DNA of 64,000 nucleotides from a virus, in the IMG/VR virus record IMGVR_UViG_3300047548_000772, positions 32,001 through 96,000 of that record. One strand, written 5' to 3'. Below are positions 1-64,000 of the stretch, one piece after another. The position numbers and the translations under genes were made by a program. Numbering within the stretch: the stretch's first letter is position 1; each line of letters starts with the position of its first letter. The notes beneath the pieces were generated by a model, which saw only the letters and a list, made by a program, of their open reading frames with translations, was not told the DNA's origin and ran no database searches.

Positions 1-64
1 AAACCATCAGACTGTAAATCTGACGCCTCCGGCTACGCTGGTTCGAATCCAGCCCTGCCCACCA
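1..64 (+). tRNA. tRNA-Tyr(GTA), 5' end outside window
   Basis: Anticodon arm tcaga-ctGTAaa-tctga, variable arm, T-arm gctgg-ttcgaat-ccagc, encoded CCA. Confidence 0.9.
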
Positions 65-86
65 CTTTGTAGCACAGCAAATTTTT

Positions 87-162
87 GCTCCTATCGTCTA
101 GAGGCCTAGGACACCACCCTTTCACGGTGGATACAGGGGTTCGAATCCCCTTGGGAGTGCCA
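87..162 (+). tRNA. tRNA-Glu(TTC)
   Basis: 76-nt cloverleaf; ccacc-ctTTCac-ggtgg; CCA end. Confidence 0.95.
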
Positions 163-282
163 GTTCCGGTCTGAGGTCGCTCCTCAGCGCAAACGTCAGC
201 GTAGGCGTGACAGCCGAGGGAGAGTCCACGGACATATTCAAAAATATCTCAGTGCGCAATAACTCCTATTAAATAGAAAGTT

Positions 283-1248
283 ATGAAAAAAATATTAATT
301 CTAGGCGCAGGCGGATTTATTGGAACACACTTAACCAATGATCTAAAAAACAAAGGTCACTATGTTATTGGAGCAGACTTAAAGTATCCTAAGTTTTCCA
401 AAACAACTGCAGATGAGTTTTATATTGCCGACCTGCGCGACACAATCGCAGTAGAAAAATTAATTACGTCTGACATTGACATGATTTATCAACTAGCAGC
501 CGACATGGGCGGCGCTGGATATATCTTTGTTGGCAACAATGACGCCGATATAATGCATAATTCAGCAAAGATTAATATCAATGTTGTAGAAGCAATGGTC
601 AAGTCAGGTGTAAAAAATGTATTATTCACGTCCAGTGCATGTGTTTACCCACAGGGCAACCAAGAAAATTTAGATACACTTTGTATTACAGAATCATCAG
701 CATACCCGGCCGATCCAGACAGTGATTATGGCTGGGAAAAATTGTTTAGTGAAAGATTGTATCTAGCATTTGCTCGTAACTACAATCTTAATGTTCGTGT
801 TGTTAGATTACATAACGTGTTTGGTCCACTTTGTAGTTGGAACGACGGGCGTGAAAAGTCCCCAGCAGCATTGTGCCGTAAAGTTGCAATGGCCAAAAAC
901 AACGACACCATTGACGTATGGGGTGATGGCACTCAAGTTAGAAGCTTTTTGTTCATTGATCAATGTTTAGAAGGAATTCAACGCATAGTCGATGGCAATT
1001 ATTGTCAACCTCTGAACTTAGGCAGCGATAGAATGATTTCTATCAATGACCTTGCTAAACTAATATCAACTATAGCCGAGAAGCAAATAACTATTAACAA
1101 TATTCCTGGTCCAAAAGGCGTTAACTTTAGAACCAGCGACAATACATTAATTAATGAACAATTGGGTTGGTGCCCAAAAGACAATCTAGAATACGGATTA
1201 CAAAAAACGTATTTCTGGATATTAGATCAAATTAAGGATTCTCAATGA
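283..1248 (+). CDS. NAD-dependent epimerase/dehydratase, GDP-mannose 3,5-epimerase-like
   Basis: GAGGFIG Rossmann motif, LAADMGG, YGWEK (YxxxK), WGDG; extended SDR. Confidence 0.85.
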   Translation: MKKILILGAGGFIGTHLTNDLKNKGHYVIGADLKYPKFSKTTADEFYIADLRDTIAVEKLITSDIDMIYQLAADMGGAGYIFVGNNDADIMHNSAKININVVEAMVKSGVKNVLFTSSACVYPQGNQENLDTLCITESSAYPADPDSDYGWEKLFSERLYLAFARNYNLNVRVVRLHNVFGPLCSWNDGREKSPAALCRKVAMAKNNDTIDVWGDGTQVRSFLFIDQCLEGIQRIVDGNYCQPLNLGSDRMISINDLAKLISTIAEKQITINNIPGPKGVNFRTSDNTLINEQLGWCPKDNLEYGLQKTYFWILDQIKDSQ

Positions 1249-2387
1249 ACGTAGGTATTATTGGTGTAGGTAAGTTAGGTCTTGCTTATGCATTGGTTTT
1301 TGAACAACTAGGTCACAATGTTGTGGCTAGTAGCTATAAACAAGATTATGTTGATCAGTTATTAAAAAAACAAATCGACAGTCCTGAGCCCGGCATCGAA
1401 GAGTCTCTAAAAAAATCAAACATCGATTTTACCATTGACAACCATCATGTTATCAACTTGTGTGATATAATTTATGTTATGGTTGCTACTCCGAGTACAC
1501 CTGAAGGTGACTACGATGTTTCTGCTGTTGATTTAGTAGTGCAAGATTTTATTAACCACCAAGGTCCAGTCGCTGGTAAGATTCTAATTGTAGGTAGTAC
1601 TGTTAACCCAGGAAACTGCCAAAAGATTCAAGAATTACTAAATCCATTTGGTGTTAATGTCGTATATTGTCCTACATTTGCAGCACAAGGAACTGTAATG
1701 CGTAACATTCGAGATCCAAAAAGTTTACTTTTAGGCACAAACAATGTCGAAGTTGCAGAACAATGTAGGAAACTATTTATCGAAGTGTGTGGCGAAGATA
1801 CACCTGTGCACATTGTTGAACCAACAACTGCTGAGATTTTAAAACTAGCAGGAAATTGCAAAGCCACACTCGAAATTAGTTTCTTTAACATGATTTCACA
1901 AATCGTAATTAATGCTGGATTAAAACACAATTTAGATCAAGTTGATAGATACTTAAATCTTGTCAAAACCAAACAACAATGGGGCCACGGATTTGGATTC
2001 GGCGGACCTTGTTTTCCCCGAGACAATCGCTCAATGGTGCATTACGCAAACAAGTTAGGCATCGACTTTCGATTAGGCAATACCATTGATGAATTCAATC
2101 AACAACACGTTAAATTCTTGACTAATTATTTCCTACAAGACAACATCAATGACTTGCCTTACTACTTTGAGTATATTACCTACAAACCAGGTGTTAACAT
2201 TCTCGAAGAAAGTCATCAACTAAAAGTCTGTAAGAAGTTACTCGAGGCTGGCAAACAAGTCTATGTCGAAAATACAAAGTTCTTGTTACCGTTTATCATT
2301 GACGAATTATCGGCGCAATATCCAAACATCGAGTTCGTTACCCTAGCAGAAAAAAACATTCCTGTATATAACGTAACCGCATACTAA
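1245..2387 (+). CDS. UDP-glucose/GDP-mannose 6-dehydrogenase family protein
   Basis: GVGKLG Rossmann motif, VATPS, GSTVNPG, catalytic GFGGPCFPRD; C-terminal domain divergent. Confidence 0.85.
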   Translation: MNVGIIGVGKLGLAYALVFEQLGHNVVASSYKQDYVDQLLKKQIDSPEPGIEESLKKSNIDFTIDNHHVINLCDIIYVMVATPSTPEGDYDVSAVDLVVQDFINHQGPVAGKILIVGSTVNPGNCQKIQELLNPFGVNVVYCPTFAAQGTVMRNIRDPKSLLLGTNNVEVAEQCRKLFIEVCGEDTPVHIVEPTTAEILKLAGNCKATLEISFFNMISQIVINAGLKHNLDQVDRYLNLVKTKQQWGHGFGFGGPCFPRDNRSMVHYANKLGIDFRLGNTIDEFNQQHVKFLTNYFLQDNINDLPYYFEYITYKPGVNILEESHQLKVCKKLLEAGKQVYVENTKFLLPFIIDELSAQYPNIEFVTLAEKNIPVYNVTAY

Positions 2388-2533
2388 AATGTTTAGCTGG
2401 CCAGACTGGTTATACAAACTGTGGGCACTATTTCTAAGATGTATCTTAGTGCCCCTTAGTTTACCCGTTCGTGCAGTCGAGCGGTTGACAGGAAATACGT
2501 TTCCGCGCAATAATATTGAAAAATACAGAACAA

Positions 2534-2610
2534 GCACCGTTAGATCAGTTGGTTAGATCGTCTGCCTGTCACGCAGAAGGCCAGGGGTTCGAGTCCCCTA
2601 CGGTGCGCCA
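2534..2610 (+). tRNA. tRNA-Asp(GTC)
   Basis: gcaccgt/acggtgc acceptor; tctgc-ctGTCac-gcaga; CCA. Confidence 0.95.
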
Positions 2611-2614
2611 TAAT

Positions 2615-2797
2615 TTAGTATAGACGCTGAGATCAGAAGGCAAACGAGTACCCAGGGCTCCGCAGTAATGGATCATGGTTTTAAGCCCGTAACGGTAGAA
2701 AACTCTCTCAAGCGAGACAATCCTGCAAGGGCTACCCAGGTAGCATAGCAGGGCGACTAAATCGCATTGGGGGGTGTGCGAAATCACCTCCCACCAA
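2615..2797 (+). ncRNA. Candidate structured RNA between tRNA-Asp and tRNA-Trp
   Basis: Helices gggct/agccc, cctgc/gcagg enclosing gctacc/ggtagc, gcga/tcgc, and a 9-bp terminal hairpin followed by CCA; no credible + strand ORF. Confidence 0.5.
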
Positions 2798-2798
2798 T

Positions 2799-2883
2799 TA
2801 CCGGTTCGCATAGCGGCGATTGCAGCGGTCTCCAAAACCGCCGACGGAAGTCCACGGGGGTTCGAGTCCCTCACCGGTAGCCA
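2799..2883 (+). tRNA. tRNA-Trp(CCA) with a long variable arm
   Basis: taccggt/accggta acceptor, G73, gcggt-ctCCAaa-accgc, 14-nt variable region with gac-ggaa-gtc hairpin. Confidence 0.88.
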
Positions 2884-2925
2884 AACAACTGTAATTGTCA
2901 GATGTGAGAGAAAGGAAAATTGACA

Positions 2926-3123
2926 ATGTATCGAATAGTATATGATGATCAAGAAGAAGTTTTTGCTAGCCTTGGGTTAGCAATGGAACGGGCACAAGCC
3001 ATTCCACACTTTGTAACCATTTCAGGTAATGGTTATGATATAGTAGGGCGTTTTGGTGTAGATGCTGTTGTAGCAGGAGTACTGCCTAATGGCACAGACT
3101 ACACTTGGCGTAAACGTAGATAA
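2926..3123 (+). CDS. Hypothetical protein
   Basis: ORF with AAGGA ribosome-binding site. Confidence 0.6.
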   Translation: MYRIVYDDQEEVFASLGLAMERAQAIPHFVTISGNGYDIVGRFGVDAVVAGVLPNGTDYTWRKRR

Positions 3124-3134
3124 AGGAGAGTATT

Positions 3135-3269
3135 GTGGCACACAAGCAACAAGGTATCCGTACTCCGAGCCCTCAATGGTGGAAACACTTGCGAGATTGG
3201 AAGCGTGTGTTTTGGAAGGCAGAACGCCAAGCGCACAAAAAGGAAATGAATAAACAAAAAGGAGAGTAG
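3135..3269 (+). CDS. Small basic hypothetical protein (44 aa, GTG start)
   Basis: Own translation MAHKQQGIRTPSPQWWKHLRDWKRVFWKAERQ...; AAGGAG RBS. Confidence 0.65.
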   Translation: MAHKQQGIRTPSPQWWKHLRDWKRVFWKAERQAHKKEMNKQKGE

Positions 3270-3270
3270 C

Positions 3271-3390
3271 ATGAAGGCATGGTATCGCAAGTACAATGAT
3301 CGACAGTTAAACTCTAGTACATATCACAAAAAGGATGGCACAAATATTCGTGCTAAACTTAAACAATTTTATAAAAAGGAAATGACATGA
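3271..3390 (+). CDS. Small basic hypothetical protein (39 aa)
   Basis: Own translation MKAWYRKYNDRQLNSSTYHKKDGTNIRAKLKQFYKKEMT; GGAG RBS. Confidence 0.55.
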   Translation: MKAWYRKYNDRQLNSSTYHKKDGTNIRAKLKQFYKKEMT

Positions 3391-3469
3391 AACGTGCGAA
3401 ACGTTAGTGTCGACTCTGGAACCCGTATGGTCCTTAGTCGGCACGTAAAATAAATTTACATACGACTAT

Positions 3470-3545
3470 CCCTTTCAGGTGTTGTTGGTAGCATACATGA
3501 CTCTTAATCATCGAGGGCAGAGTTCAAATCTCTGGGGAGGGACCA
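3470..3545 (+). tRNA. tRNA-Lys(CTT)
   Basis: 76 nt; atga-ctCTTaa-tcat; T-arm cagag-ttcaaat-ctctg; CCA. Confidence 0.85.
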
Positions 3546-3548
3546 TAT

Positions 3549-3624
3549 GGGAGTATGGTGAAATGGTTATCACAGCAGACTTTTAATCTGCCAGTTCAGG
3601 GTTCGAGTCCCTGTGCTCCTACCA
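3549..3624 (+). tRNA. tRNA-Lys(TTT)
   Basis: gcaga-ctTTTaa-tctgc; CCA. Confidence 0.95.
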
Positions 3625-3722
3625 TATAGAAACACATTAGTCCGGGTCATGTTGGTTGGTTGAAGTCCAACGAAAAGGCAGCATTGGCGACATGGTAAGA
3701 TCCTAGTGTGCTTCTATATGGT
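3621..3722 (+). repeat. tRNA 3'-trailer inverted-repeat element, copy 1
   Basis: 20-bp stem 3621-3640/3703-3722 (one A-C mismatch, one G-U) starting at the tRNA ACCA. Confidence 0.85.
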
Positions 3723-3729
3723 AAACAAT

Positions 3730-3804
3730 TCTCGTGTAGCTCAGTGGTAGAGCAGCGGCTTGATAAGCCGTTGGTCACAAGTTCAAATCTTGTCGCGAGA
3801 ACCA
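3730..3804 (+). tRNA. tRNA-Ile(GAT)
   Basis: tctcgtg/cgcgaga acceptor; gcggc-ttGATaa-gccgt; CCA. Confidence 0.92.
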
Positions 3805-3814
3805 TACAATTTGT

Positions 3815-3891
3815 TGGGGATTAGCCAAGTCTGGTAAGGCAGCGGATTTTGATTCCGCCATGCAGAGGTTCGAATCCTTTATCCCCAGCCA
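3815..3891 (+). tRNA. tRNA-Gln(TTG)
   Basis: tggggat/atcccca acceptor; gcgga-ttTTGat-tccgc; CCA. Confidence 0.95.
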
Positions 3892-3900
3892 AACAGTTAA

Positions 3901-4019
3901 GCCTGGCGGGGGTATATCACTTGCTCGTAGTACCGTAGTTATATGGTGAGCAACATCGGTAGGGTGCGAGGCCCTATGGGTTTGCCGTTAATCCCAACAC
4001 GCCCCGGAGGTAACGGCAC
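3901..4019 (+). ncRNA. Candidate pseudoknotted RNA between tRNA-Gln and tRNA-His
   Basis: Closing cgggg/ccccg, hairpins ttgctc/gagcaa and taggg/cccta, 8-bp tgccgtta/taacggca pairing. Confidence 0.5.
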
Positions 4020-4023
4020 TAAT

Positions 4024-4098
4024 GGTGTTGTTAGTGTAGTGGTAACACGACGGATTGTGATTCCGTTATCACGAGTTCGAACCTCGTACGACACCCCA
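4024..4098 (+). tRNA. tRNA-His(GTG)
   Basis: Encoded G-1 opposite C73; acgga-ttGTGat-tccgt; CCA. Confidence 0.95.
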
Positions 4099-4201
4099 AA
4101 ATTCGGATAAATGTATCCAAAACTTGTCAACGAAACATAGCTCTCCTGCGTTAATAGTAGTGTAAGCACAACGCTTACAGTTCATTCTAAAGGAGACTAA
4201 C

Positions 4202-4417
4202 ATGAACAAGTTTGCCGTTATTGTAGCATCACTATTTGCTGTAACCGCTTTTGCTGCCGAGCCAGCTAAAACCGAAACCAAGGTCGAAGCCAAACCCGCT
4301 GTAACTGCTCCTGCTAAGGAAGTTAAAAAGGACGCAACGCCTGCAAAAAGCGAAAAGCCTGCTGTCAAGAACGAAAAAGCGGCAACTAAGCCTGCTGCTG
4401 ATAAGCCAGCAAAGTAA
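4202..4417 (+). CDS. Small exported Ala/Lys/Pro-rich protein (acid-shock Asr-like composition)
   Basis: Signal-peptide-like N-terminus (AFA/AE) followed by low-complexity KPA repeats; AAGGAG RBS. Confidence 0.7.
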   Translation: MNKFAVIVASLFAVTAFAAEPAKTETKVEAKPAVTAPAKEVKKDATPAKSEKPAVKNEKAATKPAADKPAK

Positions 4418-4633
4418 TCACGAGTTTGAACCTAGCAACGATGTTATACCTGATTCAGATGACTTAGATATACATCGTAGTTATAGTAGACCCAAACTTA
4501 TCACTGTTGATCCGGACGACAGTGATATTTCAGATCGCGTAAAACTCAGATTATTTCTTGCTCGACAAAAGGCTGTCGAAAAACACAGAGAGGTTTGGGG
4601 CACAACCGCCCTTTAACCTCTCTTCTATTTTAT

Positions 4634-4711
4634 GGTGCAGTGGCCGAGTGGACCAAGGCAACTGTCTGCAAAACAGTAAAACCACAAGTTCGAATCTTGT
4701 CTGCACCTCCA
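4634..4711 (+). tRNA. tRNA-Cys(GCA)
   Basis: actgt-ctGCAaa-acagt; U73; CCA. Confidence 0.95.
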
Positions 4712-4714
4712 ACG

Positions 4715-4891
4715 CTAACGGTTGTGTCCTCGTATAAACCAGGATTCTTGATACAACTGTTTTCTAACTTCATCTTCGCTGTAATCAAACGTCTGGCTAC
4801 ACAGTGAAATAAATTTTTCGTGATCTTGCTCTATTTCGTGTAGACTTTGCCCTTGGCACCAACCGTGGTACAATGCTCTTGCATATTCTAT
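4715..4891 (-). CDS. Hypothetical protein
   Basis: ORF from MIEYARALYHGW. Confidence 0.45.
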   Translation of the reverse strand: MEYARALYHGWCQGQSLHEIEQDHEKFISLCSQTFDYSEDEVRKQLYQESWFIRGHNR

Positions 4892-4896
4892 CATAG

Positions 4897-4904
4897 TATA
4901 AATA
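4897..4904 (+). promoter_or_regulatory. T4-type late promoter motif TATAAATA
   Basis: Exact T4 late consensus; ATAAATA also lies just upstream of genes or RNAs at 7311, 10872, 12240, 14022, 15535, 19299 (+) and 13585, 56038, 56807 (-). Confidence 0.6.
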
Positions 4905-4950
4905 TTTATAGTGCAACGCAGCATTTAAAAGCCCAGTTAAAGGAACTAGT

Positions 4951-5109
4951 ATGACTGATAAACAAAAGTTGTTAGCAGAAGTACTAAAACTCAAAATGTA
5001 CCTACTAGGTATATCAAATAAGCATCAACTCACTGTTTACACAGAAGATATGCTAGAGCGTGTCAACGACATAATTACAGCAGTAGAAGAATGTCGAGAC
5101 AATGATTGA
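4951..5109 (+). CDS. Hypothetical protein (52 aa)
   Basis: Own translation MTDKQKLLAEVLKLK...; AAGGA RBS; stop overlaps next start. Confidence 0.55.
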   Translation: MTDKQKLLAEVLKLKMYLLGISNKHQLTVYTEDMLERVNDIITAVEECRDND

Positions 5110-7213
5110 TATACTATTTTGTGCAATACCTTACAGTAATTTAGACCACATCTATAGCGCACCGGCAATCCTTAAAGGGGTTGTAACTGAAAACGGATAT
5201 ACTGCTAAAACTGTGGAATTTGGGCATGAGCTTTTTAAACTATGCAACAATGACGTTGACTTGTTTACCAGCGTCCAGCAGTACTTTATTTCGAACAAAA
5301 ACGAAGATAAAGTAGTCCTAGATATCGTTGAAAACTTTTACAACAACACTATATCTTATTTTAAAAATAACCCATCTCTCTATATTGGCATCAGCGTATT
5401 TTCAGTATGGACTCACAAGACCACGTGGGAGTTGCTAACACGTATCAAACAAGAAAATATTTCTAGCAAAATAATTATCGGTGGTACCGGTGCAAACGTT
5501 GGCCCTTATAGAATGTTTAACGATTTGTTTCAATTGCGTGGACTAGAAAAAACATTAAAGTATGGTAAGTTGTTAGAAAAAAGAAACTTAGCCGACTATG
5601 TAGTTCTTGGCGACGGCGAAGATGCAATTCTTAACATACTACAAAACAACAATGGCTTTGATACCAACGTTATCGACACTCAACATCGTAGTGAGTTTTT
5701 TAGGTCACCGATTCCAGATTATAGCGACTACGACTTTAGCTTTTATCGCTTTGCCGATGGAGAAATACGTTGGCCAATTACCGGCAGCAAGGGCTGTGTA
5801 AGAGATTGCGATTTTTGCGACATTGCTAAACAATTTGGAAAGTATCGTTATCGCGGTGGAAAAGACATAGCCAATGAAATGATTGAGATCGCTAACACCA
5901 AAGGTGCGAGAAAATTTAACTTTTCAGACAGTTTGGTCAATGGCGGGCTTAAACCGTTTAAAGAATTTTTAGAAATTGTTGGTGACTACAACGATTCAAA
6001 TCCATCTAAGGCTATCACTTGGTCTGGACAATATATATGTAGACCCGACGTTCCTGATGAAATGTATGATCTAATAAAACGCAGCGGTGGTGAAGGCCTA
6101 ACCATCGGCGCTGAAAGCGGAAGCAACGCTGTACTTGCAGCAATGAACAAAAAGACCACAGTAGAGGCACTATATGCCGAGCTTGAAAAATTTAGTAAAC
6201 GCAAGATCACTTGTGTCTTACTGCTCATGGTTGGACACTGGTCGGAAACATGGGACGACTTTGTTGACCATTGCCGAATGATTGTAAACATTGCGCCTTA
6301 TGTGCGTTCAGGTTGTGTGTCAGGTGTTCGTGCAGGATTGCCAATGATCATGCACGATCAAACACCGGCGTGGGAAAACAAAGAACAAAATCAAATTATT
6401 ATCAGTGATTTCGATCCGAATAATATTTGGTACTGCGGTATCAATCCTTCTAACACGTACAAAGAACGTATTTTTAGAAAATTATTGGTAGTAGATCTTT
6501 GCAAGAAGATGCGCATACCTTTGTTGGGCGAAACTGAAGATTACCTACAATGCTCAGCAGTTATGGGATCAAACAAAGAAAAAATTGTCGAGTTTTATCA
6601 ACAGTTTGGCATAGACTTTGATGAACCAACAGAAGCAGAAAAACATTTAGCTAACTTTGATCAATTTGTCAATGAACTAACTCATAAGAATTCGCTGGAA
6701 TTAGACTTAACTGTCGTTGCCAGCGAGTGCAATGGCATGCCTAATTTACAAATTCTCAAGGATGGCAATTTGATTTATAACAAGTTGCTGAACAATGGAA
6801 CTCATATTATTAAATTACAGTTACCACAATGCGATACTAATAACCTTAGTTTCAAAATGAGCAACAAAGATGCAGCAGCCGATACCAAGGTAATCAACGG
6901 CAACGTAGTAGAAGATAAATTTATAGAAATAAAATCTTTAAAAATTGACAACTACGACTTATGCGCAGACCCAGATTTTTTCCGCGGTCAGATTGAATAC
7001 GTTGACGATCTTGCTGGTAAAGTTGATGTCAAATTTGGATTTTGGAATAACGGCACAATGTCCTTAAGCTATCCTAAAGAGTTTCAGCTTTGGTACCAGC
7101 ATCAAAGTAGTAAATATGCATCTCCAGAATCCGAGTCGGCGTATCGAGAATTCTTAAACACCGCATCAACTTCAACCAGAGAAAAGTTAGTAAAATTAGT
7201 AACATCAAAATAA
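5102..7213 (+). CDS. Cobalamin-binding radical SAM protein with a C-terminal accessory domain
   Basis: N-terminal B12-binding-like region, GSKGCVRDCDFC (CxxxCxxC), FSDSLVNG, IGAESGS; C-terminus resembles ORF 48278-48736. Confidence 0.85.
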   Translation: MIDILFCAIPYSNLDHIYSAPAILKGVVTENGYTAKTVEFGHELFKLCNNDVDLFTSVQQYFISNKNEDKVVLDIVENFYNNTISYFKNNPSLYIGISVFSVWTHKTTWELLTRIKQENISSKIIIGGTGANVGPYRMFNDLFQLRGLEKTLKYGKLLEKRNLADYVVLGDGEDAILNILQNNNGFDTNVIDTQHRSEFFRSPIPDYSDYDFSFYRFADGEIRWPITGSKGCVRDCDFCDIAKQFGKYRYRGGKDIANEMIEIANTKGARKFNFSDSLVNGGLKPFKEFLEIVGDYNDSNPSKAITWSGQYICRPDVPDEMYDLIKRSGGEGLTIGAESGSNAVLAAMNKKTTVEALYAELEKFSKRKITCVLLLMVGHWSETWDDFVDHCRMIVNIAPYVRSGCVSGVRAGLPMIMHDQTPAWENKEQNQIIISDFDPNNIWYCGINPSNTYKERIFRKLLVVDLCKKMRIPLLGETEDYLQCSAVMGSNKEKIVEFYQQFGIDFDEPTEAEKHLANFDQFVNELTHKNSLELDLTVVASECNGMPNLQILKDGNLIYNKLLNNGTHIIKLQLPQCDTNNLSFKMSNKDAAADTKVINGNVVEDKFIEIKSLKIDNYDLCADPDFFRGQIEYVDDLAGKVDVKFGFWNNGTMSLSYPKEFQLWYQHQSSKYASPESESAYREFLNTASTSTREKLVKLVTSK

Positions 7214-7220
7214 GATTATA

Positions 7221-7310
7221 GGAAGTGTGGCAGAGTCCGGTTTATTGCAACAGTCTTGAAAACTGTCGATCAGAAATGGTCCGTGAGTTCGAATCTCACC
7301 GCTTCCGCCA
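7221..7310 (+). tRNA. tRNA-Ser(TGA)
   Basis: 90 nt, long variable arm; acagt-ctTGAaa-actgt; CCA. Confidence 0.95.
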
Positions 7311-7322
7311 ATAAATAAGTTT

Positions 7323-7496
7323 ATGACACAAGTTATTAACTTTCACCAAGCAAAATCACAGCGCCAACGTGAAGCTGTTGTTCGTAGTTTTTACGACATG
7401 TTTAACTACGCAATTGACTTTTTTATTCACTACTGGTTTTACCCATTGGTTGCTGCTGTAGAAACAGTACGCCGTAGACAACTAGTAGTGCTTTAA
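7323..7496 (+). CDS. Hypothetical protein (57 aa)
   Basis: Own translation MTQVINFHQAKSQRQR...; preceded by ATAAATA. Confidence 0.5.
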   Translation: MTQVINFHQAKSQRQREAVVRSFYDMFNYAIDFFIHYWFYPLVAAVETVRRRQLVVL

Positions 7497-7522
7497 CACT
7501 ATTTCGTCCCATCGACGTTGGT

Positions 7523-8848
7523 GTGATCAATAAATATCACACCATGAGTAGCTACGCACATATTGTACTAGACCGAAGTTGTTTAAACTTCCAAAGTATT
7601 AGTGCGAATCAAGTTGTAACCGATATTTGTGCAAAATATTGCAATCAAGATAATTTGGTGTTGATACTAAACATAATCTATGAGTGTGCGATTCATGAAA
7701 ACTTCTTAGACAAAGTCGCTGAGACAATCGAAAAATTAAAAAAAGCACAGCCGACATGGAAAGTTTTGTTGTTGTGTAATACTTGGCATCAATCACAGAA
7801 AAAAACTTTTCTTGCCGATGGTGTGTTGTACATAGATTTTTTTCTATACAGAATCTATAGAGAATCTATTGTTTTTCGACGCAATAGTCAACCAAGTCCT
7901 TGGAACCACAATGCATCAAAGTTTTTGTTTTTAACTGGCGTACCAACGTCGGAAAACAGAGTTAAGTTGTTGTACAAATTACAACAAGCAAATTTATTAA
8001 AAGATTGCAAATGGTCTTTGTTTGGTTTTGGACAGCACAGAGAAGAAAATATTGCTCATGTGTGCAATCAAATTCCAGAACTTAGCAGAGACGAGATTAT
8101 AAAATTTGTCGACGAGCATGAGCAAACACTCGATGATATAACAATACCTGCTATTGATGATTTAGCAGAACCCACGTACAATGGCATTATGTACGATGTG
8201 AACTTTTATGCTCAAACAAAGTTTTCAATAGTGCCAGAAACACTTTACTCAAATCCATGGAACAGTCAAACTATCGCTGATAATCCATGGCTTACTGAAA
8301 AAACGTGGAGAACAATCCTTAACAATCATCCTTTTATAATGGCGTCGACTCCAAACACATTAAAAAAGCTCAACTCAATGTCTTTTCAAACATACGAGCA
8401 CACGTTGCCGTTTCCTGATTACGACAGCACACAAGACAAAGAAGATCGACTTGCTAAGATTGTTGCAAATGCTGAATACTGGACACATAACATTGTATCT
8501 CATACTAACGATATCAACAACATGGTCAAATACAATGCTGACTTGGTTCGTACAATGTATTTTCAAAATTTAGATAAAATTAACAATTTTATCAAGCAAC
8601 ATAACTTATCAATGTCATGTGACGATCTTGTTAACACTGGGTCGGATCACCAACGTTTTTATACCGGCGATCAAATACGCCAATTTGAAGCTGACAATCA
8701 TTTTAAAAACTTTTATAATGACATACGCGATCCATCGTGGCCCGAGTGTGCCAAGGAATCGGATTTCTTTTTATTGCCAAAGCACGTTCAGCAAGAGTGC
8801 ACCGACACATTTGGTTATAAACCAAACACAAATGTAATTATGCCCTAG
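7523..8848 (+). CDS. Glycosyltransferase-like protein (ET..TEK family); stop codon lies inside tRNA-Leu
   Basis: FSIVPET...LTEKTWRTILNNHPF motif shared with three other ORFs; C-terminal FYNDIRDPSWPEC module. True start may be 7544. Confidence 0.65.
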   Translation: MINKYHTMSSYAHIVLDRSCLNFQSISANQVVTDICAKYCNQDNLVLILNIIYECAIHENFLDKVAETIEKLKKAQPTWKVLLLCNTWHQSQKKTFLADGVLYIDFFLYRIYRESIVFRRNSQPSPWNHNASKFLFLTGVPTSENRVKLLYKLQQANLLKDCKWSLFGFGQHREENIAHVCNQIPELSRDEIIKFVDEHEQTLDDITIPAIDDLAEPTYNGIMYDVNFYAQTKFSIVPETLYSNPWNSQTIADNPWLTEKTWRTILNNHPFIMASTPNTLKKLNSMSFQTYEHTLPFPDYDSTQDKEDRLAKIVANAEYWTHNIVSHTNDINNMVKYNADLVRTMYFQNLDKINNFIKQHNLSMSCDDLVNTGSDHQRFYTGDQIRQFEADNHFKNFYNDIRDPSWPECAKESDFFLLPKHVQQECTDTFGYKPNTNVIMP

Positions 8849-8921
8849 TGGCGGAACTGTGGAAGACGCATCTGCTTAAGAGGCAGACACATTGCGGGTT
8901 CGAATCCCGCCTAGGGTACCA
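8842..8921 (+). tRNA. tRNA-Leu(AAG), A34 anticodon, short variable region
   Basis: Perfect 5-bp stem tctgc/gcaga around ttAAGag; Leu-type D-arm; A73; CCA. Confidence 0.8.
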
Positions 8922-8922
8922 T

Positions 8923-8996
8923 GCTCCTATAGTATAATGGCATTACACTACATTGGTAATGTAGCAACCCTGGATCGTAACCAGGTGGGAGCACCA
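8923..8996 (+). tRNA. tRNA-Thr(GGT) with non-canonical T-loop (ATCGTAA)
   Basis: ctaca-ttGGTaa-tgtag; T-stem cctgg/ccagg; CCA. Confidence 0.85.
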
Positions 8997-8997
8997 A

Positions 8998-9236
8998 TTA
9001 CTTTTTGCTAAATTGTCGGCTAATAGTGTTACGACGATGTTTTAAGTAACTGTCAGTTGAGTTAACTCGACCGTCGTTATTGATATCCGAGTCTTCATGT
9101 CCAACTGGGTCTAAGTTTTCACCAACTTTGCCCCAACCAGATTTAGCACGAATAGCAAACGCAAGTTCACGCATACGCCTGACATCATGTGGTTTTCAAG
9201 CAAGATATTTTTAAATTTTCTAATTGGATCGTTCAT
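8998..9236 (-). pseudogene. Frameshifted small gene with an EF-hand/dockerin-like DxNxDGxV motif
   Basis: AAGGAG RBS and [15 protein letters not shown] in one frame; [28 protein letters not shown] in the -1 frame. Confidence 0.5.
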
Positions 9237-9302
9237 CTGTTACTCCTTTAAAAGTACTTAACGGTTGACAAGAAATACAGTACTGTACTAAAGTTATATG
9301 AT

Positions 9303-9380
9303 GCGCCCGTAGCTCAGTCGGATTAGAGTATCACGCTACGAACGTGAGGGTCGGAGGTTCAAGTCCTTCCGGGTGCGCCA
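9303..9380 (+). tRNA. tRNA-Arg(ACG)
   Basis: tcacg-ctACGaa-cgtga; CCA. Confidence 0.95.
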
Positions 9381-9389
9381 AAATAGAGG

Positions 9390-9418
9390 TTGACCACTAA
9401 TTAAATTGTTGCTATAAT
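9390..9418 (+). promoter_or_regulatory. Sigma70-type promoter
   Basis: TTGACC-17 nt-TATAAT. Confidence 0.8.
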
Positions 9419-9462
9419 AGTGGCTTAATAAGTAGTACTGTTCATTAACAATTTAGAACAAT

Positions 9463-9547
9463 GCCCCGGTGGCGAAATTGGTAGACGCACCAGATTTAGG
9501 TTCTGGCGCAGAAATGTGTGTCGGTTCGAGTCCGACCTGGGGCACCA
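9463..9547 (+). tRNA. tRNA-Leu(TAG)
   Basis: 85 nt, variable arm; ccaga-ttTAGgt-tctgg; CCA. Confidence 0.95.
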
Positions 9548-9616
9548 TATTGAAATACGTTTCGAGTCCATGTCTCCTCCGCCTAGGTAAGGAGGGTTAG
9601 CGTATTTCAATATGGT
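9544..9616 (+). repeat. tRNA 3'-trailer inverted-repeat element, copy 2
   Basis: Perfect 16-bp inverted repeat accatattgaaatacg/cgtatttcaatatggt starting at the tRNA ACCA. Confidence 0.88.
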
Positions 9617-9797
9617 TGTAAACGCAGTTGGTACTAACCAAAGTTGCCTGTTGGCGCAAGCAGGTGGGATTCCTGCAACTGCTAGAACTTTATAACCATA
9701 TGACGTTGGAAAGACAACTATGGCTCATGATTAAATCTGTGAACGATATTGGGGTTGGGCCGTTCCCAATATGCCGGATGTTTACACGTAACCGGCA
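9617..9797 (+). ncRNA. Candidate structured RNA
   Basis: gcagttg/caactgc, atattggg/cccaatat, gccgg/ccggc, long-range tgtaaac/gtttaca. Confidence 0.5.
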
Positions 9798-9805
9798 CGA
9801 ATTAT

Positions 9806-9890
9806 GCGAGTGTGGTGAAATAGGTAAACACAGCAGACTTAAAATCTGCCGGCGAAGGCCTTGGCGGTTCGATTCCGCCCACTCGCACCA
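9806..9890 (+). tRNA. tRNA-Leu(TAA)
   Basis: 85 nt; gcaga-ctTAAaa-tctgc; CCA. Confidence 0.95.
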
Positions 9891-9910
9891 AATTTTGTAT
9901 TGGATTTAAA

Positions 9911-10594
9911 ATGTCTACAACCGTACAGACTAAAATATTGCACAATGTCTACAGCGAAGATACGCTAAACTATCTCAGATCAGAAGTGGATAAGCGTGGC
10001 GTCGAAACAAAAAGTTTTCACGAATGGGAAGGACCAAAGTTAGGTCAACTACTAAGTGTTCGTTATAGACTTGCTTTAGATGAGCATCAAGATCTAAGAA
10101 ACATGGTGCTGTCACCATTGCCCGGCGATATCTCAACTGATCTTATTACGCATAGCTTTTCTCATTTGCGTTCATTTTCGCCATATGAAATTCATTCTGA
10201 TTGTGGATGGATTGAATGCAACGATGACGAAAGCCCATTTTACGCATTTGTTATTCCTTTGGAAACATGTGTGGCAAAAACAATTCTACTAAACCAAATG
10301 CACGAAGGTTTACACTTTGTAGATTATAAAAAGTCATACGGTCCATTACCAAAAGATCAACAAATCTCAGACGAGGACTTTCAAAAGTATTTTAGTCATT
10401 GTTGGCCGCACGAACAAGAGTATATTTCTATTCAAAATGTGTTTGACTGGACTGCTGGTTCAGTCCTTATGTTTGATACTAGATTTTTACACGCTAGCGA
10501 CAATTACATTTTAAATGGACTGCAAGAAAAAAACGCTTTTATTTTGTTCAGCAAAGTAAAAACTAAAAATTTATCAAAGTACTACCAATATTAG
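9911..10594 (+). CDS. Putative 2OG-Fe(II) oxygenase-fold protein
   Basis: HSD ... GSVLMFDTRFLH (HxD...H facial triad pattern). Confidence 0.6.
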   Translation: MSTTVQTKILHNVYSEDTLNYLRSEVDKRGVETKSFHEWEGPKLGQLLSVRYRLALDEHQDLRNMVLSPLPGDISTDLITHSFSHLRSFSPYEIHSDCGWIECNDDESPFYAFVIPLETCVAKTILLNQMHEGLHFVDYKKSYGPLPKDQQISDEDFQKYFSHCWPHEQEYISIQNVFDWTAGSVLMFDTRFLHASDNYILNGLQEKNAFILFSKVKTKNLSKYYQY

Positions 10595-10603
10595 GAGATC
10601 ACC

Positions 10604-10801
10604 ATGGCATTAAAAATTCCTGTTCGAACAGACAGACTCGACGTTGAAAAGTGCGCAGTTAACGCCGGCGGACGATTTAATTTGGTATTACTTGCTGCGC
10701 ATCGCGCAAGACAAATTGCTCGTAACAATCGCGGCAGCGACAAGTTTGAACACATACATCCAGCGGTAACTGCATTGCTGGAGATCCAAGAAGGTAAGTA
10801 A
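10604..10801 (+). CDS. rpoZ: RNA polymerase omega subunit homologue
   Basis: VEKC...RFNLVLLAAHRARQI...ALLEIQEGK matches the RpoZ pattern; AGGAG RBS. Confidence 0.8.
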   Translation: MALKIPVRTDRLDVEKCAVNAGGRFNLVLLAAHRARQIARNNRGSDKFEHIHPAVTALLEIQEGK

Positions 10802-10808
10802 GTTTTAA

Positions 10809-10847
10809 CGGAGTATAGCACAGTCTGGTAGTGCACCTGGTTTGGGA
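10809..10847 (+). pseudogene. 5' half of a disrupted tRNA-Pro(TGG)
   Basis: cggagta acceptor strand, D-arm gcac/gtgc, cctgg-ttTGGga, then the sequence breaks off. Confidence 0.85.
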
Positions 10848-10883
10848 AATTCTCGTTTTTAACACGCTAGCATAAATAATAGT

Positions 10884-11369
10884 ATGAAAAACAGAGTTAC
10901 ACGACCCGGACTTGTTGCAATGAATCGCAAGATTGCTTGCCAGTATTGCAGTAAGGAAACTACCTTAGGAAACATTAAAAAACATGAAGATTCGTGTTAC
11001 CTGAATCCTAAGAATATAGTAAGTTGTAAAAATTGTGGTAGCCCAATTAAAAACTATAAGTCATCAAAAGGCACTTGTAGTCGCAGTTGTGCTAACACCC
11101 ATTTTAAAAGCGGCGAGAATAATGGAAATTGGAAAGGCACACAATACCAAACACTTTGCTTCTCGCAGCACAAGAAAGAGTGCATAATTTGCGGCGAGGA
11201 TAAAATAGTTGCGGTCCATCATTTAAATGAAGACCACAACGATAACAGAATTGAAAATTTAGTTCCGTTATGTCCTACGCATCATCAATATATGCACAGC
11301 AGATATAAATCAGAAATTCAACACAAAGTTGATGAGTATGTTAAGCAGTTTATTCTCAGTGTCGCTTAG
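10884..11369 (+). CDS. HNH homing endonuclease; stop codon inside tRNA-Pro
   Basis: N-terminal CxxC Zn motifs, CSRSCAN, VHHLNEDHNDNRIENLVPLCPTHH. Confidence 0.9.
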   Translation: MKNRVTRPGLVAMNRKIACQYCSKETTLGNIKKHEDSCYLNPKNIVSCKNCGSPIKNYKSSKGTCSRSCANTHFKSGENNGNWKGTQYQTLCFSQHKKECIICGEDKIVAVHHLNEDHNDNRIENLVPLCPTHHQYMHSRYKSEIQHKVDEYVKQFILSVA

Positions 11370-11435
11370 CCTGGCCGATAGCACCTGCTTTGGGAGCAGG
11401 AATCACCGTAGGTTCGAATCCTACCACTGAGACCA
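11355..11435 (+). tRNA. tRNA-Pro(TGG), intact replacement copy
   Basis: ctcagtg/cactgag acceptor; cctgc-ttTGGga-gcagg; CCA. Confidence 0.9.
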
Positions 11436-11473
11436 ATTTGGAGCATAAGGTTCGAATCCTACTACTCCGACCA
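11436..11473 (+). pseudogene. 3' remnant of the disrupted tRNA-Pro
   Basis: agg-ttcgaat-cct T-arm core, then tactccg-A-CCA, exactly complementary to cggagta at 10809. Confidence 0.85.
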
Positions 11474-11485
11474 AGTTTAATTGTT

Positions 11486-12187
11486 ATGAACTATCATTAT
11501 AATCATGTTGTTATATTTTTTCTCCCCGGAGCAGCAGGGAACTTCATAGGTCGTTGTTTAAATTTACTAAACAACGTAAACTGTTTCGTCGACAGTAAGT
11601 TGTTAACTTTTCCAAAAACCATAGAAGAAAAGTTAGAACTTCTGTCCTATCGAGAAGTTGTAAATAGAACTTCCACAGAATCAAATTGGATCGATTTTGA
11701 ACGTAAGATTGGTTTATTTTATAATGTTAGCCAATGGCACGAGCAAATTAGTCATGGCCAATATGTAGTGCAACTTCGTCATCCTGACAGCAACAATCAC
11801 CATAACAACGTTCGTTCCAAAAATGACAGAAATTTTCTAGTTTACATTGATCCTACTGAGGTTTATGAGTGGCACTTTTTAAACTGTTTATATAAAAATA
11901 GTTTTCCAAATGTAAACTATTTTATCGGATCCAAAGAAATTATTCAGGACCCGGATGTGTTTCAACTTAAACTCAAAGGTATAATCACTAACATCGAAAC
12001 ATTTTGGTACGAATTTATTAGACTTTGCAATCACATTGAGTGCAAAGTTAGCCCAGAAGAAGAACAAGCAATTAGAACTTTATACAATCAATGGATCACA
12101 ACAACACTACCCGAAAATAAGTTCGAAGAATTTAAGAATCAAATCGGGTTAAATATACAATTCCCCAGTAGCTCAGCGGTAGAGTAG
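11486..12187 (+). CDS. Hypothetical protein (P-loop/sulfotransferase-like N-terminus); stop codon inside tRNA-Asn
   Basis: VIFFLPGAAGNFIGR motif; start reassigned to ATG 11486 because the upstream in-frame stretch is tRNA. Confidence 0.6.
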   Translation: MNYHYNHVVIFFLPGAAGNFIGRCLNLLNNVNCFVDSKLLTFPKTIEEKLELLSYREVVNRTSTESNWIDFERKIGLFYNVSQWHEQISHGQYVVQLRHPDSNNHHNNVRSKNDRNFLVYIDPTEVYEWHFLNCLYKNSFPNVNYFIGSKEIIQDPDVFQLKLKGIITNIETFWYEFIRLCNHIECKVSPEEEQAIRTLYNQWITTTLPENKFEEFKNQIGLNIQFPSSSAVE

Positions 12188-12236
12188 ATGACTGTTAATC
12201 ATTTGGTCCGTGGTTCGATCCCACGCTGGGGAGCCA
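12162..12236 (+). tRNA. tRNA-Asn(GTT)
   Basis: tccccag/ctgggga acceptor; gatga-ctGTTaa-tcatt; CCA. Confidence 0.93.
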
Positions 12237-12256
12237 AACATAAATAGTAGTTCAAT

Positions 12257-12332
12257 GGGGGTATAGCTCAGCTGGGAGAGCAGTAGCTTTGCAAGCTAAA
12301 GGTCATCGGTTCGATCCCGTTTACCTCCACCA
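12257..12332 (+). tRNA. tRNA-Ala(TGC)
   Basis: G3:U70 pair; tagc-ttTGCaa-gcta; CCA. Confidence 0.93.
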
Positions 12333-12340
12333 AGTTTTTC

Positions 12341-12416
12341 GCTGCCTTAGCTCAGTTGGTAGAGCAACTGATTTGTAATCAGTAGGTCGTCAGTTCGAAT
12401 CCGACAGGCAGCGCCA
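12341..12416 (+). tRNA. tRNA-Thr(TGT), copy 1 (G73)
   Basis: actga-ttTGTaa-tcagt; CCA. Confidence 0.93.
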
Positions 12417-12422
12417 CAATTA

Positions 12423-12498
12423 GGGTCTTTAGCTCAGTTGGTAGAGCATCTGCCTTACAAGCAGAATGTCATCAGTTCGAACCTGGTAGGACCCACCA
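12423..12498 (+). tRNA. tRNA-Val(TAC)
   Basis: tctgc-ctTACaa-gcaga; CCA. Confidence 0.93.
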
Positions 12499-12572
12499 AG
12501 GTACTCCTTATTCGCGTCTTGCACAATAGCGGGTAAGGGAAAGGCGATGTGCAAGTCGCCTGAGAGTTTTAT

Positions 12573-12648
12573 GCGGCAGTAGCTCAGTTGGTAGAGCGAT
12601 ACCTTGCCAAGGTATAGGTCGAGAGTTCGAGACTCTTCTGCCGCTCCA
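12573..12648 (+). tRNA. tRNA-Gly(GCC)
   Basis: atacc-ttGCCaa-ggtat; U73; CCA. Confidence 0.95.
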
Positions 12649-12719
12649 GTAATATGTCCCAGTCCTCTGTAGTTTAAACCTCTTTGAATGTTTAGACGCA
12701 CGGCTGGGATCTCTTTTAA

Positions 12720-12795
12720 GGTTAGGTAGCTCAGTAGGTAGAGCAGCGGATTGAAAATCCGCGTGTCGACAGTTCGATTCTGTCCCTGACCACCA
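12720..12795 (+). tRNA. tRNA-Phe(GAA)
   Basis: gcgga-ttGAAaa-tccgc; CCA. Confidence 0.95.
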
Positions 12796-12796
12796 A

Positions 12797-13579
12797 TTAA
12801 ACATAATTGTGTTTTTTTAAAAATTCATATAGTTTATAATGAGATAATTTGTTAGGATGGTTGCCGTCAGGCCAAAAATATATACCGCTAGCATGCACAA
12901 AGTCGTTTCTTTCGAAACCGCGCTCTATATTTTTTAATAATTGTTCCATTCCACTGATCGGCAATGTCTGCTTTAATTTTTCAATTAATCCTTCGATCTG
13001 AGACGTGTACCAACTATAAAGTGGGCGTTCGATATTAGGATTACCAGTGGTAACAAGCTGCAATAAACTTTGACAAGCAATGTTTACGCCCGGGTATTTA
13101 AAGTTTGTTGGATCTACAGTATCCGACACTCCCCCAATGATGTACACAGGAGAACGTATTTGTAATGCTATACGAGACAGCTCTCTATAAAAATGATCCA
13201 GCCAGCGGTTAATTAACTCATCTTCTGAATCAAGGTTGTAAAAATCTTCGTTGGTGCTATGTTTGTAATCTCGATTATATTCAGTCTGAAAAACAAATAT
13301 TTTGCTAGGCCTAATACCGGGATTGTGCGCTATCCAGCAGTTGATCTTAGCAATAATATCTTTGTTTGATGAGCCAAGAATTGATATATTGGCTGTTTCG
13401 TAACCGTCTTCATTTAAAAACTGAGCTAGGCCACCGTGAATTAGCACACCTCGGTCAAGTTCTTCTTTTACATAAGAAAATGAATCGAGTTTATCTCGAG
13501 AAGCAGAGTAAGGAAAAGGACGTTTTTCATGTTCTTCCCAAACACCGCAACCCCAACTACATCCTGCTATTAAAATCAT
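12797..13579 (-). CDS. SGNH/GDSL hydrolase-like protein
   Basis: IAGCSWG block I, DGNHP block V; start set at MILIAG after ATAAATA on the minus strand. Confidence 0.65.
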   Translation of the reverse strand: MILIAGCSWGCGVWEEHEKRPFPYSASRDKLDSFSYVKEELDRGVLIHGGLAQFLNEDGYETANISILGSSNKDIIAKINCWIAHNPGIRPSKIFVFQTEYNRDYKHSTNEDFYNLDSEDELINRWLDHFYRELSRIALQIRSPVYIIGGVSDTVDPTNFKYPGVNIACQSLLQLVTTGNPNIERPLYSWYTSQIEGLIEKLKQTLPISGMEQLLKNIERGFERNDFVHASGIYFWPDGNHPNKLSHYKLYEFLKKHNYV

Positions 13580-13587
13580 AAACATAT

Positions 13588-13783
13588 TTATAGTTAAAGG
13601 TGTGAGCGAAAGACTGACTCTCGCCAAGTTAAATCCCAACTGCTAGGGAAGAACACCACCCACAGCCTCTGCCGCCGTTTGAGCGGGTCGTTGGCTACGA
13701 CTTTACACGTTGAATTGGGGAGTCGCGCAATGTGCAAGCATTGTACAGGACTCTTAAACATACAGCAGTACCTTTAACTATAA
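13588..13783 (+). ncRNA. Candidate ~196-nt structured RNA closed by a perfect 14-bp helix
   Basis: 13588-13601 is the exact reverse complement of 13770-13783; inner actgct/agcagt, gagtc/gactc, ccgc/gcgg, gtcgt/acgac. Strand inferred from neighbouring tRNAs. Confidence 0.6.
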
Positions 13784-13785
13784 TT

Positions 13786-13861
13786 CTGCTCGTAGCTCAA
13801 TGGATAGAGCAAGTGGCTTCTACCCACTAGGTTGGGAGTTCGACCCTCTCCGAGCAGGCCA
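13786..13861 (+). tRNA. tRNA-Arg(TCT)
   Basis: agtgg-ctTCTac-ccact; CCA. Confidence 0.93.
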
Positions 13862-13865
13862 ATTC

Positions 13866-13940
13866 GGTAATGTAGGACAATGGTAGTCTACCACCCTCAT
13901 AAGGTGTCTGTTGCTGGTTCGAGTCCAGCCATTACCACCA
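13866..13940 (+). tRNA. tRNA with CAT anticodon (elongator Met or lysidine Ile2)
   Basis: ggtaatg/cattacc acceptor; cacc-ctCATaa-ggtg; CCA; identity cannot be decided by eye. Confidence 0.85.
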
Positions 13941-13943
13941 ATT

Positions 13944-14020
13944 CGGCTCTTACGTCAACTGGATAGACTATCACGCTTCGAACGTGAAGGTTGTGGGTTC
14001 GAGTCCTGCAGAGCCGGCCA
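13944..14020 (+). tRNA. tRNA-Arg(TCG)
   Basis: tcacg-ctTCGaa-cgtga; CCA. Confidence 0.93.
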
Positions 14021-14048
14021 GATAAATACCCAATTATCGGAGATTAAC

Positions 14049-14147
14049 ATGATGTATGGGGTATTTTTTCTAGTGCTAGCGGGCATAATATTGTACGCAC
14101 AAATAGCAGCGGAACGTGAGTTCCAAGAGCGTAACAAAAAGAAGTAA
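14049..14147 (+). CDS. Small single-pass membrane peptide (32 aa)
   Basis: MMYGVFFLVLAGIILYAQ hydrophobic stretch; GGAG RBS; ATAAATA upstream. Confidence 0.55.
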   Translation: MMYGVFFLVLAGIILYAQIAAEREFQERNKKK

Positions 14148-14149
14148 AG

Positions 14150-14445
14150 AATTGTTGTAATTCCTTCGTAGTGAAGGCGTCGTGGACGGCGGTTCGATTC
14201 CGCCCTGCTCCACCAAAAGCATGATCGACCATACACTAGTAATGGTGACATATAACAGATTGTGCTTCTGATGGGGCAGACCTGGTTTCGACAGGGCGAG
14301 ATAGCGAAAGAGGCAACACGAGAGTTGACTGACGTAATCAGCAAACAAAAAGTAAACGCAAACGATGAAGTTTACGCACTAGCTGCCTAAGATTAGGTAA
14401 GCAGGAGTTTTCTGCCGCTTTTCTTGACAACAGAATAAAGCGGCA
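14150..14445 (+). ncRNA. ssrA: Circularly permuted (two-piece) tmRNA
   Basis: T-arm plus ctgctcc-ACCA ends at 14215; 57-nt intervening segment; ggggcag at 14273 completes the acceptor stem with G3:U70; tag frame 14358-14390 encodes ANDEVYALAA. Outer boundaries approximate. Confidence 0.92.
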
Positions 14446-14448
14446 ATT

Positions 14449-15282
14449 TTATCCGTAGACTCGATCTAAAATTTCTTGTGTTATTCCGTATTTTAATAAC
14501 ATAGATTTGGTAACATCTAAGCATCGGGGATCTTCGAGTTTACGACTGTGCTTCCAAACAATACGGTCTTCCCATTGATCAAATTCTTTAACCTGTTGAA
14601 GTATCCCTTCGTAGGTCTGGTGTGTCCATCCACCAGCAAACATCAATGGTGTTTCTTCCGGTCCTAAAAACTCAACCGACTGCATAGGGTCTTTAAGGGC
14701 GAAAAGATAATAAGAATAAATTTCACATAACCCTGGATATATTTTCCAAGTAGAACAATCACCAAATTTTGTATTCAAGTGTGTCCACAAACGGCTAAGA
14801 AGAGCAACGTTCCACAACCAAGGTCTAATGTTTGAAATAGCAGGGTAATGATCAATAGGGCCGTCGACTATCTCGTCGAGATCATAGCCCATCTTAGATA
14901 TTTTTTGATCTAACAACACATAGGTATGTCGATATTTGTTACCTTTTTTAAACGCAGATATATCGCAAGGACGCAGTAAAAAATCCTTGCAATCCCACAC
15001 AAGTATATCGTCGGCACCCGAGTTAACACTATAATGCAAGGTATTAACCTGTTGTTCAGTAGGACCGCACCCATAAGCATGTAGTGTAGGTTTAATTTCA
15101 ATTTTCCACGACGAGTCAAACACCTCATCGGTAATTTTCTTGAACGCCGATTCGTCGTCGTTTTTACCTAAGCATACAATTAAATCTTTGTTACCTTGCC
15201 AATTTTTTGCCAAGCAATAACAAAACATATGAAACTGTTTAATATCATCTTTAAAAGTGGTTACTAACATTCGATAGTTCAT
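14449..15282 (-). CDS. Hypothetical protein, possibly GT-A glycosyltransferase-like
   Basis: Long ORF; DDILVWDCKDF resembles a DxD-region strand. Confidence 0.5.
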   Translation of the reverse strand: MNYRMLVTTFKDDIKQFHMFCYCLAKNWQGNKDLIVCLGKNDDESAFKKITDEVFDSSWKIEIKPTLHAYGCGPTEQQVNTLHYSVNSGADDILVWDCKDFLLRPCDISAFKKGNKYRHTYVLLDQKISKMGYDLDEIVDGPIDHYPAISNIRPWLWNVALLSRLWTHLNTKFGDCSTWKIYPGLCEIYSYYLFALKDPMQSVEFLGPEETPLMFAGGWTHQTYEGILQQVKEFDQWEDRIVWKHSRKLEDPRCLDVTKSMLLKYGITQEILDRVYG

Positions 15283-15299
15283 AACTACTACTTATAAGG

Positions 15300-15328
15300 T
15301 TGACAAAAAACTAAAAATAAACTATAAT
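15300..15328 (+). promoter_or_regulatory. Sigma70-type promoter
   Basis: TTGACA-17 nt-TATAAT immediately upstream of tRNA-fMet. Confidence 0.85.
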
Positions 15329-15340
15329 TACATTTTTAAT

Positions 15341-15416
15341 CGCGGGGTAGAGAAGTTGGTATCTCGTCAGGCTCATAACCTGAAGATCGGCGGTTCGAGT
15401 CCGTCCCCCGCAACCA
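15341..15416 (+). tRNA. tRNA-fMet(CAT), initiator type
   Basis: C1:A72 mismatch; tcagg-ctCATaa-cctga; CCA. Confidence 0.9.
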
Positions 15417-15421
15417 AACAC

Positions 15422-15495
15422 GCGGAGTTGGCATATTGGTTGTGTCCCAGCCTTCCAAGCTGGTCAAAGGAGTTCGATTCTCCTACTCCGCTCCA
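15422..15495 (+). tRNA. tRNA-Gly(TCC)
   Basis: ccagc-ctTCCaa-gctgg; CCA. Confidence 0.95.
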
Positions 15496-15561
15496 TTAAC
15501 CCTCCTGTAGTTTTCTAATGTTGAACCCACAACCATAAATAATTGTATATGGGGGTTCGAT

Positions 15562-16074
15562 ATGGGTAGAAAACATCAAACAAAGACATGTCCAAAATGT
15601 AAAAATAGTCATAACAAGTCTGGGGTATATTGCTCTAGGACATGTGCGAATAGTAGAATTTTTACAGAAGAATCGAGAAAAAAGAAAAGCAACGCCAATA
15701 AAACTTTTTGGAGTTCACTTAGCAACGACGAAAAGGAACACAAAAAACAACTTCTTAAAGAGATTTCTCCCAATTCTGTTAAAAATTATTTAGAATCGTT
15801 ATTGACCCAAGATTGGGATGTATTAGGAATTGCAGCAAAACGGTTGAGAGTTATCATAGAACAAAAAGGAAAATGTAACAAGTGCGGAATTTCTCACTGG
15901 AACGAGGAACGAATTACATTAGAATACGAACACATTGATGGCAACAACGGAAATAATTTAAGAGAGAATGTCGAAGTGCTTTGTCCAAATTGTCACAGCC
16001 AAACTAAAACTTGGCGCGGCAGAAAAAACAAGTCTCGACAAAAGAGGGTCGAAAACTTATTAGAGACACTCTAA
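15562..16074 (+). CDS. HNH homing endonuclease
   Basis: CPKC...YCSRTCANSR N-terminus; CNKC...LEYEHIDGNNGNNLRENVEVLCPNCHSQT. Confidence 0.92.
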   Translation: MGRKHQTKTCPKCKNSHNKSGVYCSRTCANSRIFTEESRKKKSNANKTFWSSLSNDEKEHKKQLLKEISPNSVKNYLESLLTQDWDVLGIAAKRLRVIIEQKGKCNKCGISHWNEERITLEYEHIDGNNGNNLRENVEVLCPNCHSQTKTWRGRKNKSRQKRVENLLETL

Positions 16075-16083
16075 CATATTTGC

Positions 16084-16178
16084 GGTAGATGGCGCTGGTG
16101 CGCGGCTGAGACTTATAAACTCGGGAGACTGGCTAGATGGGCTGGAACGGGAGGGATCGTAACCCTCGTCTACTACCA
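16084..16178 (+). tRNA. Atypical tRNA-Ile(TAT) with a 27-nt extra region
   Basis: ggtagat/gtctact acceptor, ctTATaa loop, T-arm gaggg-atcgtaa-ccctc, A73, CCA; 95 nt. Confidence 0.7.
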
Positions 16179-16179
16179 T

Positions 16180-16208
16180 TTGACCAATAAATCACTATTT
16201 GTTATAAT
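16180..16208 (+). promoter_or_regulatory. Sigma70-type promoter
   Basis: TTGACC-17 nt-TATAAT. Confidence 0.8.
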
Positions 16209-16230
16209 AGTACTTTACTAGGAGATTAGT

Positions 16231-16713
16231 ATGTGGATCCAAAACGTACCGTTAGCAGATATTCCAAAAGGCCATCACATCGATGTTGGCGCTAACGCCA
16301 TGCTGATCCAGATAGTTGATCCTGCAACAGAGTTTCCTGTGCCCAAGCACGAGTTTAAGGAAATTCATCAGTTTGAATTTCTAGATCTGGAAAACGAAGA
16401 CGACATGCCAGATGCAGTTGAGTTTATGGTCACTGACAAGCAAGCTGCGCAACTTGTGGCTCTGCTACAACGTGCTTTGGATAAACACATGAACGTCATT
16501 GTTCATTGCCACGCTGGCATTTGCCGTAGTGGTGCAGTAGCAGAAGTTGGTGTTATGATGGGGTTTGAAGATGCCAAGGCATTTCGTGCGCCTAACTTGC
16601 GTGTCAAACACAAGATGATGCAAGTCTTAGGGTGGACTTATGACGCCGATGAAAAACCACAAGACAACTGGATGGCCTATTATGACTATCTAGAATCCAA
16701 GGGCGATATTTAA
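16231..16713 (+). CDS. Protein-tyrosine/dual-specificity phosphatase-like protein
   Basis: VHCHAGICRSGA (CX5R P-loop). Confidence 0.85.
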   Translation: MWIQNVPLADIPKGHHIDVGANAMLIQIVDPATEFPVPKHEFKEIHQFEFLDLENEDDMPDAVEFMVTDKQAAQLVALLQRALDKHMNVIVHCHAGICRSGAVAEVGVMMGFEDAKAFRAPNLRVKHKMMQVLGWTYDADEKPQDNWMAYYDYLESKGDI

Positions 16714-16950
16714 ATGATGTTCAACATCCGAGGTGACTATACTTCCGATGAGTTAGTTAACTGGTTAGAAAAACATATTGGTTATCGAACATTTGAGAAG
16801 CACTCATTAATACAAGGTCCCGGATGGTCAATATCACCAGCAAGTCTTCCAATGGAAGGGTTTGTTAGTGGTATCCGTATTCAGCACGAGTGGGTGGTCA
16901 GGATCGACGACGAAAAAACTGCTGTAATGTTTAAACTAAAATGGATGTAA
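16714..16950 (+). CDS. Small FxLxW-family hypothetical protein
   Basis: Ends DDEKTAVMFKLKWM. Confidence 0.7.
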   Translation: MMFNIRGDYTSDELVNWLEKHIGYRTFEKHSLIQGPGWSISPASLPMEGFVSGIRIQHEWVVRIDDEKTAVMFKLKWM

Positions 16951-16969
16951 TTTAAAAAGGAGAACCGCA

Positions 16970-17149
16970 ATGAGCGAACGTGACGAAGTAAACAACTACT
17001 TCGACGGCGTCATTGAGGGCATGGCAAGATTTGCATGGTGGGCAGAAGGCACACAGTATGTTGGAACTTGCGGAAAGACCTTAAAGGACGCGATTCTAGA
17101 AGTAGAAAACGAGCGTAGCAAAGTGCTGCGCGATATAGCATTTAATTAA
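16970..17149 (+). CDS. Hypothetical protein (59 aa)
   Basis: Own translation MSERDEVNNYFDG...GTQYVGTCGKTLKDA; AAGGAG RBS. Confidence 0.65.
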   Translation: MSERDEVNNYFDGVIEGMARFAWWAEGTQYVGTCGKTLKDAILEVENERSKVLRDIAFN

Positions 17150-17163
17150 GAAAGGAGGCGACT

Positions 17164-17766
17164 ATGCCAGCAACTTGGTTAGTAAGTGACACACATTTTG
17201 GTCATGCCGGCGTGTGTCGCTTTATGGGTCCAGATGGTTTTACTAAGTTAAGACCCTGGGATGATCCCGACGAAATGGACGAATTTATGATTAAGGCGTG
17301 GAACGAACGTGTTCGTCCACAAGACAAGGTTTACCACTTAGGTGATGTTGTTATTAATCGTAGATGTCTAAAGACACTAGACCGTCTAAACGGCGATAAG
17401 GTGTTAATTCGTGGCAATCACGATATCTTTAGAGACGACGAATACCGTCGTTACTTTAGAGAACTACGTGCATACCACGTACTGAATGGAATGATTCTAA
17501 GTCATATTCCCATTCACGCAGATAGCCTAGGACGTTTTGGTGTTAACATTCACGGACACTTACATGCTCACCGTGTAAAGCGGGCACGTGGTGTTGATGC
17601 TAAAACAGGTACAATCTTATACAGTGATGAGATTGACTCGCGTTACCACTGTGTTTGCGTAGAGCACACAGACTTCGCTCCAATACTTCTTGAAGATGTT
17701 TACAAGCGTATCGAAGCAGAGGGCGGCAAGATGGGTTTCCGCAACGGTAACGGTCCTGCTATGTAA
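17164..17766 (+). CDS. Calcineurin-like metallophosphoesterase
   Basis: SDTHFGH, HLGD, GNHD, SH, HGHLH motifs. Confidence 0.92.
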   Translation: MPATWLVSDTHFGHAGVCRFMGPDGFTKLRPWDDPDEMDEFMIKAWNERVRPQDKVYHLGDVVINRRCLKTLDRLNGDKVLIRGNHDIFRDDEYRRYFRELRAYHVLNGMILSHIPIHADSLGRFGVNIHGHLHAHRVKRARGVDAKTGTILYSDEIDSRYHCVCVEHTDFAPILLEDVYKRIEAEGGKMGFRNGNGPAM

Positions 17767-17774
17767 TATAGGTG

Positions 17775-17955
17775 ACCTACAGCCTAGACCGCTAAACCAT
17801 GTAGTTTAAGTAATTAGATAATTTATCGGTTTATGTCAACATGTCGGGGTGATTGGCAATATTATACTGTATTGTGGAGCCGTTGGAACCAAAGGTCAAC
17901 GCCAGATCCGGTAACTGGCACAATTTTTTAGCACAGGCAATAGTCAGTGCTATAT
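17775..17955 (+). ncRNA. Candidate structured RNA
   Basis: Three-way junction attgtg/cacaat with cgttg/caacg and ccag/ctgg arms; tagcac/gtgcta hairpin. Confidence 0.4.
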
Positions 17956-17963
17956 AGATGTAC

Positions 17964-18039
17964 GCTGCTTTAGCTCAGTTGGTAGAGCAACTGATTTGTA
18001 ATCAGTAGGTCGTCAGTTCGAATCCGACAAGCAGCACCA
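17964..18039 (+). tRNA. tRNA-Thr(TGT), copy 2 (A73)
   Basis: Differs from copy 1 at 3 of 76 positions. Confidence 0.93.
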
Positions 18040-18226
18040 AATTCAAGAGGAAATATGGCTAGCCTTAAAGACTTAGTAAAAAAAGCACTAGACAAAAAGC
18101 AAGGAGTTAAGACCGACGACGGTCACGATGCAGTAGCACATGCCCAACAAACAGTTGGTTCAAATGCTCGTAGTGTTAAGGGAGGGGCAAAGCCTACTAC
18201 ACGAACCACTGGTCGTGGACGATAAT

Positions 18227-18805
18227 ATGATTTACTTCCGATACGCATTAATGGCAGTATTTTCATTGATTATTACTGCGATTGCATTTATTATTGCTCC
18301 TATGCTTCCTTTTTTTGCCGGTGTGCAAGATGGTCCTTTAAACAATGCAACAGCATACGGTGCCGGGCGAAGGCTGCCTAGTTGGTTAAACTGGTTTATG
18401 ACTCCAGACAATAGTCTCGAAGGCGATGGCGGATGGCAAACCGAACACTGGCAATGGCGTTTTAAATTTCCGTTACTGGTGGCTACCTATGTTGGTGAAG
18501 TTGGTTGGCTGTGGCGCAATCCAGCATATTCGTTTGGAATGGAGTACATTGATGGCAATGTTGAACCAACATACAGCGGCGACCCGGGTATCAAGGACAA
18601 TGCCAATGCCAAAGAAGGATATCTGCTAGTACACGAAGATCGCTTGTTTCAGTTTGTATATGTTAAACGTATATTCAACTCTCAAAAATGTTTATATGTT
18701 AACCTCGGATGGAACATACGTGCACTAATCGATGCAGGCAATCGACGAACCCCATACCGAGCAACATTTGTTTTTTCACCCAGAATTTCTGGTTTTAACA
18801 ACTAA
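18227..18805 (+). CDS. Hypothetical protein with N-terminal hydrophobic segment
   Basis: MIYFRYALMAVFSLI...TPDNSLEGDGGW; start reassigned to 18227. Confidence 0.65.
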   Translation: MIYFRYALMAVFSLIITAIAFIIAPMLPFFAGVQDGPLNNATAYGAGRRLPSWLNWFMTPDNSLEGDGGWQTEHWQWRFKFPLLVATYVGEVGWLWRNPAYSFGMEYIDGNVEPTYSGDPGIKDNANAKEGYLLVHEDRLFQFVYVKRIFNSQKCLYVNLGWNIRALIDAGNRRTPYRATFVFSPRISGFNN

Positions 18806-18814
18806 GGACACACA

Positions 18815-19009
18815 ATGATAAGAGTAACTCGTAAAAAGACAGGACACTTGATTGAGATTACCCGCGACGACGGCACTAAAGATGTTAGTTGGGACTGGGA
18901 TCAATTGTTAGCAGATGTTCGAGCTGCCACCGACGGAAAGGTTGCTGTAGTAACTGAAAAAGCAGAAAAGAAACCTGCTGCTAAAAAGGCACCTGCTAAG
19001 AAAAAGTAA
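18815..19009 (+). CDS. Hypothetical protein with Lys/Ala tail
   Basis: AAGGA RBS; KKPAAKKAPAKKK C-terminus. Confidence 0.7.
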   Translation: MIRVTRKKTGHLIEITRDDGTKDVSWDWDQLLADVRAATDGKVAVVTEKAEKKPAAKKAPAKKK

Positions 19010-19015
19010 CACAAC

Positions 19016-19106
19016 GGATAGTTGGCCGAGTGGTCGAAGGCACTCCCCTGCTAAGGGAGCATACCCCAAAAGGGTATCATTGGTTCGAATCCAATACTGT
19101 CCGCCA
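19016..19106 (+). tRNA. tRNA-Ser(GCT)
   Basis: 91 nt, long variable arm; ctccc-ctGCTaa-gggag; CCA. Confidence 0.95.
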
Positions 19107-19124
19107 AACATTTTAAGGAACATT

Positions 19125-19295
19125 ATGAAAACCCCAGCATCATTTAAACTATCAAAATCAACCAAACGTTTTTTAGCCTGCATCGACAATAAAGCAAGCC
19201 GCGCCGAAGTTCGTAAATTATTCATTGACGCAGAATACACCAAAGCAATCATGGCCAATCGTCGTGTTCGTGAAAAAACAGTTAATAACGATTAA
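19125..19295 (+). CDS. Small basic hypothetical protein
   Basis: MKTPASFKLSKSTKRFL; AAGGAA RBS. Confidence 0.65.
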   Translation: MKTPASFKLSKSTKRFLACIDNKASRAEVRKLFIDAEYTKAIMANRRVREKTVNND

Positions 19296-19469
19296 TTAAT
19301 AAATATCAATGCAACGCCAGCAAGTGCTGACGTCGGATTAACAGTGACGCCTAGGGTGTTTGCCCTTTTACTGACACGTTATGCTCAGAACGCCGCTCCG
19401 TATGTAGACAATCTACTAGCTCTTAAAGTAAAATTGCAGTAACAACGATTAAATCTTTAGGAGAAAAAA

Positions 19470-19919
19470 TTGAAACTAATCGAAAAACATCCACGTACCT
19501 TGGTCAAGGTAGTTTCGTGGCGAGTATTATTGACCATTAGCCATTTTATCAATGGATTAATTGTAACAGGTAGCATTGCTATCGGTTTACAAATTGCCGG
19601 TTGGAGCGCATTAATTAACAGCGTTCTTTACTGGCTTCACGAACGTGCCTGGAACTGGCTACAATGGAATAAAAAACCCAAAGACGGATGGCTATTCCTA
19701 GACGGGCATCCAAGAACTACAACAAAAATGCTTACATGGCGAGCAATTGTAAATGGCAGCAACTTCCTCATTCCTTATTTCATGACAGGTTCATGGGGCC
19801 AAGCAACTGCATTCTTTACTATCGCAGTCTTTGTTAACATGTCACTATTTTATATCCACGAACGCTTGTGGAATCGCGTTAAATGGGGCAAGCAAGTTAA
19901 GGATGCGGTGCCTGCATAA
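19470..19919 (+). CDS. Tandem DUF2061-like membrane protein
   Basis: Two repeats HPRTxxKxxxWR...YxxHERxWN; TTG start with AGGAG RBS. Confidence 0.8.
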   Translation: MKLIEKHPRTLVKVVSWRVLLTISHFINGLIVTGSIAIGLQIAGWSALINSVLYWLHERAWNWLQWNKKPKDGWLFLDGHPRTTTKMLTWRAIVNGSNFLIPYFMTGSWGQATAFFTIAVFVNMSLFYIHERLWNRVKWGKQVKDAVPA

Positions 19920-21055
19920 TGACACAATACATGTACCACAACAAGGGTGTCTATACCTGCAACGGTAAGCCATTCTTTAACAAACTCGAAGCGATCTTCG
20001 AAGCTAATCAAAGTGGAAAACATGTCGAATGGGATTACCACGATGCTGTGTTTAAGCAGCATCGTTGGGACCTCGAACCTTTAGTTGGGTTGGACGAACT
20101 GTACAAACAACGTGCATTACAACTACGCGAAGCCTATGATCACCTTGTGTTATTCTTTAGTGGCGGTGTTGATAGTTGGAATATCCTACATGCTTTTGTT
20201 AAAAACAACATTCGACTCGACGAAATTTATATGTTCGGCGCTTTTGAAGCTGAAGAAAACGCAGATCAAACCCTAGGACTCGATAGAGACCCAGGTTACT
20301 ATACTCGAGAACTCAAACAAGCACTACCTGTAGTTAAAAAACTTGTTCAAGACAAAAATGTCAAGGTTAATGTGTTTGACTGGACAAGACATATTATTAG
20401 TGCAGCAGATGACCGCGATTGGTTTTATACTGCTGGTGTTCGATTCGATCCTACTTGCATGGTTAGATCAAAGTTTCACAAGATTTTCAGAGAACACAAT
20501 GACTTATTACACAAAGGCAAGAAAGTAGGATTTGTTTACGGGGTAGATAAACCTAGACTGCTTCGCGACGACGATAACATTTACTTTGCATTCTTAGATG
20601 TTATTATGACCACAGGTACATTACCTAGCAACGACATATTAGGCGAGTACTGGGAAAACGACGAATACTTCTATTGGACTCCTAATATGCCCGAATTAGC
20701 AATTAAACAAAGTCATGTTGTGGTTAATTGGTTACGATCTAATAACAAACTTGATCTAATCAAACACATGTCTAATTTAAGTTCGTTCCACGATGAATTG
20801 TATTACAAAGAAGTAAACTTTAGTGTATATCCGGAGTGGGATCACACAACATGGCAAGTTAAAAAGCCAACTGGTGCAATTTACAACGAGTTAAGCAAAT
20901 GGTTTTTTGAAGGGCAGTTAGAAGCACGTATGAAGTGGGAATCTAGTCTCTGGGAACTAGAACGATTGTGTGGTAAGCAATGGTTCAATGAGAATACGGT
21001 TACCAAAGGTTTACGAGGACATTTGAGCCCGCTATATAAAGTAGCTTCGTACTAA
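19919..21055 (+). CDS. PP-loop (N-type ATP pyrophosphatase-like) protein
   Basis: LFFSGGVDSWN (SGGxDS) motif. Confidence 0.7.
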   Translation: MTQYMYHNKGVYTCNGKPFFNKLEAIFEANQSGKHVEWDYHDAVFKQHRWDLEPLVGLDELYKQRALQLREAYDHLVLFFSGGVDSWNILHAFVKNNIRLDEIYMFGAFEAEENADQTLGLDRDPGYYTRELKQALPVVKKLVQDKNVKVNVFDWTRHIISAADDRDWFYTAGVRFDPTCMVRSKFHKIFREHNDLLHKGKKVGFVYGVDKPRLLRDDDNIYFAFLDVIMTTGTLPSNDILGEYWENDEYFYWTPNMPELAIKQSHVVVNWLRSNNKLDLIKHMSNLSSFHDELYYKEVNFSVYPEWDHTTWQVKKPTGAIYNELSKWFFEGQLEARMKWESSLWELERLCGKQWFNENTVTKGLRGHLSPLYKVASY

Positions 21056-21067
21056 CAAGGAAACAAT

Positions 21068-21832
21068 ATGCCAACAATTACCAAATCTGGAACTTATAGA
21101 TTAGAAGTTCACGACAACGAAATCGACACAGAGTTGCAAAAAGATGTGCTAAACTTTTTATTAGACAGCGAGTATTGTGTAAACTTCTACGATCAACCTT
21201 ATAGTTTATATAAGCCTAGGTTAGATACGTATATCACTCCTCGAGATTTTCCAGCACAGCCAAAATTACCAATAGCATGGGATGAGGAAAGTCTTGCAGA
21301 ACGTTCACCAGTTGTTTACAAACTATGGTCGGCTATTAACAATCAATTAGGTAATACTTTGGCAATCGACGGTGTTCCAGAAAGCATGAACTATATGCTT
21401 GGAATTAGTCCAGTCCAAGGAATTACTAAAAGCGATGGGTCTCCTGGTCGACCAAATAGTGGGTGGCGTGTATATGGTAACGGCAACGAACGAGAACCCG
21501 GTGCCCGCACTAAAGCAATTCATCGCGACAATCCGTTTATTGATGACGACACTTGTGTCAATATTGTTTATTTTGCTAACGATGAATGGCATCCTAGTTG
21601 GTATGGTGAAACCCTATTTCACGGTAACAACAATACCACCGGTGACGTAACTGGCAGGTTTCACCCCGATCAACCACGTAGTCAACCAATTGGTGATATT
21701 GAAAATGTTGTAGAAGTTCGCCCTGGGCGTTTTATGGTATTTGATGCAAGATACTTGCATCAATACAAACCAGTTTACGAACATTTAAATGTTCCTTTGT
21801 TAGGAATAGTTTTTAGATGTAGGCTAAAATAA
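21068..21832 (+). CDS. 2OG-Fe(II) oxygenase (prolyl-hydroxylase-like)
   Basis: IHRD...W.GET.F...PGRFMVFDARYLH...R. Confidence 0.75.
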   Translation: MPTITKSGTYRLEVHDNEIDTELQKDVLNFLLDSEYCVNFYDQPYSLYKPRLDTYITPRDFPAQPKLPIAWDEESLAERSPVVYKLWSAINNQLGNTLAIDGVPESMNYMLGISPVQGITKSDGSPGRPNSGWRVYGNGNEREPGARTKAIHRDNPFIDDDTCVNIVYFANDEWHPSWYGETLFHGNNNTTGDVTGRFHPDQPRSQPIGDIENVVEVRPGRFMVFDARYLHQYKPVYEHLNVPLLGIVFRCRLK

Positions 21833-21842
21833 CTACGCAAAG

Positions 21843-21865
21843 CCCGCTATATGCGGGATTTTTTT
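21843..21865 (+). terminator. Rho-independent terminator
   Basis: cccgc-tatat-gcggg followed by a T run. Confidence 0.75.
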
Positions 21866-21869
21866 ATGG

Positions 21870-21898
21870 TTGACCGGAAATTACCATTTTGCTATAAT
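21870..21898 (+). promoter_or_regulatory. Sigma70-type (early) promoter
   Basis: TTGACC-17 nt-TATAAT. Confidence 0.85.
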
Positions 21899-21928
21899 AT
21901 GGGTATAGTAAGTAAACAGGAGCAGCAA

Positions 21929-22315
21929 ATGGCATACGTTAGTCAAGAACTTAAAGCAAAGTTAGCCCCTAAAATCAAAGCAATTTGTAAGAAGTATGGC
22001 GTCAAGGCTAGCCTTGCAGTTCGTAACCACAGCGTTCTGTGCCTGAACATCAAGTCAGGCAAGATCGACTTTCTAGACAACTTTGCTCGCAACTTTAAAG
22101 AAGCCAATCCTCAGCGCACCTACCTTGACGTTAACCCTTACTGGTACCAGGACCACTTTGATGGTGTTGCACGTGACTTCTTGAGCGAAGTTATTCCTGC
22201 TATGAATGCAGGCAACCATGACCGCAGCGACATCCAAGCTGACTACGTTGACGTAGGCTGGTATATTGACGTCAATGTTGGACATTGGAACAAGCCTTAC
22301 ACGGTTGACCAGTAA
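21929..22315 (+). CDS. Conserved phage hypothetical protein
   Basis: MAYVSQELKAKLAPKIKAICKKYGVK...DYVDVGWYIDVNVG; AGGAG RBS. Confidence 0.75.
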   Translation: MAYVSQELKAKLAPKIKAICKKYGVKASLAVRNHSVLCLNIKSGKIDFLDNFARNFKEANPQRTYLDVNPYWYQDHFDGVARDFLSEVIPAMNAGNHDRSDIQADYVDVGWYIDVNVGHWNKPYTVDQ

Positions 22316-22333
22316 TTCATTAATTCGTATAAT
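22305..22333 (+). promoter_or_regulatory. Sigma70-type (early) promoter
   Basis: TTGACC-17 nt-TATAAT, overlapping the last codons of the upstream gene. Confidence 0.85.
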
Positions 22334-22376
22334 ACAGTTTTAGTAGTAAACTTTAATCACATCTAAAGGAAGCCCT

Positions 22377-23471
22377 ATGTCAGTTGAACATCGTACAGTT
22401 ACCGCACCAGAAGCCAAGAAGGCAATTCTTAAATGCTTTAATAAGAAGCGTCCTCTGTTCTTGTGGGGTCCTCCAGGTATCGGCAAGTCAGAAGTCGTTG
22501 CTGGTATCACAGAAGAAATGCAAGGTCTAATGATCGACCTTCGTTTGGGCCAAATGGACCCAACCGATATCCGTGGTATCCCGTTTTATAACAAAGAAAA
22601 AGGCGTTATGGATTGGGCTCCCCCAATCGATCTACCAGACGCCGAAACTGCTAGCCAGTACCCAGTTGTTGTTTTGTTCATGGACGAAATGAACTCGGCT
22701 GCACCTGCTGTTCAAGCTGCTGCATATCAACTAGTTCTTAACCGTCGAATCGGTAAGTACATCCTGCCAGACAATGTTGTTATGATCGCTGCTGGTAACC
22801 GCGAGTCAGACAAGGGTGTTACATATCGTATGCCAACTCCGCTGGCAAACCGTTTTGTTCACTTGGAAATGCGTGTTGATTTCCCAGCATGGCAAGAGTG
22901 GGCAGTTGGCAGCGGCATTCACAAGGACGTTGTTGGTTATCTAACCTTTGCCAAGCAGGACCTGTATGACTTTGATGCTAAGTCTGCATCGCGTTCGTTT
23001 GCTACACCGCGTTCGTGGACCTTTGTTAGCGAACTGCTAGAAGATGAAGACATTGACGATCGTACAGCCACTGACTTGATTTCAGGTGCTATCGGCGAAG
23101 GTCTTGCTGTCAAGTTCATGCAACACCGCAAGGTTGCCGGTAAGATGCCTAAGCCCGAAGACATCTTGTCAGGTAAGGTCAAGGATCTTAACATCAAAGA
23201 AGTTTCAGCAATGTACTCGCTGGTTATTTCCATGTGCTACGAACTGCGTGAAGCAGTCGAAAAGAAGATTCCCGAAAAGGACTTCCATGCAATGGCAGAT
23301 AACTTCTTCCGTTACATGATGGATAACTTTGAAACCGAACTGGTTGTTATGGGTGCTCGTATTGCCCTTACCACATACAACCTGCCCTTCCAACCAACGA
23401 AGTTGAAGAACTTCGACGAGTTCCACCAACGTTACGCCAAGTACATTCTACAGGCTACGCAAAACTCGTAA
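22377..23471 (+). CDS. MoxR-like AAA+ ATPase
   Basis: GPPGIGKS Walker A, LFMDEMN Walker B, AAGN, PLANRF. Confidence 0.92.
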   Translation: MSVEHRTVTAPEAKKAILKCFNKKRPLFLWGPPGIGKSEVVAGITEEMQGLMIDLRLGQMDPTDIRGIPFYNKEKGVMDWAPPIDLPDAETASQYPVVVLFMDEMNSAAPAVQAAAYQLVLNRRIGKYILPDNVVMIAAGNRESDKGVTYRMPTPLANRFVHLEMRVDFPAWQEWAVGSGIHKDVVGYLTFAKQDLYDFDAKSASRSFATPRSWTFVSELLEDEDIDDRTATDLISGAIGEGLAVKFMQHRKVAGKMPKPEDILSGKVKDLNIKEVSAMYSLVISMCYELREAVEKKIPEKDFHAMADNFFRYMMDNFETELVVMGARIALTTYNLPFQPTKLKNFDEFHQRYAKYILQATQNS

Positions 23472-23504
23472 CAGGTTAGGGGCTGTGTTCCGTTAAGGAC
23501 ATAG

Positions 23505-23536
23505 GGCTATGTTTGGTGCATAGCCCCTATTTTTTA
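23505..23536 (+). terminator. Rho-independent terminator
   Basis: gggctatg/catagccc stem followed by T run. Confidence 0.65.
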
Positions 23537-23766
23537 TGTCAACTACAGTTACAAAAACATACGATCCATATGTTTGGAAGAATGTTGCTAAAATACACAG
23601 CGACATGACTAGGGACTTTGGAAAGATTGGTGTCAAATGGTCTTTAAAGATCTTAACTCCAACAAGTTTTACATCGTCAGATCTACCTAGAACTTATGAA
23701 TATACGTTTAATGACCCGCACGATGCTATGATCTACGCTATTAAATACGCAGAACGCCAAGGTTGA
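23536..23766 (+). CDS. Small hypothetical protein (divergent FxLxW family)
   Basis: Ends YTFNDPHDAMIYAIKY. Confidence 0.55.
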   Translation: MSTTVTKTYDPYVWKNVAKIHSDMTRDFGKIGVKWSLKILTPTSFTSSDLPRTYEYTFNDPHDAMIYAIKYAERQG

Positions 23767-23791
23767 CCGGTAATTCGATATTTGCTATAAT
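23763..23791 (+). promoter_or_regulatory. Sigma70-type (early) promoter
   Basis: TTGACC-17 nt-TATAAT. Confidence 0.85.
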
Positions 23792-23820
23792 ATTACATAA
23801 AGTTAAGAAATGGAGCATTT

Positions 23821-25101
23821 ATGACTGCTGCAAATTCCGCTGTTGAGAACAAAGATGATGCCAAGCGTTTTGCTAATCTCCTTGGCCCAACAGACCCTAA
23901 ACTAGATCGCGAAGTTCGCGAAATTCTAATCACAGCCCGTGTTGGTCTGTTGCTTCGTGCAAGTTTCTTTGGTAACCTGGCAACTCGTCTTAAACTAATC
24001 AACGCCGACGAATGGTGTTCAACTGCTGCTACAGACGGTCGCAATTTTTACTATAACACTCGCTTTATCAAGATGCTCAAGCCCAAAGAGGTTGAGTTCT
24101 TGTTTGGCCACGAAGTTCTTCACTGTGTTTACGACCATATGGGTCGCCGCGGTGATCGCCATCCACAGATTTGGAACATTGCCAACGATTACTGCGTCAA
24201 CGCTGACCTTAAAAAGCATCGCGTTGGTGAGTTTATTACAAGTGTTCCGTGTTTATACGATCCCAAGTATGAAGGCAAGTCGTCAGAAGAAGTCTACGAA
24301 GATCTAATGGCTAATGCCCAAAAGATTAGCCTAGACGATCTTATCAACCAAGTTCTCGACGAACACTTGGATGGTAAAGGCGGTGACGGCGAAGACGGTC
24401 AAAACAACAAAGATGGCAAAGGCAGTGGTCGTCCACAGTTGACCGAAGAAGAAAAGCAACAAATCCGCGACGAAATCAAAGAAGCCATGATGGCTGCTGC
24501 ACAAGCATCGGACCCGGGTTCGGTTCCAGCAGGTGTTAAGCGTCTAATCCAAGATCTAACTGATCCTAAGATGAACTGGCGCGAACTGTTGCGTATGCAA
24601 TTGGAATCGACTATCAAGAGCGATTACACTTGGGCTCGTCCTAGCCGTCGTGCTTGGCACATGGATGCTGTTTTGCCTGGTATGAAGAACACCGATGCCA
24701 TTGACATTGCTGTCGCAATTGATATGTCAGGTTCTATCAGCGTCGAGCAAGGCAAGGACTTCTTAAGCGAAATCAAAGGCATTATGGAAACGTTTGATTC
24801 GTATCGTATCCATGTTTTCTGCTTTGATACAGACTACTACAATCCGCAGATCTATACCAGCGATAACCTAGAAACTATCGAGGACTATGAACTAGCAGGT
24901 GGTGGCGGTACTGATTTTGATGCTATCTTCCGTCATCTCAAAGACGAAGAAGTTGAGCCCAAGCGGTTAGTTGTTTTCACTGACGGTTATCCGTTTGGTT
25001 CGTGGGGTGATCCTAACTACTGCGATACTGTTTGGATTATCCATGGTGATCGTAATCCAAACCCACCGTTTGGTCAGTGGGCACTATACGAAGCAGAGTA
25101 A
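23821..25101 (+). CDS. HExxH metallopeptidase-like + VWA domain protein (DUF2201-type MoxR partner)
   Basis: TAATDG, HEVLH, C-terminal MIDAS DMSGS...GGGTDF...FTDG. Confidence 0.9.
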   Translation: MTAANSAVENKDDAKRFANLLGPTDPKLDREVREILITARVGLLLRASFFGNLATRLKLINADEWCSTAATDGRNFYYNTRFIKMLKPKEVEFLFGHEVLHCVYDHMGRRGDRHPQIWNIANDYCVNADLKKHRVGEFITSVPCLYDPKYEGKSSEEVYEDLMANAQKISLDDLINQVLDEHLDGKGGDGEDGQNNKDGKGSGRPQLTEEEKQQIRDEIKEAMMAAAQASDPGSVPAGVKRLIQDLTDPKMNWRELLRMQLESTIKSDYTWARPSRRAWHMDAVLPGMKNTDAIDIAVAIDMSGSISVEQGKDFLSEIKGIMETFDSYRIHVFCFDTDYYNPQIYTSDNLETIEDYELAGGGGTDFDAIFRHLKDEEVEPKRLVVFTDGYPFGSWGDPNYCDTVWIIHGDRNPNPPFGQWALYEAE

Positions 25102-25104
25102 TCG

Positions 25105-25263
25105 ATGTTGTACCGAGCAAAGATGCCCGAGGCTTGGGCACGTATGGAGTGGTGCAAAGCTCATTTTGGGCAGCAGAGTTTCAAACGCTGGTGGCGAGAC
25201 CGTGGGTATCTTTGCTTCGTCAACGAAAAGGATTACTTGTTTTACTTGCTGAGGTGGGCATAG
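25105..25263 (+). CDS. Small FxLxW-family protein (52 aa)
   Basis: Own translation ending LCFVNEKDYLFYLLRWA. Confidence 0.65.
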   Translation: MLYRAKMPEAWARMEWCKAHFGQQSFKRWWRDRGYLCFVNEKDYLFYLLRWA

Positions 25264-25487
25264 TGACAGAACTAGAGATTCCAACATCTAACTGGGCTCA
25301 CGTAGATGCGCCACCAAGTTGGTGGGAAAACTTTTTCTATAGTTGCGGCGACTGGCAAGAAGTTCAACGTGTGTTAAAAGAAGATTGGAATGCTGAGGCA
25401 GTTCCTAGTTCTAGACTGGGAGAAGTTGGAACCATTGTATTCGAAAATGAGCAGGATGCTACTATGTTTATGTTGAGGTGGACATGA
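25263..25487 (+). CDS. Small FxLxW-family protein
   Basis: GTG start overlapping previous stop; ends IVFENEQDATMFMLRWT. Confidence 0.7.
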   Translation: MTELEIPTSNWAHVDAPPSWWENFFYSCGDWQEVQRVLKEDWNAEAVPSSRLGEVGTIVFENEQDATMFMLRWT

Positions 25488-25681
25488 TTACTGTGAACAC
25501 TTATCCAAAAATCCAAACGTCCCACGATATGATTCCAGTAAACGAATGGCTAAGACACAACGCTACCAGTAAGTGGAACTGGCGATCCTCAAAAGAGTGG
25601 TATCCTGGGTGGGGTCATCCTATGTTGTTAGATTTTGAGGACGAAAACGATGCAGTATTGTTTGCATTGAGGTGGTTGTGA
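25484..25681 (+). CDS. Small FxLxW-family protein
   Basis: Ends LDFEDENDAVLFALRWL. Confidence 0.7.
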   Translation: MITVNTYPKIQTSHDMIPVNEWLRHNATSKWNWRSSKEWYPGWGHPMLLDFEDENDAVLFALRWL

Positions 25682-25947
25682 TGATAGAAGCCTGGACATT
25701 TATTGACGGTATGAAGGTTAGTGTTCCGCTAGATCGTTGCGATGCTGTTAGGTATGGCTGGCATCTGGGCACAGAGTTTAGACGCTGGCACCCTTTAGTA
25801 GATGTGGCGGCAGAAATCCTTAGAGAAAATTCAATTCGTGATTGGTGCCGCAACACCGTTGGACAAAATTGCTACAAAACATTTCACGATAGCGTATATT
25901 TTTATCGTGAAGCAGATGCAGTACTTTGCAAGTTGAGGTGGTCATAA
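25681..25947 (+). CDS. Small FxLxW-family protein
   Basis: Ends VYFYREADAVLCKLRWS. Confidence 0.7.
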   Translation: MIEAWTFIDGMKVSVPLDRCDAVRYGWHLGTEFRRWHPLVDVAAEILRENSIRDWCRNTVGQNCYKTFHDSVYFYREADAVLCKLRWS

Positions 25948-26249
25948 TGGAAATCAAACAAGTTTATATCTGTAGTGTATGTGAAACTATTCACGAAGAT
26001 GAATATGCAGCAGAAGAATGTTGCCCGCCAGAAGTATGGCACATGTGGCAATGTCCTGTCTGTGAGGAAACACACGACACAGAGCAAGAAGCCATTGAGT
26101 GTTACAATAAGTGCTGCAACGGCGAAGACGAAATTGATGTCGATGAAGGGTCTTATCGCAAGTATCCAGAGATATTCTGGAACAGAAGTCAACGGATTTA
26201 CATCGATGAATTCTGTCGACTCAATCATTTACATAAAGGTGAAGAATGA
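25947..26249 (+). CDS. Small Cys-rich protein with duplicated CxxC...H...ECC units
   Basis: CSVCETIH...EECC and CPVCEETH...ECY..CC. Confidence 0.65.
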   Translation: MEIKQVYICSVCETIHEDEYAAEECCPPEVWHMWQCPVCEETHDTEQEAIECYNKCCNGEDEIDVDEGSYRKYPEIFWNRSQRIYIDEFCRLNHLHKGEE

Positions 26250-26572
26250 ATTGGTTGCGTAAAAAAGTAATTAAGTGGGTGCGTGAGGATTGGGAAAACG
26301 AAGGTTCTAAGAAACGTAGTCGCAGTAATCTAATTGGTTATCCCGACGAGCCTGAACCAGTACTCAGACGCGAGTACCAAACCCCCGAAGTACCCGGTAT
26401 GGATATCCGTGTACAAAATGTCACCGGTGGCATGATTGTTTCTATTACCAGATTCAATAACTATTCCGACAGAGTTGATTATCCACGTGCACAAGTGTAC
26501 CTACTTCGTGAAGAAGAAAATCTCGGCGAAGCATTGGCCAAGATTATCACACAAGAAAGCCTGCGTGGATGA
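26246..26572 (+). CDS. Hypothetical protein
   Basis: ORF in a coupled operon (ATGA overlaps). Confidence 0.65.
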   Translation: MNWLRKKVIKWVREDWENEGSKKRSRSNLIGYPDEPEPVLRREYQTPEVPGMDIRVQNVTGGMIVSITRFNNYSDRVDYPRAQVYLLREEENLGEALAKIITQESLRG

Positions 26573-26919
26573 GCATTGTAAATATTACGTCTGGCAGTCC
26601 GTTTATTAGTGTAAATCAATACACAGGATCGTATGTTGGTAATAATGGTGCAAGTGCTGGCATGGTTAGATACAACACTGGTACACAATGCCTCGAAGCA
26701 TACGATGGCAGCACATGGGTCAACATTAGTCAAAACCTAAGCATTGAACTAAACTACGGTGCTATCGATACACTACATTGGGCAATGAAAAAGATGACCG
26801 AAGAAAAGCGCATACAGGAACTTGCTAGAGAACACCCAATGGTTGCTGACGCTGTTGCCTCGCTTAAAGATGCATCAGAAAGACTTGAAGTAGCACTAGC
26901 ATTAACTGAAAAAGGTTAA
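26569..26919 (+). CDS. Hypothetical protein
   Basis: GMVRYNTGTQCLEAYDGSTW motif followed by a helical C-terminus. Confidence 0.7.
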   Translation: MSIVNITSGSPFISVNQYTGSYVGNNGASAGMVRYNTGTQCLEAYDGSTWVNISQNLSIELNYGAIDTLHWAMKKMTEEKRIQELAREHPMVADAVASLKDASERLEVALALTEKG

Positions 26920-26940
26920 ATTGATGCTAAACCTACAATT

Positions 26941-26965
26941 AAACCGCCGCTATGGCGGTTTTTTT
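26941..26965 (+). terminator. Rho-independent terminator
   Basis: aaaccgcc-gctat-ggcggttt plus T run. Confidence 0.8.
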
Positions 26966-27011
26966 GTGGCTATAAACTACGCCTATATCTTTTTATGCTG
27001 TAAATAACTGC

Positions 27012-27290
27012 ATGGAAAACACTAATCAAAACCCACCATCACTTACGCTCAACGACCTAGCGGTCTTGCGTAACGTTATCGAAGTTGCTATTAGCCGAGG
27101 CACATTCAAGGCCGACGAAATTACTGTTGTAGGACAAACCTATGACAAATTAAAGGCATGGCTGGATTCCGTTGCTGCACAACAAGCAGCAGAACAGCCA
27201 GCAGCAGAAGAAGTACCTGCTGAACAACCAAAGCCTGCTAAGAAAGCAGCAACCAAATCAACTGCTGTCAAGCAGAAAGGAAAGAAGTAA
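27012..27290 (+). CDS. Hypothetical protein
   Basis: LTLNDL...RGTFKADE core and Ala/Lys tail; TAAATA upstream. Confidence 0.75.
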   Translation: MENTNQNPPSLTLNDLAVLRNVIEVAISRGTFKADEITVVGQTYDKLKAWLDSVAAQQAAEQPAAEEVPAEQPKPAKKAATKSTAVKQKGKK

Positions 27291-28003
27291 TGGCATTTCT
27301 AAAACACGTAGGCAAGCATGGCGACCGTCGAGTTGCAATCATCTTCCGCGAAATCCCAGGCGACGAGCACATGTGCTTAGTTGTTTACCCAGAGATCATG
27401 CAAACTGCTTGGCACGATGCGCTAATGAAGGCAATCGAATCGCCAGAAGCACAAACATCTGATCACCTTGGTGAAGCACTATCACGTGCGTTATTCCCCG
27501 ATGGTCGTGTAATGCTACAAGCAATGCACACCGAAGGATTACTAAAGAAGGTACAAACAGAAAACGTTATTGTTACTCCAACTCCAACTAGTAGTTGCAA
27601 ACTAGCAGAGATCAATAACATTCTTCGCGAAATGAAACTCGGCGAAGAAGCAATTAAAAAGATGGCCGAAGTCGACAAGAATTCGGGCATGACTGGCAAG
27701 GTTCGTCCACGTGATGACTTTGGTCGTGAAGTTGGTGGTCCACCACCTGCTGCTCGCGGACCACTTGCTGGATCAAACAATCCACCACAAGCAGGCATGA
27801 ACAACGCTCTAGGCGACGATGCTATTGCTAACAATCTTCGCCAACAAGCAGAACGCATGGCTGCAGAAGCCAAAGGTTTGCTTGCTGAAAGCGATCGCAT
27901 GATGAGAGAAGCCGCTTCGTTAATGGGTACAACAATCCCAGACCCTGCTGCTCCTAAGAAGCGTGGTCGTCCAGCCAAGGCGAAGGTGGGTAATGCTGCT
28001 TAA
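27290..28003 (+). CDS. Conserved phage hypothetical protein
   Basis: MAFLKHVGKHGDRRVAIIFR; KKRGRPAK basic tail. Confidence 0.75.
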   Translation: MAFLKHVGKHGDRRVAIIFREIPGDEHMCLVVYPEIMQTAWHDALMKAIESPEAQTSDHLGEALSRALFPDGRVMLQAMHTEGLLKKVQTENVIVTPTPTSSCKLAEINNILREMKLGEEAIKKMAEVDKNSGMTGKVRPRDDFGREVGGPPPAARGPLAGSNNPPQAGMNNALGDDAIANNLRQQAERMAAEAKGLLAESDRMMREAASLMGTTIPDPAAPKKRGRPAKAKVGNAA

Positions 28004-28295
28004 AATTGATCGTATCAGTCAGTGGAATGAGGTACTCGAGTCCATCGAGAAAGATCACATTCCTATCGACTGTGTAAAGAAAGTTTTACTCAAACTAGAA
28101 GGCGGCCGGCAAAAAACAATCAATCTAGAAAACCTTCGCAAGAATGGTTTAGACTTAGAAGAAATTGAAACAGTAGTTAGCCGTCATATGCGCGAACTTG
28201 GTAGACAAATTGCCAACATTGAGTTTATAATTGATGTTAAAGCAGTCGAAAAACACGTTCAACCCATTACAGATAAATTTTTAAGCAACATATGA
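27993..28295 (+). CDS. Hypothetical protein
   Basis: Start reassigned to MLLKID. Confidence 0.7.
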   Translation: MLLKIDRISQWNEVLESIEKDHIPIDCVKKVLLKLEGGRQKTINLENLRKNGLDLEEIETVVSRHMRELGRQIANIEFIIDVKAVEKHVQPITDKFLSNI

Positions 28296-28978
28296 AAGTT
28301 AAACTAATCAACTCTTCGGCACCATCTGAAGAACTGCTAGCACAGGGCATTGACAATGCGCAAGAACTAATTGCGTTTTGTGCCCGTGTTAGCAATCCTA
28401 GCAATCAACTTAACACAGAAACCAGTGAAAAGTTAATTCGTTATCTAATCAAGCACAAGCACTGGAGTCCTTTAGAAATGGTTAGTGCTTGTTTAGAAAT
28501 CGAAACTACACGTGATATTGCTCGTCAAATTCTGCGCCATCGTAGTTTTAGTTTCCAAGAGTTTAGTCAGCGTTATGCCGACCCAACCAAGGATCTAAAC
28601 TTTGAAATTCGCGAAACACGACTACAGGATACTAAGAATCGTCAAAACTCAGTAGAGTTAGATGTTAGTGTTCCTGAAAATCGCGAACTTGTTCGTATTT
28701 GGGAAGAAAAGCAACATGCGGTTATCAAAGCCGCTCGCGATGCATATGAGTGGGCAGTAACAAATAGCATTGCCAAGGAACAAGCCCGTGCTGTATTGCC
28801 CGAAGGTTTAATGGGCAGTCGTTTGTATATGAATGGCACACTACGTTCGTGGATTCACTTTATCGAGTTACGTAGTGCCAACGGTACACAAAAAGAGCAT
28901 CAAGAAGTTGCTATTGCGTGTGCTCGTGCTATTGCTAACATCTTTCCAATGGCGGATGAGTTTGTAACCACAAACTAA
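28292..28978 (+). CDS. thyX: FAD-dependent thymidylate synthase
   Basis: HWSPLE, RHRSFSFQEFSQRY signature, EQARAVLP, HQE. Confidence 0.96.
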   Translation: MKVKLINSSAPSEELLAQGIDNAQELIAFCARVSNPSNQLNTETSEKLIRYLIKHKHWSPLEMVSACLEIETTRDIARQILRHRSFSFQEFSQRYADPTKDLNFEIRETRLQDTKNRQNSVELDVSVPENRELVRIWEEKQHAVIKAARDAYEWAVTNSIAKEQARAVLPEGLMGSRLYMNGTLRSWIHFIELRSANGTQKEHQEVAIACARAIANIFPMADEFVTTN

Positions 28979-29211
28979 TGCAACGCATCGTATTTGCTAC
29001 ATTTAATTTAGGCGACGTAGAGGATCCAGAAATCTACGCCGCCTTTCCTATTTACAAATTCAAAGAAACACCCAAAGGCCAGTGGATGATGGAAAACTGC
29101 AAGGATCCGGTTTATGATATTCACATGTGTTACGATACATACGGGTATCGTGTTGTTATCCACGGCAAAGTAGAAGATCAACTTGCTACAGAGTTTTACC
29201 TACGATGGTAG
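28978..29211 (+). CDS. Small FxLxW-family protein
   Basis: Ends EDQLATEFYLRW. Confidence 0.7.
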   Translation: MQRIVFATFNLGDVEDPEIYAAFPIYKFKETPKGQWMMENCKDPVYDIHMCYDTYGYRVVIHGKVEDQLATEFYLRW

Positions 29212-29486
29212 AACCACTTCAAGCCTTGGTTTGGCGACTACCCGGTGGTATGGCTGCTAACTTTTACGCACATAGGCTTAACCAAGAAGTAGGACAATGG
29301 GCCGAAACGCACCATGTTGATCCAAAATTGCTTAAATGGACTAACGTCAATTGGTATCGAGGCCAAAAAGCCCACTTTAGAATGTTGACTATGCCCAAGA
29401 AGTATGCTACAATATTTCTATTATCGTGGACTGGCAAGCCGCCAACTTACATAGACGAATACGTACATCCGGATGAACCAAATTAA
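29205..29486 (+). CDS. Small FxLxW-family protein
   Basis: Contains KKYATIFLLSW; start reassigned to MVEPLQ. Confidence 0.55.
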   Translation: MVEPLQALVWRLPGGMAANFYAHRLNQEVGQWAETHHVDPKLLKWTNVNWYRGQKAHFRMLTMPKKYATIFLLSWTGKPPTYIDEYVHPDEPN

Positions 29487-30471
29487 TCTTTGCAATTTAA
29501 CTTTAGAACAAACATACATGTCGCATTTATCCAATCGACAATGGTATTTTGAACGATCGCTAAATCGAGACTCGCTGGTTATTTCAGTTGGGGATTCATG
29601 GAGTTGGGGAATGGGACTACAATCTGACAACAACAGCGATAACATAGAATATCGCACTAACCATTGTTATGGAAGTATTGTTGCAAAGAGCACAAACAGC
29701 GATTTTATTAATATTGGATTTCCCGGGTACAGCAATATGCTCCACATCAATTATGCATTTGATGTTTTAAACAGACTAGTGAAGCCTTATAAAAAAATTT
29801 TTGTACTTTTAACCCTTAGCGAGTCTGGCAGAGACATATCAGACGATTTTTATAAACGTCCCGAATACTACAACTTATTGCGCGGCGGCTCTTGGCCTAC
29901 ATTCAATGACATTGTAACCGGTAGTGTTAAGTTCAACGAATTAAGATTTGCACTCAAAGAATTAAAGAGCAATAACATATACTTTGAGTACCCTCTTAAA
30001 GCATTTCTAAGAGCTAAGAATTTTTTCAATACCTTCGACATTGTTAAGTCACTAGAAAAAACTAGTTTTAAAATGCTCGTTGACAAAATCAAACAACAAG
30101 GTAAAAATATTCACTACGTTGTTGGTCGAACTTATGTAGACACGTTCAAAGAAAATGTTAGCATACTGGATTCAAATTTTTGCCTTTTATCAAAAAAATG
30201 GGTCGATATATTGGCCGAGCACACCAACAATCTGTATCCAACAAACGTGTATAACGTCACTCAGATCGGCATTGACACTTTGTTTGACTTTGATAATTTT
30301 GTACATTCAACTGCGGACCTAAGATCAAGGACCGAACTAATCGAATCATCTTTATCTGCTATCCATTGGTTAGAATCGTGTTCGTTGACTCGTGGCGAAG
30401 TGCCGTATCCCACAGAGCAAGGGCATCAACTGTGGGCCAATTATATACTTGAGAATATTAAACATGTCTAA
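29473..30471 (+). CDS. SGNH hydrolase-like protein
   Basis: VGDSWSWG block I, NIGFPGYSN; C-terminal YPTEQGH in place of HP. Confidence 0.65.
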   Translation: MNQINLCNLTLEQTYMSHLSNRQWYFERSLNRDSLVISVGDSWSWGMGLQSDNNSDNIEYRTNHCYGSIVAKSTNSDFINIGFPGYSNMLHINYAFDVLNRLVKPYKKIFVLLTLSESGRDISDDFYKRPEYYNLLRGGSWPTFNDIVTGSVKFNELRFALKELKSNNIYFEYPLKAFLRAKNFFNTFDIVKSLEKTSFKMLVDKIKQQGKNIHYVVGRTYVDTFKENVSILDSNFCLLSKKWVDILAEHTNNLYPTNVYNVTQIGIDTLFDFDNFVHSTADLRSRTELIESSLSAIHWLESCSLTRGEVPYPTEQGHQLWANYILENIKHV

Positions 30472-31420
30472 CATACTTGTTACCGGTGGTCTAGGATTTA
30501 TTGGACACAATGTTGTCCAATTGCTCGAACAACAAGGACATAATGTGCTTGTTGTAGACAACGAAACTACCTATGGCGTTATTCCGCAAGACGAGTTATC
30601 CAAACTTATACTAGAACGTAAACAAAAAATAAAAACCAACTCACTCTACTTCTGTGACATTGCTGACCCGCTTGCTGCAAAAATATTTGAACAGTTTAAT
30701 CCAAATACAGTTATACATCTTGCTAGCTTTCCTCGACAAAAAGTAGTTAATAATGATCCTGTATTAGGAAGCGCAACAATGAGTACCGGATTGCTCAATT
30801 TGTTGGAAGCAAGTGTAAGGTATAATGTTAAAAAGTTTGTGTACATTAGTTCAAGCATGGTGTATGGTGAATTCTCAGATGGGGTGCGCGAAGATGCTGT
30901 GTGTAATCCACTGGGACAATATGGAATTTTAAAGTTAGCAGGCGAATGGTTAGTGCGCGACTATACACACCGCACAGGATTAACACATACCATCATTCGC
31001 CCGAGTGCAGTTTATGGTCCGCGTGATGTTGAGGATCGTGTGATTAGCAAGTTTTTTGCTGCGGCAATGCGCAACGAAACTATTCATGTCAAAGGTGCCG
31101 ATGAATGCTTAGACTTTACCTACGTAGAAGATATTGCACGTGGTATCGTCAAGGCTACACTCACAGATTCTACTAACAACAAAACATACAACGTCACACG
31201 TGGACGAGCGCACTCGCTATTAGACGCTGCCAAACTTGTACAAAAGATTGTAGGGCAAGGTACTATCGAAGTTGAAGAACGCGACACAAACTTTCCATCG
31301 CGTGGTGCATTAAATATAGAAGCGGCATGTAGAGATTTTCTTTACACGCCATTGGTTGATATCGAACAAGGTTTTAAATTGTATTATGACTGGCTTGACC
31401 ATACCTTTCACAGGTCTTAA
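30464..31420 (+). CDS. NAD-dependent sugar-nucleotide epimerase/dehydratase
   Basis: VTGGLGFIG, HLAS, SSSMVYG, YGILK, RPSAVYGP, DFTYV. Confidence 0.92.
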   Translation: MSNILVTGGLGFIGHNVVQLLEQQGHNVLVVDNETTYGVIPQDELSKLILERKQKIKTNSLYFCDIADPLAAKIFEQFNPNTVIHLASFPRQKVVNNDPVLGSATMSTGLLNLLEASVRYNVKKFVYISSSMVYGEFSDGVREDAVCNPLGQYGILKLAGEWLVRDYTHRTGLTHTIIRPSAVYGPRDVEDRVISKFFAAAMRNETIHVKGADECLDFTYVEDIARGIVKATLTDSTNNKTYNVTRGRAHSLLDAAKLVQKIVGQGTIEVEERDTNFPSRGALNIEAACRDFLYTPLVDIEQGFKLYYDWLDHTFHRS

Positions 31421-32492
31421 AAAGCAGTACAACAATCTACGTTCAGAAATCCTTGATGTTACAGACGAGGTTCTTCGCAGTGGCCAACTGATGAATGGCA
31501 ATTGGACTGCGGAGTTTGAAAACTGGCTGGCTAAAAAGAATCGCACAGCACATGCAGTTACTTGCCACTCTGGCACACAAGCACTAGAAATACTAGCAGC
31601 ATTTTACAAACATTTGTTGGCCATGGATAGTCCAACTGTTGTTATGCCTACGTTTACCTATGCGGCAACTGCCAATGCATTTATTCGCGCAGGATGGGAT
31701 GTGCACTTTGTTGACACAGATTATTACGGTGTACTAGATCCCAAACACATACCAAACATTGAGTACCAAGCAATTATCTTAGTAGGCTTATATGGTGCTG
31801 CTCTTTCACAACTAGAGCACACACATCACTGGTTGGATTGGTCATTAAACGACAAGTATCTTATTGAAGATGCAGCACAACATTGGTTAGCAGCGGCTAG
31901 TCGACGCATTGGACCTACTGCTATTAGTTTTGACCCAATGAAGAACTTACCTTGCTATGGCAATGGCGGTGCTATTGTCACCGATGCTGCGGATCTCGCA
32001 CATTTTGCACGTGAATGGAGAGACAACGGTAAACCTATACATCACTTAGTGGGCACTAACTCACGTATGAGCGAACTAGACTGTGCGCATATGATGGTTA
32101 AGACTCGTTATATCGACCAATGGCAGTCGCGACGTAGAGCAATTGCAACATACTGGCTCGAACGACTAAGCAAACACCCTCAGATTAAAACACTAGTTGA
32201 TTCAAAGAACTTGTCTACACACGCACTACACAAGTTTGTTATTCATGTAGACAATCGAGATCAACTTCGTAAGATGTTAGAAGTTCGTAAGATTGAAACT
32301 AAAGTTCACTACGAACGCCCGCTACACGAAATGGGGATGTTTACACAATATCCAGGGCCTAACATGTTAAGCACAGCATCTTCATTGGCTCGTCGTGTGC
32401 TGTCGTTACCTATATACCCTGAACTAACAGATCTTGAAGTAGAATATATTATCGATCAGGTAATAGATTGCGTTTCAGAAATGCATAACTAG
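31386..32492 (+). CDS. DegT/DnrJ/EryC1/StrS PLP-dependent aminotransferase
   Basis: SGTQAL, PTFTYAATANA, EDAAQ, SFDPMKNL..YGNGG, GTNSRM, LSLPIYP. Confidence 0.93.
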   Translation: MTGLTIPFTGLKKQYNNLRSEILDVTDEVLRSGQLMNGNWTAEFENWLAKKNRTAHAVTCHSGTQALEILAAFYKHLLAMDSPTVVMPTFTYAATANAFIRAGWDVHFVDTDYYGVLDPKHIPNIEYQAIILVGLYGAALSQLEHTHHWLDWSLNDKYLIEDAAQHWLAAASRRIGPTAISFDPMKNLPCYGNGGAIVTDAADLAHFAREWRDNGKPIHHLVGTNSRMSELDCAHMMVKTRYIDQWQSRRRAIATYWLERLSKHPQIKTLVDSKNLSTHALHKFVIHVDNRDQLRKMLEVRKIETKVHYERPLHEMGMFTQYPGPNMLSTASSLARRVLSLPIYPELTDLEVEYIIDQVIDCVSEMHN

Positions 32493-34065
32493 CAAGCCAG
32501 TCCCACTCGTAACTTTTCTTTAGTTCATCAAAGTCGCCGTTGACTGTATCGTAGTATTCTACTGCATCAAGGGCGCCATAACGGCTCCAATCTTCGTTGA
32601 CCACTGCTGACAAGGTGTTAGTTTCCTTGGTCCATTGCTTAATACGATACGCACTTTCCATATCGGGCAAGTTTGCTTTGAGTTTTAGTACTTCGCGGAA
32701 AGCAGTACGCCAGGCAATCCAAGGTGTGTAGTTATAACGTGCAACACCAGACAAGATAGGTACAACTTCGTGAGCATCATCTAATGTAAAGTCTAGTCCC
32801 TTACCAGGATTGTTTAATACTAGTTGTTTGTTATAGGCAATCATTGCTTGATGCCCATACTCTAATCCGTTAACAGGATTCTTAGCATGGAAGATATAAT
32901 GCTTGGCTGCTTGTAGTCTATCGGGTTGCCAATCCCATGGAAAATCGATGTCAACTTCTAACTTGGCAAACACGGCAAAGAACCAATCAGTTTCGCTGGC
33001 AGCGGCAGCGGCTTTGTACGCGGCAGCACGACCATTAACTCCGTCGACTCGGTGTAATCGTAACGAACCATAGTAAGGTGCCACACGTGCTTGAAGCCAT
33101 TGCCAATGTTGTTCAGCACACGGTTCGCCGTTGCTGATAAACACAATGTCTAATAGACGTTCCGGCCAGTTAGCAATAGACTTGTCGATTACAGGATAAT
33201 CGTAGAGTTGTGTTTTTAAAAAGTTCTTTGCTTCCCGTGGAACAACAACGTTAGATGCACCCGGAGTAAGCGGCACAATCGCTTTGGTTTCTTGGCGCCA
33301 TAGATTAATCACAGGATCATAACCAATAGGATCATAACGTGCAAATTGTACTACAGGATCTCGAAAATCGTATTCCCATACTGCTGGTACTTGACTGTCG
33401 TGCTCGTGATGATACACAGGAATGGGTCGACGTTTTACTGAAATATCTTCTACAAAGTGAATAGTGTCAAACCACTCAAGCAACGCTAGGTTTTCTACTT
33501 TCTTTAAGAAACTCGGAACATGTACAAAAAACGTATCGCCAAACCTTTGATCTTGGCTTGGAAATACGTGTAACATATCTAACTGCCATTCACTAGGGTG
33601 CCATGTAAAGTCAAAATCTGTGTAATCACAAACGCTAGATACTACCCAAACATATTCTTCATTGACTTTGCTTAGTGCACGTTTTAGTGTGCCTAAGTAG
33701 TCGCTAATATAACGTGTAGAGTATTCGCAGTCAATGTTTAGTCCGTTGCCGTGATCAATACCAACTCGAGATATCTGACCCTTTCTAAGAACTATATCGT
33801 GATTACGATTAATATCGTTTACACCCGATTTAGGAATTAAGTAAGTGCCGCCGTTTTCTTGCCACTGACTAGGCCATACATGTGTTTGATCGGATTCCCA
33901 GGGCACAGGTTCCCAAAGCCAATCGAACCGAGAATAGTCATTCAGGCCATCAACGACCCATAAGTATCGAGTACGACTGAGTTCGCAGGCATGCTCTAAA
34001 CTATTAGCACGCTGTTCATGCGGAAATAGTCCAGTTGCATTATTTAGATAAAAAACGTCAAACAT
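32449..34065 (-). CDS. Protein with three degenerate GT-A-like repeats
   Basis: C-terminal repeat is clearly homologous to ORF 50155-51081; two shorter N-terminal repeats share the (Y/W)xWVV...F.W.P..W pattern. Confidence 0.7.
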   Translation of the reverse strand: MFDVFYLNNATGLFPHEQRANSLEHACELSRTRYLWVVDGLNDYSRFDWLWEPVPWESDQTHVWPSQWQENGGTYLIPKSGVNDINRNHDIVLRKGQISRVGIDHGNGLNIDCEYSTRYISDYLGTLKRALSKVNEEYVWVVSSVCDYTDFDFTWHPSEWQLDMLHVFPSQDQRFGDTFFVHVPSFLKKVENLALLEWFDTIHFVEDISVKRRPIPVYHHEHDSQVPAVWEYDFRDPVVQFARYDPIGYDPVINLWRQETKAIVPLTPGASNVVVPREAKNFLKTQLYDYPVIDKSIANWPERLLDIVFISNGEPCAEQHWQWLQARVAPYYGSLRLHRVDGVNGRAAAYKAAAAASETDWFFAVFAKLEVDIDFPWDWQPDRLQAAKHYIFHAKNPVNGLEYGHQAMIAYNKQLVLNNPGKGLDFTLDDAHEVVPILSGVARYNYTPWIAWRTAFREVLKLKANLPDMESAYRIKQWTKETNTLSAVVNEDWSRYGALDAVEYYDTVNGDFDELKKSYEWDWLASYAFLKRNLLPDR

Positions 34066-35176
34066 GATTCGTATTGATGAAATATATAATAACGTATTTC
34101 TAGCAGCATTGCAAGATCAACGGAGAACCTCTATACATTGGTTTGATCCTTTTGGGTCAACTAGTTTTGACGATATCAAAAGCGAACCCAAAATTCAAAG
34201 TATTCCTTATACAGGCCCGAACAACACAACACTATATTGGGAAGTTGATCATCGAATACTATTCTGGGATCAAGAACCATTACACAGAGATCGTGCTGCA
34301 CAATGCCTTGATTCATTTTGTGCTGTTTACAACTCACACAATAAGTATCGAACATTAGTAACTTCAGAATATTGCAGCGAAGATGTTCAATGGGCACAAG
34401 ATACTTATGGGCTAAGACCTGCGTATTATTTCTTTCATGCCTGGGCATCATTAGATTGGTACCGCGGGTACAATCACAGTTATCTAATAGAACCATTTAA
34501 ATACCGTCAGCCTACATACACATTTTTGTGCCCGAATAATATTATCGGCGGTCGTCGCCGACATAGATTAGAATTGTTATCGGAATTAATTGATCGTGAA
34601 CTTGTGTACAACAACTTGGTTAGCTTTCCAGATCGTTGTCCTTATGAAAACAAATCGGTTACTGAACTATGTCAGGAATACGACATAGACATGGCCGCCG
34701 TCGACTTACCGTTAAAGATCGATCACGGTGCTAATTATCATTCAGGTAGCCATCAAATTGACATGTGGTCGTTGGCCAGTCAAAGTCTGTTGCACGTTGT
34801 CACTGAAACTGTGTATAATGGACGTAAGCAACATCTAACAGAAAAAACATTTAAACCTATTGTTATGCAACAGCCGTTTGTTTTAGTCAGTTGTCGAGGC
34901 AGTTTAGAATACTTACGCAGGTATGGATTTAAAACGTTCAATGATGTGTGGGACGAAAGCTATGACGACGCAAGCGACGAGTCGCGTATTTTAAAAATAG
35001 GTAAATTGTTGTCGGACATTCACAACTTGTCTTTAAAAGAAAAACAACAGTTACAAAAGCATCTAACACCAATTGTCGAACATAACTACAATTGGTTTTA
35101 CTCCAATGACTATCAAAGTTTATTGTGGGACGAATTAACAACTATGGTGAATCAATGGTTTTATCGTTTTGTGTAG
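34064..35176 (+). CDS. Glycosyltransferase-like protein (ET..TEK family)
   Basis: LHVVTET...LTEKTFKPIVMQQPF...GFKTF. Confidence 0.7.
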   Translation: MIRIDEIYNNVFLAALQDQRRTSIHWFDPFGSTSFDDIKSEPKIQSIPYTGPNNTTLYWEVDHRILFWDQEPLHRDRAAQCLDSFCAVYNSHNKYRTLVTSEYCSEDVQWAQDTYGLRPAYYFFHAWASLDWYRGYNHSYLIEPFKYRQPTYTFLCPNNIIGGRRRHRLELLSELIDRELVYNNLVSFPDRCPYENKSVTELCQEYDIDMAAVDLPLKIDHGANYHSGSHQIDMWSLASQSLLHVVTETVYNGRKQHLTEKTFKPIVMQQPFVLVSCRGSLEYLRRYGFKTFNDVWDESYDDASDESRILKIGKLLSDIHNLSLKEKQQLQKHLTPIVEHNYNWFYSNDYQSLLWDELTTMVNQWFYRFV

Positions 35177-36345
35177 ACAAACTTGTCGACGGCAAGCCTT
35201 ATCCAAATGCTGCTGTTTGGCAAGCACAACCTTATACACCCGAATGGCGTAAATTTAGTGTTAACTGGCCGTATTCAGAACCTGTGCACTTTTTTGAATA
35301 TTTAGATCGTTGTAGGATTCCTTATAAGATCGTACAGTGGACACAAGCCGACCGCAACACATTTTATCCTATAAGTTTAAGCTTCTTTGATTTTGGTATC
35401 GATTGGTTCGCAACCATACGCCCAGAGATCAAGGAAAAGCTACGTGCCGACGGCCTAACACTTTGGTTCTTTTACAGCGAGGGCGACAACCCCAAACGCA
35501 TATACGAACATTTGTTAAAGCAAGCAGAACAACACACAATCAAACCTGAACGCATACGTTTTACCAGTGCAAACTCAATGGCAGATTCACTGGAAAACTT
35601 TAGTTACTTTGTTGACGATGAATGTCTATACCAATTGCGCAACACAGACGCTCCGGTGGACTTTCATACACAACCGCGCGATAAGAAATTTACTATGTTG
35701 GTTCGTACACACAAGTGGTGGCGTGCTACAACCATGGCTAGATTTTGGTCGCAAGGCTTGCATAAACAAGGTTACTTTTCATATAACAACGCACTAGGCG
35801 TAGATGACCAAGAAAATGATAATCCAATTGAAATTGATAGCTTTGAAAATCTACGCAACAATACCTATGAATTCTTAAATCAATGCCCGTTTGTTGCAGA
35901 TAGCCTTAGTCCGGACCAGCACAACTTGTATGCTACCACGGTTGAAGAACACTTCGGTAACAGTTATCTTAACGTTATATTAGAAACACACTTGGACGTG
36001 GATCAAAGTAATGGCGTATTTTTAACAGAAAAAACTTTTAAACCAATCAAGCATTCGCAACCATTTATTATATTTGGCGCAGCAGGTAGCATTGCACAAC
36101 TTCGTGCAATGGGTTACCGAACATTCGACCACGTAATTAACCACAATTACGATAGTATTGCTGATAACACACAACGTTGGGATGCAGCATGCCGCGAATT
36201 TGAACACTTAATGACCTGCGACTTACATCAATTATATCTTGCTTGCGAAGGTGATCTTCGACACAACCAACAATTATTCTTAGCAAGCAAAGAAGCCCGC
36301 GTAAATAGTCTACTAGAGAGAATAACACATGCAACCATTAGTTAA
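35155..36345 (+). CDS. Glycosyltransferase-like protein (ET..TEK family)
   Basis: LNVILET...LTEKTFKPIKHSQPF...GYRTF. Confidence 0.7.
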   Translation: MVLSFCVDKLVDGKPYPNAAVWQAQPYTPEWRKFSVNWPYSEPVHFFEYLDRCRIPYKIVQWTQADRNTFYPISLSFFDFGIDWFATIRPEIKEKLRADGLTLWFFYSEGDNPKRIYEHLLKQAEQHTIKPERIRFTSANSMADSLENFSYFVDDECLYQLRNTDAPVDFHTQPRDKKFTMLVRTHKWWRATTMARFWSQGLHKQGYFSYNNALGVDDQENDNPIEIDSFENLRNNTYEFLNQCPFVADSLSPDQHNLYATTVEEHFGNSYLNVILETHLDVDQSNGVFLTEKTFKPIKHSQPFIIFGAAGSIAQLRAMGYRTFDHVINHNYDSIADNTQRWDAACREFEHLMTCDLHQLYLACEGDLRHNQQLFLASKEARVNSLLERITHATIS

Positions 36346-37357
36346 TAGTTACACCAGCTGGCAACCACTTGAAGAAGTTATCGTAGGGCGAGCATACACG
36401 CCTGACTATTTTGATTTTATCGAAAATGCGCAAGTGCGTAACCAACTACAACAAATTCTAGCCGAAACTGATGAAGATTTAAACAATCTACAACGTATTA
36501 TTGAACAATACGGTGCTGTTGTTCGTCGTCCAGATTTACCAAACAAAGACTGGTTTATTGATTCGCAAATTAATTCAGACGGTGCACCGTTGCCTCCGCT
36601 TACTCCACGCGACTGGCAAATTAGTCTTGGACAAAAACTCCTGCGTGTGTTACCAATGACAGAGTTAAATGATATATGTAAACTCTACGGAGATCAAGTT
36701 ATTAACCCACACGGTGAAACATGGGATCCTAACTGTATCCTAAACGGTGCATCAGCAAGTTGTATCGTGCGTGTAGGACGTGACGTATTCTTTGATAACT
36801 CGGATCATTTAAAGCCAGAACAAACTCAATGGATAATCGAAAACTGCTTAGGACCGGAATATCGTGTGCATGAAGCAATCACCGATGGTCACGGCGATGC
36901 TGTATTTGCTATTCTAAAGCCAGGAGTTATTTTGAGCAGCAAGCACGATGTTAACTTAGATCTAGCCGGGGACTTTCCAGGGTGGGATGTATGTAAGATT
37001 TGGGATTCTAGCATTTGGGCTGCTATGGAAGTTGGTAAGTTCAAAGAAGAAAACTTCAACGGTTCCTGGTATGTACAGGGACAAACACCCACAGCAGAAT
37101 TTACAAACTTTGTAGATACTTACTTAAAGAACTGGGTAGGATTTGTATCAGAAACTGTGTTTGATGTTAATTGTTTAGTACTCGATGAAGAAAATGTAAT
37201 CTTCAGTGCTTACAACAAACAAGTATTTGATTTTTGCGCCAAGCACAAGATCAATCCTATTATTGCAGAACTGCGTCACAGTTACTTTTGGGATGGCGGC
37301 GTTAGTTGCTGTACCCAAGACATCCGACGCCGCGGCGGACTAGAGTCTTATCTCTAA
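36329..37357 (+). CDS. Amidinotransferase (glycine/inosamine-phosphate amidinotransferase family)
   Basis: NSYTSWQPLEEVIVG, PRD, HGD, C-terminal DGGVSCCTQDIRR. Confidence 0.82.
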   Translation: MQPLVNSYTSWQPLEEVIVGRAYTPDYFDFIENAQVRNQLQQILAETDEDLNNLQRIIEQYGAVVRRPDLPNKDWFIDSQINSDGAPLPPLTPRDWQISLGQKLLRVLPMTELNDICKLYGDQVINPHGETWDPNCILNGASASCIVRVGRDVFFDNSDHLKPEQTQWIIENCLGPEYRVHEAITDGHGDAVFAILKPGVILSSKHDVNLDLAGDFPGWDVCKIWDSSIWAAMEVGKFKEENFNGSWYVQGQTPTAEFTNFVDTYLKNWVGFVSETVFDVNCLVLDEENVIFSAYNKQVFDFCAKHKINPIIAELRHSYFWDGGVSCCTQDIRRRGGLESYL

Positions 37358-38160
37358 CTGTTACTACGTTGTAGTAACTTTTCCCAGGTATCGTCAGGAC
37401 CCAACACTGGCAATGGCCAAGCATTTGGGGAATTTGGCGGGAAAGCAACAATACTAAAAATAGCGTCATTGCCAAATTGATTATCTGGGTTATTGTTAAA
37501 GTTTTGTGGGTTGTAATTGCGCACCACACACCAGCCCATTTGATAACCTAGTGCGTCGAGCATATTATACAGCTCAGGAATATTTTCGCTTTCTTGTGCT
37601 TCAAAGTAAATTACAGGCAAATACTTTTTAATAGTTTCTGCTGCACCTTGAAATACGCCCGGTTCGTGTCCTTCAACGTCAATTTTTATTAACCCTGGTG
37701 GCAAAATTTTACCCGCGGTGACCAACGAATCTATAGAATCCATTGCTACTTCAACACCCGTCTTGGTACCAACACGGGCCATACCATAGTTGCCAATTTG
37801 TGTTACATCAATTTCTTCTACTAAGATTTTTCCTGCAGCATTGCTTACTGCTAGATTAAACAATGTACAACGCGGCTCTTCTTGTAGGTTCATACGCAAC
37901 ATTTTATAGTGCTGCGGATTTGCTTCAAAACAATAAACATGCTTGCTACGACTTGCAAATGCACTAGCGTGATAACCTATGTTACTGCCAATGTCATAGA
38001 CCACAGTATCTTCACCAACTAACTGTAGTAGCATGTCTAATTCAACTTGTTGATATTCACCATACAAGCGCAAACTTGCACTGATAATATCGTCCCAACG
38101 ATAAACAATGAATCTATCTCGGTACCTTGTTCGTATTACATCTGTATAATCTAACTGCAT
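37354..38160 (-). CDS. FkbM-family SAM methyltransferase
   Basis: DIGSNIGYH, FEANP, IKIDVEGHE, IYFE. Confidence 0.92.
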   Translation of the reverse strand: MQLDYTDVIRTRYRDRFIVYRWDDIISASLRLYGEYQQVELDMLLQLVGEDTVVYDIGSNIGYHASAFASRSKHVYCFEANPQHYKMLRMNLQEEPRCTLFNLAVSNAAGKILVEEIDVTQIGNYGMARVGTKTGVEVAMDSIDSLVTAGKILPPGLIKIDVEGHEPGVFQGAAETIKKYLPVIYFEAQESENIPELYNMLDALGYQMGWCVVRNYNPQNFNNNPDNQFGNDAIFSIVAFPPNSPNAWPLPVLGPDDTWEKLLQRSNS

Positions 38161-39635
38161 ACTCGCACACCATATTTTTCTTCAAAGCGATCGGCATCGG
38201 CACGATCATCAACCATTGGTTCACCGCGGATATTTAGCGATGTGTTTAGTAACATCGGGCAACCTGTTTCTGCATACCACGCTTCTAAGAGTTGTCGGAT
38301 GCCTGATCCACAATCCTTTGGCACAGTTTGTACACGACTACTCCCGTCAACATGAACAATAGCAGGATATACGTCAGGATTCCTACAACGAGCGACTGTT
38401 TGCATATACCTGCTGTGATGCCAGCCATAAGGCATACTGAAGTAATCACTAACATACTCTTCCAGAATAACTGGCGCAAAGGGTCTAAACTTTTGTCTAC
38501 GTTTGATCTCATTTACTTGATCCTTGATTTCTGTACCACGAGGGTCTGCTAACAAACTACGATTGCCCAAAGCACGTGGACCGAATTCGGCGCGGCCGCT
38601 GGCAACACCTACAATCTTATTGATCTTTAATTCTTTAACTAGTTCGCCTACGGGATAAGGGCCTGTGATATCTGTGCCCAAGTAAGGATGTTCCCAATTT
38701 AACTTGCCACCGTGAGCTAAAGCTGCTGCGCCAAGACTTGACCCACAATCGCCTGGGTTAGGCATAATCCAGAAATTACTAAAGAACTTGCCCATGTGCG
38801 AGTTAGCCACACAATTAAGAGCAACGCCTCCCATATACACTACATTCATGCTACGAGTCATGTGCGATGCTCTAAGCATTACGCTATCGACCATTTGCTC
38901 AACAATCTTTTGTGCAGCATAAGCAAGTTCAACATCGCTAAACTGATCTAACCAATTATCAGGTACGCCAATATGGAAGTTCTCTTTAAATCGGCACTCG
39001 GTTATGCTGTCTACTACTAAGTCGTACATTGCACGATAAGCCTTATTGTCACCCCAAGCAGCCATGCCCATAGTAATGTATTCTTCGTCCATTGGACGCA
39101 ATCCTACACGCTTGGTTACTGCAGAGAAGAACATACCTATGCTGTGCGGGTACTTTTGACGCCATAGTAAATGATACTGTGCCCGACCCTTAGGATCATA
39201 ATAAGCATCGTAAATGCTGATTGTGTCGGATTCACCGATAGCATCAATAACAACTACCGCTGCTTCCGCAAATGGCGACGTTTGAAATCCTGCGGCTGCA
39301 TGGCTCTTGTGGTGGTCGCTTGATGAAATTTGTCGCGGGTTAAGAAAATAGTTGCCCAGTTGATCACGTAGGGCTCGCTTAGTCGTCCAGACGTCACTAA
39401 ATCCTTCACCAGATCTAAGCGATCGTAATTGTCTTCGCCACGGTGTTTCATAGTATGCTAAATGTCCTGTATAATAAGGTTCTACTGCATCTAAAATGCC
39501 TGCACACAAATTCGGATCGTTTTTCTTTTTACTAAAACGTTCCGAGTGCCCTGCAAATAGTATGTCGCCCTGCTGGTTAACAACGCTGATACCAGCGTCA
39601 TGAAATCCAGCCGAAATTCCGATTATGTTGCTCAT
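38151..39635 (-). CDS. Carbamoyltransferase (NodU/CmcH/TobZ family)
   Basis: GFHDAG...ERFS, HHKSHAAA, GGVALN, DCGSSLG, AEFGPRALGNRS, RPFAP, LNTSLN. Confidence 0.95.
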   Translation of the reverse strand: MSNIIGISAGFHDAGISVVNQQGDILFAGHSERFSKKKNDPNLCAGILDAVEPYYTGHLAYYETPWRRQLRSLRSGEGFSDVWTTKRALRDQLGNYFLNPRQISSSDHHKSHAAAGFQTSPFAEAAVVVIDAIGESDTISIYDAYYDPKGRAQYHLLWRQKYPHSIGMFFSAVTKRVGLRPMDEEYITMGMAAWGDNKAYRAMYDLVVDSITECRFKENFHIGVPDNWLDQFSDVELAYAAQKIVEQMVDSVMLRASHMTRSMNVVYMGGVALNCVANSHMGKFFSNFWIMPNPGDCGSSLGAAALAHGGKLNWEHPYLGTDITGPYPVGELVKELKINKIVGVASGRAEFGPRALGNRSLLADPRGTEIKDQVNEIKRRQKFRPFAPVILEEYVSDYFSMPYGWHHSRYMQTVARCRNPDVYPAIVHVDGSSRVQTVPKDCGSGIRQLLEAWYAETGCPMLLNTSLNIRGEPMVDDRADADRFEEKYGVRVCS

Positions 39636-39733
39636 TTGTAGATAAATGGATCGCGCTTGCGAAGTTCCTTTAGTTTACGACGATAGTTAATTTCTAACTT
39701 AATTTTGTAATATAAATTACGAATCCAACCCAT
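39632..39733 (-). CDS. Small basic peptide (33 aa)
   Basis: Own translation MGWIRNLYYKIKLEINYRRKLKELRKRDPFIYK; AAGGAG RBS. Confidence 0.65.
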   Translation of the reverse strand: MGWIRNLYYKIKLEINYRRKLKELRKRDPFIYK

Positions 39734-39734
39734 T

Positions 39735-40820
39735 TTACTCTCCTTGAATTATGCTTACTTGACGTGCAATAAAATCTGCATCATTCCAATGATAATTGTA
39801 TGTTGCTGACGCTTGACTAGTCTTTACTGAATATACATCTAAATATCTACTTAGCGTATTCCAAATGACCCGGAAATCATTGGTACCAAATGTTCTAATC
39901 AAATCTACTTGCCCGATTTGTGGATGGCCGATTGTTAAACTCTTATCCTCTGGATCGAATCCATTGGCTGTTAACCAATTGCGAAAATCTTCTAACTTTT
40001 GTTGCTGCCACGCAAACTCTCCAGGATTGCGTCCCCATTCTATGTCAAAGTCGCCAGCGGCTTCTGTTTGACTGCGCAGCGTAGAGCTGACTAACTCACC
40101 CAATCGGCTGTCGCGACCTTCATCATTAAACACTTCCCAGTGGTGTTTGCCTACTGCTTTGTTAACTCCAACAAATACACCACCGAGATCGCGATTAATT
40201 GTGTTAATACCAAACAATTCGTAGTCCTCGGGTTCTAGTACAAACCTAGGAGCACGTAACCAACACATTAGTTGACTAGGGCGTACCCATTCTGGTGCTT
40301 CAATTTCTTTGCGATAACTTAGTGCCCAAGACTCAAACTCGTGACATAGCAAGTTTAATTGACGTATGTGCCAGCGTGTTTGCGGATCTGCTTGTGTATA
40401 ATAAGGACTAATGGCGCCGCTGACGCCTTGTAAATCTTCAAAGTAACGATGCAACCAATTAAACTTATCGTGTACTAAATTTCTACCAACAGTTCTATTA
40501 CCCACTGGATCGTCGGTAATGGTGTTGTCCATTGAAAAGTAGTCGTCGATTGTGTATCCCAAATTGGCTGAATTAATTGCAGCAATACTACGGTTAATTT
40601 GATCTAATATATAAGGACCATTGCGCCCGGACTCTACAAATCCAAAAAAGCAATAATTCTTTTCTAAATGATAATTGTTGACTAATAGATTATCTAGCGC
40701 AGCAAGCCATTTACGACTTAATGAATTATCCCAAATGTCTAAATGTACAGTAAAGAACTCGTTGTTTACAGAATCACGTAATTGGATTTCAACTTTATCT
40801 AAGATTTTGCCACCACTCAT
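39735..40820 (-). CDS. Hypothetical protein
   Basis: 361-aa ORF in the operon; no recognised motif. Confidence 0.75.
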   Translation of the reverse strand: MSGGKILDKVEIQLRDSVNNEFFTVHLDIWDNSLSRKWLAALDNLLVNNYHLEKNYCFFGFVESGRNGPYILDQINRSIAAINSANLGYTIDDYFSMDNTITDDPVGNRTVGRNLVHDKFNWLHRYFEDLQGVSGAISPYYTQADPQTRWHIRQLNLLCHEFESWALSYRKEIEAPEWVRPSQLMCWLRAPRFVLEPEDYELFGINTINRDLGGVFVGVNKAVGKHHWEVFNDEGRDSRLGELVSSTLRSQTEAAGDFDIEWGRNPGEFAWQQQKLEDFRNWLTANGFDPEDKSLTIGHPQIGQVDLIRTFGTNDFRVIWNTLSRYLDVYSVKTSQASATYNYHWNDADFIARQVSIIQGE

Positions 40821-42087
40821 AAACTTCTGCGTCTTCCTTTAAGATGTCACTCATAGTATAATTATCTTCGCGGATACGCTCGATGTTAGAATTGCGTTCT
40901 TTGGCTGCTAGCAAAATAGGCTTATAAGTGTCAGGCCATTGTTCTTCAAACGTAGGACGGCTTTTTAATTGTACCAACACATCACGCATAGGACCACTGG
41001 TACAGTCTGTGATTAGCTTGTCTAAGATTCTATTTAATATTGGACGCGGTAAAGCCAATGGGCTCATAATAACTTCTGGACTAAAACTAAACACAACTTT
41101 GGGCAGAATATCAACATTTAATTCTTCAGCTAATTTTTGTATATTGTTGACTTCAAACAAGCCAGGTAACGTTAGCGTAAAATCAAGTCGCATTTGGCGG
41201 CGGTGACGCTGGTGTGCTACACCTTGCTTAAAGTTTTCCAACCATTCAGCATAGTTTAATCCTGTGCGTATGTATTCGCCGATGCGCCCGGTGCCGTCAA
41301 TTGACGCACATATTTGCCAATCGCGTAAATGATCTAATACATCGCGGAATAAATTAATACCACGATAATCAACGCGACTTAAATTGGTATTGTAACGAGC
41401 ATATACACGATATCCATCGCCTAATTCAACAATGCGCTGCATATAACGCCAGTGTTGTTCAAACATCAATGGTTCGCCGCCGACCCAATATACTTCTTCT
41501 ACTCGATGTTCTTCTACTGCTTGAGCAAACTCTGCTTCAATTTGTGTGTCTTGAAATGCAGTAATTTGTTGTTTGATTTCAGGACGCATCCAGTTGTTTT
41601 TAGGGTCAGACCAGTCAACAGAATTGTGCTGGCGTTCTTCGGATTCCCACGAACTAGATAGCATATCGCCGCACATGCGACATTTAAAGTTACATAAGTT
41701 AGAGAAGCGATAATCCCACGACACAGGTTTAGCTGACGTATATCCTGTGTTATCTGTGGCAGCCATTAAATCATCATATTTGTGTTTAAACAAATGCCAA
41801 AAGTAACTACGGTAAACGTCAGTGTTTAACAACTTACTATTACATACATCACATTCGGGCAAGGTTTCGCCAGCCATCATACGGCGGCGCACTGACTTCA
41901 TGTGCTCAGAATTCCAATGTTCATCTAGTGTTATAGGTATGTATTTGCCTGTGCCCGCGGATGTGTCAATATACTGACGAAAGTTTTGTGCTGGTTCTCG
42001 TGATGCACAGCACATTCTGCGCTCTGTTTGCGGCGACAAATATGTGTGAGTCCACGGTGCTAGACAAAGCGTATCAGGTTTTGACAT
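40795..42087 (-). CDS. Radical SAM protein with N-terminal SPASM/twitch-like domain
   Basis: LCLAPW...CC...CDVC; NLCNFKCRMC; GGEP. Confidence 0.9.
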   Translation of the reverse strand: MSKPDTLCLAPWTHTYLSPQTERRMCCASREPAQNFRQYIDTSAGTGKYIPITLDEHWNSEHMKSVRRRMMAGETLPECDVCNSKLLNTDVYRSYFWHLFKHKYDDLMAATDNTGYTSAKPVSWDYRFSNLCNFKCRMCGDMLSSSWESEERQHNSVDWSDPKNNWMRPEIKQQITAFQDTQIEAEFAQAVEEHRVEEVYWVGGEPLMFEQHWRYMQRIVELGDGYRVYARYNTNLSRVDYRGINLFRDVLDHLRDWQICASIDGTGRIGEYIRTGLNYAEWLENFKQGVAHQRHRRQMRLDFTLTLPGLFEVNNIQKLAEELNVDILPKVVFSFSPEVIMSPLALPRPILNRILDKLITDCTSGPMRDVLVQLKSRPTFEEQWPDTYKPILLAAKERNSNIERIREDNYTMSDILKEDAEVYEWWQNLR

Positions 42088-43288
42088 AGTTAATAGCTCG
42101 GGCTAGATCGGGCATTACTTCGGCTAAGTTTTGGTTGCGTTTAAAGTCTAAATCATTGGCATGCATACGCAATAATTGACCGTCTAAACTATTGCCATTG
42201 TTCATAAAATCAATAATGCGGTCGATTTCGCGTTGATATTCATCGGGGAACACACACATACGCAAATAATCGGCAATAATTTCCTTAGCATGCACAGGCA
42301 ACGTAGCAATGCTAAAATAATATGCATCGTGTAACATATTCCAATAGACAAAATCAAAACCTGTGTGCTTGATCCACCAGGCAACATCTTGCAAATACAT
42401 GACGTTAAACACATTAACAGTACAACACACTTGCAATGATATATTTGAATTTCGGCTGCGCATTTCTTTGAACTTTTGCACGTTAGCAGTTACTTCAAGC
42501 CAATTAGCATTGGTGCGTTGATATTCGAATCGTGCCCCGATATCATCAATGCTAAATGCAATTTCTACATGCTTAAACGCACGCCAAATGTCTTCGGCAA
42601 ATTCAGGAAACTGTGTGCCGTTGGTATTATAATGAATTTCAATTTGTTCTGCATAACCACGCTGTACTAGTCGTGCTAGTAGTTCAAAGTGTTCTTGAAT
42701 CATAAATGGCTCGCCGCCGGTGAATTCAATATAACGAATTTCGCTCATTGATTCATCTAATTGATCCCAAAACTGCTGGCTGTTGCGTGGCCAAGCACCG
42801 TCTTGCAGCATTTGATAATGAAATGAGTTTTTCTTTTCTTCTTTGTTTATAATAAAGTTTAATTCTTCTGTGGCAAATTGACTGCTAGACCACGATCCGC
42901 ATATACGACACTTTAAATTACAAATATTACCTAGCTTTAAATCCAAGAACATCAAAGGTTTGGCGTCAGCAGTCCATGGTTCGTCGTCGATCATGTGCTT
43001 TAAACGATCTAGTGTGTGCATACGCTTTGATGTCCGGCCCGAACGCTCTTCATTCCAGCAGCGACGGCATGTCTGCGGTTGCTTACCAGCTAAAAAGTCT
43101 TCACGTAGTTGACGCATGTGTGCAGAGTTTTGTATTTGGTCAAAACCTGCAGTATGCAATTTAAACTTTTCGCCTGTTTCATCGACTACTTCGTCGATAG
43201 CCAAGCAACATGGGCGCACAGTACCTATAGGACTGGCTTCTAAGCTAACCCAAGGTAGTACGCAGAATTTTTCGTGTGGTATTTTCAT
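42074..43288 (-). CDS. Radical SAM protein with N-terminal SPASM/twitch-like domain
   Basis: FCVLPW...RPCC...CRRC; NICNLKCRIC; GGEP. Confidence 0.9.
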   Translation of the reverse strand: MKIPHEKFCVLPWVSLEASPIGTVRPCCLAIDEVVDETGEKFKLHTAGFDQIQNSAHMRQLREDFLAGKQPQTCRRCWNEERSGRTSKRMHTLDRLKHMIDDEPWTADAKPLMFLDLKLGNICNLKCRICGSWSSSQFATEELNFIINKEEKKNSFHYQMLQDGAWPRNSQQFWDQLDESMSEIRYIEFTGGEPFMIQEHFELLARLVQRGYAEQIEIHYNTNGTQFPEFAEDIWRAFKHVEIAFSIDDIGARFEYQRTNANWLEVTANVQKFKEMRSRNSNISLQVCCTVNVFNVMYLQDVAWWIKHTGFDFVYWNMLHDAYYFSIATLPVHAKEIIADYLRMCVFPDEYQREIDRIIDFMNNGNSLDGQLLRMHANDLDFKRNQNLAEVMPDLARAINYVKT

Positions 43289-44547
43289 TTTAATCGAATT
43301 AACTCCGGGAGTGCGTGTAATACATTTTCGTTACGCAATGCATCTAGCGTTTGTGTACGTGACCAAAACTCAGGCAACAAATGACTGTTGTCTGTGCTAT
43401 CCATAAACTTAATTGCTGATTCAAAGCCTACTGTAGCACGTTGTAGCGGATCCTGTGGGCGCAACCATTCTAAGTGTTTTAAATATTTTTCTCGCAGTTG
43501 ATCTTTGAATTCTGGTGTGGCAATGTCAATGCGATAATATGCAGGATCTTGTAATATGTTTACGTTTAAATCCTTGGGTTCAATTAATCCCAAAGATGCC
43601 CACATACGATGAAAGTCTGGCAAGTGCCAAGCATTCATTATGCTTAGTGTAGGACTAATATAAAAGTCAACATTAGGGCACACATCTATCATTTCTATGC
43701 GATTTGCTTCAACCTTGGCCCATTCCGACCCCTTGCGAATATATTCAGCACGTGGGCCGTCGGCATCTAAACTTGCGCCCACTGCTACAGAATTAAATAG
43801 TTTCCAATATTCAAATACACTACGATCTTTTAATTGCGTGTGCGTGAAATTGGTATTATAAATTAGGCGTACATCAAAGCGTTCGCGGCGCACCAATTCT
43901 TCTAGAATATTGTAGTGTTCTTCCATTAATAATGGCTCACCGCCAGCAAAGTATATTTGCTCTACGTAGTCTAAGTGTGGTTCTAGTTGTTCCCACATGT
44001 CTGTTTCCCAACGTCCTGCGTAGTTCAATGGCTTATTCTTTGATTTCCAATCGCCACCAGCTAGTGCTGCTTGATCCTGGTACCAAGAACTAGAGAAGAT
44101 ATGTCCACAACTACGGCAGCTTAGATTACACAGGTTAGAGAAACGTATGTCCCAGTAGGTTAATTCAAATGGGTTTGCTTCGAGTTTTTTGATATGGTGT
44201 CCGTGATGTTTATTAGCACTACGGCGACCCGAAAAGAATCCAGCGGCTTCTTGTTCATAGCAACGTGCGCAAGCAGGGTTAGGAGTTTCTGTGAGCATGG
44301 CTTGGCGCAGTTGTGCCAATGGCTGATCGGTCCATATTTGTTCAAGTGTTTTTTCGCGGCAGTTTCCTACTTGTCCTACGCCCATTTCGGCATGGCAACA
44401 AGGATACGCTTCGCCGGTGGGATATGCATGAATGTGTATCCAAGGATAAATGCAAAACGTCTTAGAATCTTTTAATAAGAATTCTTCACGTTCTGTAAGT
44501 TCTATGGGCTTGACTAAGTCTGCGGAATTATACTTGTATTGACTCAT
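43285..44547 (-). CDS. Radical SAM protein with N-terminal SPASM/twitch-like domain
   Basis: FCIYPW...YPCC...CARC; NLCNLSCRSC; GGEP. Confidence 0.9.
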   Translation of the reverse strand: MSQYKYNSADLVKPIELTEREEFLLKDSKTFCIYPWIHIHAYPTGEAYPCCHAEMGVGQVGNCREKTLEQIWTDQPLAQLRQAMLTETPNPACARCYEQEAAGFFSGRRSANKHHGHHIKKLEANPFELTYWDIRFSNLCNLSCRSCGHIFSSSWYQDQAALAGGDWKSKNKPLNYAGRWETDMWEQLEPHLDYVEQIYFAGGEPLLMEEHYNILEELVRRERFDVRLIYNTNFTHTQLKDRSVFEYWKLFNSVAVGASLDADGPRAEYIRKGSEWAKVEANRIEMIDVCPNVDFYISPTLSIMNAWHLPDFHRMWASLGLIEPKDLNVNILQDPAYYRIDIATPEFKDQLREKYLKHLEWLRPQDPLQRATVGFESAIKFMDSTDNSHLLPEFWSRTQTLDALRNENVLHALPELIRLK

Positions 44548-45883
44548 AGAAATCTTTTAATCCTGGGAATGTTGCTGTAAAATCTTTATTACGGCGTTGA
44601 TCATATTGTTGATAAAAATGCTTAAAATCATTGTGTAATTTAGGCATTTCAAATGTGTCTGCATGTGGTGTTTTTACTACGTCTAAGTAATCAATTAGTC
44701 GTTGTACTTGATTTAATTCCATTTCATGTAGCAAAGGATTGTTGCAATTAGCATCGTACCAACGCTGTAGGTTTTGTCCACGTTCTGCACGAATTTCGTC
44801 AGGCAGGACCAATGGGCTTTGGAAACTTGGAAAACGTAGTATGTTTAGTGTAAATGTAGGGAAGTCGCGTCCATATTCGGCTTTGAAGTCTAAACACCAA
44901 TTTAAAAAGTCTGTCAATGATTCTAAGCATAGTGCATTAATAGTGCACATAACATGCAAGCCGCGTAGTTTGTTTGACTTGGCTAGTTTGTGCATATTAG
45001 ATTCCCAAGAATCCCAGTGCAATCCGTCGCGAATATATTCAGCGTGATTGAACATGCTTTCATTGCTAGTATATAAATCTACTGTTAGTCCTGTAATGCT
45101 GTCTAAAAAGCGATCAACCTCGACATCTGTGCCCAAGTTACTGTTAATTGCTAGTCGTGTATTAGTGCGTCCTTGATTATCTCTGAACCAATCTAGTAAT
45201 TTCCAAGTGTGCCCAGACATCAGCGGCTCGCCACCGGTAATTCTGAGTTCTTGGAGTGTTCTGTGTAGGTCTGATTCCCACCAGGCAAAGAACGCTTCGA
45301 CATAGGGATTGGTTTCACCATAAGCATATAGCTGCGAGGAATCGTGAGGATGTGTAAAATGGTTACGCCCGTCGCTAATAAGATTAGCATAAGGCCCGTT
45401 ACGATTAATATCTTTGACCCAAGTACTAGAGAAAGCAGGATTACAATAGCTGCAAGCGAATTGACAAGTGCGATCAAACGCAATCTCAAGGGTTTGTAAG
45501 TTAACATCCTGTTCTGCAGGTGTATTAAATGCTGTATCAAGATCTTTGTCCGAATAAATTACTGTTTTGTAAACGCGATCCGAAATGTTGTCGCGGCCAA
45601 TATCTTCAATTTTCCAACAATAACTGCAACCCGCAGGACGTTCTCCACGTTGCATCATTGCCCGTTCTGATTTCTTTTGATCAGTATTGTGCAGTTCCTT
45701 AGGGTTAGCTCTAACTTTATCAATGTTCACTAAGTGAGGAAGCGGATGGTGGCAACTTGTAGTCATGCCAGATCCCAACCAAATAGTAGCATTGTACCAT
45801 TTGGCTGCACAAAATGATTCCGACTTTATGTCGATAACACGGCGTTTGTATTCTAAGTCTGATTCGTTGTTGAGTCTAGGCAT
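44528..45883 (-). CDS. Radical SAM protein with N-terminal SPASM/twitch-like domain
   Basis: FCAAKW...SCHHP...CSYC; TCQFACSYC; GGEP. Confidence 0.9.
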   Translation of the reverse strand: MPRLNNESDLEYKRRVIDIKSESFCAAKWYNATIWLGSGMTTSCHHPLPHLVNIDKVRANPKELHNTDQKKSERAMMQRGERPAGCSYCWKIEDIGRDNISDRVYKTVIYSDKDLDTAFNTPAEQDVNLQTLEIAFDRTCQFACSYCNPAFSSTWVKDINRNGPYANLISDGRNHFTHPHDSSQLYAYGETNPYVEAFFAWWESDLHRTLQELRITGGEPLMSGHTWKLLDWFRDNQGRTNTRLAINSNLGTDVEVDRFLDSITGLTVDLYTSNESMFNHAEYIRDGLHWDSWESNMHKLAKSNKLRGLHVMCTINALCLESLTDFLNWCLDFKAEYGRDFPTFTLNILRFPSFQSPLVLPDEIRAERGQNLQRWYDANCNNPLLHEMELNQVQRLIDYLDVVKTPHADTFEMPKLHNDFKHFYQQYDQRRNKDFTATFPGLKDFYESIQV

Positions 45884-46868
45884 AAATGAATTTTAAGAAA
45901 TCGTTGTTAAACTGTGTTTGTCTATTACTATGTAGTTCAAATAAGTGCTGCTGGTTATATAAACGTGTTTCGGTTACTTCTTGCCAGAATTTAACTAAGT
46001 TTTGTTGGCACAACCACGTGACTTCGGCAATAATTCGATTTAATCTAGTTTGGTTGTCTTCAATTAAATCAAAAGATTCGTCAATTACGCTATTATACGA
46101 CATAAACCCCAGGTTGCGCAAGTCCCGATAAAATCCATAATTGGCTGCTACAATAAAAGGATGCGCTGCTAGTATAGGTTTATAAATCTTTTCTGTGCGA
46201 AAGCTATATGGGTATTCAACTACGGTTTCAGATACCAAGCTAAACCAAGTGTCTTGATATTGTTTAGGATAAACCATTCCGTCTATCCAAGCGGGTTCTA
46301 CGTCAGGATCGTAACCCTGCGGCAACAAATGTGGCTCAAAGCCTTGACGTGTGTATTCGCAATTAAACGCAGGATGCCCCCAGGTTGTTTGGCTTTCTCG
46401 TGCTGACCATAATGCACGATCTAATAGGCCTTGATGTTTTAATTCGGTAATTAAATATCTACGATGCGGGCGTATTTTTCTATTAGTAAAAAGAAATGTA
46501 AATGGTCTATTATTTGTATAGTCAATATCAGGGCATTGATTACCATTGGAATTCACAGTCATTGTTAAAAAATGCTCTGAATTAAGATTAACTACACTAG
46601 CATCGCCGCCGGTGATAAATCTCAGCAGCCCAGCATCAATCCATTGCTGATACTCTAAACGCTGTACTGTGTGCCATATGGTAGCGCAACTTTCGTCAAC
46701 CTTTTCTACACAAACAACACTGCCCGACTGTAAGCTACGCTCAACTATAGCCCAATATGAGTTTAGTGTGTTGACACTAATAACATAATGCCCTGGGTGT
46801 GCTGCAATAGTATCAACGCGACTGTCGGGATATGTTAGTGCTAGCCCAGGCTCAACTGTTATTGGCAT
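45876..46868 (-). CDS. Glycosyltransferase-like protein (ET..TEK family)
   Basis: FSLVSET...RTEKIYKPILAAHPF...GFMSY. Confidence 0.7.
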   Translation of the reverse strand: MPITVEPGLALTYPDSRVDTIAAHPGHYVISVNTLNSYWAIVERSLQSGSVVCVEKVDESCATIWHTVQRLEYQQWIDAGLLRFITGGDASVVNLNSEHFLTMTVNSNGNQCPDIDYTNNRPFTFLFTNRKIRPHRRYLITELKHQGLLDRALWSARESQTTWGHPAFNCEYTRQGFEPHLLPQGYDPDVEPAWIDGMVYPKQYQDTWFSLVSETVVEYPYSFRTEKIYKPILAAHPFIVAANYGFYRDLRNLGFMSYNSVIDESFDLIEDNQTRLNRIIAEVTWLCQQNLVKFWQEVTETRLYNQQHLFELHSNRQTQFNNDFLKFIYA

Positions 46869-48285
46869 AGTACTTGCACTCATCCCACCAGGCTTTCATT
46901 TCTGGGAATGTTGCTAAAAAGTCTGTGCCGCGGCGGCGATCATGTTCAGCGAAGAAACGATAAAAATCTGCTTTGTTGCGCTGTACATACGCAGGATCTA
47001 ACTTGGCACCATCGCGCATCCAAGCAATGTCACGATCTAGCCTAGCAATTTCATAGTCCTTAAACCCTTTAAAGCGAGTTTGTTCGGTTTCTGCATTTTT
47101 AAGCATATACACCCAAACTTCTTCTAAATGATCTGCATAGGATTCTGGCAGTAATTGCATACTTTGCCAAGCGGGTGTGCGTAGTACAGGCGTGTCAAAC
47201 CACACACGTTGATAATGATTAGAATAAATCTGACGCAAGCCTAGTATAGCTGTCATTAGATATTCAAGTGTGCTTACGCTTAAATTATTCATTGTAATAA
47301 TAAACGTAATCGAACTGCGTCCGGGAATTTCTGTTAAAAATTGATTAACACGATCCCATAATAGCGCAAAGTCTAATCCATTACGAATATATTCCGCACG
47401 TTCAAACATAGCATCTAAACTAACATATTGCATAAAGTGTTCAACGTGTGGGTCATTGTCGTCGCACAAGCGTTTAACATAGGACTTGTACTTTTGCCAC
47501 AGGCTTTCTTCTACTGAAAAATTACTGGTTACATTTAAATGTAACTTGGGATTGTGATTGGCCAGCACATAATCAAACACACGATATGTATTTTTATCCA
47601 TTAATGGCTCACCACCAGTCATGCGGAAATGTTCTAACTGTGGATAAAGCTCGGGCCACCACTGCCAAAATGCTTCTACATAAGGATTATGTTCTCTATT
47701 AGGTATTGGGCGGCGCTGCCCAGTAAAATAACCGGGATCATTATGAGGAGTGGAAGTAGGAAACGCTCCTTCACGCTGAGCCTCATCCATCCACGAACTC
47801 GAGAACTGAGGGCTACAGTAACTACAACGTAGGTTGCAAGCATAGTTAAAATTAACTTCAACATAACTGGGGATAGCATCTTCGTCTCCTGTGCTGTGTG
47901 CTATTTGATCAAAACTAGGTGCAGCCCAAGGTTCGCCCGAACGATAATGACGGTCCGATAATTTGCCATTATCTTCCATAGCCCAACAGTAACTACATTC
48001 TGCAGGCCGGGTTCCTTGTAACATTAACTTACGTTGCGACTTTTTATATTCAGTATTGTGTAATGCGCTGGGTTTACGCTGTATTTCTTCTACGGGTATA
48101 ACATGCAGTGGAGGATGATAGCACGAGTTATTCATGCCCGTGGTTAAATGTAAACTAACTTGCTTCCATTTGGCCAAGCACAAACTCGGACTAACTGCGT
48201 CTAGTTTTTCCTTGATTATTTCTGCATCACTTAAAAACTTTGATTTAAAGTCCTGTGTAACTTCATCGCCCTTGTTATTATTCAT
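46852..48285 (-). CDS. Radical SAM protein with N-terminal SPASM/twitch-like domain
   Basis: LCLAKW...SCYHP...CSYC; ACNLRCSYC; GGEP. Confidence 0.9.
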   Translation of the reverse strand: MNNNKGDEVTQDFKSKFLSDAEIIKEKLDAVSPSLCLAKWKQVSLHLTTGMNNSCYHPPLHVIPVEEIQRKPSALHNTEYKKSQRKLMLQGTRPAECSYCWAMEDNGKLSDRHYRSGEPWAAPSFDQIAHSTGDEDAIPSYVEVNFNYACNLRCSYCSPQFSSSWMDEAQREGAFPTSTPHNDPGYFTGQRRPIPNREHNPYVEAFWQWWPELYPQLEHFRMTGGEPLMDKNTYRVFDYVLANHNPKLHLNVTSNFSVEESLWQKYKSYVKRLCDDNDPHVEHFMQYVSLDAMFERAEYIRNGLDFALLWDRVNQFLTEIPGRSSITFIITMNNLSVSTLEYLMTAILGLRQIYSNHYQRVWFDTPVLRTPAWQSMQLLPESYADHLEEVWVYMLKNAETEQTRFKGFKDYEIARLDRDIAWMRDGAKLDPAYVQRNKADFYRFFAEHDRRRGTDFLATFPEMKAWWDECKYYANNS

Positions 48286-48736
48286 GTGAGTTTGTTCCGA
48301 GACGGTTAAGGTCAAATTGACTTTGATTCTTTAACATATAGCGCATTGGATTGTTTTCTGTTAAACACATTTCAATCGTACCGTTAAATCCCCAATAATT
48401 TTCGTGTGTGATTTCACTGTGATTATCACGGCGGCAACTAAAGACCTGATCTATTAGATCAATGTGTAAAGGAAAATTGTTTATTTTGATTCCTGTAATT
48501 TCAATCGCTTTGTCTTTGGTAATTGTGCCAGTGGCGTCAATTTCCATGTCGTTTTTATTTTTATTACTGACTGTAATTTTTAGTGTAGTCGGCCAATTTA
48601 CATCAAATGTAACAGTTGATGGTCCTTCGGGAAAATTATTGTTGCTGTAAATTTCTTGGTCGTCGCTACAGATTAACAAATGCATTGATCCGTTGCAATT
48701 TGTAGAATTAACATCAAAAGTAATTGTGGTTTTCAT
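48278..48736 (-). CDS. Accessory protein homologous to the C-terminal domain of ORF 5102-7213
   Basis: CNG, SNK, DKAIEITGIKINNF, GFNGT motifs align by eye. Confidence 0.75.
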   Translation of the reverse strand: MKTTITFDVNSTNCNGSMHLLICSDDQEIYSNNNFPEGPSTVTFDVNWPTTLKITVSNKNKNDMEIDATGTITKDKAIEITGIKINNFPLHIDLIDQVFSCRRDNHSEITHENYWGFNGTIEMCLTENNPMRYMLKNQSQFDLNRLGTNSHE

Positions 48737-50145
48737 GATGACAATTCTTTATGTGCTATACCTAGTGTGTCGTTGTTGCCCGACGTCGTCGGAATATTTA
48801 GATCCTTTAAAAGGTCCTTGAGTTCTTGTGCATATTTTATACGATCTTGAGTTGTTACGCAAGTAGTTGGTGTTATCCAAATAGTGGGTATTGATCCCAC
48901 TGAAATACCATATTCCTTTTGCTTTTTATCAAGTTGCGTATTTGGTAATATTGCTGCCAAAGAAAAAACTACTTGCGATACAGTATTGCGGGCGTATTGT
49001 TTTCGGTCCTTGAACCATTGTTTAGTGAATTCAAAGTCTTCTTTAGTCTCGGTTGGGTATCCAACAATTAACAATAACAGCAGTGGCACCGAATACTTTT
49101 GCGCCATTGCTAAATGATAATCAATTGCAGCATTGGTAAAGTTTTTACCTAGTGCTACGCGAACTTTTTCAATTACGCTTTCTATGCCAAGTTGTAAAAA
49201 CCCATTGGACTTTTTAAGTTTTTTCCAAAATTCTTCTGGGTGCTGCTGTTGGTTTCTAACAATAAAATATCCATCCCACGATATTTGCTGGTCAGGGTGT
49301 TGATCGTTGTACTCACAGATAAAATCCAATAATAGTCGAAACTCTTTCATGTTACCATTGGTCAAACTATTGTAAAAAAAGAATTTACGGATATTGTAGC
49401 GTTTAATTTGTTCGACCATTTCTGCAATAATGTTATCTGCAGTACGATATTGATATTTTTTCCAATGCTCAATTACATCGCAGAATTCACATGTGCGCAC
49501 ACACCCGCGGCTATCACATATTGGAATTCCTTGTTCTTTGTAATTGTCAAAATTGTAATCGTCAAAATCCGGATAAGGCAGTTGGTTAAGATCGCGTATA
49601 GGTTGCCACGCTGCTGAGTTAATTCCAATGTAGTTTAAGTTGTCTTTAAGGTACTCAATAATACTGTATTCACCGTCGCCGTTGATGTAATCGCTGATAT
49701 ACCCGTGACTCTTTAACATTTCGGCATAACTCATTGATGAATCTGCAATAAAGTTTTTAATACCGCTGCCGCCGATTACTATCTTAAGTGTAGGATTAGT
49801 ATATGATAAGTGATAGCATAGCCACAATCCAAAATATTGTGTGTCTTGAGTTAGAAAACTTAACCCTAGCACATGTGGGTTTACTTGTGTAATTCTATCT
49901 ACACAATAGTCTAACAAATCACCTATTTCTTGTTCAATGCCCGGGGAAAACTCTTGCTCCTTAAGGAACTTTTCAAGATCTTCGCGACGCGGACTTTGCT
50001 CGATTTTATTCATTACTTCGATGTTCAGATCAATGGCTTGAGCGTCGAAGCCGCTGGCTTTTGCGCAGGCTTTTAATAGCGCAGGAGCCAAAATAGGTCT
50101 TTGCGTTATAGTTCCTGGAACAGAAGCAAATAAAATATCAATCAT
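48733..50145 (-). CDS. Cobalamin-binding radical SAM protein
   Basis: LAPALLKA B12-domain start, DSRGCVRTCEFC, LGIES, IVGYPTET. Confidence 0.88.
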   Translation of the reverse strand: MIDILFASVPGTITQRPILAPALLKACAKASGFDAQAIDLNIEVMNKIEQSPRREDLEKFLKEQEFSPGIEQEIGDLLDYCVDRITQVNPHVLGLSFLTQDTQYFGLWLCYHLSYTNPTLKIVIGGSGIKNFIADSSMSYAEMLKSHGYISDYINGDGEYSIIEYLKDNLNYIGINSAAWQPIRDLNQLPYPDFDDYNFDNYKEQGIPICDSRGCVRTCEFCDVIEHWKKYQYRTADNIIAEMVEQIKRYNIRKFFFYNSLTNGNMKEFRLLLDFICEYNDQHPDQQISWDGYFIVRNQQQHPEEFWKKLKKSNGFLQLGIESVIEKVRVALGKNFTNAAIDYHLAMAQKYSVPLLLLLIVGYPTETKEDFEFTKQWFKDRKQYARNTVSQVVFSLAAILPNTQLDKKQKEYGISVGSIPTIWITPTTCVTTQDRIKYAQELKDLLKDLNIPTTSGNNDTLGIAHKELSS

Positions 50146-50154
50146 TTATTAAAC

Positions 50155-51081
50155 TTACCAACCTTCGATACTTCTAATAACGTCTATTTCGCGTGTCATA
50201 ACACCACGATTGTGCCAGTTGCTCCGATAATGATGCTTAAAGAAAGCACTTTGTTCTGCTAGTAGCATAGACATAGGCAAGTCAAGTTGAATATGTAACT
50301 CGTCGGCTACTGTGTTTGCTACTAATTCTGGTTGCGAGTCTTTGACAGTTAACCATAGTTCTTGTAACTTATCAAAGTTTTGTACCTCGGTATAATCCCA
50401 GTTTGTAAGCATAGTCATGTATGTGCCTTGGCGTGCGCCAGCAATTGCCCACATACCAAAATCCACATCTGCGCCTACGTTGTGCCAAATTGTTAAATGA
50501 TCTAGATTGCGCTTATGTACTAAGTCTTTGAACTCTGTTTGATTAGGTTTACGACCTCGATCTAAGCACATCTTGACGCCTTCGCGGAATCCTGCACGCC
50601 AAGCCTGGAACGCTGATCCATTAGGATATGTAGTTGAATAACAATCATGCATGGGCCAGTATAACGGATCGAAACAAAACTCCACTACAGTTTCGCTGCG
50701 TCCATCGGTATTTTCATGTGTGCGCATGTTATTGACAAACTCACGTGTCCAAGAACTTATACCACCGTTGCCGTACATTAGACCATTGATGTGATTACGA
50801 GCACGCCAACGTAGTGTTGCCTTTTCCCAGGATTCATCTGGAAACTCTAAGGTCAAGTTAAAGAAACTTTCGTCGGGTATGTTATCACCATCAATTAAGA
50901 TAAAACGTTCTGTGTCGGACGCTGCGGCTGCTGCTTTGTGTGCTGCATCGGATCCTTTGACACCATCTACACGTTTGGCCCAAGGTACCATATTACGAAT
51001 ACGCACCCAAAATTCTTCCTTTTGTGGTTCATCGTAGCTTAGGTAAATGCAATCTAAATCTGCTATATCAACTTGCTTCAT
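50155..51081 (-). CDS. GT-A glycosyltransferase-like protein
   Basis: DCIYLSYDEP, FILIDGD (DxD), YGNGG, AWRAGFRE. Confidence 0.65.
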   Translation of the reverse strand: MKQVDIADLDCIYLSYDEPQKEEFWVRIRNMVPWAKRVDGVKGSDAAHKAAAAASDTERFILIDGDNIPDESFFNLTLEFPDESWEKATLRWRARNHINGLMYGNGGISSWTREFVNNMRTHENTDGRSETVVEFCFDPLYWPMHDCYSTTYPNGSAFQAWRAGFREGVKMCLDRGRKPNQTEFKDLVHKRNLDHLTIWHNVGADVDFGMWAIAGARQGTYMTMLTNWDYTEVQNFDKLQELWLTVKDSQPELVANTVADELHIQLDLPMSMLLAEQSAFFKHHYRSNWHNRGVMTREIDVIRSIEGW

Positions 51082-51415
51082 AAGTTATCTCTGCTTTCCA
51101 GTAAGTTTTGTTAGGATAGTCTTTGCTGACAATAATAGTAATATCATCGGCGTAGCATGCATAGTCACCCGACTCAGCGGGCTTTAATTTCCAACTTTGC
51201 GGTACGCTTGTGTATATAATGCGACCATCGCGCACCACAGCGTCATATCGCATTTCAGCAAATGTTTGCCGATCAACAACAATAAAGTTGCCAGGAAGGT
51301 CGTCCATTGTGTAACATATAATTGTACCATCGTCATTGTAGTACAATCTATATTCTAGTCGTTGTTCCGGTTGCGACCAATCAAACTCTGCTAGTGCTTG
51401 TAAGAAGGGATCCAT
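51068..51415 (-). CDS. Hypothetical protein
   Basis: EYRLYYNDDG motif; start reassigned to MDPFLQ. Confidence 0.65.
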   Translation of the reverse strand: MDPFLQALAEFDWSQPEQRLEYRLYYNDDGTIICYTMDDLPGNFIVVDRQTFAEMRYDAVVRDGRIIYTSVPQSWKLKPAESGDYACYADDITIIVSKDYPNKTYWKAEITYEAS

Positions 51416-52217
51416 AATGTTTTTCCAATATATGTGCAAGAGCTTTTTCTTGATAATGCCATGCACCTTGTTGTTCTACTGTGTTAATGCGCACACGACC
51501 CTGATCCAATTCCCATACGTATTCTGATGTCCAAGGACGTATGTCTGACTTTAAATAATTGACCTGTGGTTTCATATGTATGATACTAGGCCAAGCATCG
51601 GGTAGTGTTACACGTTCTACGCCCATGTATTTGGCAACCATGGCATAAATCATGTCCGTGTTAGCAGGCACGTTGTCACAGAACTTTAGTGTTTTACGAA
51701 CTTCGGTCCATTGCTCAAAGAAGGTCTGCACTAGGTTGAAGAACTCCGCTGCTGTGCGACTAAGTCGCCAATATGTAATTGCATTGTACACATCGGGCAG
51801 ATCATTATCATCAAACATGCGTCGATATGCTCGACACTCACTAACATCATTTAAGTAGTTACGCATACCCCGGCTAATAACTACGTCGCGGTGCTCAAAC
51901 CATGACCACCAATGAGCAATGGATTCTGTAATTACCATGTCGGCTTCTAGTTTAATAGTTTCGCGGAACGGGCTGGCAGCAAACACTTGCCAGTCGTTGT
52001 GCCATCCGCCGACATCGCCGTATGGTAATGGCTTAACTAAATCAAATACTGGGTCAGTTTCTGTGTCGTTGGTTACTAGACAAATTTTGCAATCAGGCAT
52101 CCAATAACGTAGGCTTTTAGCCAGTGCTCTGGCACAAGCAAGATAGTCATCTTGGCCGTTGTTGCTGGCTAGGATTAAGTATCCACGTTCAAATTCTACT
52201 GCCACAGATTTTTCCAA
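51381..52217 (-). CDS. GT-A (GT8-like) glycosyltransferase-like protein
   Basis: GYLILA..N...DY, SPFRETIKLEAD; paralogue of the next ORF. Confidence 0.6.
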   Translation of the reverse strand: MEKSVAVEFERGYLILASNNGQDDYLACARALAKSLRYWMPDCKICLVTNDTETDPVFDLVKPLPYGDVGGWHNDWQVFAASPFRETIKLEADMVITESIAHWWSWFEHRDVVISRGMRNYLNDVSECRAYRRMFDDNDLPDVYNAITYWRLSRTAAEFFNLVQTFFEQWTEVRKTLKFCDNVPANTDMIYAMVAKYMGVERVTLPDAWPSIIHMKPQVNYLKSDIRPWTSEYVWELDQGRVRINTVEQQGAWHYQEKALAHILEKHYGSLLTSTSRV

Positions 52218-53010
52218 AGTCAGGTTTATTCATTACATGTAAGTCTGTATTAGACAATATCATGCGTTGATGACGTTCTTTAAACTCTACCATGCGTACA
52301 TAGTTAAGTTGAAACTGATCATCGTCTAGTTGATTTAGATATACATCATAAAAACTTGTTAACAAAGGCCAAGGAATACTAGGCACAGCGTTAGGTAAAT
52401 GTCCGTATAATGTGCTTAGTGCAATACTAATGGCGTAGTCATTGCGGTAAGGTTCTTCTTTGAATTTGTACAATCTGCTATAATGATAATAGTTGTTCTC
52501 TATCATATTCATCATAGCAAATGTATCTTCTGCTAGTCGGCTGCGCTTGAAATAAAGCACCGTTGCCCACCACATGGGAAATTCCACAAAGCCAAATCGT
52601 GTATCGATGGCAAAGTTTTCTCGATCTGTTACGTCTAGTACATAACGATGGCACAGTAAATCTTGTCCAACGTCAAACAATACTTTTAAACGATCGCTAG
52701 CAACAATGTAATCTGTATCTAAAACAAGCGTTTCATCGTATGGACTAAATGCATAAGCATTATGGCGCCCACAGTTGTACCAATGTGCGCTAGAATCGGC
52801 ATTCATATGATCGTATTTGCGTGTTCCGCCAGACTTTGATTCAGTGACAACAACGTTATCAAACATAGAGGTATCCTCGGGAGGATCATTTGTTACTAAC
52901 GTTGTTGGCAACCCTAAATGACGTTCAATGCGAGGTGCTGACCACTGTGCTTGACTAACATAGTCAACCTTGTCATTGTTAAATGCAAAAAGTACTGCGC
53001 CCTTGGTCAT
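52189..53010 (-). CDS. GT-A (GT8-like) glycosyltransferase-like protein
   Basis: GAVLFAFNN..VDY, SPYDETLVLDTDY (DxD), WATVLYF, RND. Confidence 0.65.
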   Translation of the reverse strand: MTKGAVLFAFNNDKVDYVSQAQWSAPRIERHLGLPTTLVTNDPPEDTSMFDNVVVTESKSGGTRKYDHMNADSSAHWYNCGRHNAYAFSPYDETLVLDTDYIVASDRLKVLFDVGQDLLCHRYVLDVTDRENFAIDTRFGFVEFPMWWATVLYFKRSRLAEDTFAMMNMIENNYYHYSRLYKFKEEPYRNDYAISIALSTLYGHLPNAVPSIPWPLLTSFYDVYLNQLDDDQFQLNYVRMVEFKERHQRMILSNTDLHVMNKPDFGKICGSRI

Positions 53011-53321
53011 CGTTGACGTGCTAATTCTTCGTGTTCGACTAACCAGGCATTCATTTGCTCTTGCCATATTTGCGATGCTTTGTCAAACAACTCTCGAGGC
53101 ACTACTTTTACAGGTGTGTCGTACAAATCTAAAAGCACAATGGCGGGTAGCCATTCGTCGCAAAGGTGTAAGGTAGCCATTAATTCTGGGCCTGCTCGCC
53201 ACATTCCACCAGCATGGGCAAATACCATTTTGCTGGCATACTTTTCTTTGAGTAGTTTCTTTTGCGTAGCGTGGTCAAAACGGCTACGTATTTCTTTAAC
53301 TAGAGTATCTGGATTAGACAT
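53007..53321 (-). CDS. Hypothetical protein
   Basis: FAHAGGMWRAGPEL...LDLYDTP. Confidence 0.7.
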   Translation of the reverse strand: MSNPDTLVKEIRSRFDHATQKKLLKEKYASKMVFAHAGGMWRAGPELMATLHLCDEWLPAIVLLDLYDTPVKVVPRELFDKASQIWQEQMNAWLVEHEELARQR

Positions 53322-53359
53322 ATTCATTCCGTAATTTTACTACAATATGTAGCAAAAGT

Positions 53360-53382
53360 AAAGGGCCCGAAGGCCCTTTTTT
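53360..53382. terminator. Bidirectional Rho-independent terminator
   Basis: aaagggcc-cgaa-ggcccttt with flanking A and T runs. Confidence 0.8.
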
Positions 53383-53401
53383 GTCCAGATACTGTAACCT
53401 A

Positions 53402-54331
53402 TTAGGCTACTGCTGATGTATAAGAAGCAGTGATTGAACCCCAGGTGTTGCTGATGTTTGTTGTTTCACTAGCAACTGCGGTAAATGTCGGTGTCCATGT
53501 ACCGTCAACTGTACCGCCCGAAACTGTACCAGTACGGTTGATAGCAGCAGTAATGATAATCGATGGTGCTGGAGCAGCAGTACTACCGCGAATATTGATA
53601 GTTAGGTTGTCGCCTTCGTAACCATAATAACTTGTTGTAGTTTGTTGGAATACTTGTTGGTTAACGTTGGTTAATTGATAATATCCAGTACCAGTTGAGA
53701 TAGTTGGGGAACCCGAACCACCAGTTTTAGTTGTGCCTGTGTAGCTCGATCCAGCAATTGTTTGTGTTACGCCACCACATGTCCAGTTTAATGTACCACA
53801 TGCTGTTAATAAAGAACCTAGTGCTGTACCAGCTGGTGATGCTGTGCCACCAGAACGAGCAATAGCACATGTTAGACGGCCGCCTGTGTTAAAGAAATAA
53901 CGTGCTTGTGCAGCAGAACCAAATGTAAATGTAGCAGTAAATGTTAGTGAGTTAGTCCAAGCCGATGTGTATGCTGAACCGGTTGCAGTAGTTGTAGTAC
54001 CAACCGCCGAGCAGTTATAACGAGCGTTAGTGATTGCAGTAATATTGGTCGATAGTGCAGCATAAGCACTAATTGTGTTACCAGCCACTGGGCTAGTAAT
54101 ACCAGTAATTGTTGTTCCTTGGTGAGCAGCAGCTGACGAAATTCTGCTTAATAATGTTGACCATTGTGTAGCTGTTACTGTGTTTGTAGCTGCAACTGAA
54201 CTAATTGCTGTTTGTCCGTAACCATAGTTATCGTTTGCACTAGGACTTTTGTCATTCCAAATGTTATTTACGCTAGTGGCAAACGAGTTATAGTCGCTGG
54301 CTAAAATTACTGATCCTGTTGAATATGTCAT
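53402..54331 (-). CDS. Thr/Ser/Gly-rich virion (tail-associated) protein
   Basis: MTYSTGSVILASDYN, GYGQT, ARYFFNTGG motifs; neighbours structural genes. Confidence 0.7.
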   Translation of the reverse strand: MTYSTGSVILASDYNSFATSVNNIWNDKSPSANDNYGYGQTAISSVAATNTVTATQWSTLLSRISSAAAHQGTTITGITSPVAGNTISAYAALSTNITAITNARYNCSAVGTTTTATGSAYTSAWTNSLTFTATFTFGSAAQARYFFNTGGRLTCAIARSGGTASPAGTALGSLLTACGTLNWTCGGVTQTIAGSSYTGTTKTGGSGSPTISTGTGYYQLTNVNQQVFQQTTTSYYGYEGDNLTINIRGSTAAPAPSIIITAAINRTGTVSGGTVDGTWTPTFTAVASETTNISNTWGSITASYTSAVA

Positions 54332-54444
54332 TACTTATTTTCCCTTTGTATTAGTTGATTATGATCAACGCTATAAACCAACGGCGCTTGCACGTCATTG
54401 TACTACTTTGTCTATAGCTGGGTATAATCCAATACTTGCCTTTC

Positions 54445-55986
54445 TTAGTTCTTAATACTAACAATGGCTTCTACTGTACCTTCGCCATCAGTTAATTTAT
54501 CTGTTAGTGCGCGGCCAATTACGTTAAACGGTGTTAACTCTTCTTTGGCTGCGCTACGAGCAATACCCCATCCTGCGCAAACTAAACGATCGCCTTTGCG
54601 TACAATACCTGTACATAATACAGGAACTCGTCCAGTCATTGCAATAGCAGGGTGAGTTAAATCGTCACCAGCGCCGCCATTCATTGTAAACGCAGGGCGT
54701 GTACTTACAACGCCAAATACGTTTTCGCTTAATTCATCAATAGCACGTGTGATTTCGGCAGCACCGCCAATTTCAACAATGGTGCCGGGTGTGTATGTTT
54801 CATCTGCTGCAAAACGTTCTGCAACGTCAGCGTACAATGCAGTGGTCGCTGTGGCAAAAATCTTATTGAAATATCCAGTTGAACTACCAATATTACCAAC
54901 ACCGTTGGCGTTGTTGTTTATTATATTACCCAACGAAACAGTTGATGTACCAAAGTTTGCACCACCCGAATATGTGATGTTGCCTGCATTTAATGTTCCG
55001 CAAGTTACAGCACCTACAACAGAAATATTACCAACTTGGGCGTTTCCTGCAATATTTAATGCACCCGAAACTGAAGAAATTGCACCGTTAACTGATAAGT
55101 TTGAGTTAACAACTACGTTGCTTGTTGAACCAACCACAGTAATAGCGTTTGTAGGTGTGCCACCATCGTTTACACGAATGTAAACGTTACCGTTTTCTGT
55201 TTGGTTGTAGATATAACCGTCATTGCCGTTAACGTAGACATTAACGTCTTGGTTAACACCAACGTATAAACCATTGTCATTTAAAACACTTAGGTTGCCA
55301 ACTGTAGATGTGTTTACATCTGAGCGCATAAACTGGCTAGCAGTAAAGCCACCGAATGTTTCTGCGCTGGTTGCGGTACCAACAAACATTGCTTCGCCAG
55401 AAGCAACAGTGGTACTCATATTTAAACCAGGGTTAATTGTAGCAAACCCTGAAATAGCAACTGCTGGAGTAAAAGTAGCTGAGTTAGAGAAGATCGAAAC
55501 AACTTGGTTGTTAACGTACATCTTAACAATAACGTGATCAGCACCAGGCGAAGTATCTGTTACTGTATCAACAATAGCACCCGAAGTACCTGTGCCCGAA
55601 GTGTACGAAGGACCAACAAGAATATAACTAGTGCCGTTATAAATTTTTAACTGTTGGTTAACTGTGTCAAACCACAAATCGCCAGTGACGCTACCGGTCG
55701 GTGCGCTAGCTTGCGAAGTTGCAGCTGATAAGACTTTAAATGATGAGCCGTTATAAACCTTTAACAGACTAGTACTAGTATCGTACCATAGTTGACCTGT
55801 CAGTGGCGCTGTAGGTGGCGTTGAATTTGCACCATTTTCTAGTAGATGAATAAAGTTATCATCTAAAAATTGACCATATCCAGCATAATTTTTACCCACT
55901 AGGGTCATGCTAGAATCGGTATTAATGGTACCATCTGCGATTGTCGCAAAAATTGTACCATTTGTTAGGTTAATTGTATAAGCCAT
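54445..55986 (-). CDS. Tail fibre-like protein with C-terminal chaperone-like domain
   Basis: GKNYAGYG...LLEN, GQLWYD/GDLWFD repeats, beta-helix-like Gly/Asn middle, YADVAERF...IGRAL C-terminus. Confidence 0.75.
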   Translation of the reverse strand: MAYTINLTNGTIFATIADGTINTDSSMTLVGKNYAGYGQFLDDNFIHLLENGANSTPPTAPLTGQLWYDTSTSLLKVYNGSSFKVLSAATSQASAPTGSVTGDLWFDTVNQQLKIYNGTSYILVGPSYTSGTGTSGAIVDTVTDTSPGADHVIVKMYVNNQVVSIFSNSATFTPAVAISGFATINPGLNMSTTVASGEAMFVGTATSAETFGGFTASQFMRSDVNTSTVGNLSVLNDNGLYVGVNQDVNVYVNGNDGYIYNQTENGNVYIRVNDGGTPTNAITVVGSTSNVVVNSNLSVNGAISSVSGALNIAGNAQVGNISVVGAVTCGTLNAGNITYSGGANFGTSTVSLGNIINNNANGVGNIGSSTGYFNKIFATATTALYADVAERFAADETYTPGTIVEIGGAAEITRAIDELSENVFGVVSTRPAFTMNGGAGDDLTHPAIAMTGRVPVLCTGIVRKGDRLVCAGWGIARSAAKEELTPFNVIGRALTDKLTDGEGTVEAIVSIKN

Positions 55987-56040
55987 CTTCTACTTTACTC
56001 CGCTATTAGAATTATTTAGCATTTCTTTATCTGCATATAT

Positions 56041-56646
56041 TTATGCAGAACTTAAATTAGTTAAGGTCTGGATACGAATTGTGTAATCAATTTGAATCTG
56101 ACGATTTAAGCTCTTTTGAACTGGGTGAAAAATCACGTGGGTTACTAAACGTAAATCCTCGGCAGATCCGTTCCAAGTCTTAACACCTAGTTCGTCAAAT
56201 ACGTATTCACCGTTAAAGTTAGTCGAGTTATCAAATGCTTGTTGCCCGGCAGGTTCGCCGTAGTCAAGCAAACATGTGATCAAAATGTCTGTGTAAACTG
56301 TGCCTGTTGTGTGCAATACTGTGATCTTATTACGAGCAGGGTCTGTGTTAGTTGATGAGTTATCGTCAACTACTTTGCTGTATGTTTGGTTGTACAAGTC
56401 GGCGTTTTCGCCGGTGGTATTTGGTGGCAAATAAGTGATGACTCCAGTTGGGTCAACACTGGCGCCGCCGTTGCCAAATGCCATAGCATAAATTTGGCCA
56501 ATAGGCTTATTAGAAATAGCATTAGCTAAACTAACGGACATGTTTTCGTAATGGATAGCATTATGCTTATCTACAAAAACTTCGCCGCTATTTGGGTCGT
56601 GAATCTTTAAAAATCCATCAATTTTTACTGGTCCGTTAATAATCAT
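56041..56646 (-). CDS. Virion structural protein
   Basis: NAIHYEN, FGNGG, FDELG, HVIFHPVQKSLNR. Confidence 0.7.
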   Translation of the reverse strand: MIINGPVKIDGFLKIHDPNSGEVFVDKHNAIHYENMSVSLANAISNKPIGQIYAMAFGNGGASVDPTGVITYLPPNTTGENADLYNQTYSKVVDDNSSTNTDPARNKITVLHTTGTVYTDILITCLLDYGEPAGQQAFDNSTNFNGEYVFDELGVKTWNGSAEDLRLVTHVIFHPVQKSLNRQIQIDYTIRIQTLTNLSSA

Positions 56647-56801
56647 GCTCTAACCTCTACAAAAGTTTCGTTGGTATTTGGATCATAAATCTTTACAAAC
56701 CCAGAAATGTCAAGTCCGCCTAATTCGTTGGGCTTGCGCACAGGCTTTGTTTGTTGCTGAGCCTGTGCTTGCTGTTCAGTTGGTTGTGTGTTATTGTCCA
56801 T
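56643..56801 (-). CDS. Small hypothetical protein (52 aa)
   Basis: Own translation ...KPNELGGLDISGFVKIYDPNTNETFVEVRA, similar to the N-terminus of the next gene. Confidence 0.6.
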   Translation of the reverse strand: MDNNTQPTEQQAQAQQQTKPVRKPNELGGLDISGFVKIYDPNTNETFVEVRA

Positions 56802-56821
56802 GATACTATTTATCCTAAAAA

Positions 56822-59800
56822 TTACGCCTGTCCGCGAATAAACTTAGCAGCCTTTGTTGTTTGCTCCTGTAAGGCAATACCATTGCTAGCAGTACCTACT
56901 CCTTGTGCATACATCACATGTGCTTCAACAATATAAACATTTACTTCAACCCCTTCAGCAGGTGGTGTTGTAATTTGTACTGCTACTGTTGGGCTTATTG
57001 ACGAAACAACATAGGCCCCTGTGCCAGGTAGTAATTCAGTACCTCCAACTCGAACACGCACCGCACCTTCCATTGCTGCTGTCATATCAGCATAGAACGG
57101 TAAATCTGTAGCAAAAGTATCAGTTACCCCGTCACCGTAGAATGTATTGTTGTGTACCTGTTGTTGGTAGTAAGCAGGAAGTGCTTCTCCTCGACCGATG
57201 TCGTAAACGGCTGCGCCAACATAGTGATGGTCAGCAGCAGTACCAGCAACACCTCGTCGTAACCCAGAAACAGTATTAGATTCTACATCTCGATTACGGT
57301 ATGTGATGCGTTCGCCGTTGATTGTAATTACACCAAAAATACCAATTGCTAAGTTTGGTTCCGATAAATGGCTTGCGTCTGCGACATAAATCACATCAGC
57401 GTCTGCAGTTAAATCTGCAACTAATTCTGTTGTTGTATTTGGAGTCATACGATAGAGGACCTGATTTCCTCTCATGTCTTGGAAAATACGGAACTCCATA
57501 GCGTCTGGTACCACTGATTGAGTAAAGCTAGTAATTACAACTACGTCACCAAGACTGATGATAGGGCCAGTTAATTGAACAACTGTGCCGCTAACAGTAT
57601 AACCTTCACCAAATGCCAAACGTTTACCATTTTTAGTTACCCACAAACGTTCTGGATTTAGAATAGCTCTGCCTGTATCAAAGTTATTGCTATAAATTAC
57701 AACGCCAGCAGCATAGTCATATGTGCCCGGGCCACCAGTGACTAAACCAGAATCGAAATCAGTTTCGTCGTAACCTTCTGATTCTAGTGCACCAGTTGTT
57801 GTTGGACCCACAAATACTTGTGTTAACAAATCTTGTTGGCGTGTGTCACCCCAAGTTGTAACTGCAATAGGCGCACCAGGAATAGCACTTACATAAAGTG
57901 TTAAAAGATTGTTTCCTGGATTGATTGTATAATCTGCATCGGTTGTTACAGCAATGTAGATGTGTGCGCCAGCAGCAGGTGCTGTGAAGAATGAAATGTA
58001 ACGATTATTGGTACCAGTCCAAGGAGATAACGAAAAATCAAGACTTGGGTACTTGCGCACATTGTCAACAAACACAATTACTTCGTTGCTAGCAATGTAT
58101 TGCTGGTTTGTGCCGGCGCGGGTTGGAAGTGCGTATTCAACAGTTAAGTTATCACCATAATACTCAATACCTTCCGCAGGACGTAAGCGTAACCCGCTAC
58201 GCTCAACTACTGCATTGATCATGTTAGTGTAGACTAAGCTGTTGGTTAGATTGTAGGTCGATGAACCAGTATATGGAATATACTGAGTAACCGGATAACT
58301 GTAGTCGTACTGTACCGGAGTTTGCACGCCAAAGGCAGCAACAAACACACGATCTAAATCAGTATATGTGTTATCAAAAGTAATTTCTGTAAAGAATGTT
58401 GCAAATGAATTATAAGTGTAATTGGTTATACGTTCGCCGTTGACAATTACTAATAGATCGTATATTTCGTTGAAGTTAACAGAAATAACTAGATTGTTAC
58501 CTACGTCACCACCAAGATAAGATTTGTAATAAAGTTGGTTGCCACCGCCCAATCCATAGACGTCAACTTCGATGTTGTTGCCATCAAACACACTAGCAGT
58601 TGTAGGTAAGATCTCAACTGTATATGTTGGCCAATCAATCATGTAATCAACGTTCGGAATTAATGACGCACCAGTAGTTAAATTAACTACTCTAACAGCA
58701 GTAACTTCGTCTGACATGCCGCCGAAATAAAAGCTAGAATGAATTATAGGTTCATAAACAAATGCTCGGCTGTACATTGGGAATCCATGACCGTTACCTG
58801 TCCAGTCTGCACCCGGGCGTGTGTAAACACGAAAATCTAATGTGTCGAATGTAGCGCCTGGTACTAACTCTTCAGGCGCATGACTCGAGTAAGTGTCTAC
58901 AAACTCACCGCCAGAAACAACTATTGGATTTGGTCCCAGGTTTGGTGGTGCGCCGTCGTATGCAGGTGCTGGTAAAATACCCAAATACGGATCCAAGAAT
59001 TCGCTTGTGTAAGTGGCATCTAAAATAGACGGATCATAAGTTGGGGCACCGTCGGGTAGATACGAAATGTTATCAAAAGGATTAATATCAAAGTTACCTA
59101 CGTCAAATCCAGTGTTTTGATCAAAGTTGACACCGTAAACTTGTACTCCTGGATAGTCAATACCATTGATTACTAATGCAAGTTCAAGACCAGGTTCGTT
59201 TATACCTGGATTATAGTAACCCATTACACGATTAGATGCGGTTAGATCTGCTGGGTCAACTTCGGTATAATACGCAGGATCAAACTGTGTGCCGCTGTTA
59301 ATATTTTCATTAACTTCGTATGCAGCATTATTGAAACGCACTAGTTGACCAGCATCGTAGTTAGTATTTTCTGTCCAGTCAATAACCGAGCTAGTGTAGT
59401 CAATACGGTCAAACTTGATAGTAGTCAAGAACGAACGCACTAGTTCGTTGTTCATTACTGGAACTGCCCATGCACCTGTACTATCTTCTCCTTCGATATA
59501 AATCGATGGAGTAAGTGTGTAGCCGGTACCTGGTGTTAGCACTTCAATATATCTAATTGTGCCATCAGTATAAAGTTGTACCGATAGTGTTGCTTCAACG
59601 ATGTTGTTAATGTTCGGATCCAACGGATTTGGAACTACTGTTGCCTTTGGTGGTAGTGTATAAGCACCACCAGCATCGATAATAGTTACGCTGTCAACAT
59701 ATAGTGTATAATTTTGGAACCATTGACTATAAGGAATTTGTTGCCAACCTGTCCACGAACCTGTGCGAGAACTAATTGGATCTAAAGGATATTCTGAATC

Positions 59801-62800
59801 ATCTAGTATTGGGCTTACGAATTGGCTAGCAGATTCATCAAAGTATGCCGGAACATCAAAATCAGTCAATGTGCCCTTGTAAGTATCAAATCCTTCGTAG
59901 CGTAGATTAAACTCACGAATTTGTACGTGATATGGTTTGACTTCTTTAATGTAATCAAGAACGAAATCTTGATTATCGCGACGATAAATTTGGTATGGTA
60001 ACAAGTCGCGAATCTTGTGGTTAACGTCGATTAGCGAGGTCTTGAACAACCAATCCGGTGACCCTTGCTCGGTCATAATAAATTCAAACGCAAGCATTAG
60101 TAGTTGGTTACGGTAGATTGCTAAATCGTCAATGAAGATTTCTTCATTGAGTGCTTTGAGTATTTGTCGAGTTTCAGCAATTGGTGCTTCGTCGAAGCGT
60201 TGAGAATCAAACACTTCAACATCGAAACCAAATGCTCCTTCGCCATAACTCCAAAGAACAGAACTAATAGCAATTGTACCATCCTCTAGTACTACACGAA
60301 CCCATTCGTACACCGGATCAACATCTGTTCCTGTGTTCTGATATTGATATACTTCGTATTTGCCAGAACTGTTCTTAAGAACTTTAACAGTTAAGTCAAC
60401 AACCGGAGTAATGCGTAGCAAGTCAGCATAGGTTGGAACTTCTAACAACGGTTTAACATTGTTATTATATCCTTGCTTAATCCAGTTGACATAGCTCCAA
60501 TATTGACGAGTGTCATAAGTTTGTACACGTGATAAATGTAACTCTCGTTCAACGCCTGTGCTGTTCATTTGCACAGTATAGATAGTCCATAAGCCTTCAA
60601 CGGTTTCGTCGCTGGCAACTAGATAGTTATAACCTAACGGTACTGCCCATAAATCTTGATAAGTTAGAATTTCATATGTAGCAACTCTCTTGTTCCACAG
60701 TCCAGATGAAGCACTCGGTTCTGGCTCTGCGCTATCAAGTAACGCAAAACTACGCATGTCAACAATTGGGTATAGTGACAAGATGTTGTTTGCGCGAGTT
60801 AGATAATTTTGTAGGGCTGCGAATCGATCAACAAACATCGATTGGCGTGGTCTAAACTGCACACCATAGCGGTTAGCAGGGCTTAGTGTTGGATCCGGAA
60901 CTAGTCCGCCAAGTGTATTTTCACCGCAGAAACTATCTAGCAACTTACGATATAGTCCTGCTTGGATAAATGCATCAGGATTGCCATCAGCAACTAAATC
61001 GTATTCGCTGTGGATATTGTCATCATTCTTGATACGATCAAAATTAACTGTTAAGATAGTATCTTGTGCAGAGATATATGGAGCACCGTTATACAATGCA
61101 ATTGCACTTGGCGCCACCGCAGCAGCATAAGGAATACCGGCACTCTTTGGATTTTCAATGTATTGTTTGATTGCCGCTGTGCTTAGATTTTTCTTAGCAA
61201 ATGTAGCAACTTCTGGAATGTCTTTGACCCAGAAGAAATAACGAGTTTCAAACACGCCAGTATTAGAGTTTAACTTAGTATTAACTGTGTAACTTGTTGT
61301 ACTGTAAGGAGTACCAACACCAACAGTATCTACATAGTCTGCTGGCGGAACTGAACTACCAATCCACTGATAAACATCAACACTTGACCCAGGGAATACT
61401 TGTCCCCAACGGCGCGAAGCATATTGTAGTGTACTTTGATGATAATCAACAAAACGTACTGTGCTTAGATCCCACCAAATTTCTCCAAGATGTTCTTCAC
61501 CCCAGGTAATTCCATTGTTGTTTTCTGTACCAACGTTATACATTGCCGGATCTCTTGCGCCAAGGAAGTCAATGTTCTGACGAGCAGCACCAAGAATCTT
61601 TCCTTGTAACGGATCGATAAAGTCAAAGTATTGTGTAACACCCGATGTTAAGCGGTCGTATGTGTAAATAGAATCTAATAGGTACACATCAACTACAGGT
61701 TGTTGAGTATAAATTGCTTGCCATGCAGGAGTGCGTGTTGGGTTTTCAAATTGCACTAAGCCGCCGACTACAGTTGAATCGCCGTCGGTTCGATCGCTTG
61801 GTGCGCCAACTAATAAATTAGCGCCAACATAACTTACACTCTGTCCAAACTTCTCCATTGATTTTAGCGACGGATCGTATAGTTGCTGCCCAAACACGAA
61901 TTTAGTGATATCGTTGATTGATCCAGCTGGACTTGTTCCAATATAATCAAATGTATAAGCAACACCGCTTTGATCAGCAGCTGAGTAGAAGTTTGTAGTA
62001 TTGAAATCAAAGGTTGTTTCGCCACCGTCGAAAGTTACAGGTTCTTGAGCTTCACCGTCGGGGGCACCAACTGTTAATGTTAAGTTATTTTTGCCTGCGT
62101 TAACGCTGGTACCAAAGTGTGCGTAAGCAGTTTCGTTTGGTGAGCGAAGTGTTTGAGACCAAATAAATGTGCTGATACCTAGATCAGTAAACAAGTTATT
62201 TGTTCCAGGACCTGGCAAAACTTCTAGTTTGTTAAATGCTGTTGCTGCTGCGTCATCAACAATACTAATTGTTAAATAGCCGTTTGAACTAAATGCAGTA
62301 ACATTAGGTACATTGGCATCAATAATATTTTGTGCAAAATTATCAACCCAGGTTGATACAGTCCAATAATTAGTGTCTGATATAGCAATGCCAATAGGTA
62401 CATTCTGTGATGCTCGGTAAATGTCAGAACCATTGATAACAAATGTGCCGGCGGCCCATGTTACTAGACTATTCCACGAAGTTGGTTCAACAACGCTAAC
62501 CGAATAATTGTTAATATATAAAATATCCCCTGGTGTTAGCGTTGGATCTTGGTTCGCTGTGGTTACTACACCAAATTGACGAATTTGATTGATCCAACGA
62601 TCTGTGCTACCAGCTTCAGGTAAGTTAATTGAGTCGTTAGGTACGCCAATGTAGGTAGTGCAATTTGTAGGGCATACGTCAATAGCAGCACCAAACAATT
62701 GTTTTTCATGAGGATTATTAGAGATAATTGTTTGTACGTTGAAGAAATTATTTGTAGCAATTTCAACTGCGTCGCCTACGGATAATACACCGTTGTTAAT

Positions 62801-64000
62801 TGTAACAATTGTTGACCCTGCACTATACTCAACGGTATATTGTCCGTTGTTGTTATAACCGTTATCAATTGTCAAGAACGAACCTTGTACACTTACCCAG
62901 ACCGGTTCGGGGATTTCAAAATCAAAAGTAAATTGATTGTTAGATACGTCTGCAACTGTAAACTCTTGCACGGTGCGGTGGATATAGTGTGCAGATCCAG
63001 CACGAACAAATGTGCTCACAGTATTATCAGGTGCACCAACAATAATATCACTGCCATCATTGCCAACGGTCACAGAATGACCAAATCTAGCAAGCCCAGT
63101 TAAACCACCAACTGTAAACTGATCAACATATCTAAAGTATGTTCCTGATGAAATTAACAAGTTACCGTTGTTAATAGGATTTAACAAGGTTAATGTAGCA
63201 ACTGTCGACCCATCGTCAATAGGATCAAACGTGTAATCGATTCCTGGGCGCAAAATAGTTTCGTTGTTATAAACTGTAATTGATTCTGCGCTAGTCGCAG
63301 TATAAATGCTAGTTAAATCAAAATCATTAGTAGGCGCCCAATATAAAGTGTCAGGAATATTAACGCCTACTGGAACATCATCAATAGCAACATAAATGTC
63401 ATGATTGATGTCAATTACATACTGACCTTCGGTCCAAGTTTGAGTGTTTAGCCACACATCAATTGGGAACGATTTACTTTGATTGCGAATTACTCTTATC
63501 TCATCGCCTGGGTTTGGTGCTACGTTAAACACAACTCCAGTGCCATTGTATGAATAGTCACGATCGGTTCCTGAAACATTTGGATACTTAGGAATGTTAT
63601 TTACAGTAACGCCTAGCTGTAGTGCGCCAACTGAAAGATCTGTACCATTGACAATAACAGTATCGTTTGTAGCGAATGTAACAGTTGACCCGTCACCGAT
63701 AAATTCTTTAACTTGGAATTCAACATCTACACGAGAGTAAGCCATTGCTGAATCGTTAGACGGAGAGCCAACATAGATCCAACGCTCGTCGGGACTAATA
63801 GCAACACTATATCCAAATTCGTCTGTGCCTACCGATGTTGGCGGAACTAGTAGTTGTGTTGGAATGTAATCGCCGGTATTAGGGTTTCTATAAACTACGC
63901 CGGCATGACCGCGGTCACCAGTTAACGATGGTGCACCAATAACAGCCCAGGTGTTACTACCAGCATCAATAGACCAACCATAGTTTTCCATGTCAGTTGT
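56822..64000 (-). CDS. Very large virion structural protein (baseplate/tail), 5' end outside window
   Basis: >2389 aa open frame; FG-GAP-like repeats (FGYSV, FGHSV, FGAAI, FGTSV, FGQSV), GDGxT repeats, acidic FD repeats. Confidence 0.8.
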   Translation of the reverse strand, partial: TTDMENYGWSIDAGSNTWAVIGAPSLTGDRGHAGVVYRNPNTGDYIPTQLLVPPTSVGTDEFGYSVAISPDERWIYVGSPSNDSAMAYSRVDVEFQVKEFIGDGSTVTFATNDTVIVNGTDLSVGALQLGVTVNNIPKYPNVSGTDRDYSYNGTGVVFNVAPNPGDEIRVIRNQSKSFPIDVWLNTQTWTEGQYVIDINHDIYVAIDDVPVGVNIPDTLYWAPTNDFDLTSIYTATSAESITVYNNETILRPGIDYTFDPIDDGSTVATLTLLNPINNGNLLISSGTYFRYVDQFTVGGLTGLARFGHSVTVGNDGSDIIVGAPDNTVSTFVRAGSAHYIHRTVQEFTVADVSNNQFTFDFEIPEPVWVSVQGSFLTIDNGYNNNGQYTVEYSAGSTIVTINNGVLSVGDAVEIATNNFFNVQTIISNNPHEKQLFGAAIDVCPTNCTTYIGVPNDSINLPEAGSTDRWINQIRQFGVVTTANQDPTLTPGDILYINNYSVSVVEPTSWNSLVTWAAGTFVINGSDIYRASQNVPIGIAISDTNYWTVSTWVDNFAQNIIDANVPNVTAFSSNGYLTISIVDDAAATAFNKLEVLPGPGTNNLFTDLGISTFIWSQTLRSPNETAYAHFGTSVNAGKNNLTLTVGAPDGEAQEPVTFDGGETTFDFNTTNFYSAADQSGVAYTFDYIGTSPAGSINDITKFVFGQQLYDPSLKSMEKFGQSVSYVGANLLVGAPSDRTDGDSTVVGGLVQFENPTRTPAWQAIYTQQPVVDVYLLDSIYTYDRLTSGVTQYFDFIDPLQGKILGAARQNIDFLGARDPAMYNVGTENNNGITWGEEHLGEIWWDLSTVRFVDYHQSTLQYASRRWGQVFPGSSVDVYQWIGSSVPPADYVDTVGVGTPYSTTSYTVNTKLNSNTGVFETRYFFWVKDIPEVATFAKKNLSTAAIKQYIENPKSAGIPYAAAVAPSAIALYNGAPYISAQDTILTVNFDRIKNDDNIHSEYDLVADGNPDAFIQAGLYRKLLDSFCGENTLGGLVPDPTLSPANRYGVQFRPRQSMFVDRFAALQNYLTRANNILSLYPIVDMRSFALLDSAEPEPSASSGLWNKRVATYEILTYQDLWAVPLGYNYLVASDETVEGLWTIYTVQMNSTGVERELHLSRVQTYDTRQYWSYVNWIKQGYNNNVKPLLEVPTYADLLRITPVVDLTVKVLKNSSGKYEVYQYQNTGTDVDPVYEWVRVVLEDGTIAISSVLWSYGEGAFGFDVEVFDSQRFDEAPIAETRQILKALNEEIFIDDLAIYRNQLLMLAFEFIMTEQGSPDWLFKTSLIDVNHKIRDLLPYQIYRRDNQDFVLDYIKEVKPYHVQIREFNLRYEGFDTYKGTLTDFDVPAYFDESASQFVSPILDDSEYPLDPISSRTGSWTGWQQIPYSQWFQNYTLYVDSVTIIDAGGAYTLPPKATVVPNPLDPNINNIVEATLSVQLYTDGTIRYIEVLTPGTGYTLTPSIYIEGEDSTGAWAVPVMNNELVRSFLTTIKFDRIDYTSSVIDWTENTNYDAGQLVRFNNAAYEVNENINSGTQFDPAYYTEVDPADLTASNRVMGYYNPGINEPGLELALVINGIDYPGVQVYGVNFDQNTGFDVGNFDINPFDNISYLPDGAPTYDPSILDATYTSEFLDPYLGILPAPAYDGAPPNLGPNPIVVSGGEFVDTYSSHAPEELVPGATFDTLDFRVYTRPGADWTGNGHGFPMYSRAFVYEPIIHSSFYFGGMSDEVTAVRVVNLTTGASLIPNVDYMIDWPTYTVEILPTTASVFDGNNIEVDVYGLGGGNQLYYKSYLGGDVGNNLVISVNFNEIYDLLVIVNGERITNYTYNSFATFFTEITFDNTYTDLDRVFVAAFGVQTPVQYDYSYPVTQYIPYTGSSTYNLTNSLVYTNMINAVVERSGLRLRPAEGIEYYGDNLTVEYALPTRAGTNQQYIASNEVIVFVDNVRKYPSLDFSLSPWTGTNNRYISFFTAPAAGAHIYIAVTTDADYTINPGNNLLTLYVSAIPGAPIAVTTWGDTRQQDLLTQVFVGPTTTGALESEGYDETDFDSGLVTGGPGTYDYAAGVVIYSNNFDTGRAILNPERLWVTKNGKRLAFGEGYTVSGTVVQLTGPIISLGDVVVITSFTQSVVPDAMEFRIFQDMRGNQVLYRMTPNTTTELVADLTADADVIYVADASHLSEPNLAIGIFGVITINGERITYRNRDVESNTVSGLRRGVAGTAADHHYVGAAVYDIGRGEALPAYYQQQVHNNTFYGDGVTDTFATDLPFYADMTAAMEGAVRVRVGGTELLPGTGAYVVSSISPTVAVQITTPPAEGVEVNVYIVEAHVMYAQGVGTASNGIALQEQTTKAAKFIRGQA

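Follow-up and report, generated by a model that had tools for sequence, protein, structure and literature searches.

The window considered here is a 64,000-nt stretch, positions 32001-96000, of a 192-kb contig from an uncultivated virus (estimated completeness ~55%), and its opening part is densely packed with 30 tRNA genes and a tmRNA (ARAGORN). On its plus strand a gene for an rpoZ-like protein (RNA polymerase omega / Rpb6; 10604-10801; Pfam RNA_pol_Rpb6, E 1.4e-9), a conserved left neighbor of the resident tRNA-Pro, is followed directly 3′ by the first part of that resident tRNA-Pro(UGG) gene, positions 1-38 (10809-10847), covering the acceptor strand and D arm as well as the anticodon loop and the 5′ strand of its stem. 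Next come a 36-nt leader (10848-10883), a free-standing gene for a 161-aa HNH endonuclease (10884-11369), a complete new tRNA-Pro(UGG) with its CCA encoded (11355-11435) and a 12-nt filler (11436-11447), the four together making up an insert of 600 nt. Only then does the old tRNA-Pro resume, with positions 51-76, i.e. the T arm, 3′ acceptor strand and ACCA (11448-11473), the acceptor strand of this 3′ remnant being complementary to 10809-10815.

That a tRNA-Pro is broken after position 38 with its 3′ end resuming downstream, and that an HNH gene and a complete, divergent tRNA-Pro are present in the insert, were claims of an original prediction for this DNA, and all of them hold. A tRNA-Pro profile, derived from the ARAGORN-called tRNA-Pro genes of fetched viral loci together with the window's cassette tRNA, partially matches both halves (the 10809 piece at model positions 1-39, E 6.6e-7; the 11448 piece at model positions 46-77, E 5.9e-5). 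The 161-aa ORF matches HNH families, with PHROG 1271 at E 5.8e-12 plus eight further HNH PHROGs, and the second tRNA is both called by ARAGORN and scored at 53.4 bits with the Rfam tRNA model. The gap of 588 nt that was part of the same prediction needs amendment, as this distance stops where the new tRNA ends; old sequence does return, but 600 nt after the break.

The broken gene and its junctions

Comparison with intact alleles reveals that the old tRNA-Pro has lost exactly 12 nt, positions 39-50, which correspond to the variable loop flanked by the 3′ strand of the anticodon stem and the first two bases of the T stem. Destruction of the target tRNA gene had been proposed, and with its halves split by the insert and positions 39-50 gone, the resident gene is, as judged from its sequence, dead. 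The remnants are not chance resemblances, since each intact allele in at least 119 loci extends the 5′ half as a tRNA-Pro, and in nine of these viral loci the 3′ part of the intact allele is identical to the 3′ remnant, 11448-11473, at 26/26 positions. The 5′ remnant is 95% identical to Acinetobacter tRNA-Pro, the old allele differs from the chromosomal Acinetobacter tRNA-Pro(UGG) by three bases, and a scan of bacterial genomes for the old allele returned the Acinetobacter type only, again 3 nt different. The old tRNA-Pro is, from these comparisons, a host-like and highly conserved allele. The Acinetobacter-type similarity hints at the host, or at the source of the allele, being proof of neither.

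Inspection of the sequence at the left and right junctions disclosed no clear microhomology at either. The GACCA at the end of the new tRNA had been considered to match a GACCA expected at the break in the old gene. Positions 37-41 of intact alleles are indeed GACCA, but what follows the new tRNA's GACCA is not the sequence of old positions 42-50, so that GACCA cannot alone account for the right junction. As for the 12-nt filler, it resembles three sequences about equally well, and could be a templated patch from the anticodon-loop segment of the new tRNA, a bit of the 5′ end of an old-type tRNA-Pro or the donor's ribosome-binding flank, of the type found 3′ of tRNA-Pro in relatives.

The new tRNA shares sequence with the nuclease gene, its first 15 nt doubling as the end of the HNH reading frame, stop codon included. 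It is the sole tRNA-Pro in the 192-kb contig, whose tRNA set covers all 20 amino acids, and by its cloverleaf, UGG anticodon, G72, A73 and a 3′ end that reads ...G-A-CCA, it would be classed as a bacterial-type tRNA-Pro(UGG). It departs from the old allele in the acceptor stem and the D arm, and again in the variable loop and the 3′ strand of the anticodon stem. Among eight nuclease-linked tRNA-Pro genes with divergent stems there are compensatory changes in 16/22 pairs, and retention of the cloverleaf through such changes argues that the linked tRNAs are likely to work. This covariation, and the status of the cassette tRNA as the contig's only tRNA-Pro, sustain the proposal that the cassette brings a substitute tRNA. 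The identity of linked tRNAs is weakly correlated with that of their HNH partners (r 0.26), and with this value a claim of co-phylogeny of the two was dropped.

On comparison with 16 relatives, the family-invariant residues are present in the ORF at 24/24, including CxxC, HH, N and CPTHH, and by these catalytic motifs it is a predicted HNH (His-Me finger) endonuclease. Searches with Pfam, PHROGs and NCBIfam gave HNH families only and no match to a GIY-YIG domain, the Pfam HNH_3 match itself being weak (E 3.5e-4, under the curated cut-off). In an AlphaFold model (pLDDT 84.5) two small zinc-finger-like modules precede the HNH domain, with strands and then a helix at residues 110-137, a candidate beta-beta-alpha-metal fold. 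The best Foldseek matches are the HNH domains of McrA, Cap5 and IscB (E 0.02-0.5), weak like those to zinc fingers, and a sequence search of solved structures with HNH gave no match below E 0.03. The window's HNH is without a ~33-aa N-terminal segment found in its closest relatives (from viral loci L004, L006 and L007), and with this segment absent the activity of the enzyme may be altered or reduced.

Features potentially relevant to expression are present in the leader. The first base of the insert is also that of a hairpin (10848-10898) whose pairing extends over the ATG of the HNH gene (-9.2 kcal/mol, z -2.8; an equally good fold in 3/200 shuffles), and in the hairpin's loop is the late-promoter-like CATAAATA (10871-10878). 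Homologous leaders with the same CATAAATA motif precede HNH in L004 and L006, and motifs of the ATAAATA type are upstream of HNH in L010, L012, L015 and L021 and in Serratia phage BF and Xanthomonas phage XbC2. Across the window there is no enrichment of the CATAAATA-type motif, and it is conservation upstream of HNH homologues that points to a possible promoter role for CATAAATA. Possibly the leader is descended from the 3′ end of an older tRNA-Pro.

Relatives with and without the nuclease

A degenerate pattern for the old 5′ piece matched at least 119 viral contigs, and, among the matches listed, the gene is uninterrupted in 119/119 fetched loci with the old 5′ half. An rpoZ-like protein is encoded in 44/119 of these old-allele loci, likewise among the matches listed, and in at least 11 loci (seven distinct sequences) its gene precedes the intact tRNA-Pro by 37-124 nt, in some cases with a tRNA-Val between the two. 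Since the same rpoZ-tRNA-Pro synteny is present with an intact gene, the window can be considered a filled site and these relatives empty sites. A search for uninterrupted relatives was the check suggested along with the original prediction of an insertion, and it has turned out in the latter's favor. The relatives are distant, with rpoZ-like proteins 41-58% identical to the window's, and the synteny comes from the rpoZ-like gene only, as no close homologues of the flanking 227-aa and 232-aa ORFs were found in viral contigs; searching cultured-phage DNA with the whole region gave short tRNA matches only. A second filled and empty pair is in another genomic context. L004 is the filled member and L113, with an intact old-type gene, the empty one, and in their flanks both the end motif of the upstream protein and the start of the downstream protein agree. 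Presence and absence at one locus across related genomes, as indicated by these comparisons, is the pattern characteristic of a free-standing homing endonuclease gene.

Relatives of the HNH are encoded in 28 viral loci, nearly all within tRNA arrays, and after removal of duplicates and inclusion of the two cultured phages there are ~24 distinct, though not fully independent, loci. In ~16/24 of the distinct loci, with varied tRNA-array contexts, tRNA-Pro(UGG) directly adjoins HNH. It lies directly 3′ of HNH, in many cases overlapping the stop codon, in the window, L004, L006, L007, L009, L010, L011, L015 and L029, and directly 5′ of it in L012, L013, L016, L020, L021, BF and XbC2. The arrangement in the window is not universal; in the subclade of L012, L021, BF and XbC2 an intact tRNA-Pro is followed by HNH. 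(Erwinia phages pEa_SNUABM_12 and pEa_SNUABM_49 also encode an HNH homologue.) As only ~1 in 20-30 genes of these tRNA arrays is for Pro, the association is far above chance, with the proviso that the loci are not wholly independent. A sister HNH clade ends instead in tRNA-Ala(UGC) or an Ala-like 3′ part (L018, L020, L022, L025, L027 and L031). In the window, L004, L010 and L015 the HNH ORF runs in-frame into the tRNA and stops in its D arm, and because the overlap is in the same frame in four lineages, the nuclease-tRNA junction is concluded to be old and inherited. The gene neighborhoods thus compared show a nuclease family specialized on the surroundings of tRNA-Pro.

Scars akin to that in the window are present elsewhere. 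In L004, and in L005 which is identical to it and from a different sample, an old-type tRNA-Pro breaks off after 10 nt and is followed by leader, HNH and the latter's own tRNA-Pro, and L006 has a ~26-nt 5′ tRNA remnant upstream of HNH. L029 is a decayed cassette, with the last 39 nuclease codons, tRNA-Pro and then an old-type 3′ acceptor strand. The window's layout, with alanine, is found in L027, where a canonical tRNA-Ala breaks off after 21 nt, ahead of HNH and then a complete tRNA-Ala with G3:U70. Positions 39-50 are the only segment missing from all four proline scars, and within these same positions cassette tRNAs diverge from the old allele. This shared loss is a hint that the 3′ anticodon-stem strand and variable loop mark the site of recognition or cleavage.

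Nuclease and old allele also seem to avoid each other. An HNH homologue is present in 0/119 loci with an intact old allele (1.07 Mb; among the matches listed), and the old-type anticodon arm plus variable loop, with two mismatches allowed, is present in 0/10 HNH-bearing records, the window's contig included. Most of the records being fragments, these figures are suggestive of mutual exclusion.

Proposed mechanism and alternatives

The reading considered best, with a probability of roughly three in four, is that the 600-nt insert is an HNH homing-endonuclease cassette with a fused replacement tRNA-Pro, situated inside a host-like resident tRNA-Pro gene. In genomes without the cassette, HNH would cut the conserved resident tRNA-Pro allele, and the break would be repaired from a cassette-bearing genome in the same cell. 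With homologous flanks, the outcome would be simple replacement of the old allele. Where the tRNA alone is shared, illegitimate joining would capture the cassette and the halves of the victim would stay as a scar, and it is because donor and recipient appear to share only the tRNA that non-homologous capture is envisaged for the window. The tRNA of the cassette would then restore proline decoding and is presumed to escape cutting by HNH; that cleavage hits the old allele but not the enzyme's own tRNA we infer from the sequences compared above. An element of this kind would behave as a cut-and-rescue drive on an RNA gene, for which a self-splicing intron is not needed. A broader extrapolation, that the HNH family is a natural cleave-and-rescue drive specialized on single tRNA isoacceptors, Pro here and Ala in the sister clade, is much more tentative and perhaps on balance doubtful.

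The main alternative to cutting and replacement, though an unlikely one, is that the enzyme is a general cutter and amplifier of tRNA genes in the manner of SegB. An HNH recognizing a common motif would drive duplication, deletion and amplification, of which the halves would be by-products, and amplification could, e.g., out-express a tRNA-targeting host defense. SegB provides precedent, as it recognizes a T-loop motif and cuts many tRNA genes (PMC2330249), and tandem amplification of a tRNA-segB unit has been described (PMC13096335). Also compatible with it are the paired tRNA-Pro genes beside HNH in L006, XbC2/L021 and BF, the return of old sequence precisely where the T arm begins (11448), and the chance that the 3′ remnant is chimeric. 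However, SegB is without isotype preference (PMC13096335) whereas the present family is isoacceptor-specific (Pro, and Ala in the sister clade), the other 29 tRNA genes of the window's array are intact, and the remnants sum to one gene minus 12 nt, which a single insertion fits better than duplication plus two deletions. Less probable again is a bystander nuclease, with its target elsewhere or with none, that was part of an HNH-tRNA block landing in tRNA-Pro by ordinary illegitimate recombination. The break is not directly tied to the enzyme, the junctions appear non-homologous, and nuclease genes are frequent at recombination boundaries in phages (PMC10448857). What such a fortuitous landing does not lead one to expect is the recurrence, in unrelated contexts, of remnants that all come from one isoacceptor (the window, L004, L006 and L029, with the Ala equivalent in L027), nor that ~16/24 distinct loci should adjoin tRNA-Pro when Pro is only ~1 in 20-30 of the array genes.

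Two further possibilities bear on whether the gene is really broken, and both are highly improbable. One is joining in assembly of metagenome reads from strains with different tRNA-Pro alleles. The contig was assembled from a metagenome, and the alleles have in common a near-repeat of 15 nt as well as 30 nt with 87% identity; but the junctions are outside any shared repeat of assembler k-mer length, both flanks run on in one tRNA array, and independent assemblies contain equivalent scars (L006, L029, and L004 and L005, which come from different samples). The other, if anything even less credible, is that a split or intron-containing tRNA-Pro is still functional, with its halves spliced or paired in trans. 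The adjacency of the break to the anticodon loop, near classical positions of tRNA introns, and the complementarity of the acceptor strands of the two pieces are in line with it. Positions 39-50 are in neither piece, however, so a cloverleaf is impossible, group I and group II intron models (Rfam) are unmatched in 10400-11900 at E up to 10, and an ORF and a tRNA occupy the insert, with what looks like a functional replacement present. With intron models unmatched and positions 39-50 missing, this explanation was rejected, and the earlier description of the cassette as intronless stands, as splicing cannot rebuild a tRNA from such halves. The HNH ORF, which has its own start and leader, is by these indications outside any intron and free-standing. 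A different candidate, an integrase-borne element at a tRNA attachment site, was also rejected, as the insert holds only the HNH ORF and a tRNA, with no integrase or recombinase gene, and the repeats present reflect tRNA-tRNA similarity rather than a direct repeat of the tRNA end at the two junctions.

Known systems and wider meaning

For a homing cassette that cuts a tRNA gene and carries the replacement, the closest known system is SegB of phages T4/T6 (PMC2330249; PMC13096335). This free-standing homing endonuclease is encoded in the T4/T6 tRNA cluster. Its cuts fall within tRNA genes of phages without it and, with no intron involved, it drives inheritance of itself and of neighboring tRNA genes (PMC2330249). 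The likeness is of a free-standing nuclease gene within a phage tRNA array, known here by sequence. SegB is of the GIY-YIG type in contrast to the HNH here, so that the resemblance is in proposed behavior and not in family. It also recognizes a generic T-loop motif with no isotype preference, whereas the family here is tied to Pro (Ala in the sister clade), and it has no dedicated fused tRNA and is not known to be lodged within a disrupted tRNA gene while carrying a replacement.

Phage T5 has HNH endonucleases encoded in its tRNA region (Akulenko et al. 2004, pmid 15456135, via PMC10644984 and PMC2330249). Compared by description, they too are HNH-type site-specific endonucleases among phage tRNA genes, and in those later accounts no report of a split target tRNA or a fused replacement tRNA was found. 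With SegF, SegG and MobE, intronless homing, as outlined in the sources cited, involves a nuclease gene beside a conserved gene, cutting of the allele in genomes that are without the nuclease gene, and co-conversion of the resistant allele with the nuclease gene (PMC2790892; SegF/SegG via PMC2330249). There, on the same accounts, repair is through homologous flanks and the target gene is cleanly replaced and whole, whereas here two dead halves flank a complete copy. Mobile group I introns with homing endonucleases occur in anticodon loops of bacterial tRNAs (PMC2330249), and in common with the present case these are mobile, bring a homing nuclease and break up a tRNA gene close to its anticodon loop; the difference is that here there is no ribozyme match and function would be restored by a second gene copy and not by splicing. 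In fungal mitochondria, free-standing homing endonuclease genes accompany partial duplicates of the neighboring gene (PMC7487136). Arrival of a nuclease again leaves duplicated or pseudogene fragments of the adjoining gene, but these are protein-coding genes in organelle genomes, the enzymes are LAGLIDADG and GIY-YIG, and part of a gene is duplicated rather than a whole replacement gene being supplied.

Two other comparisons are of logic. Synthetic cleave-and-rescue gene drives use engineered Cas9, and destroy an essential gene while carrying a functional copy of it. Integrative elements rebuild the 3′ end of a tRNA at their attachment site via integrase-mediated site-specific recombination. 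The logic is the same in both, with the difference that they depend on Cas9 or on an integrase, none of the latter being present in the 600-nt cassette. Homing nucleases in phage tRNA arrays are already known. In the literature searched, in which few subscription journals were covered, no description was found of a nuclease cassette with a whole replacement tRNA inside its victim gene, and a tRNA-carrying HNH cassette so placed appears to be previously undescribed.

Should the cut-and-rescue reading be true, an intron would not be required for a homing endonuclease to invade an essential RNA gene, carriage of a spare copy being enough, and there would be a natural counterpart to engineered cut-and-rescue gene drives. 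On the broader and more doubtful extrapolation to an isoacceptor-specialized family, the nuclease would purge a conserved host-like tRNA allele from competing phage genomes, and the fused tRNA would be both antidote and moving target, diverging to remain uncut. On the same extrapolation, the position of the stop codon inside the tRNA would couple output of the nuclease to 5′ processing of the tRNA. The material is testable, comprising a small nuclease, two 77-nt candidate substrates and the cultured phages Serratia BF and Xanthomonas XbC2, and the scars give a tentative prediction of the position of the HNH cut. A concrete mechanism is in this way offered for the spread, replacement and diversification of tRNA genes among large phages, and cassettes that replace tRNAs bear on the question of why phage and host tRNAs differ. 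If the broader extrapolation is correct, such cassettes would rank among the main forces by which phage tRNA arrays are assembled and turned over.

Overlap of the nuclease reading frame with the following tRNA

Throughout the family of homologues of the cassette's 161-residue HNH endonuclease, the nuclease stop codon lies inside the tRNA that comes next (window 11355-11369; L004, 3469-3483; L010, 3493-3507; L015, 3340-3354; L027, 3410-3453), and the frame is the same in four lineages. Given this location of the stop codon, tRNA 5' processing would strip the nuclease mRNA of it. The contig carrying the window's overlapping HNH/tRNA-Pro cassette also encodes a tmRNA (window 14123-14481), which ARAGORN calls as permuted, i.e. 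two-piece, with the tag peptide ANDEVYALAA.

In the sister clade, the tRNA fused to the nuclease is tRNA-Ala(UGC). In L027 (2806-2826 and 3410-3484) the upstream side carries the orphaned 5' end of a canonical tRNA-Ala, and L025 (2617-2691 and 3310-3358) has a whole tRNA-Ala upstream together with an Ala-like 3' part overlapping the end of the ORF; L022 (3378-3431) is a further member.

Neighboring genes and other tRNAs

Of the 119 viral loci among the matches listed, 44 share a conserved short gene resembling rpoZ (RNA polymerase omega), which is often directly 5' of tRNA-Pro (window 10604-10801; L038, L057, L069, L070, L090, L093, L135 and L142). The window's copy stops about 10 residues before the others.

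Elsewhere in the window, within 15533-16074, is a second HNH endonuclease gene, unrelated to that of the cassette (170 aa; PHROG 10822, E 4e-23). It is located 67 nt after a tRNA-Gly(UCC) (15422-15495), and CCATAAATA is present ahead of it at 15533-15541. Three odd tRNAs were called by ARAGORN in related contigs from jumbo phages. The anticodon of the first has four bases, ctgg (L012, 3856-3941), that of the second is an amber-reading CUA (L030, 2083-2157), and the third is a tRNA-Ser with anticodon ACU (L010, 4877-4965).

Remnants and cultured-phage relatives

The 12-nt filler and the old 3' piece of the resident tRNA-Pro together (window 11436-11473) give a small acceptor/T-arm-like hairpin of -8.7 kcal/mol (z -1.85), which may be due to chance or be a chimeric remnant.

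Among cultured jumbo phages, an HNH homologue comes after two proline tRNAs in both Serratia phage BF (L151, 787-947) and Xanthomonas phage XbC2 (L152, 650-891). Although its annotation reads 'tRNA-Pseudo', the second one in BF is a divergent gene that resembles tRNA-Pro and belongs to the cassette type. A decayed cassette is present in a further viral locus (L029, 2990-3245), where the leader is joined to the final 39 HNH codons, and an intact tRNA-Pro and then a short old-type acceptor-end remnant follow. This arrangement looks like a degeneration stage of a homing cycle.

Follow-up and report, generated by a model that had tools for sequence, protein, structure and literature searches.

The window, a 64,000-nt stretch of DNA, comes from a large, uncultured freshwater phage that is best explained as a Rak2/RsoM2USA-like jumbo phage. 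Directly behind its tail-fibre genes lies a block of about 23 kb (29473-53327, here called the island) encoding soluble sugar-transferring and sugar-tailoring enzymes, including five N-terminal-twitch radical SAM enzymes. With a probability of about 0.5, we propose that the island is a self-contained cytoplasmic module that builds and edits a glycan. Its product is most likely an unusual sugar decoration, and the fibres, as candidate target, are probably where it is placed. The literature contains descriptive mentions only of modules of this kind.

Island gene order was kept in 80 of the 80 loci fetched (out of 226 IMG/VR matches), which is far beyond chance, and in five near-complete relatives (343-353 kb, 97-100% complete). 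Lack of co-conservation had been proposed as a test of the earlier note on this DNA; the block proved to be co-conserved in all of these loci and relatives. Variable slots look cassette-like: in relatives, they are filled by extra divergent radical SAM, TEK, SDR, SGNH or FkbM genes.

Enzymes encoded by the island

Profile and phmmer matches upheld the gene list given earlier for a 24-kb island (epimerase, DegT aminotransferase, amidinotransferase, FkbM methyltransferase, carbamoyltransferase and five radical SAM enzymes). All listed genes are present in the window, but the SGNH gene, the B12 radical SAM gene with its partner and the FkbM gene are accessory and not core. The nucleotide-sugar and tailoring genes are:

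29473-30471, plus strand: SGNH-like protein, accessory (motifs only)
30392-31420, plus: SDR NDP-sugar epimerase/dehydratase (PF01370, E 3e-44)
31356-32492, plus: DegT/PseC-type PLP sugar aminotransferase (PF01041, E 4e-62)
36329-37357, plus: arginine-type amidinotransferase, AGAT/StrB1/SxtG family (phmmer against PDB, E 2e-17)
37354-38160, minus: FkbM-type methyltransferase, sporadic accessory (PF05050, E 2e-16)
38151-39635, minus: carbamoyltransferase, NodU/CmcH/TobZ type (PF16861, 169 bits; PF02543, 106 bits)

The label "SGNH-like" keeps its basis in two motifs read from the sequence, GDSWSWG and, C-terminally, PTxxGH (PTEQGH), but HMM searches of Pfam and PHROG gave no match. None of the five complete relatives has such a gene at the corresponding position. 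The SDR gene, which probably starts at an ATG near 30464, encodes GxxGxxG, SSSMVYG and YxxxK motifs. Its NCBIfam matches were all under the equivalog cut-offs, and the PseC/WecE-like matches of the aminotransferase were also under cut-offs. Both genes are kept in four of the five complete relatives (53-54% and 59-63% identity, respectively). Genes for UDP-glucose dehydrogenase and an epimerase are located elsewhere in the window, outside the island.

The amidinotransferase had no match in Pfam or NCBIfam and was recognized by phmmer matches to AGAT, StrB1, HsvA and SxtG (E 2e-17 to 5e-11). Its C-terminal catalytic Cys motif (GGxxC.T.D.RRRG..SYL) and its His motif aligned with PDB homologues, and it was found in 45 loci (62-82% identity). 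The carbamoyltransferase, with both Pfam matches above cut-off, was present in 67 loci (57-64% identity), and the FkbM methyltransferase in about 10 of 80. Several small or family-less proteins are encoded among these enzymes:

39632-39733, minus: 33-aa basic peptide, unannotated (ATGA overlap with the carbamoyltransferase gene)
39735-40820, minus: U361, conserved protein (72 of 80 loci)
48278-48736, minus: u152, small protein beside the B12 radical SAM, accessory (L071 only)
51068-51466, minus: u132, conserved small protein (72 loci, about 36% identity)
53007-53327, minus: u106, small helical protein opening the island operon (55 loci, about 54% identity)

Translational coupling links the 33-aa peptide to the carbamoyltransferase, which it accompanies in all loci that hold this enzyme. 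The peptide contains aromatic residues, and its final 17 residues, rich in Lys and Arg, are invariant, yet 16 of the 17 third codon positions vary. U361 matched nothing in Pfam, PHROG, PDB or Atlas; its environmental homologues number at least 5044, none with a protein name. Profile searches with u152 (152 aa) and u132 yielded no family, and u106 weakly matched RsoM2USA ORF354.

The radical SAM genes are all on the minus strand:

40795-42087, minus: R1, N-terminal-twitch radical SAM (NF033640, 287 bits)
42074-43288, minus: R2, N-terminal-twitch radical SAM (NF033640, 336 bits)
43285-44547, minus: R3, N-terminal-twitch radical SAM (NF033640, 374 bits)
44528-45883, minus: R4, N-terminal-twitch radical SAM (NF033640, 296 bits)
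46852-48315, minus: R5, N-terminal-twitch radical SAM (NF033640, 306 bits)
48733-50145, minus: class-B (B12-type) radical SAM, accessory insertion (PF04055, 52 bits)

R1 to R5 matched NF033640 over their full length (287-374 bits; cut-off, 170). To our knowledge, the reaction is known for no member of this N-terminal-twitch family. Each paralog forms one orthologue group with 60-77% identity within groups (64-77% for R1), and the paralogs are 21-29% identical to one another. At least 7939 environmental homologues were found for R2, and R3 matched 226 IMG/VR contigs (72-78% identity). Outside NF033640, the best HMM matches were to the nucleotide-modifying enzymes viperin and MoaA, and TPR, Sel1 or peptidase domains occur in some homologues. 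Two natural fusions link the family to transferases: P0201 joins an X308-like domain to an R5-like radical SAM, and P0175 joins an R4-like radical SAM to a Pfam GT2 domain. The additional enzyme, described earlier as a B12 radical SAM with a partner, matched PF04055 and, below cut-off, class-B families (TIGR03975, E 6e-20). Its partner u152 is family-less, and the two travel together in 1 of 80 loci. Homologues of the enzyme adjoin N-twitch radical SAM genes in L083 and L085-L087.

Seven glycosyltransferase-like genes had been counted, and their folds can now be told apart as two GT8, three GT-B and two weakly GT2-like:

32449-34065, minus: X538, two N-terminal repeats of about 110 aa and a C-terminal X308-like (GT2-like) domain
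34064-35176, plus: TEKa, GT-B glycosyltransferase-like paralog (aligns with TEKc, alignment A4)
35125-36345, plus: TEKb, GT-B glycosyltransferase-like paralog (aligns with TEKc, alignment A4)
45876-46883, minus: TEKc, GT-B fold, glycosyltransferase-like (AF2 model, pLDDT 79)
50155-51081, minus: X308, GT2-like (GT-A) protein (Atlas label, weak motif alignment, natural fusions)
51381-52217, minus: G8a, GT8-fold glycosyltransferase-like (AF2, pLDDT 76)
52189-53067, minus: G8b, GT8-like paralog with a DTD motif (aligns with G8a, alignment A5)

Foldseek matched G8a to glycogenin, LgtC, UGGT and XXYLT1 (1e-7), and its invariant columns include an EAD variant of DxD and a His. All 50 top structural chains for TEKc were GT-B (Z 12.4-10). 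In VIA, its best match was T4 DNA beta-glucosyltransferase (Z 12.4), tied with others within 1 Z, and GT10 fucosyltransferases and alpha-glucosyltransferase scored 10.6. TEKa and TEKb, conserved in relatives, share the invariant motif E/T...TEK..KP..P with TEKc. In BFVD, relatives of TEKc came from uncultured phages and giant viruses, and a TEK-like GT-B domain is fused to a UDP-glucose dehydrogenase domain. X308 is the most conserved island gene outside the radical SAMs (75 loci, 72-79% identity). Its Atlas label is "Glycosyltransferase 2-like" (0.99), and its GT2 motif alignment is weak (hhalign E 0.08). The C-terminus of X538 matched X308-type genes of RsoM2USA and L084; its N-terminal repeats, of no assigned fold, recur in L086, and its identity in complete relatives is 44-51%. 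Motif, label and natural fusions weakly suggest a GT2-like identity for both X308 and the C-terminal domain of X538.

Junction with the virion genes

The following features adjoin the island:

53334-53379 (hairpin 53360-53379), minus: intrinsic-terminator hairpin and -10-like box at the fibre gene/island junction
53402-54331, minus: STG309, Ser/Thr/Gly-rich fibre-like protein, candidate acceptor (matches RsoM2USA ORF355)
54445-55986, minus: TF513, tail-fibre-like virion protein (phrog_14394 "virion structural protein", E 4e-11)
56041-56646, minus: s201, virion protein of Rak2/Atu_ph07/RsoM2USA-type jumbo phages (phrog_11259, E 3e-73)
56822-63991, minus: 2389-aa virion structural protein (phrog_10938, E 4e-70)

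The conserved s201 was matched in 93 phage records, and its homologue RsoM2USA ORF356 was detected in virions by mass spectrometry (PMC8504454). The 2389-aa protein partially matched ORF361, likewise a virion protein by mass spectrometry (PMC8504454). The 37-53 kb part runs in the same direction as the structural genes and lies downstream of them, as the earlier note had stated. Its phrase "attached to the tail gene operon" holds for orientation and adjacency, but not for transcription: 26 distinct related intergenic sequences contained both a TGTAYAAT box and the hairpin, whose stem changes were compensatory. A conserved terminator and a promoter-like box at the junction indicate adjacency rather than co-transcription, and the tail operon therefore does not simply include the island.

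Acceptor and proposed pathway

Glycan building is well supported: enzymes for nucleotide sugars, glycosyltransferases of three folds and the amidino-, carbamoyl- and methyltransferases are conserved together as one block, and natural fusions join radical SAM to GT2-type domains. Membrane helices are absent from all island proteins. Lipid-carrier transferases and flippases (PF02397, PF00953, PF01943) were absent from the five 97-100% complete relatives, and a ThyA-type hydroxymethylase (PF00303) was absent from these and from the 192-kb contig. These results speak against synthesis of an envelope polysaccharide and against classical glycosylation of DNA, and leave a cytoplasmic acceptor. Judged by composition, STG309 would be the best candidate: its Ser+Thr content (33%) is the highest among the contig's 132 ORFs of at least 150 aa, and orthologues reach 27-34%. 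With the fibre-to-module synteny extending to RsoM2USA, the reading that fits best is a glycan carried by virion proteins. Of the earlier proposal of a heavily tailored glycan, most plausibly on virion proteins, the second half therefore stands on indirect grounds.

Alternatively, during infection the enzymes could alter glycans of the host's LPS, capsule or S-layer, which might, for instance, prevent superinfection. GT8, GT2, DegT and SDR enzymes are typical of O-antigen synthesis, and a phage could pass nucleotide sugars or soluble transferases to host machinery. Published work on pelagimyophages (PMC7029224), whose tail-fibre "host recognition cluster" holds GT8 and radical SAM cassettes, and on the glycosyltransferase cluster of cyanophage S-SCSM2R (PMC12801897) also reads these genes as altering the host envelope. 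We regard this as unlikely here: besides the missing membrane helices, the five relatives lack an initiating polyprenyl-phosphate transferase and a Wzx flippase, and phages with widely differing hosts keep the module beside their fibre genes. Glycosylation of phage DNA bases, with the other enzymes tailoring the attached sugar, is highly improbable. Viruses are known to encode glycan hypermodification of DNA (Pyle et al. 2024, as cited in PMC12619734), a ThyX gene adjoins the island, and the TEKc model resembles T4 beta-glucosyltransferase (Z 12.4) and alpha-glucosyltransferase (Z 10.6). However, TEKc groups in BFVD with uncharacterised phage and giant-virus GT-B proteins and not with DNA glucosyltransferases, the island lies in the structural and not the nucleotide-metabolism region, and no ThyA-family dNMP hydroxymethylase was found in the contig or the relatives.

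Twitch radical SAM enzymes such as BtrN work in aminoglycoside-type pathways. The island's product could be a free aminoglycoside- or guanidino-sugar-like metabolite acting on host or competitors, since every enzyme is soluble and the set mirrors aminoglycoside and saxitoxin tailoring. This seems quite unlikely: the island showed no gene for a cyclitol synthase, an exporter or self-resistance, its seven transferase-like genes point to an oligosaccharide and not to a pseudo-trisaccharide, the minimal RsoM2USA module dispenses with the amidino and carbamoyl enzymes, and persistent fibre-gene linkage would be left unexplained. SPASM/twitch enzymes act more often on peptides. R1 to R5 might accordingly cross-link, epimerise or otherwise edit the fibre protein or, as a RiPP precursor, the 33-aa peptide, which the transferases would then glycosylate. 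Weak secondary HMM matches to sactipeptide and ranthipeptide maturases, TPR or Sel1 fusions of some homologues and the very strongly conserved, aromatic-containing peptide in the operon fit this idea. We consider it very unlikely, as the peptide always goes with the carbamoyltransferase even where the flanking radical SAM differs, is absent from the RsoM2USA module although a radical SAM is there, and is unlike known cores in its Lys/Arg-rich invariant part; moreover, the fusions found join GT2-type domains.

Gene identities, folds, co-conservation, solubility and fusions are the observations from which we infer an acceptor, an order of steps and radical SAM reactions for a glycan on virion proteins. 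SDR and DegT, with the UDP-glucose dehydrogenase and epimerase encoded outside the island, would supply amino- and uronic-type nucleotide sugars. G8a, G8b, X308, X538, TEKa, TEKb and TEKc may build an oligosaccharide directly on an acceptor that is soluble, most probably the fibre protein rich in Ser and Thr whose gene lies just upstream, or else a different virion protein. Each of the anciently diverged R1 to R5 would catalyse a radical reaction of its own, with a sugar or nucleotide-sugar as substrate, and would probably be paired with a neighbouring transferase; the twitch enzymes known from aminoglycoside pathways suggest, by analogy, that these reactions could be epimerisation, dehydrogenation, dehydration or C-C chemistry. 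The amidinotransferase would add a guanidino group, and the carbamoyltransferase with its 33-aa partner a carbamoyl group. In some phages, the FkbM methyltransferase, B12 radical SAM or SGNH esterase may add methyl or acyl-editing decorations.

Comparison with known systems

Cultured Ralstonia phage RsoM2USA carries the module in minimal form, with genes for a fibre, a small protein, two GT8 proteins, a GT2-like protein and one radical SAM, and without those for the amidino and carbamoyl enzymes or the 33-aa peptide. This core (fibre, u106, G8b, G8a, X308, radical SAM) is 27-38% identical to ours, including G8b with ORF353 (32%), X308 with ORF350 (38%) and R5 with ORF349 (33%), and is also found in the divergent contig L084. 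In contrast, Vibrio phage K566 has four such radical SAM genes clustered without the island's transferases. With the tailoring steps of aminoglycosides and of saxitoxin, the latter including sxtI, which functions with sxtJ/K (PMC2679770), the island shares a StrB1/SxtG-like amidinotransferase, a TobZ/SxtI-like carbamoyltransferase with a small coupled peptide, and a DegT aminotransferase.

Gene order, relatives and boundary of the island

IMG/VR was searched with R3, one of the five N-terminal-twitch radical SAM enzymes (R1 to R5) encoded at 40795-48315 on the minus strand of the island (~29473-53327). The query matched 226 stretches, of which 80 loci were fetched, and the island proteins were mapped onto them by tblastn. 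A single gene order was found throughout: TF513 (tail-fibre-like), STG309 (a Ser/Thr/Gly-rich fibre-like protein, 53402-54331, minus strand), u106, G8b, G8a, u132, X308, R5, TEKc, R4, R3, R2, R1, U361, the carbamoyltransferase and, as an optional last gene, FkbM. Here G8a and G8b are GT8-like, TEKa to TEKc GT-B-like, and X308 and the C-terminus of X538 GT2-like glycosyltransferase candidates; U361, u132 and u106 are conserved proteins without an assigned role. Facing the TF513-to-FkbM arm are the convergent genes for the amidinotransferase, TEKb and TEKa, followed by X538. Each radical SAM paralog had an orthologue of its own, with 60-77% identity. The left end (MoxR ATPase, VWA protein, ThyX, SDR, DegT, X538, TEKa and TEKb) was kept in five near-complete relatives. 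Thus, the co-conservation across related phages that the earlier note had proposed as a check was found. The module is under strong purifying selection. Accessory genes were SGNH (at this position in none of the five relatives), the B12 radical SAM gene with its no-family partner u152 (in a single locus of the 80) and FkbM (in ~10 of the 80). In the relatives, additional divergent N-twitch radical SAM genes, TEK-type GT-B genes, SDRs and SGNH genes occupied variable slots. The MoxR-type ATPase (phrog_1297) and DUF2201 metallopeptidase/VWA pair at 22377-25101 (plus strand), upstream of ThyX, showed 65-82% identity in all five complete relatives.

The window spans bases 32001-96000 of its source record, a single contig of 192,074 bp that CheckV estimates to be ~55% complete; near-complete IMG/VR relatives measure 343-353 kb. 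Its structural proteins affiliate it with jumbo myophages of the Rak2/Atu_ph07/RsoM2USA type. A 201-aa protein (56041-56646) matched phrog_11259 with an E value of 3e-73 and had matches in 93 jumbo-phage records, and a 2389-aa protein matched phrog_10938. Megablast comparison of the structural genes with GenBank phages gave zero matches. The public runs listed as containing the sequence were almost only freshwater metagenomes, and there was no RNA run among them. The moraphage (PMC12619734) was set aside as a comparison because it belongs to another lineage.

A tblastn search of 50,697 GenBank phage records with R2, R5, X308 and G8b gave matches in the cultured Ralstonia phage RsoM2USA and the Vibrio phages K566 and K567 only. 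RsoM2USA alone combined X308, G8b and an R5-like radical SAM enzyme; K566 and K567 had four clustered N-twitch radical SAM genes only. In K566 (cultured, 255 kb), the four paralogs at 161.5-168.3 kb are interleaved with genes for hypothetical proteins, and this cluster region contained none of the island's transferase families. ORF348-355 of RsoM2USA (MG752970), all annotated as hypothetical, share the core order with the island at 27-38% identity: ORF355 (fibre-like), 354 (u106), 353 (G8b), 352 (G8a), 351, 350 (X308), 349 (radical SAM) and 348 (X308-like). This minimal module differs in having one radical SAM gene instead of five and in lacking the amidinotransferase, the carbamoyltransferase, U361 and the 33-aa peptide described below. 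It lies directly after ORF356 and near ORF361, both detected in virions by mass spectrometry (PMC8504454). The RsoM2USA-like pattern recurs in a divergent metagenome contig (L084), and in the loci L085-L087 N-twitch radical SAM genes are recombined with genes of the TEK, B12 radical SAM, carbamoyltransferase and X538 types.

The island had been described as attached to the tail operon. Two elements between STG309 and u106 speak against such a simple continuation:

53360-53379, minus strand: terminator hairpin AAAGGGCC-TTCG-GGCCCTTT, followed by ACTTTTG
53334-53379, minus strand: region comprising the terminator and a -10-like box, the box downstream of the hairpin

A set of 26 distinct related intergenic sequences kept the hairpin, with compensatory changes in its stem, and a TGTAYAAT box after it. 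Based on these conserved signals, the island looks like a transcription unit of its own rather than a continuation of the tail operon. The late-promoter word YTGTAKWAWWA was not more frequent in the window than expected by chance. From u106 to FkbM, the genes mostly overlap by 4-90 nt; exceptions are gaps of 9 nt between X308 and the B12 radical SAM gene and of 1 nt between U361 and the 33-aa ORF. The amidinotransferase (plus strand) and FkbM (minus strand) genes are convergent with stop codons overlapping by 4 nt (37354-37357), and no terminator separates the two island arms.

Radical SAM enzymes, transferases and a small peptide

Pfam and NCBIfam confirmed six radical SAM proteins in the island. 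They also bore out four other families listed in the earlier note: the SDR epimerase/dehydratase, the DegT aminotransferase, the FkbM methyltransferase and the two-domain carbamoyltransferase. R1 to R5 matched NCBIfam NF033640 (N_Twi_rSAM) over its full length (model positions 1-398) with 287, 336, 374, 296 and 306 bits, the curated cut-off being 170 bits. Identity among the paralogs is merely 21-29%. Invariant in their alignment are four N-terminal Cys residues, C123/C127/C130 (CX3CX2C) and the GGEP motif; Pfam SPASM was found N-terminally in three of the five. Beyond their own family, they scored best in HMM comparisons against viperin and MoaA, which are nucleotide-modifying enzymes.

Searching with a profile of R1-R5 at E<=1e-30 retrieved 5520 clusters (50% identity), and R2 had at least 7939 environmental homologues (90% clustering). 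None of 14 model genomes contained a member above the NF033640 cut-off, no solved structure of a member was found in the PDB, and a literature search found no described reaction for any member. Natural fusions join an X308-like domain to an R5-like radical SAM enzyme (P0201) and an R4-like one to Pfam Glycos_transf_2 (P0175), mirroring the adjacency of the X308 and R5 genes. Further family members are fused to TPR, Sel1 or subtilase domains. In an Elusimicrobiota MAG, three N-twitch radical SAM genes stand beside B12-type ones; at 42-72 kb of its contig 14 (G001), a Sel1-fused N-twitch enzyme adjoins two B12-type enzymes, and ~12 more weak radical SAM/SPASM matches lie inside ~30 kb. Compared with NF033640 at large, this phage fixes five diverged paralogs in one operon with glycosyltransferases.

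The sixth radical SAM protein (48733-50145) had been called a B12 enzyme with a partner. It does match class-B (B12-type) families, but only under the cut-offs (best TIGR03975, 71 bits versus 282), and the pair occurs in a single one of the 80 loci. The class-B alignments begin between residues 64 and 120, which falls into the B12-domain portion of the models, and Pfam shows only Radical_SAM.

The seven glycosyltransferase-like genes can be grouped into three families (G8, TEK, and X308 with the X538 C-terminus). The earlier assignment stands in terms of fold for G8a and TEKc and is weaker for X308 and X538. The AlphaFold model of G8a (pLDDT 76) gave Foldseek matches of 1e-7 to 7e-6 (probability 1.0), the best listed being the GT8-type proteins glycogenin, LgtC, XXYLT1 and LARGE1 and the GT8-like catalytic domain of UGGT. 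The model thus predicts a GT-A fold of the GT8 type. G8b carries the motif DTD and G8a EAD, and D93 and H254 are invariant in the G8 alignment. Pfam Glyco_transf_8 was unmatched by either protein, and a PDB profile search found nothing significant, with a DxD alignment to NleB only (E 0.69). The TEKc model (pLDDT 79) matched GT-B proteins in all 50 best VIA rows listed (Z 12.4-8.6), which predicts a two-Rossmann GT-B fold. The top rows were T4 beta-glucosyltransferase (Z 12.4) and GT10 fucosyltransferases (Z 10.2-10.6), the latter level with many other GT-B families; the ...TEK..KP motif resembles the GT10 motif only. Its viral-library neighbours were GT-B proteins of giant viruses and uncharacterised phage proteins, one of the latter carrying a fused UDP-glucose dehydrogenase domain. 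A lax-threshold Pfam scan of 17 TEK members yielded scattered chance matches and no family, and a PDB profile search nothing significant.

X308 has an ESM Atlas neighbour labelled 'Glycosyltransferase 2-like' (0.99), and its G..A...DxD region aligned with the GT2 domain of P0175 in hhalign at a weak E value of 0.083. Together with the fusions, this makes X308 and the X538 C-terminus only weakly GT2-like. X308 was without a match in Pfam, without a significant one in a PDB profile search, and without a relation to G8 in hhalign. Residues 1-210 of X538 (32449-34065, minus strand) consist of two ~110-aa repeats, Y[LV]WVV..DY..FD..W.P..W...HV[WF]PSQ, of no known family; several tandem genes at L086:13100-19300 are filled with this type of repeat.

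The SDR active site (SSxxVYG/YxxxK) is epimerase-like and does not have the TDEVYG dehydratase motif. The carbamoyltransferase exceeded the gathering scores of both Pfam domains (PF02543, 106 bits, cut-off 24; PF16861, 169 bits, cut-off 27), which predicts the NodU/CmcH/TobZ type; the NodU equivalog cut-off was unreached. The amidinotransferase call proved right, though the Pfam and NCBIfam models gave no match. In phmmer against PDB sequences, AGAT (2e-17), StrB1 (5e-14) and SxtG (5e-11) were matched over three stretches covering residues 5-342. The catalytic Cys (SCCTQD versus HCWTCD) and His (GHGDAVF versus PHIDATF) motifs align; the printed alignment excludes the Asp. What supports the SGNH-like call is its GDS and PTxxGH motifs only, the HMM search being without a match. 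For U361, a PDB profile search showed nothing significant and the ESM Atlas no usable match.

The U361 and carbamoyltransferase genes are separated by 99 nt, a 'gap' that is filled by an unannotated ORF:

39632-39733, minus strand: 33-aa basic peptide ending ...RYRRKLKELRKRDPFIYK

Its stop codon overlaps the carbamoyltransferase start (ATGA). The peptide accompanied the carbamoyltransferase wherever the latter was included (67 of 67 loci), and also occurred in the divergent L085, L086 and L088. Its 17 C-terminal residues (YRKKLKELRKRDPFIYK) are invariant, while third codon positions vary at 16 of 17; therefore, the ORF is translated, and selection on its peptide is very strong. The coupling and invariable adjacency suggest that peptide and carbamoyltransferase may be partners. 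Complex prediction, run on alignments made in this analysis, gave an ipSAE of 0.58 (best control 0.00) and the verdict 'weak support'. Of 80 solved complexes, 58 reach the mark used, as do 2 of 110 mismatched pairs; values of 0.60 or less came from only 7 of the 80 solved complexes and from both mismatches. At least 95% of contacts agreed between runs, with a partner pLDDT of at least 74. As to a RiPP, the peptide is conserved, but it is linked to the carbamoyltransferase rather than to the radical SAM enzymes. In saxitoxin clusters, the carbamoyltransferase SxtI is likewise accompanied by very small proteins, SxtJ and SxtK (PMC2679770). The peptide matched no Pfam family at E<=1, so homology to DUF5989/SxtK is not demonstrated.

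Proposed acceptor and pathway

What the earlier note observed is confirmed. It had read the island as building a tailored glycan, and the enzyme families, folds, fusions and co-conservation support this interpretation. We consider the island a co-selected module for soluble glycan synthesis and tailoring (probability roughly 0.85).

Virion proteins had been named as the most plausible acceptor, with the host envelope and DNA as alternatives. None of the island proteins has a 19-residue window with hydrophobicity above 1.5, that is, a membrane helix. Families of the WbaP (PF02397), WecA (PF00953) and Wzx (PF01943) types were absent from five 97-100% complete relatives, which therefore have no phage-encoded lipid-carrier route to the envelope. 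Known DNA-glycosylating phages use hydroxymethyl pyrimidines made by a ThyA-family enzyme. This family (PF00303) was absent from the contig and the same five relatives, and present in 10 of 14 control genomes. The lack of membrane helices, lipid-carrier genes and ThyA leaves an acceptor in the cytoplasm. STG309, whose gene lies directly upstream of the island, has a Ser+Thr content of 33%, the highest among the 132 ORFs that are 150 aa or longer (median 12%), and its orthologues have 27-34%. Together with the deep synteny of fibre genes and module, this makes virion-protein glycosylation the leading reading, on circumstantial grounds; for the full statement, a glycan synthesis and tailoring module with a virion-protein acceptor, we see even odds. 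A second set of large Ser/Thr-rich ORFs (Ser+Thr 21-26%, up to 2254 aa) lies at 141-155 kb of the genome (window coordinates ~109000-123000, outside the window); these probably encode additional fibre proteins, alternatives to STG309 as glycosylation targets.

In the proposed pathway, SDR and DegT would provide nucleotide sugars, to which a distant gene pair may add:

283-2387, plus strand: nucleotide-sugar epimerase (phrog_540) and UDP-glucose dehydrogenase (phrog_9148), 27 kb away from the island; possible suppliers of uronic-acid donors

The GT8, GT2-like and GT-B transferases would assemble the glycan, and R1-R5 would radically edit sugars or nucleotide sugars. Sugar epimerisation, oxidation and dehydration are reactions of the twitch radical SAM enzymes in aminoglycoside pathways. 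As last decorations, the glycan would receive amidino, carbamoyl and sometimes methyl groups. The N-terminal-twitch family comprises thousands of uncharacterised clusters, mostly from environmental phages. A tentative and rather doubtful extension is that its members form a new class of radical enzymes that edit carbohydrates, and that these jumbo phages use five of them, in series and with dedicated transferases, to put a radical-tailored guanidino/carbamoyl glycan on their tail fibres. If true, no radical-SAM-edited protein glycan would have preceded it, and host recognition or immune evasion by phages would gain a new layer.

Comparison with known systems

Giant viruses are established cases of virion glycosylation. 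Like the island, they encode nucleotide-sugar enzymes of their own, with a dehydratase and a DegT-type aminotransferase, as well as GT-B/GT-A transferases; in the Mimivirus fibril cluster and for chlorovirus capsid glycans, these decorate the virion. TEKc structurally resembles Mimivirus L138 and GT10-like proteins, at fold level only (E 5e-5 to 5e-4). We know of no radical SAM set reported for these glycosylation machineries of eukaryotic viruses.

Virion glycosylation is also established for a few mycobacteriophages; soluble phage glycosyltransferases are encoded there beside structural genes and are proposed to act on virion proteins in the cytoplasm (Freeman et al. 2023, as cited in PMC12619734). 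The island shares this gene arrangement. The mycobacteriophage systems use a few glycosyltransferases and are not known to have radical SAM enzymes, amidino- or carbamoyltransferases; the island is known at the level of its genes.

Pelagimyophages carry GT8-rich sets and radical SAM cassettes in a tail-fibre 'host recognition cluster', which was read as modifying the host O-chain (Zaragoza-Solas et al., PMC7029224). They resemble the island, by annotation, in the tail-fibre location in large aquatic myophages and in cassette gain and loss, but belong to a different, T4-like lineage. In cyanophage S-SCSM2R, DegT-like, inosamine-type amidinotransferase and radical SAM genes were found among many glycosyltransferase genes and called 'antibiotic synthesis genes' (PMC12801897). 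The island shows the same interleaving of aminotransferase, amidinotransferase and radical SAM genes with glycosyltransferase genes. The enzymes themselves were analysed in neither of the two studies (PMC7029224, PMC12801897). Since the tblastn search matched only RsoM2USA and K566/K567, the S-SCSM2R genes are not close relatives.

Judged by its gene content, the island is a new, radical-SAM-rich form of virus-encoded glycosylation, with a putative target and a predicted chemistry. No radical-SAM-rich pathway to a glycan has, to our knowledge, been characterised before. The module is both large and common in environmental sequences, and its minimal core in the cultured RsoM2USA makes the question directly testable. 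If the glycan decorates fibres, this would give a big orphan enzyme family its first function and would bear on host recognition or adhesin protection by abundant freshwater jumbo phages.
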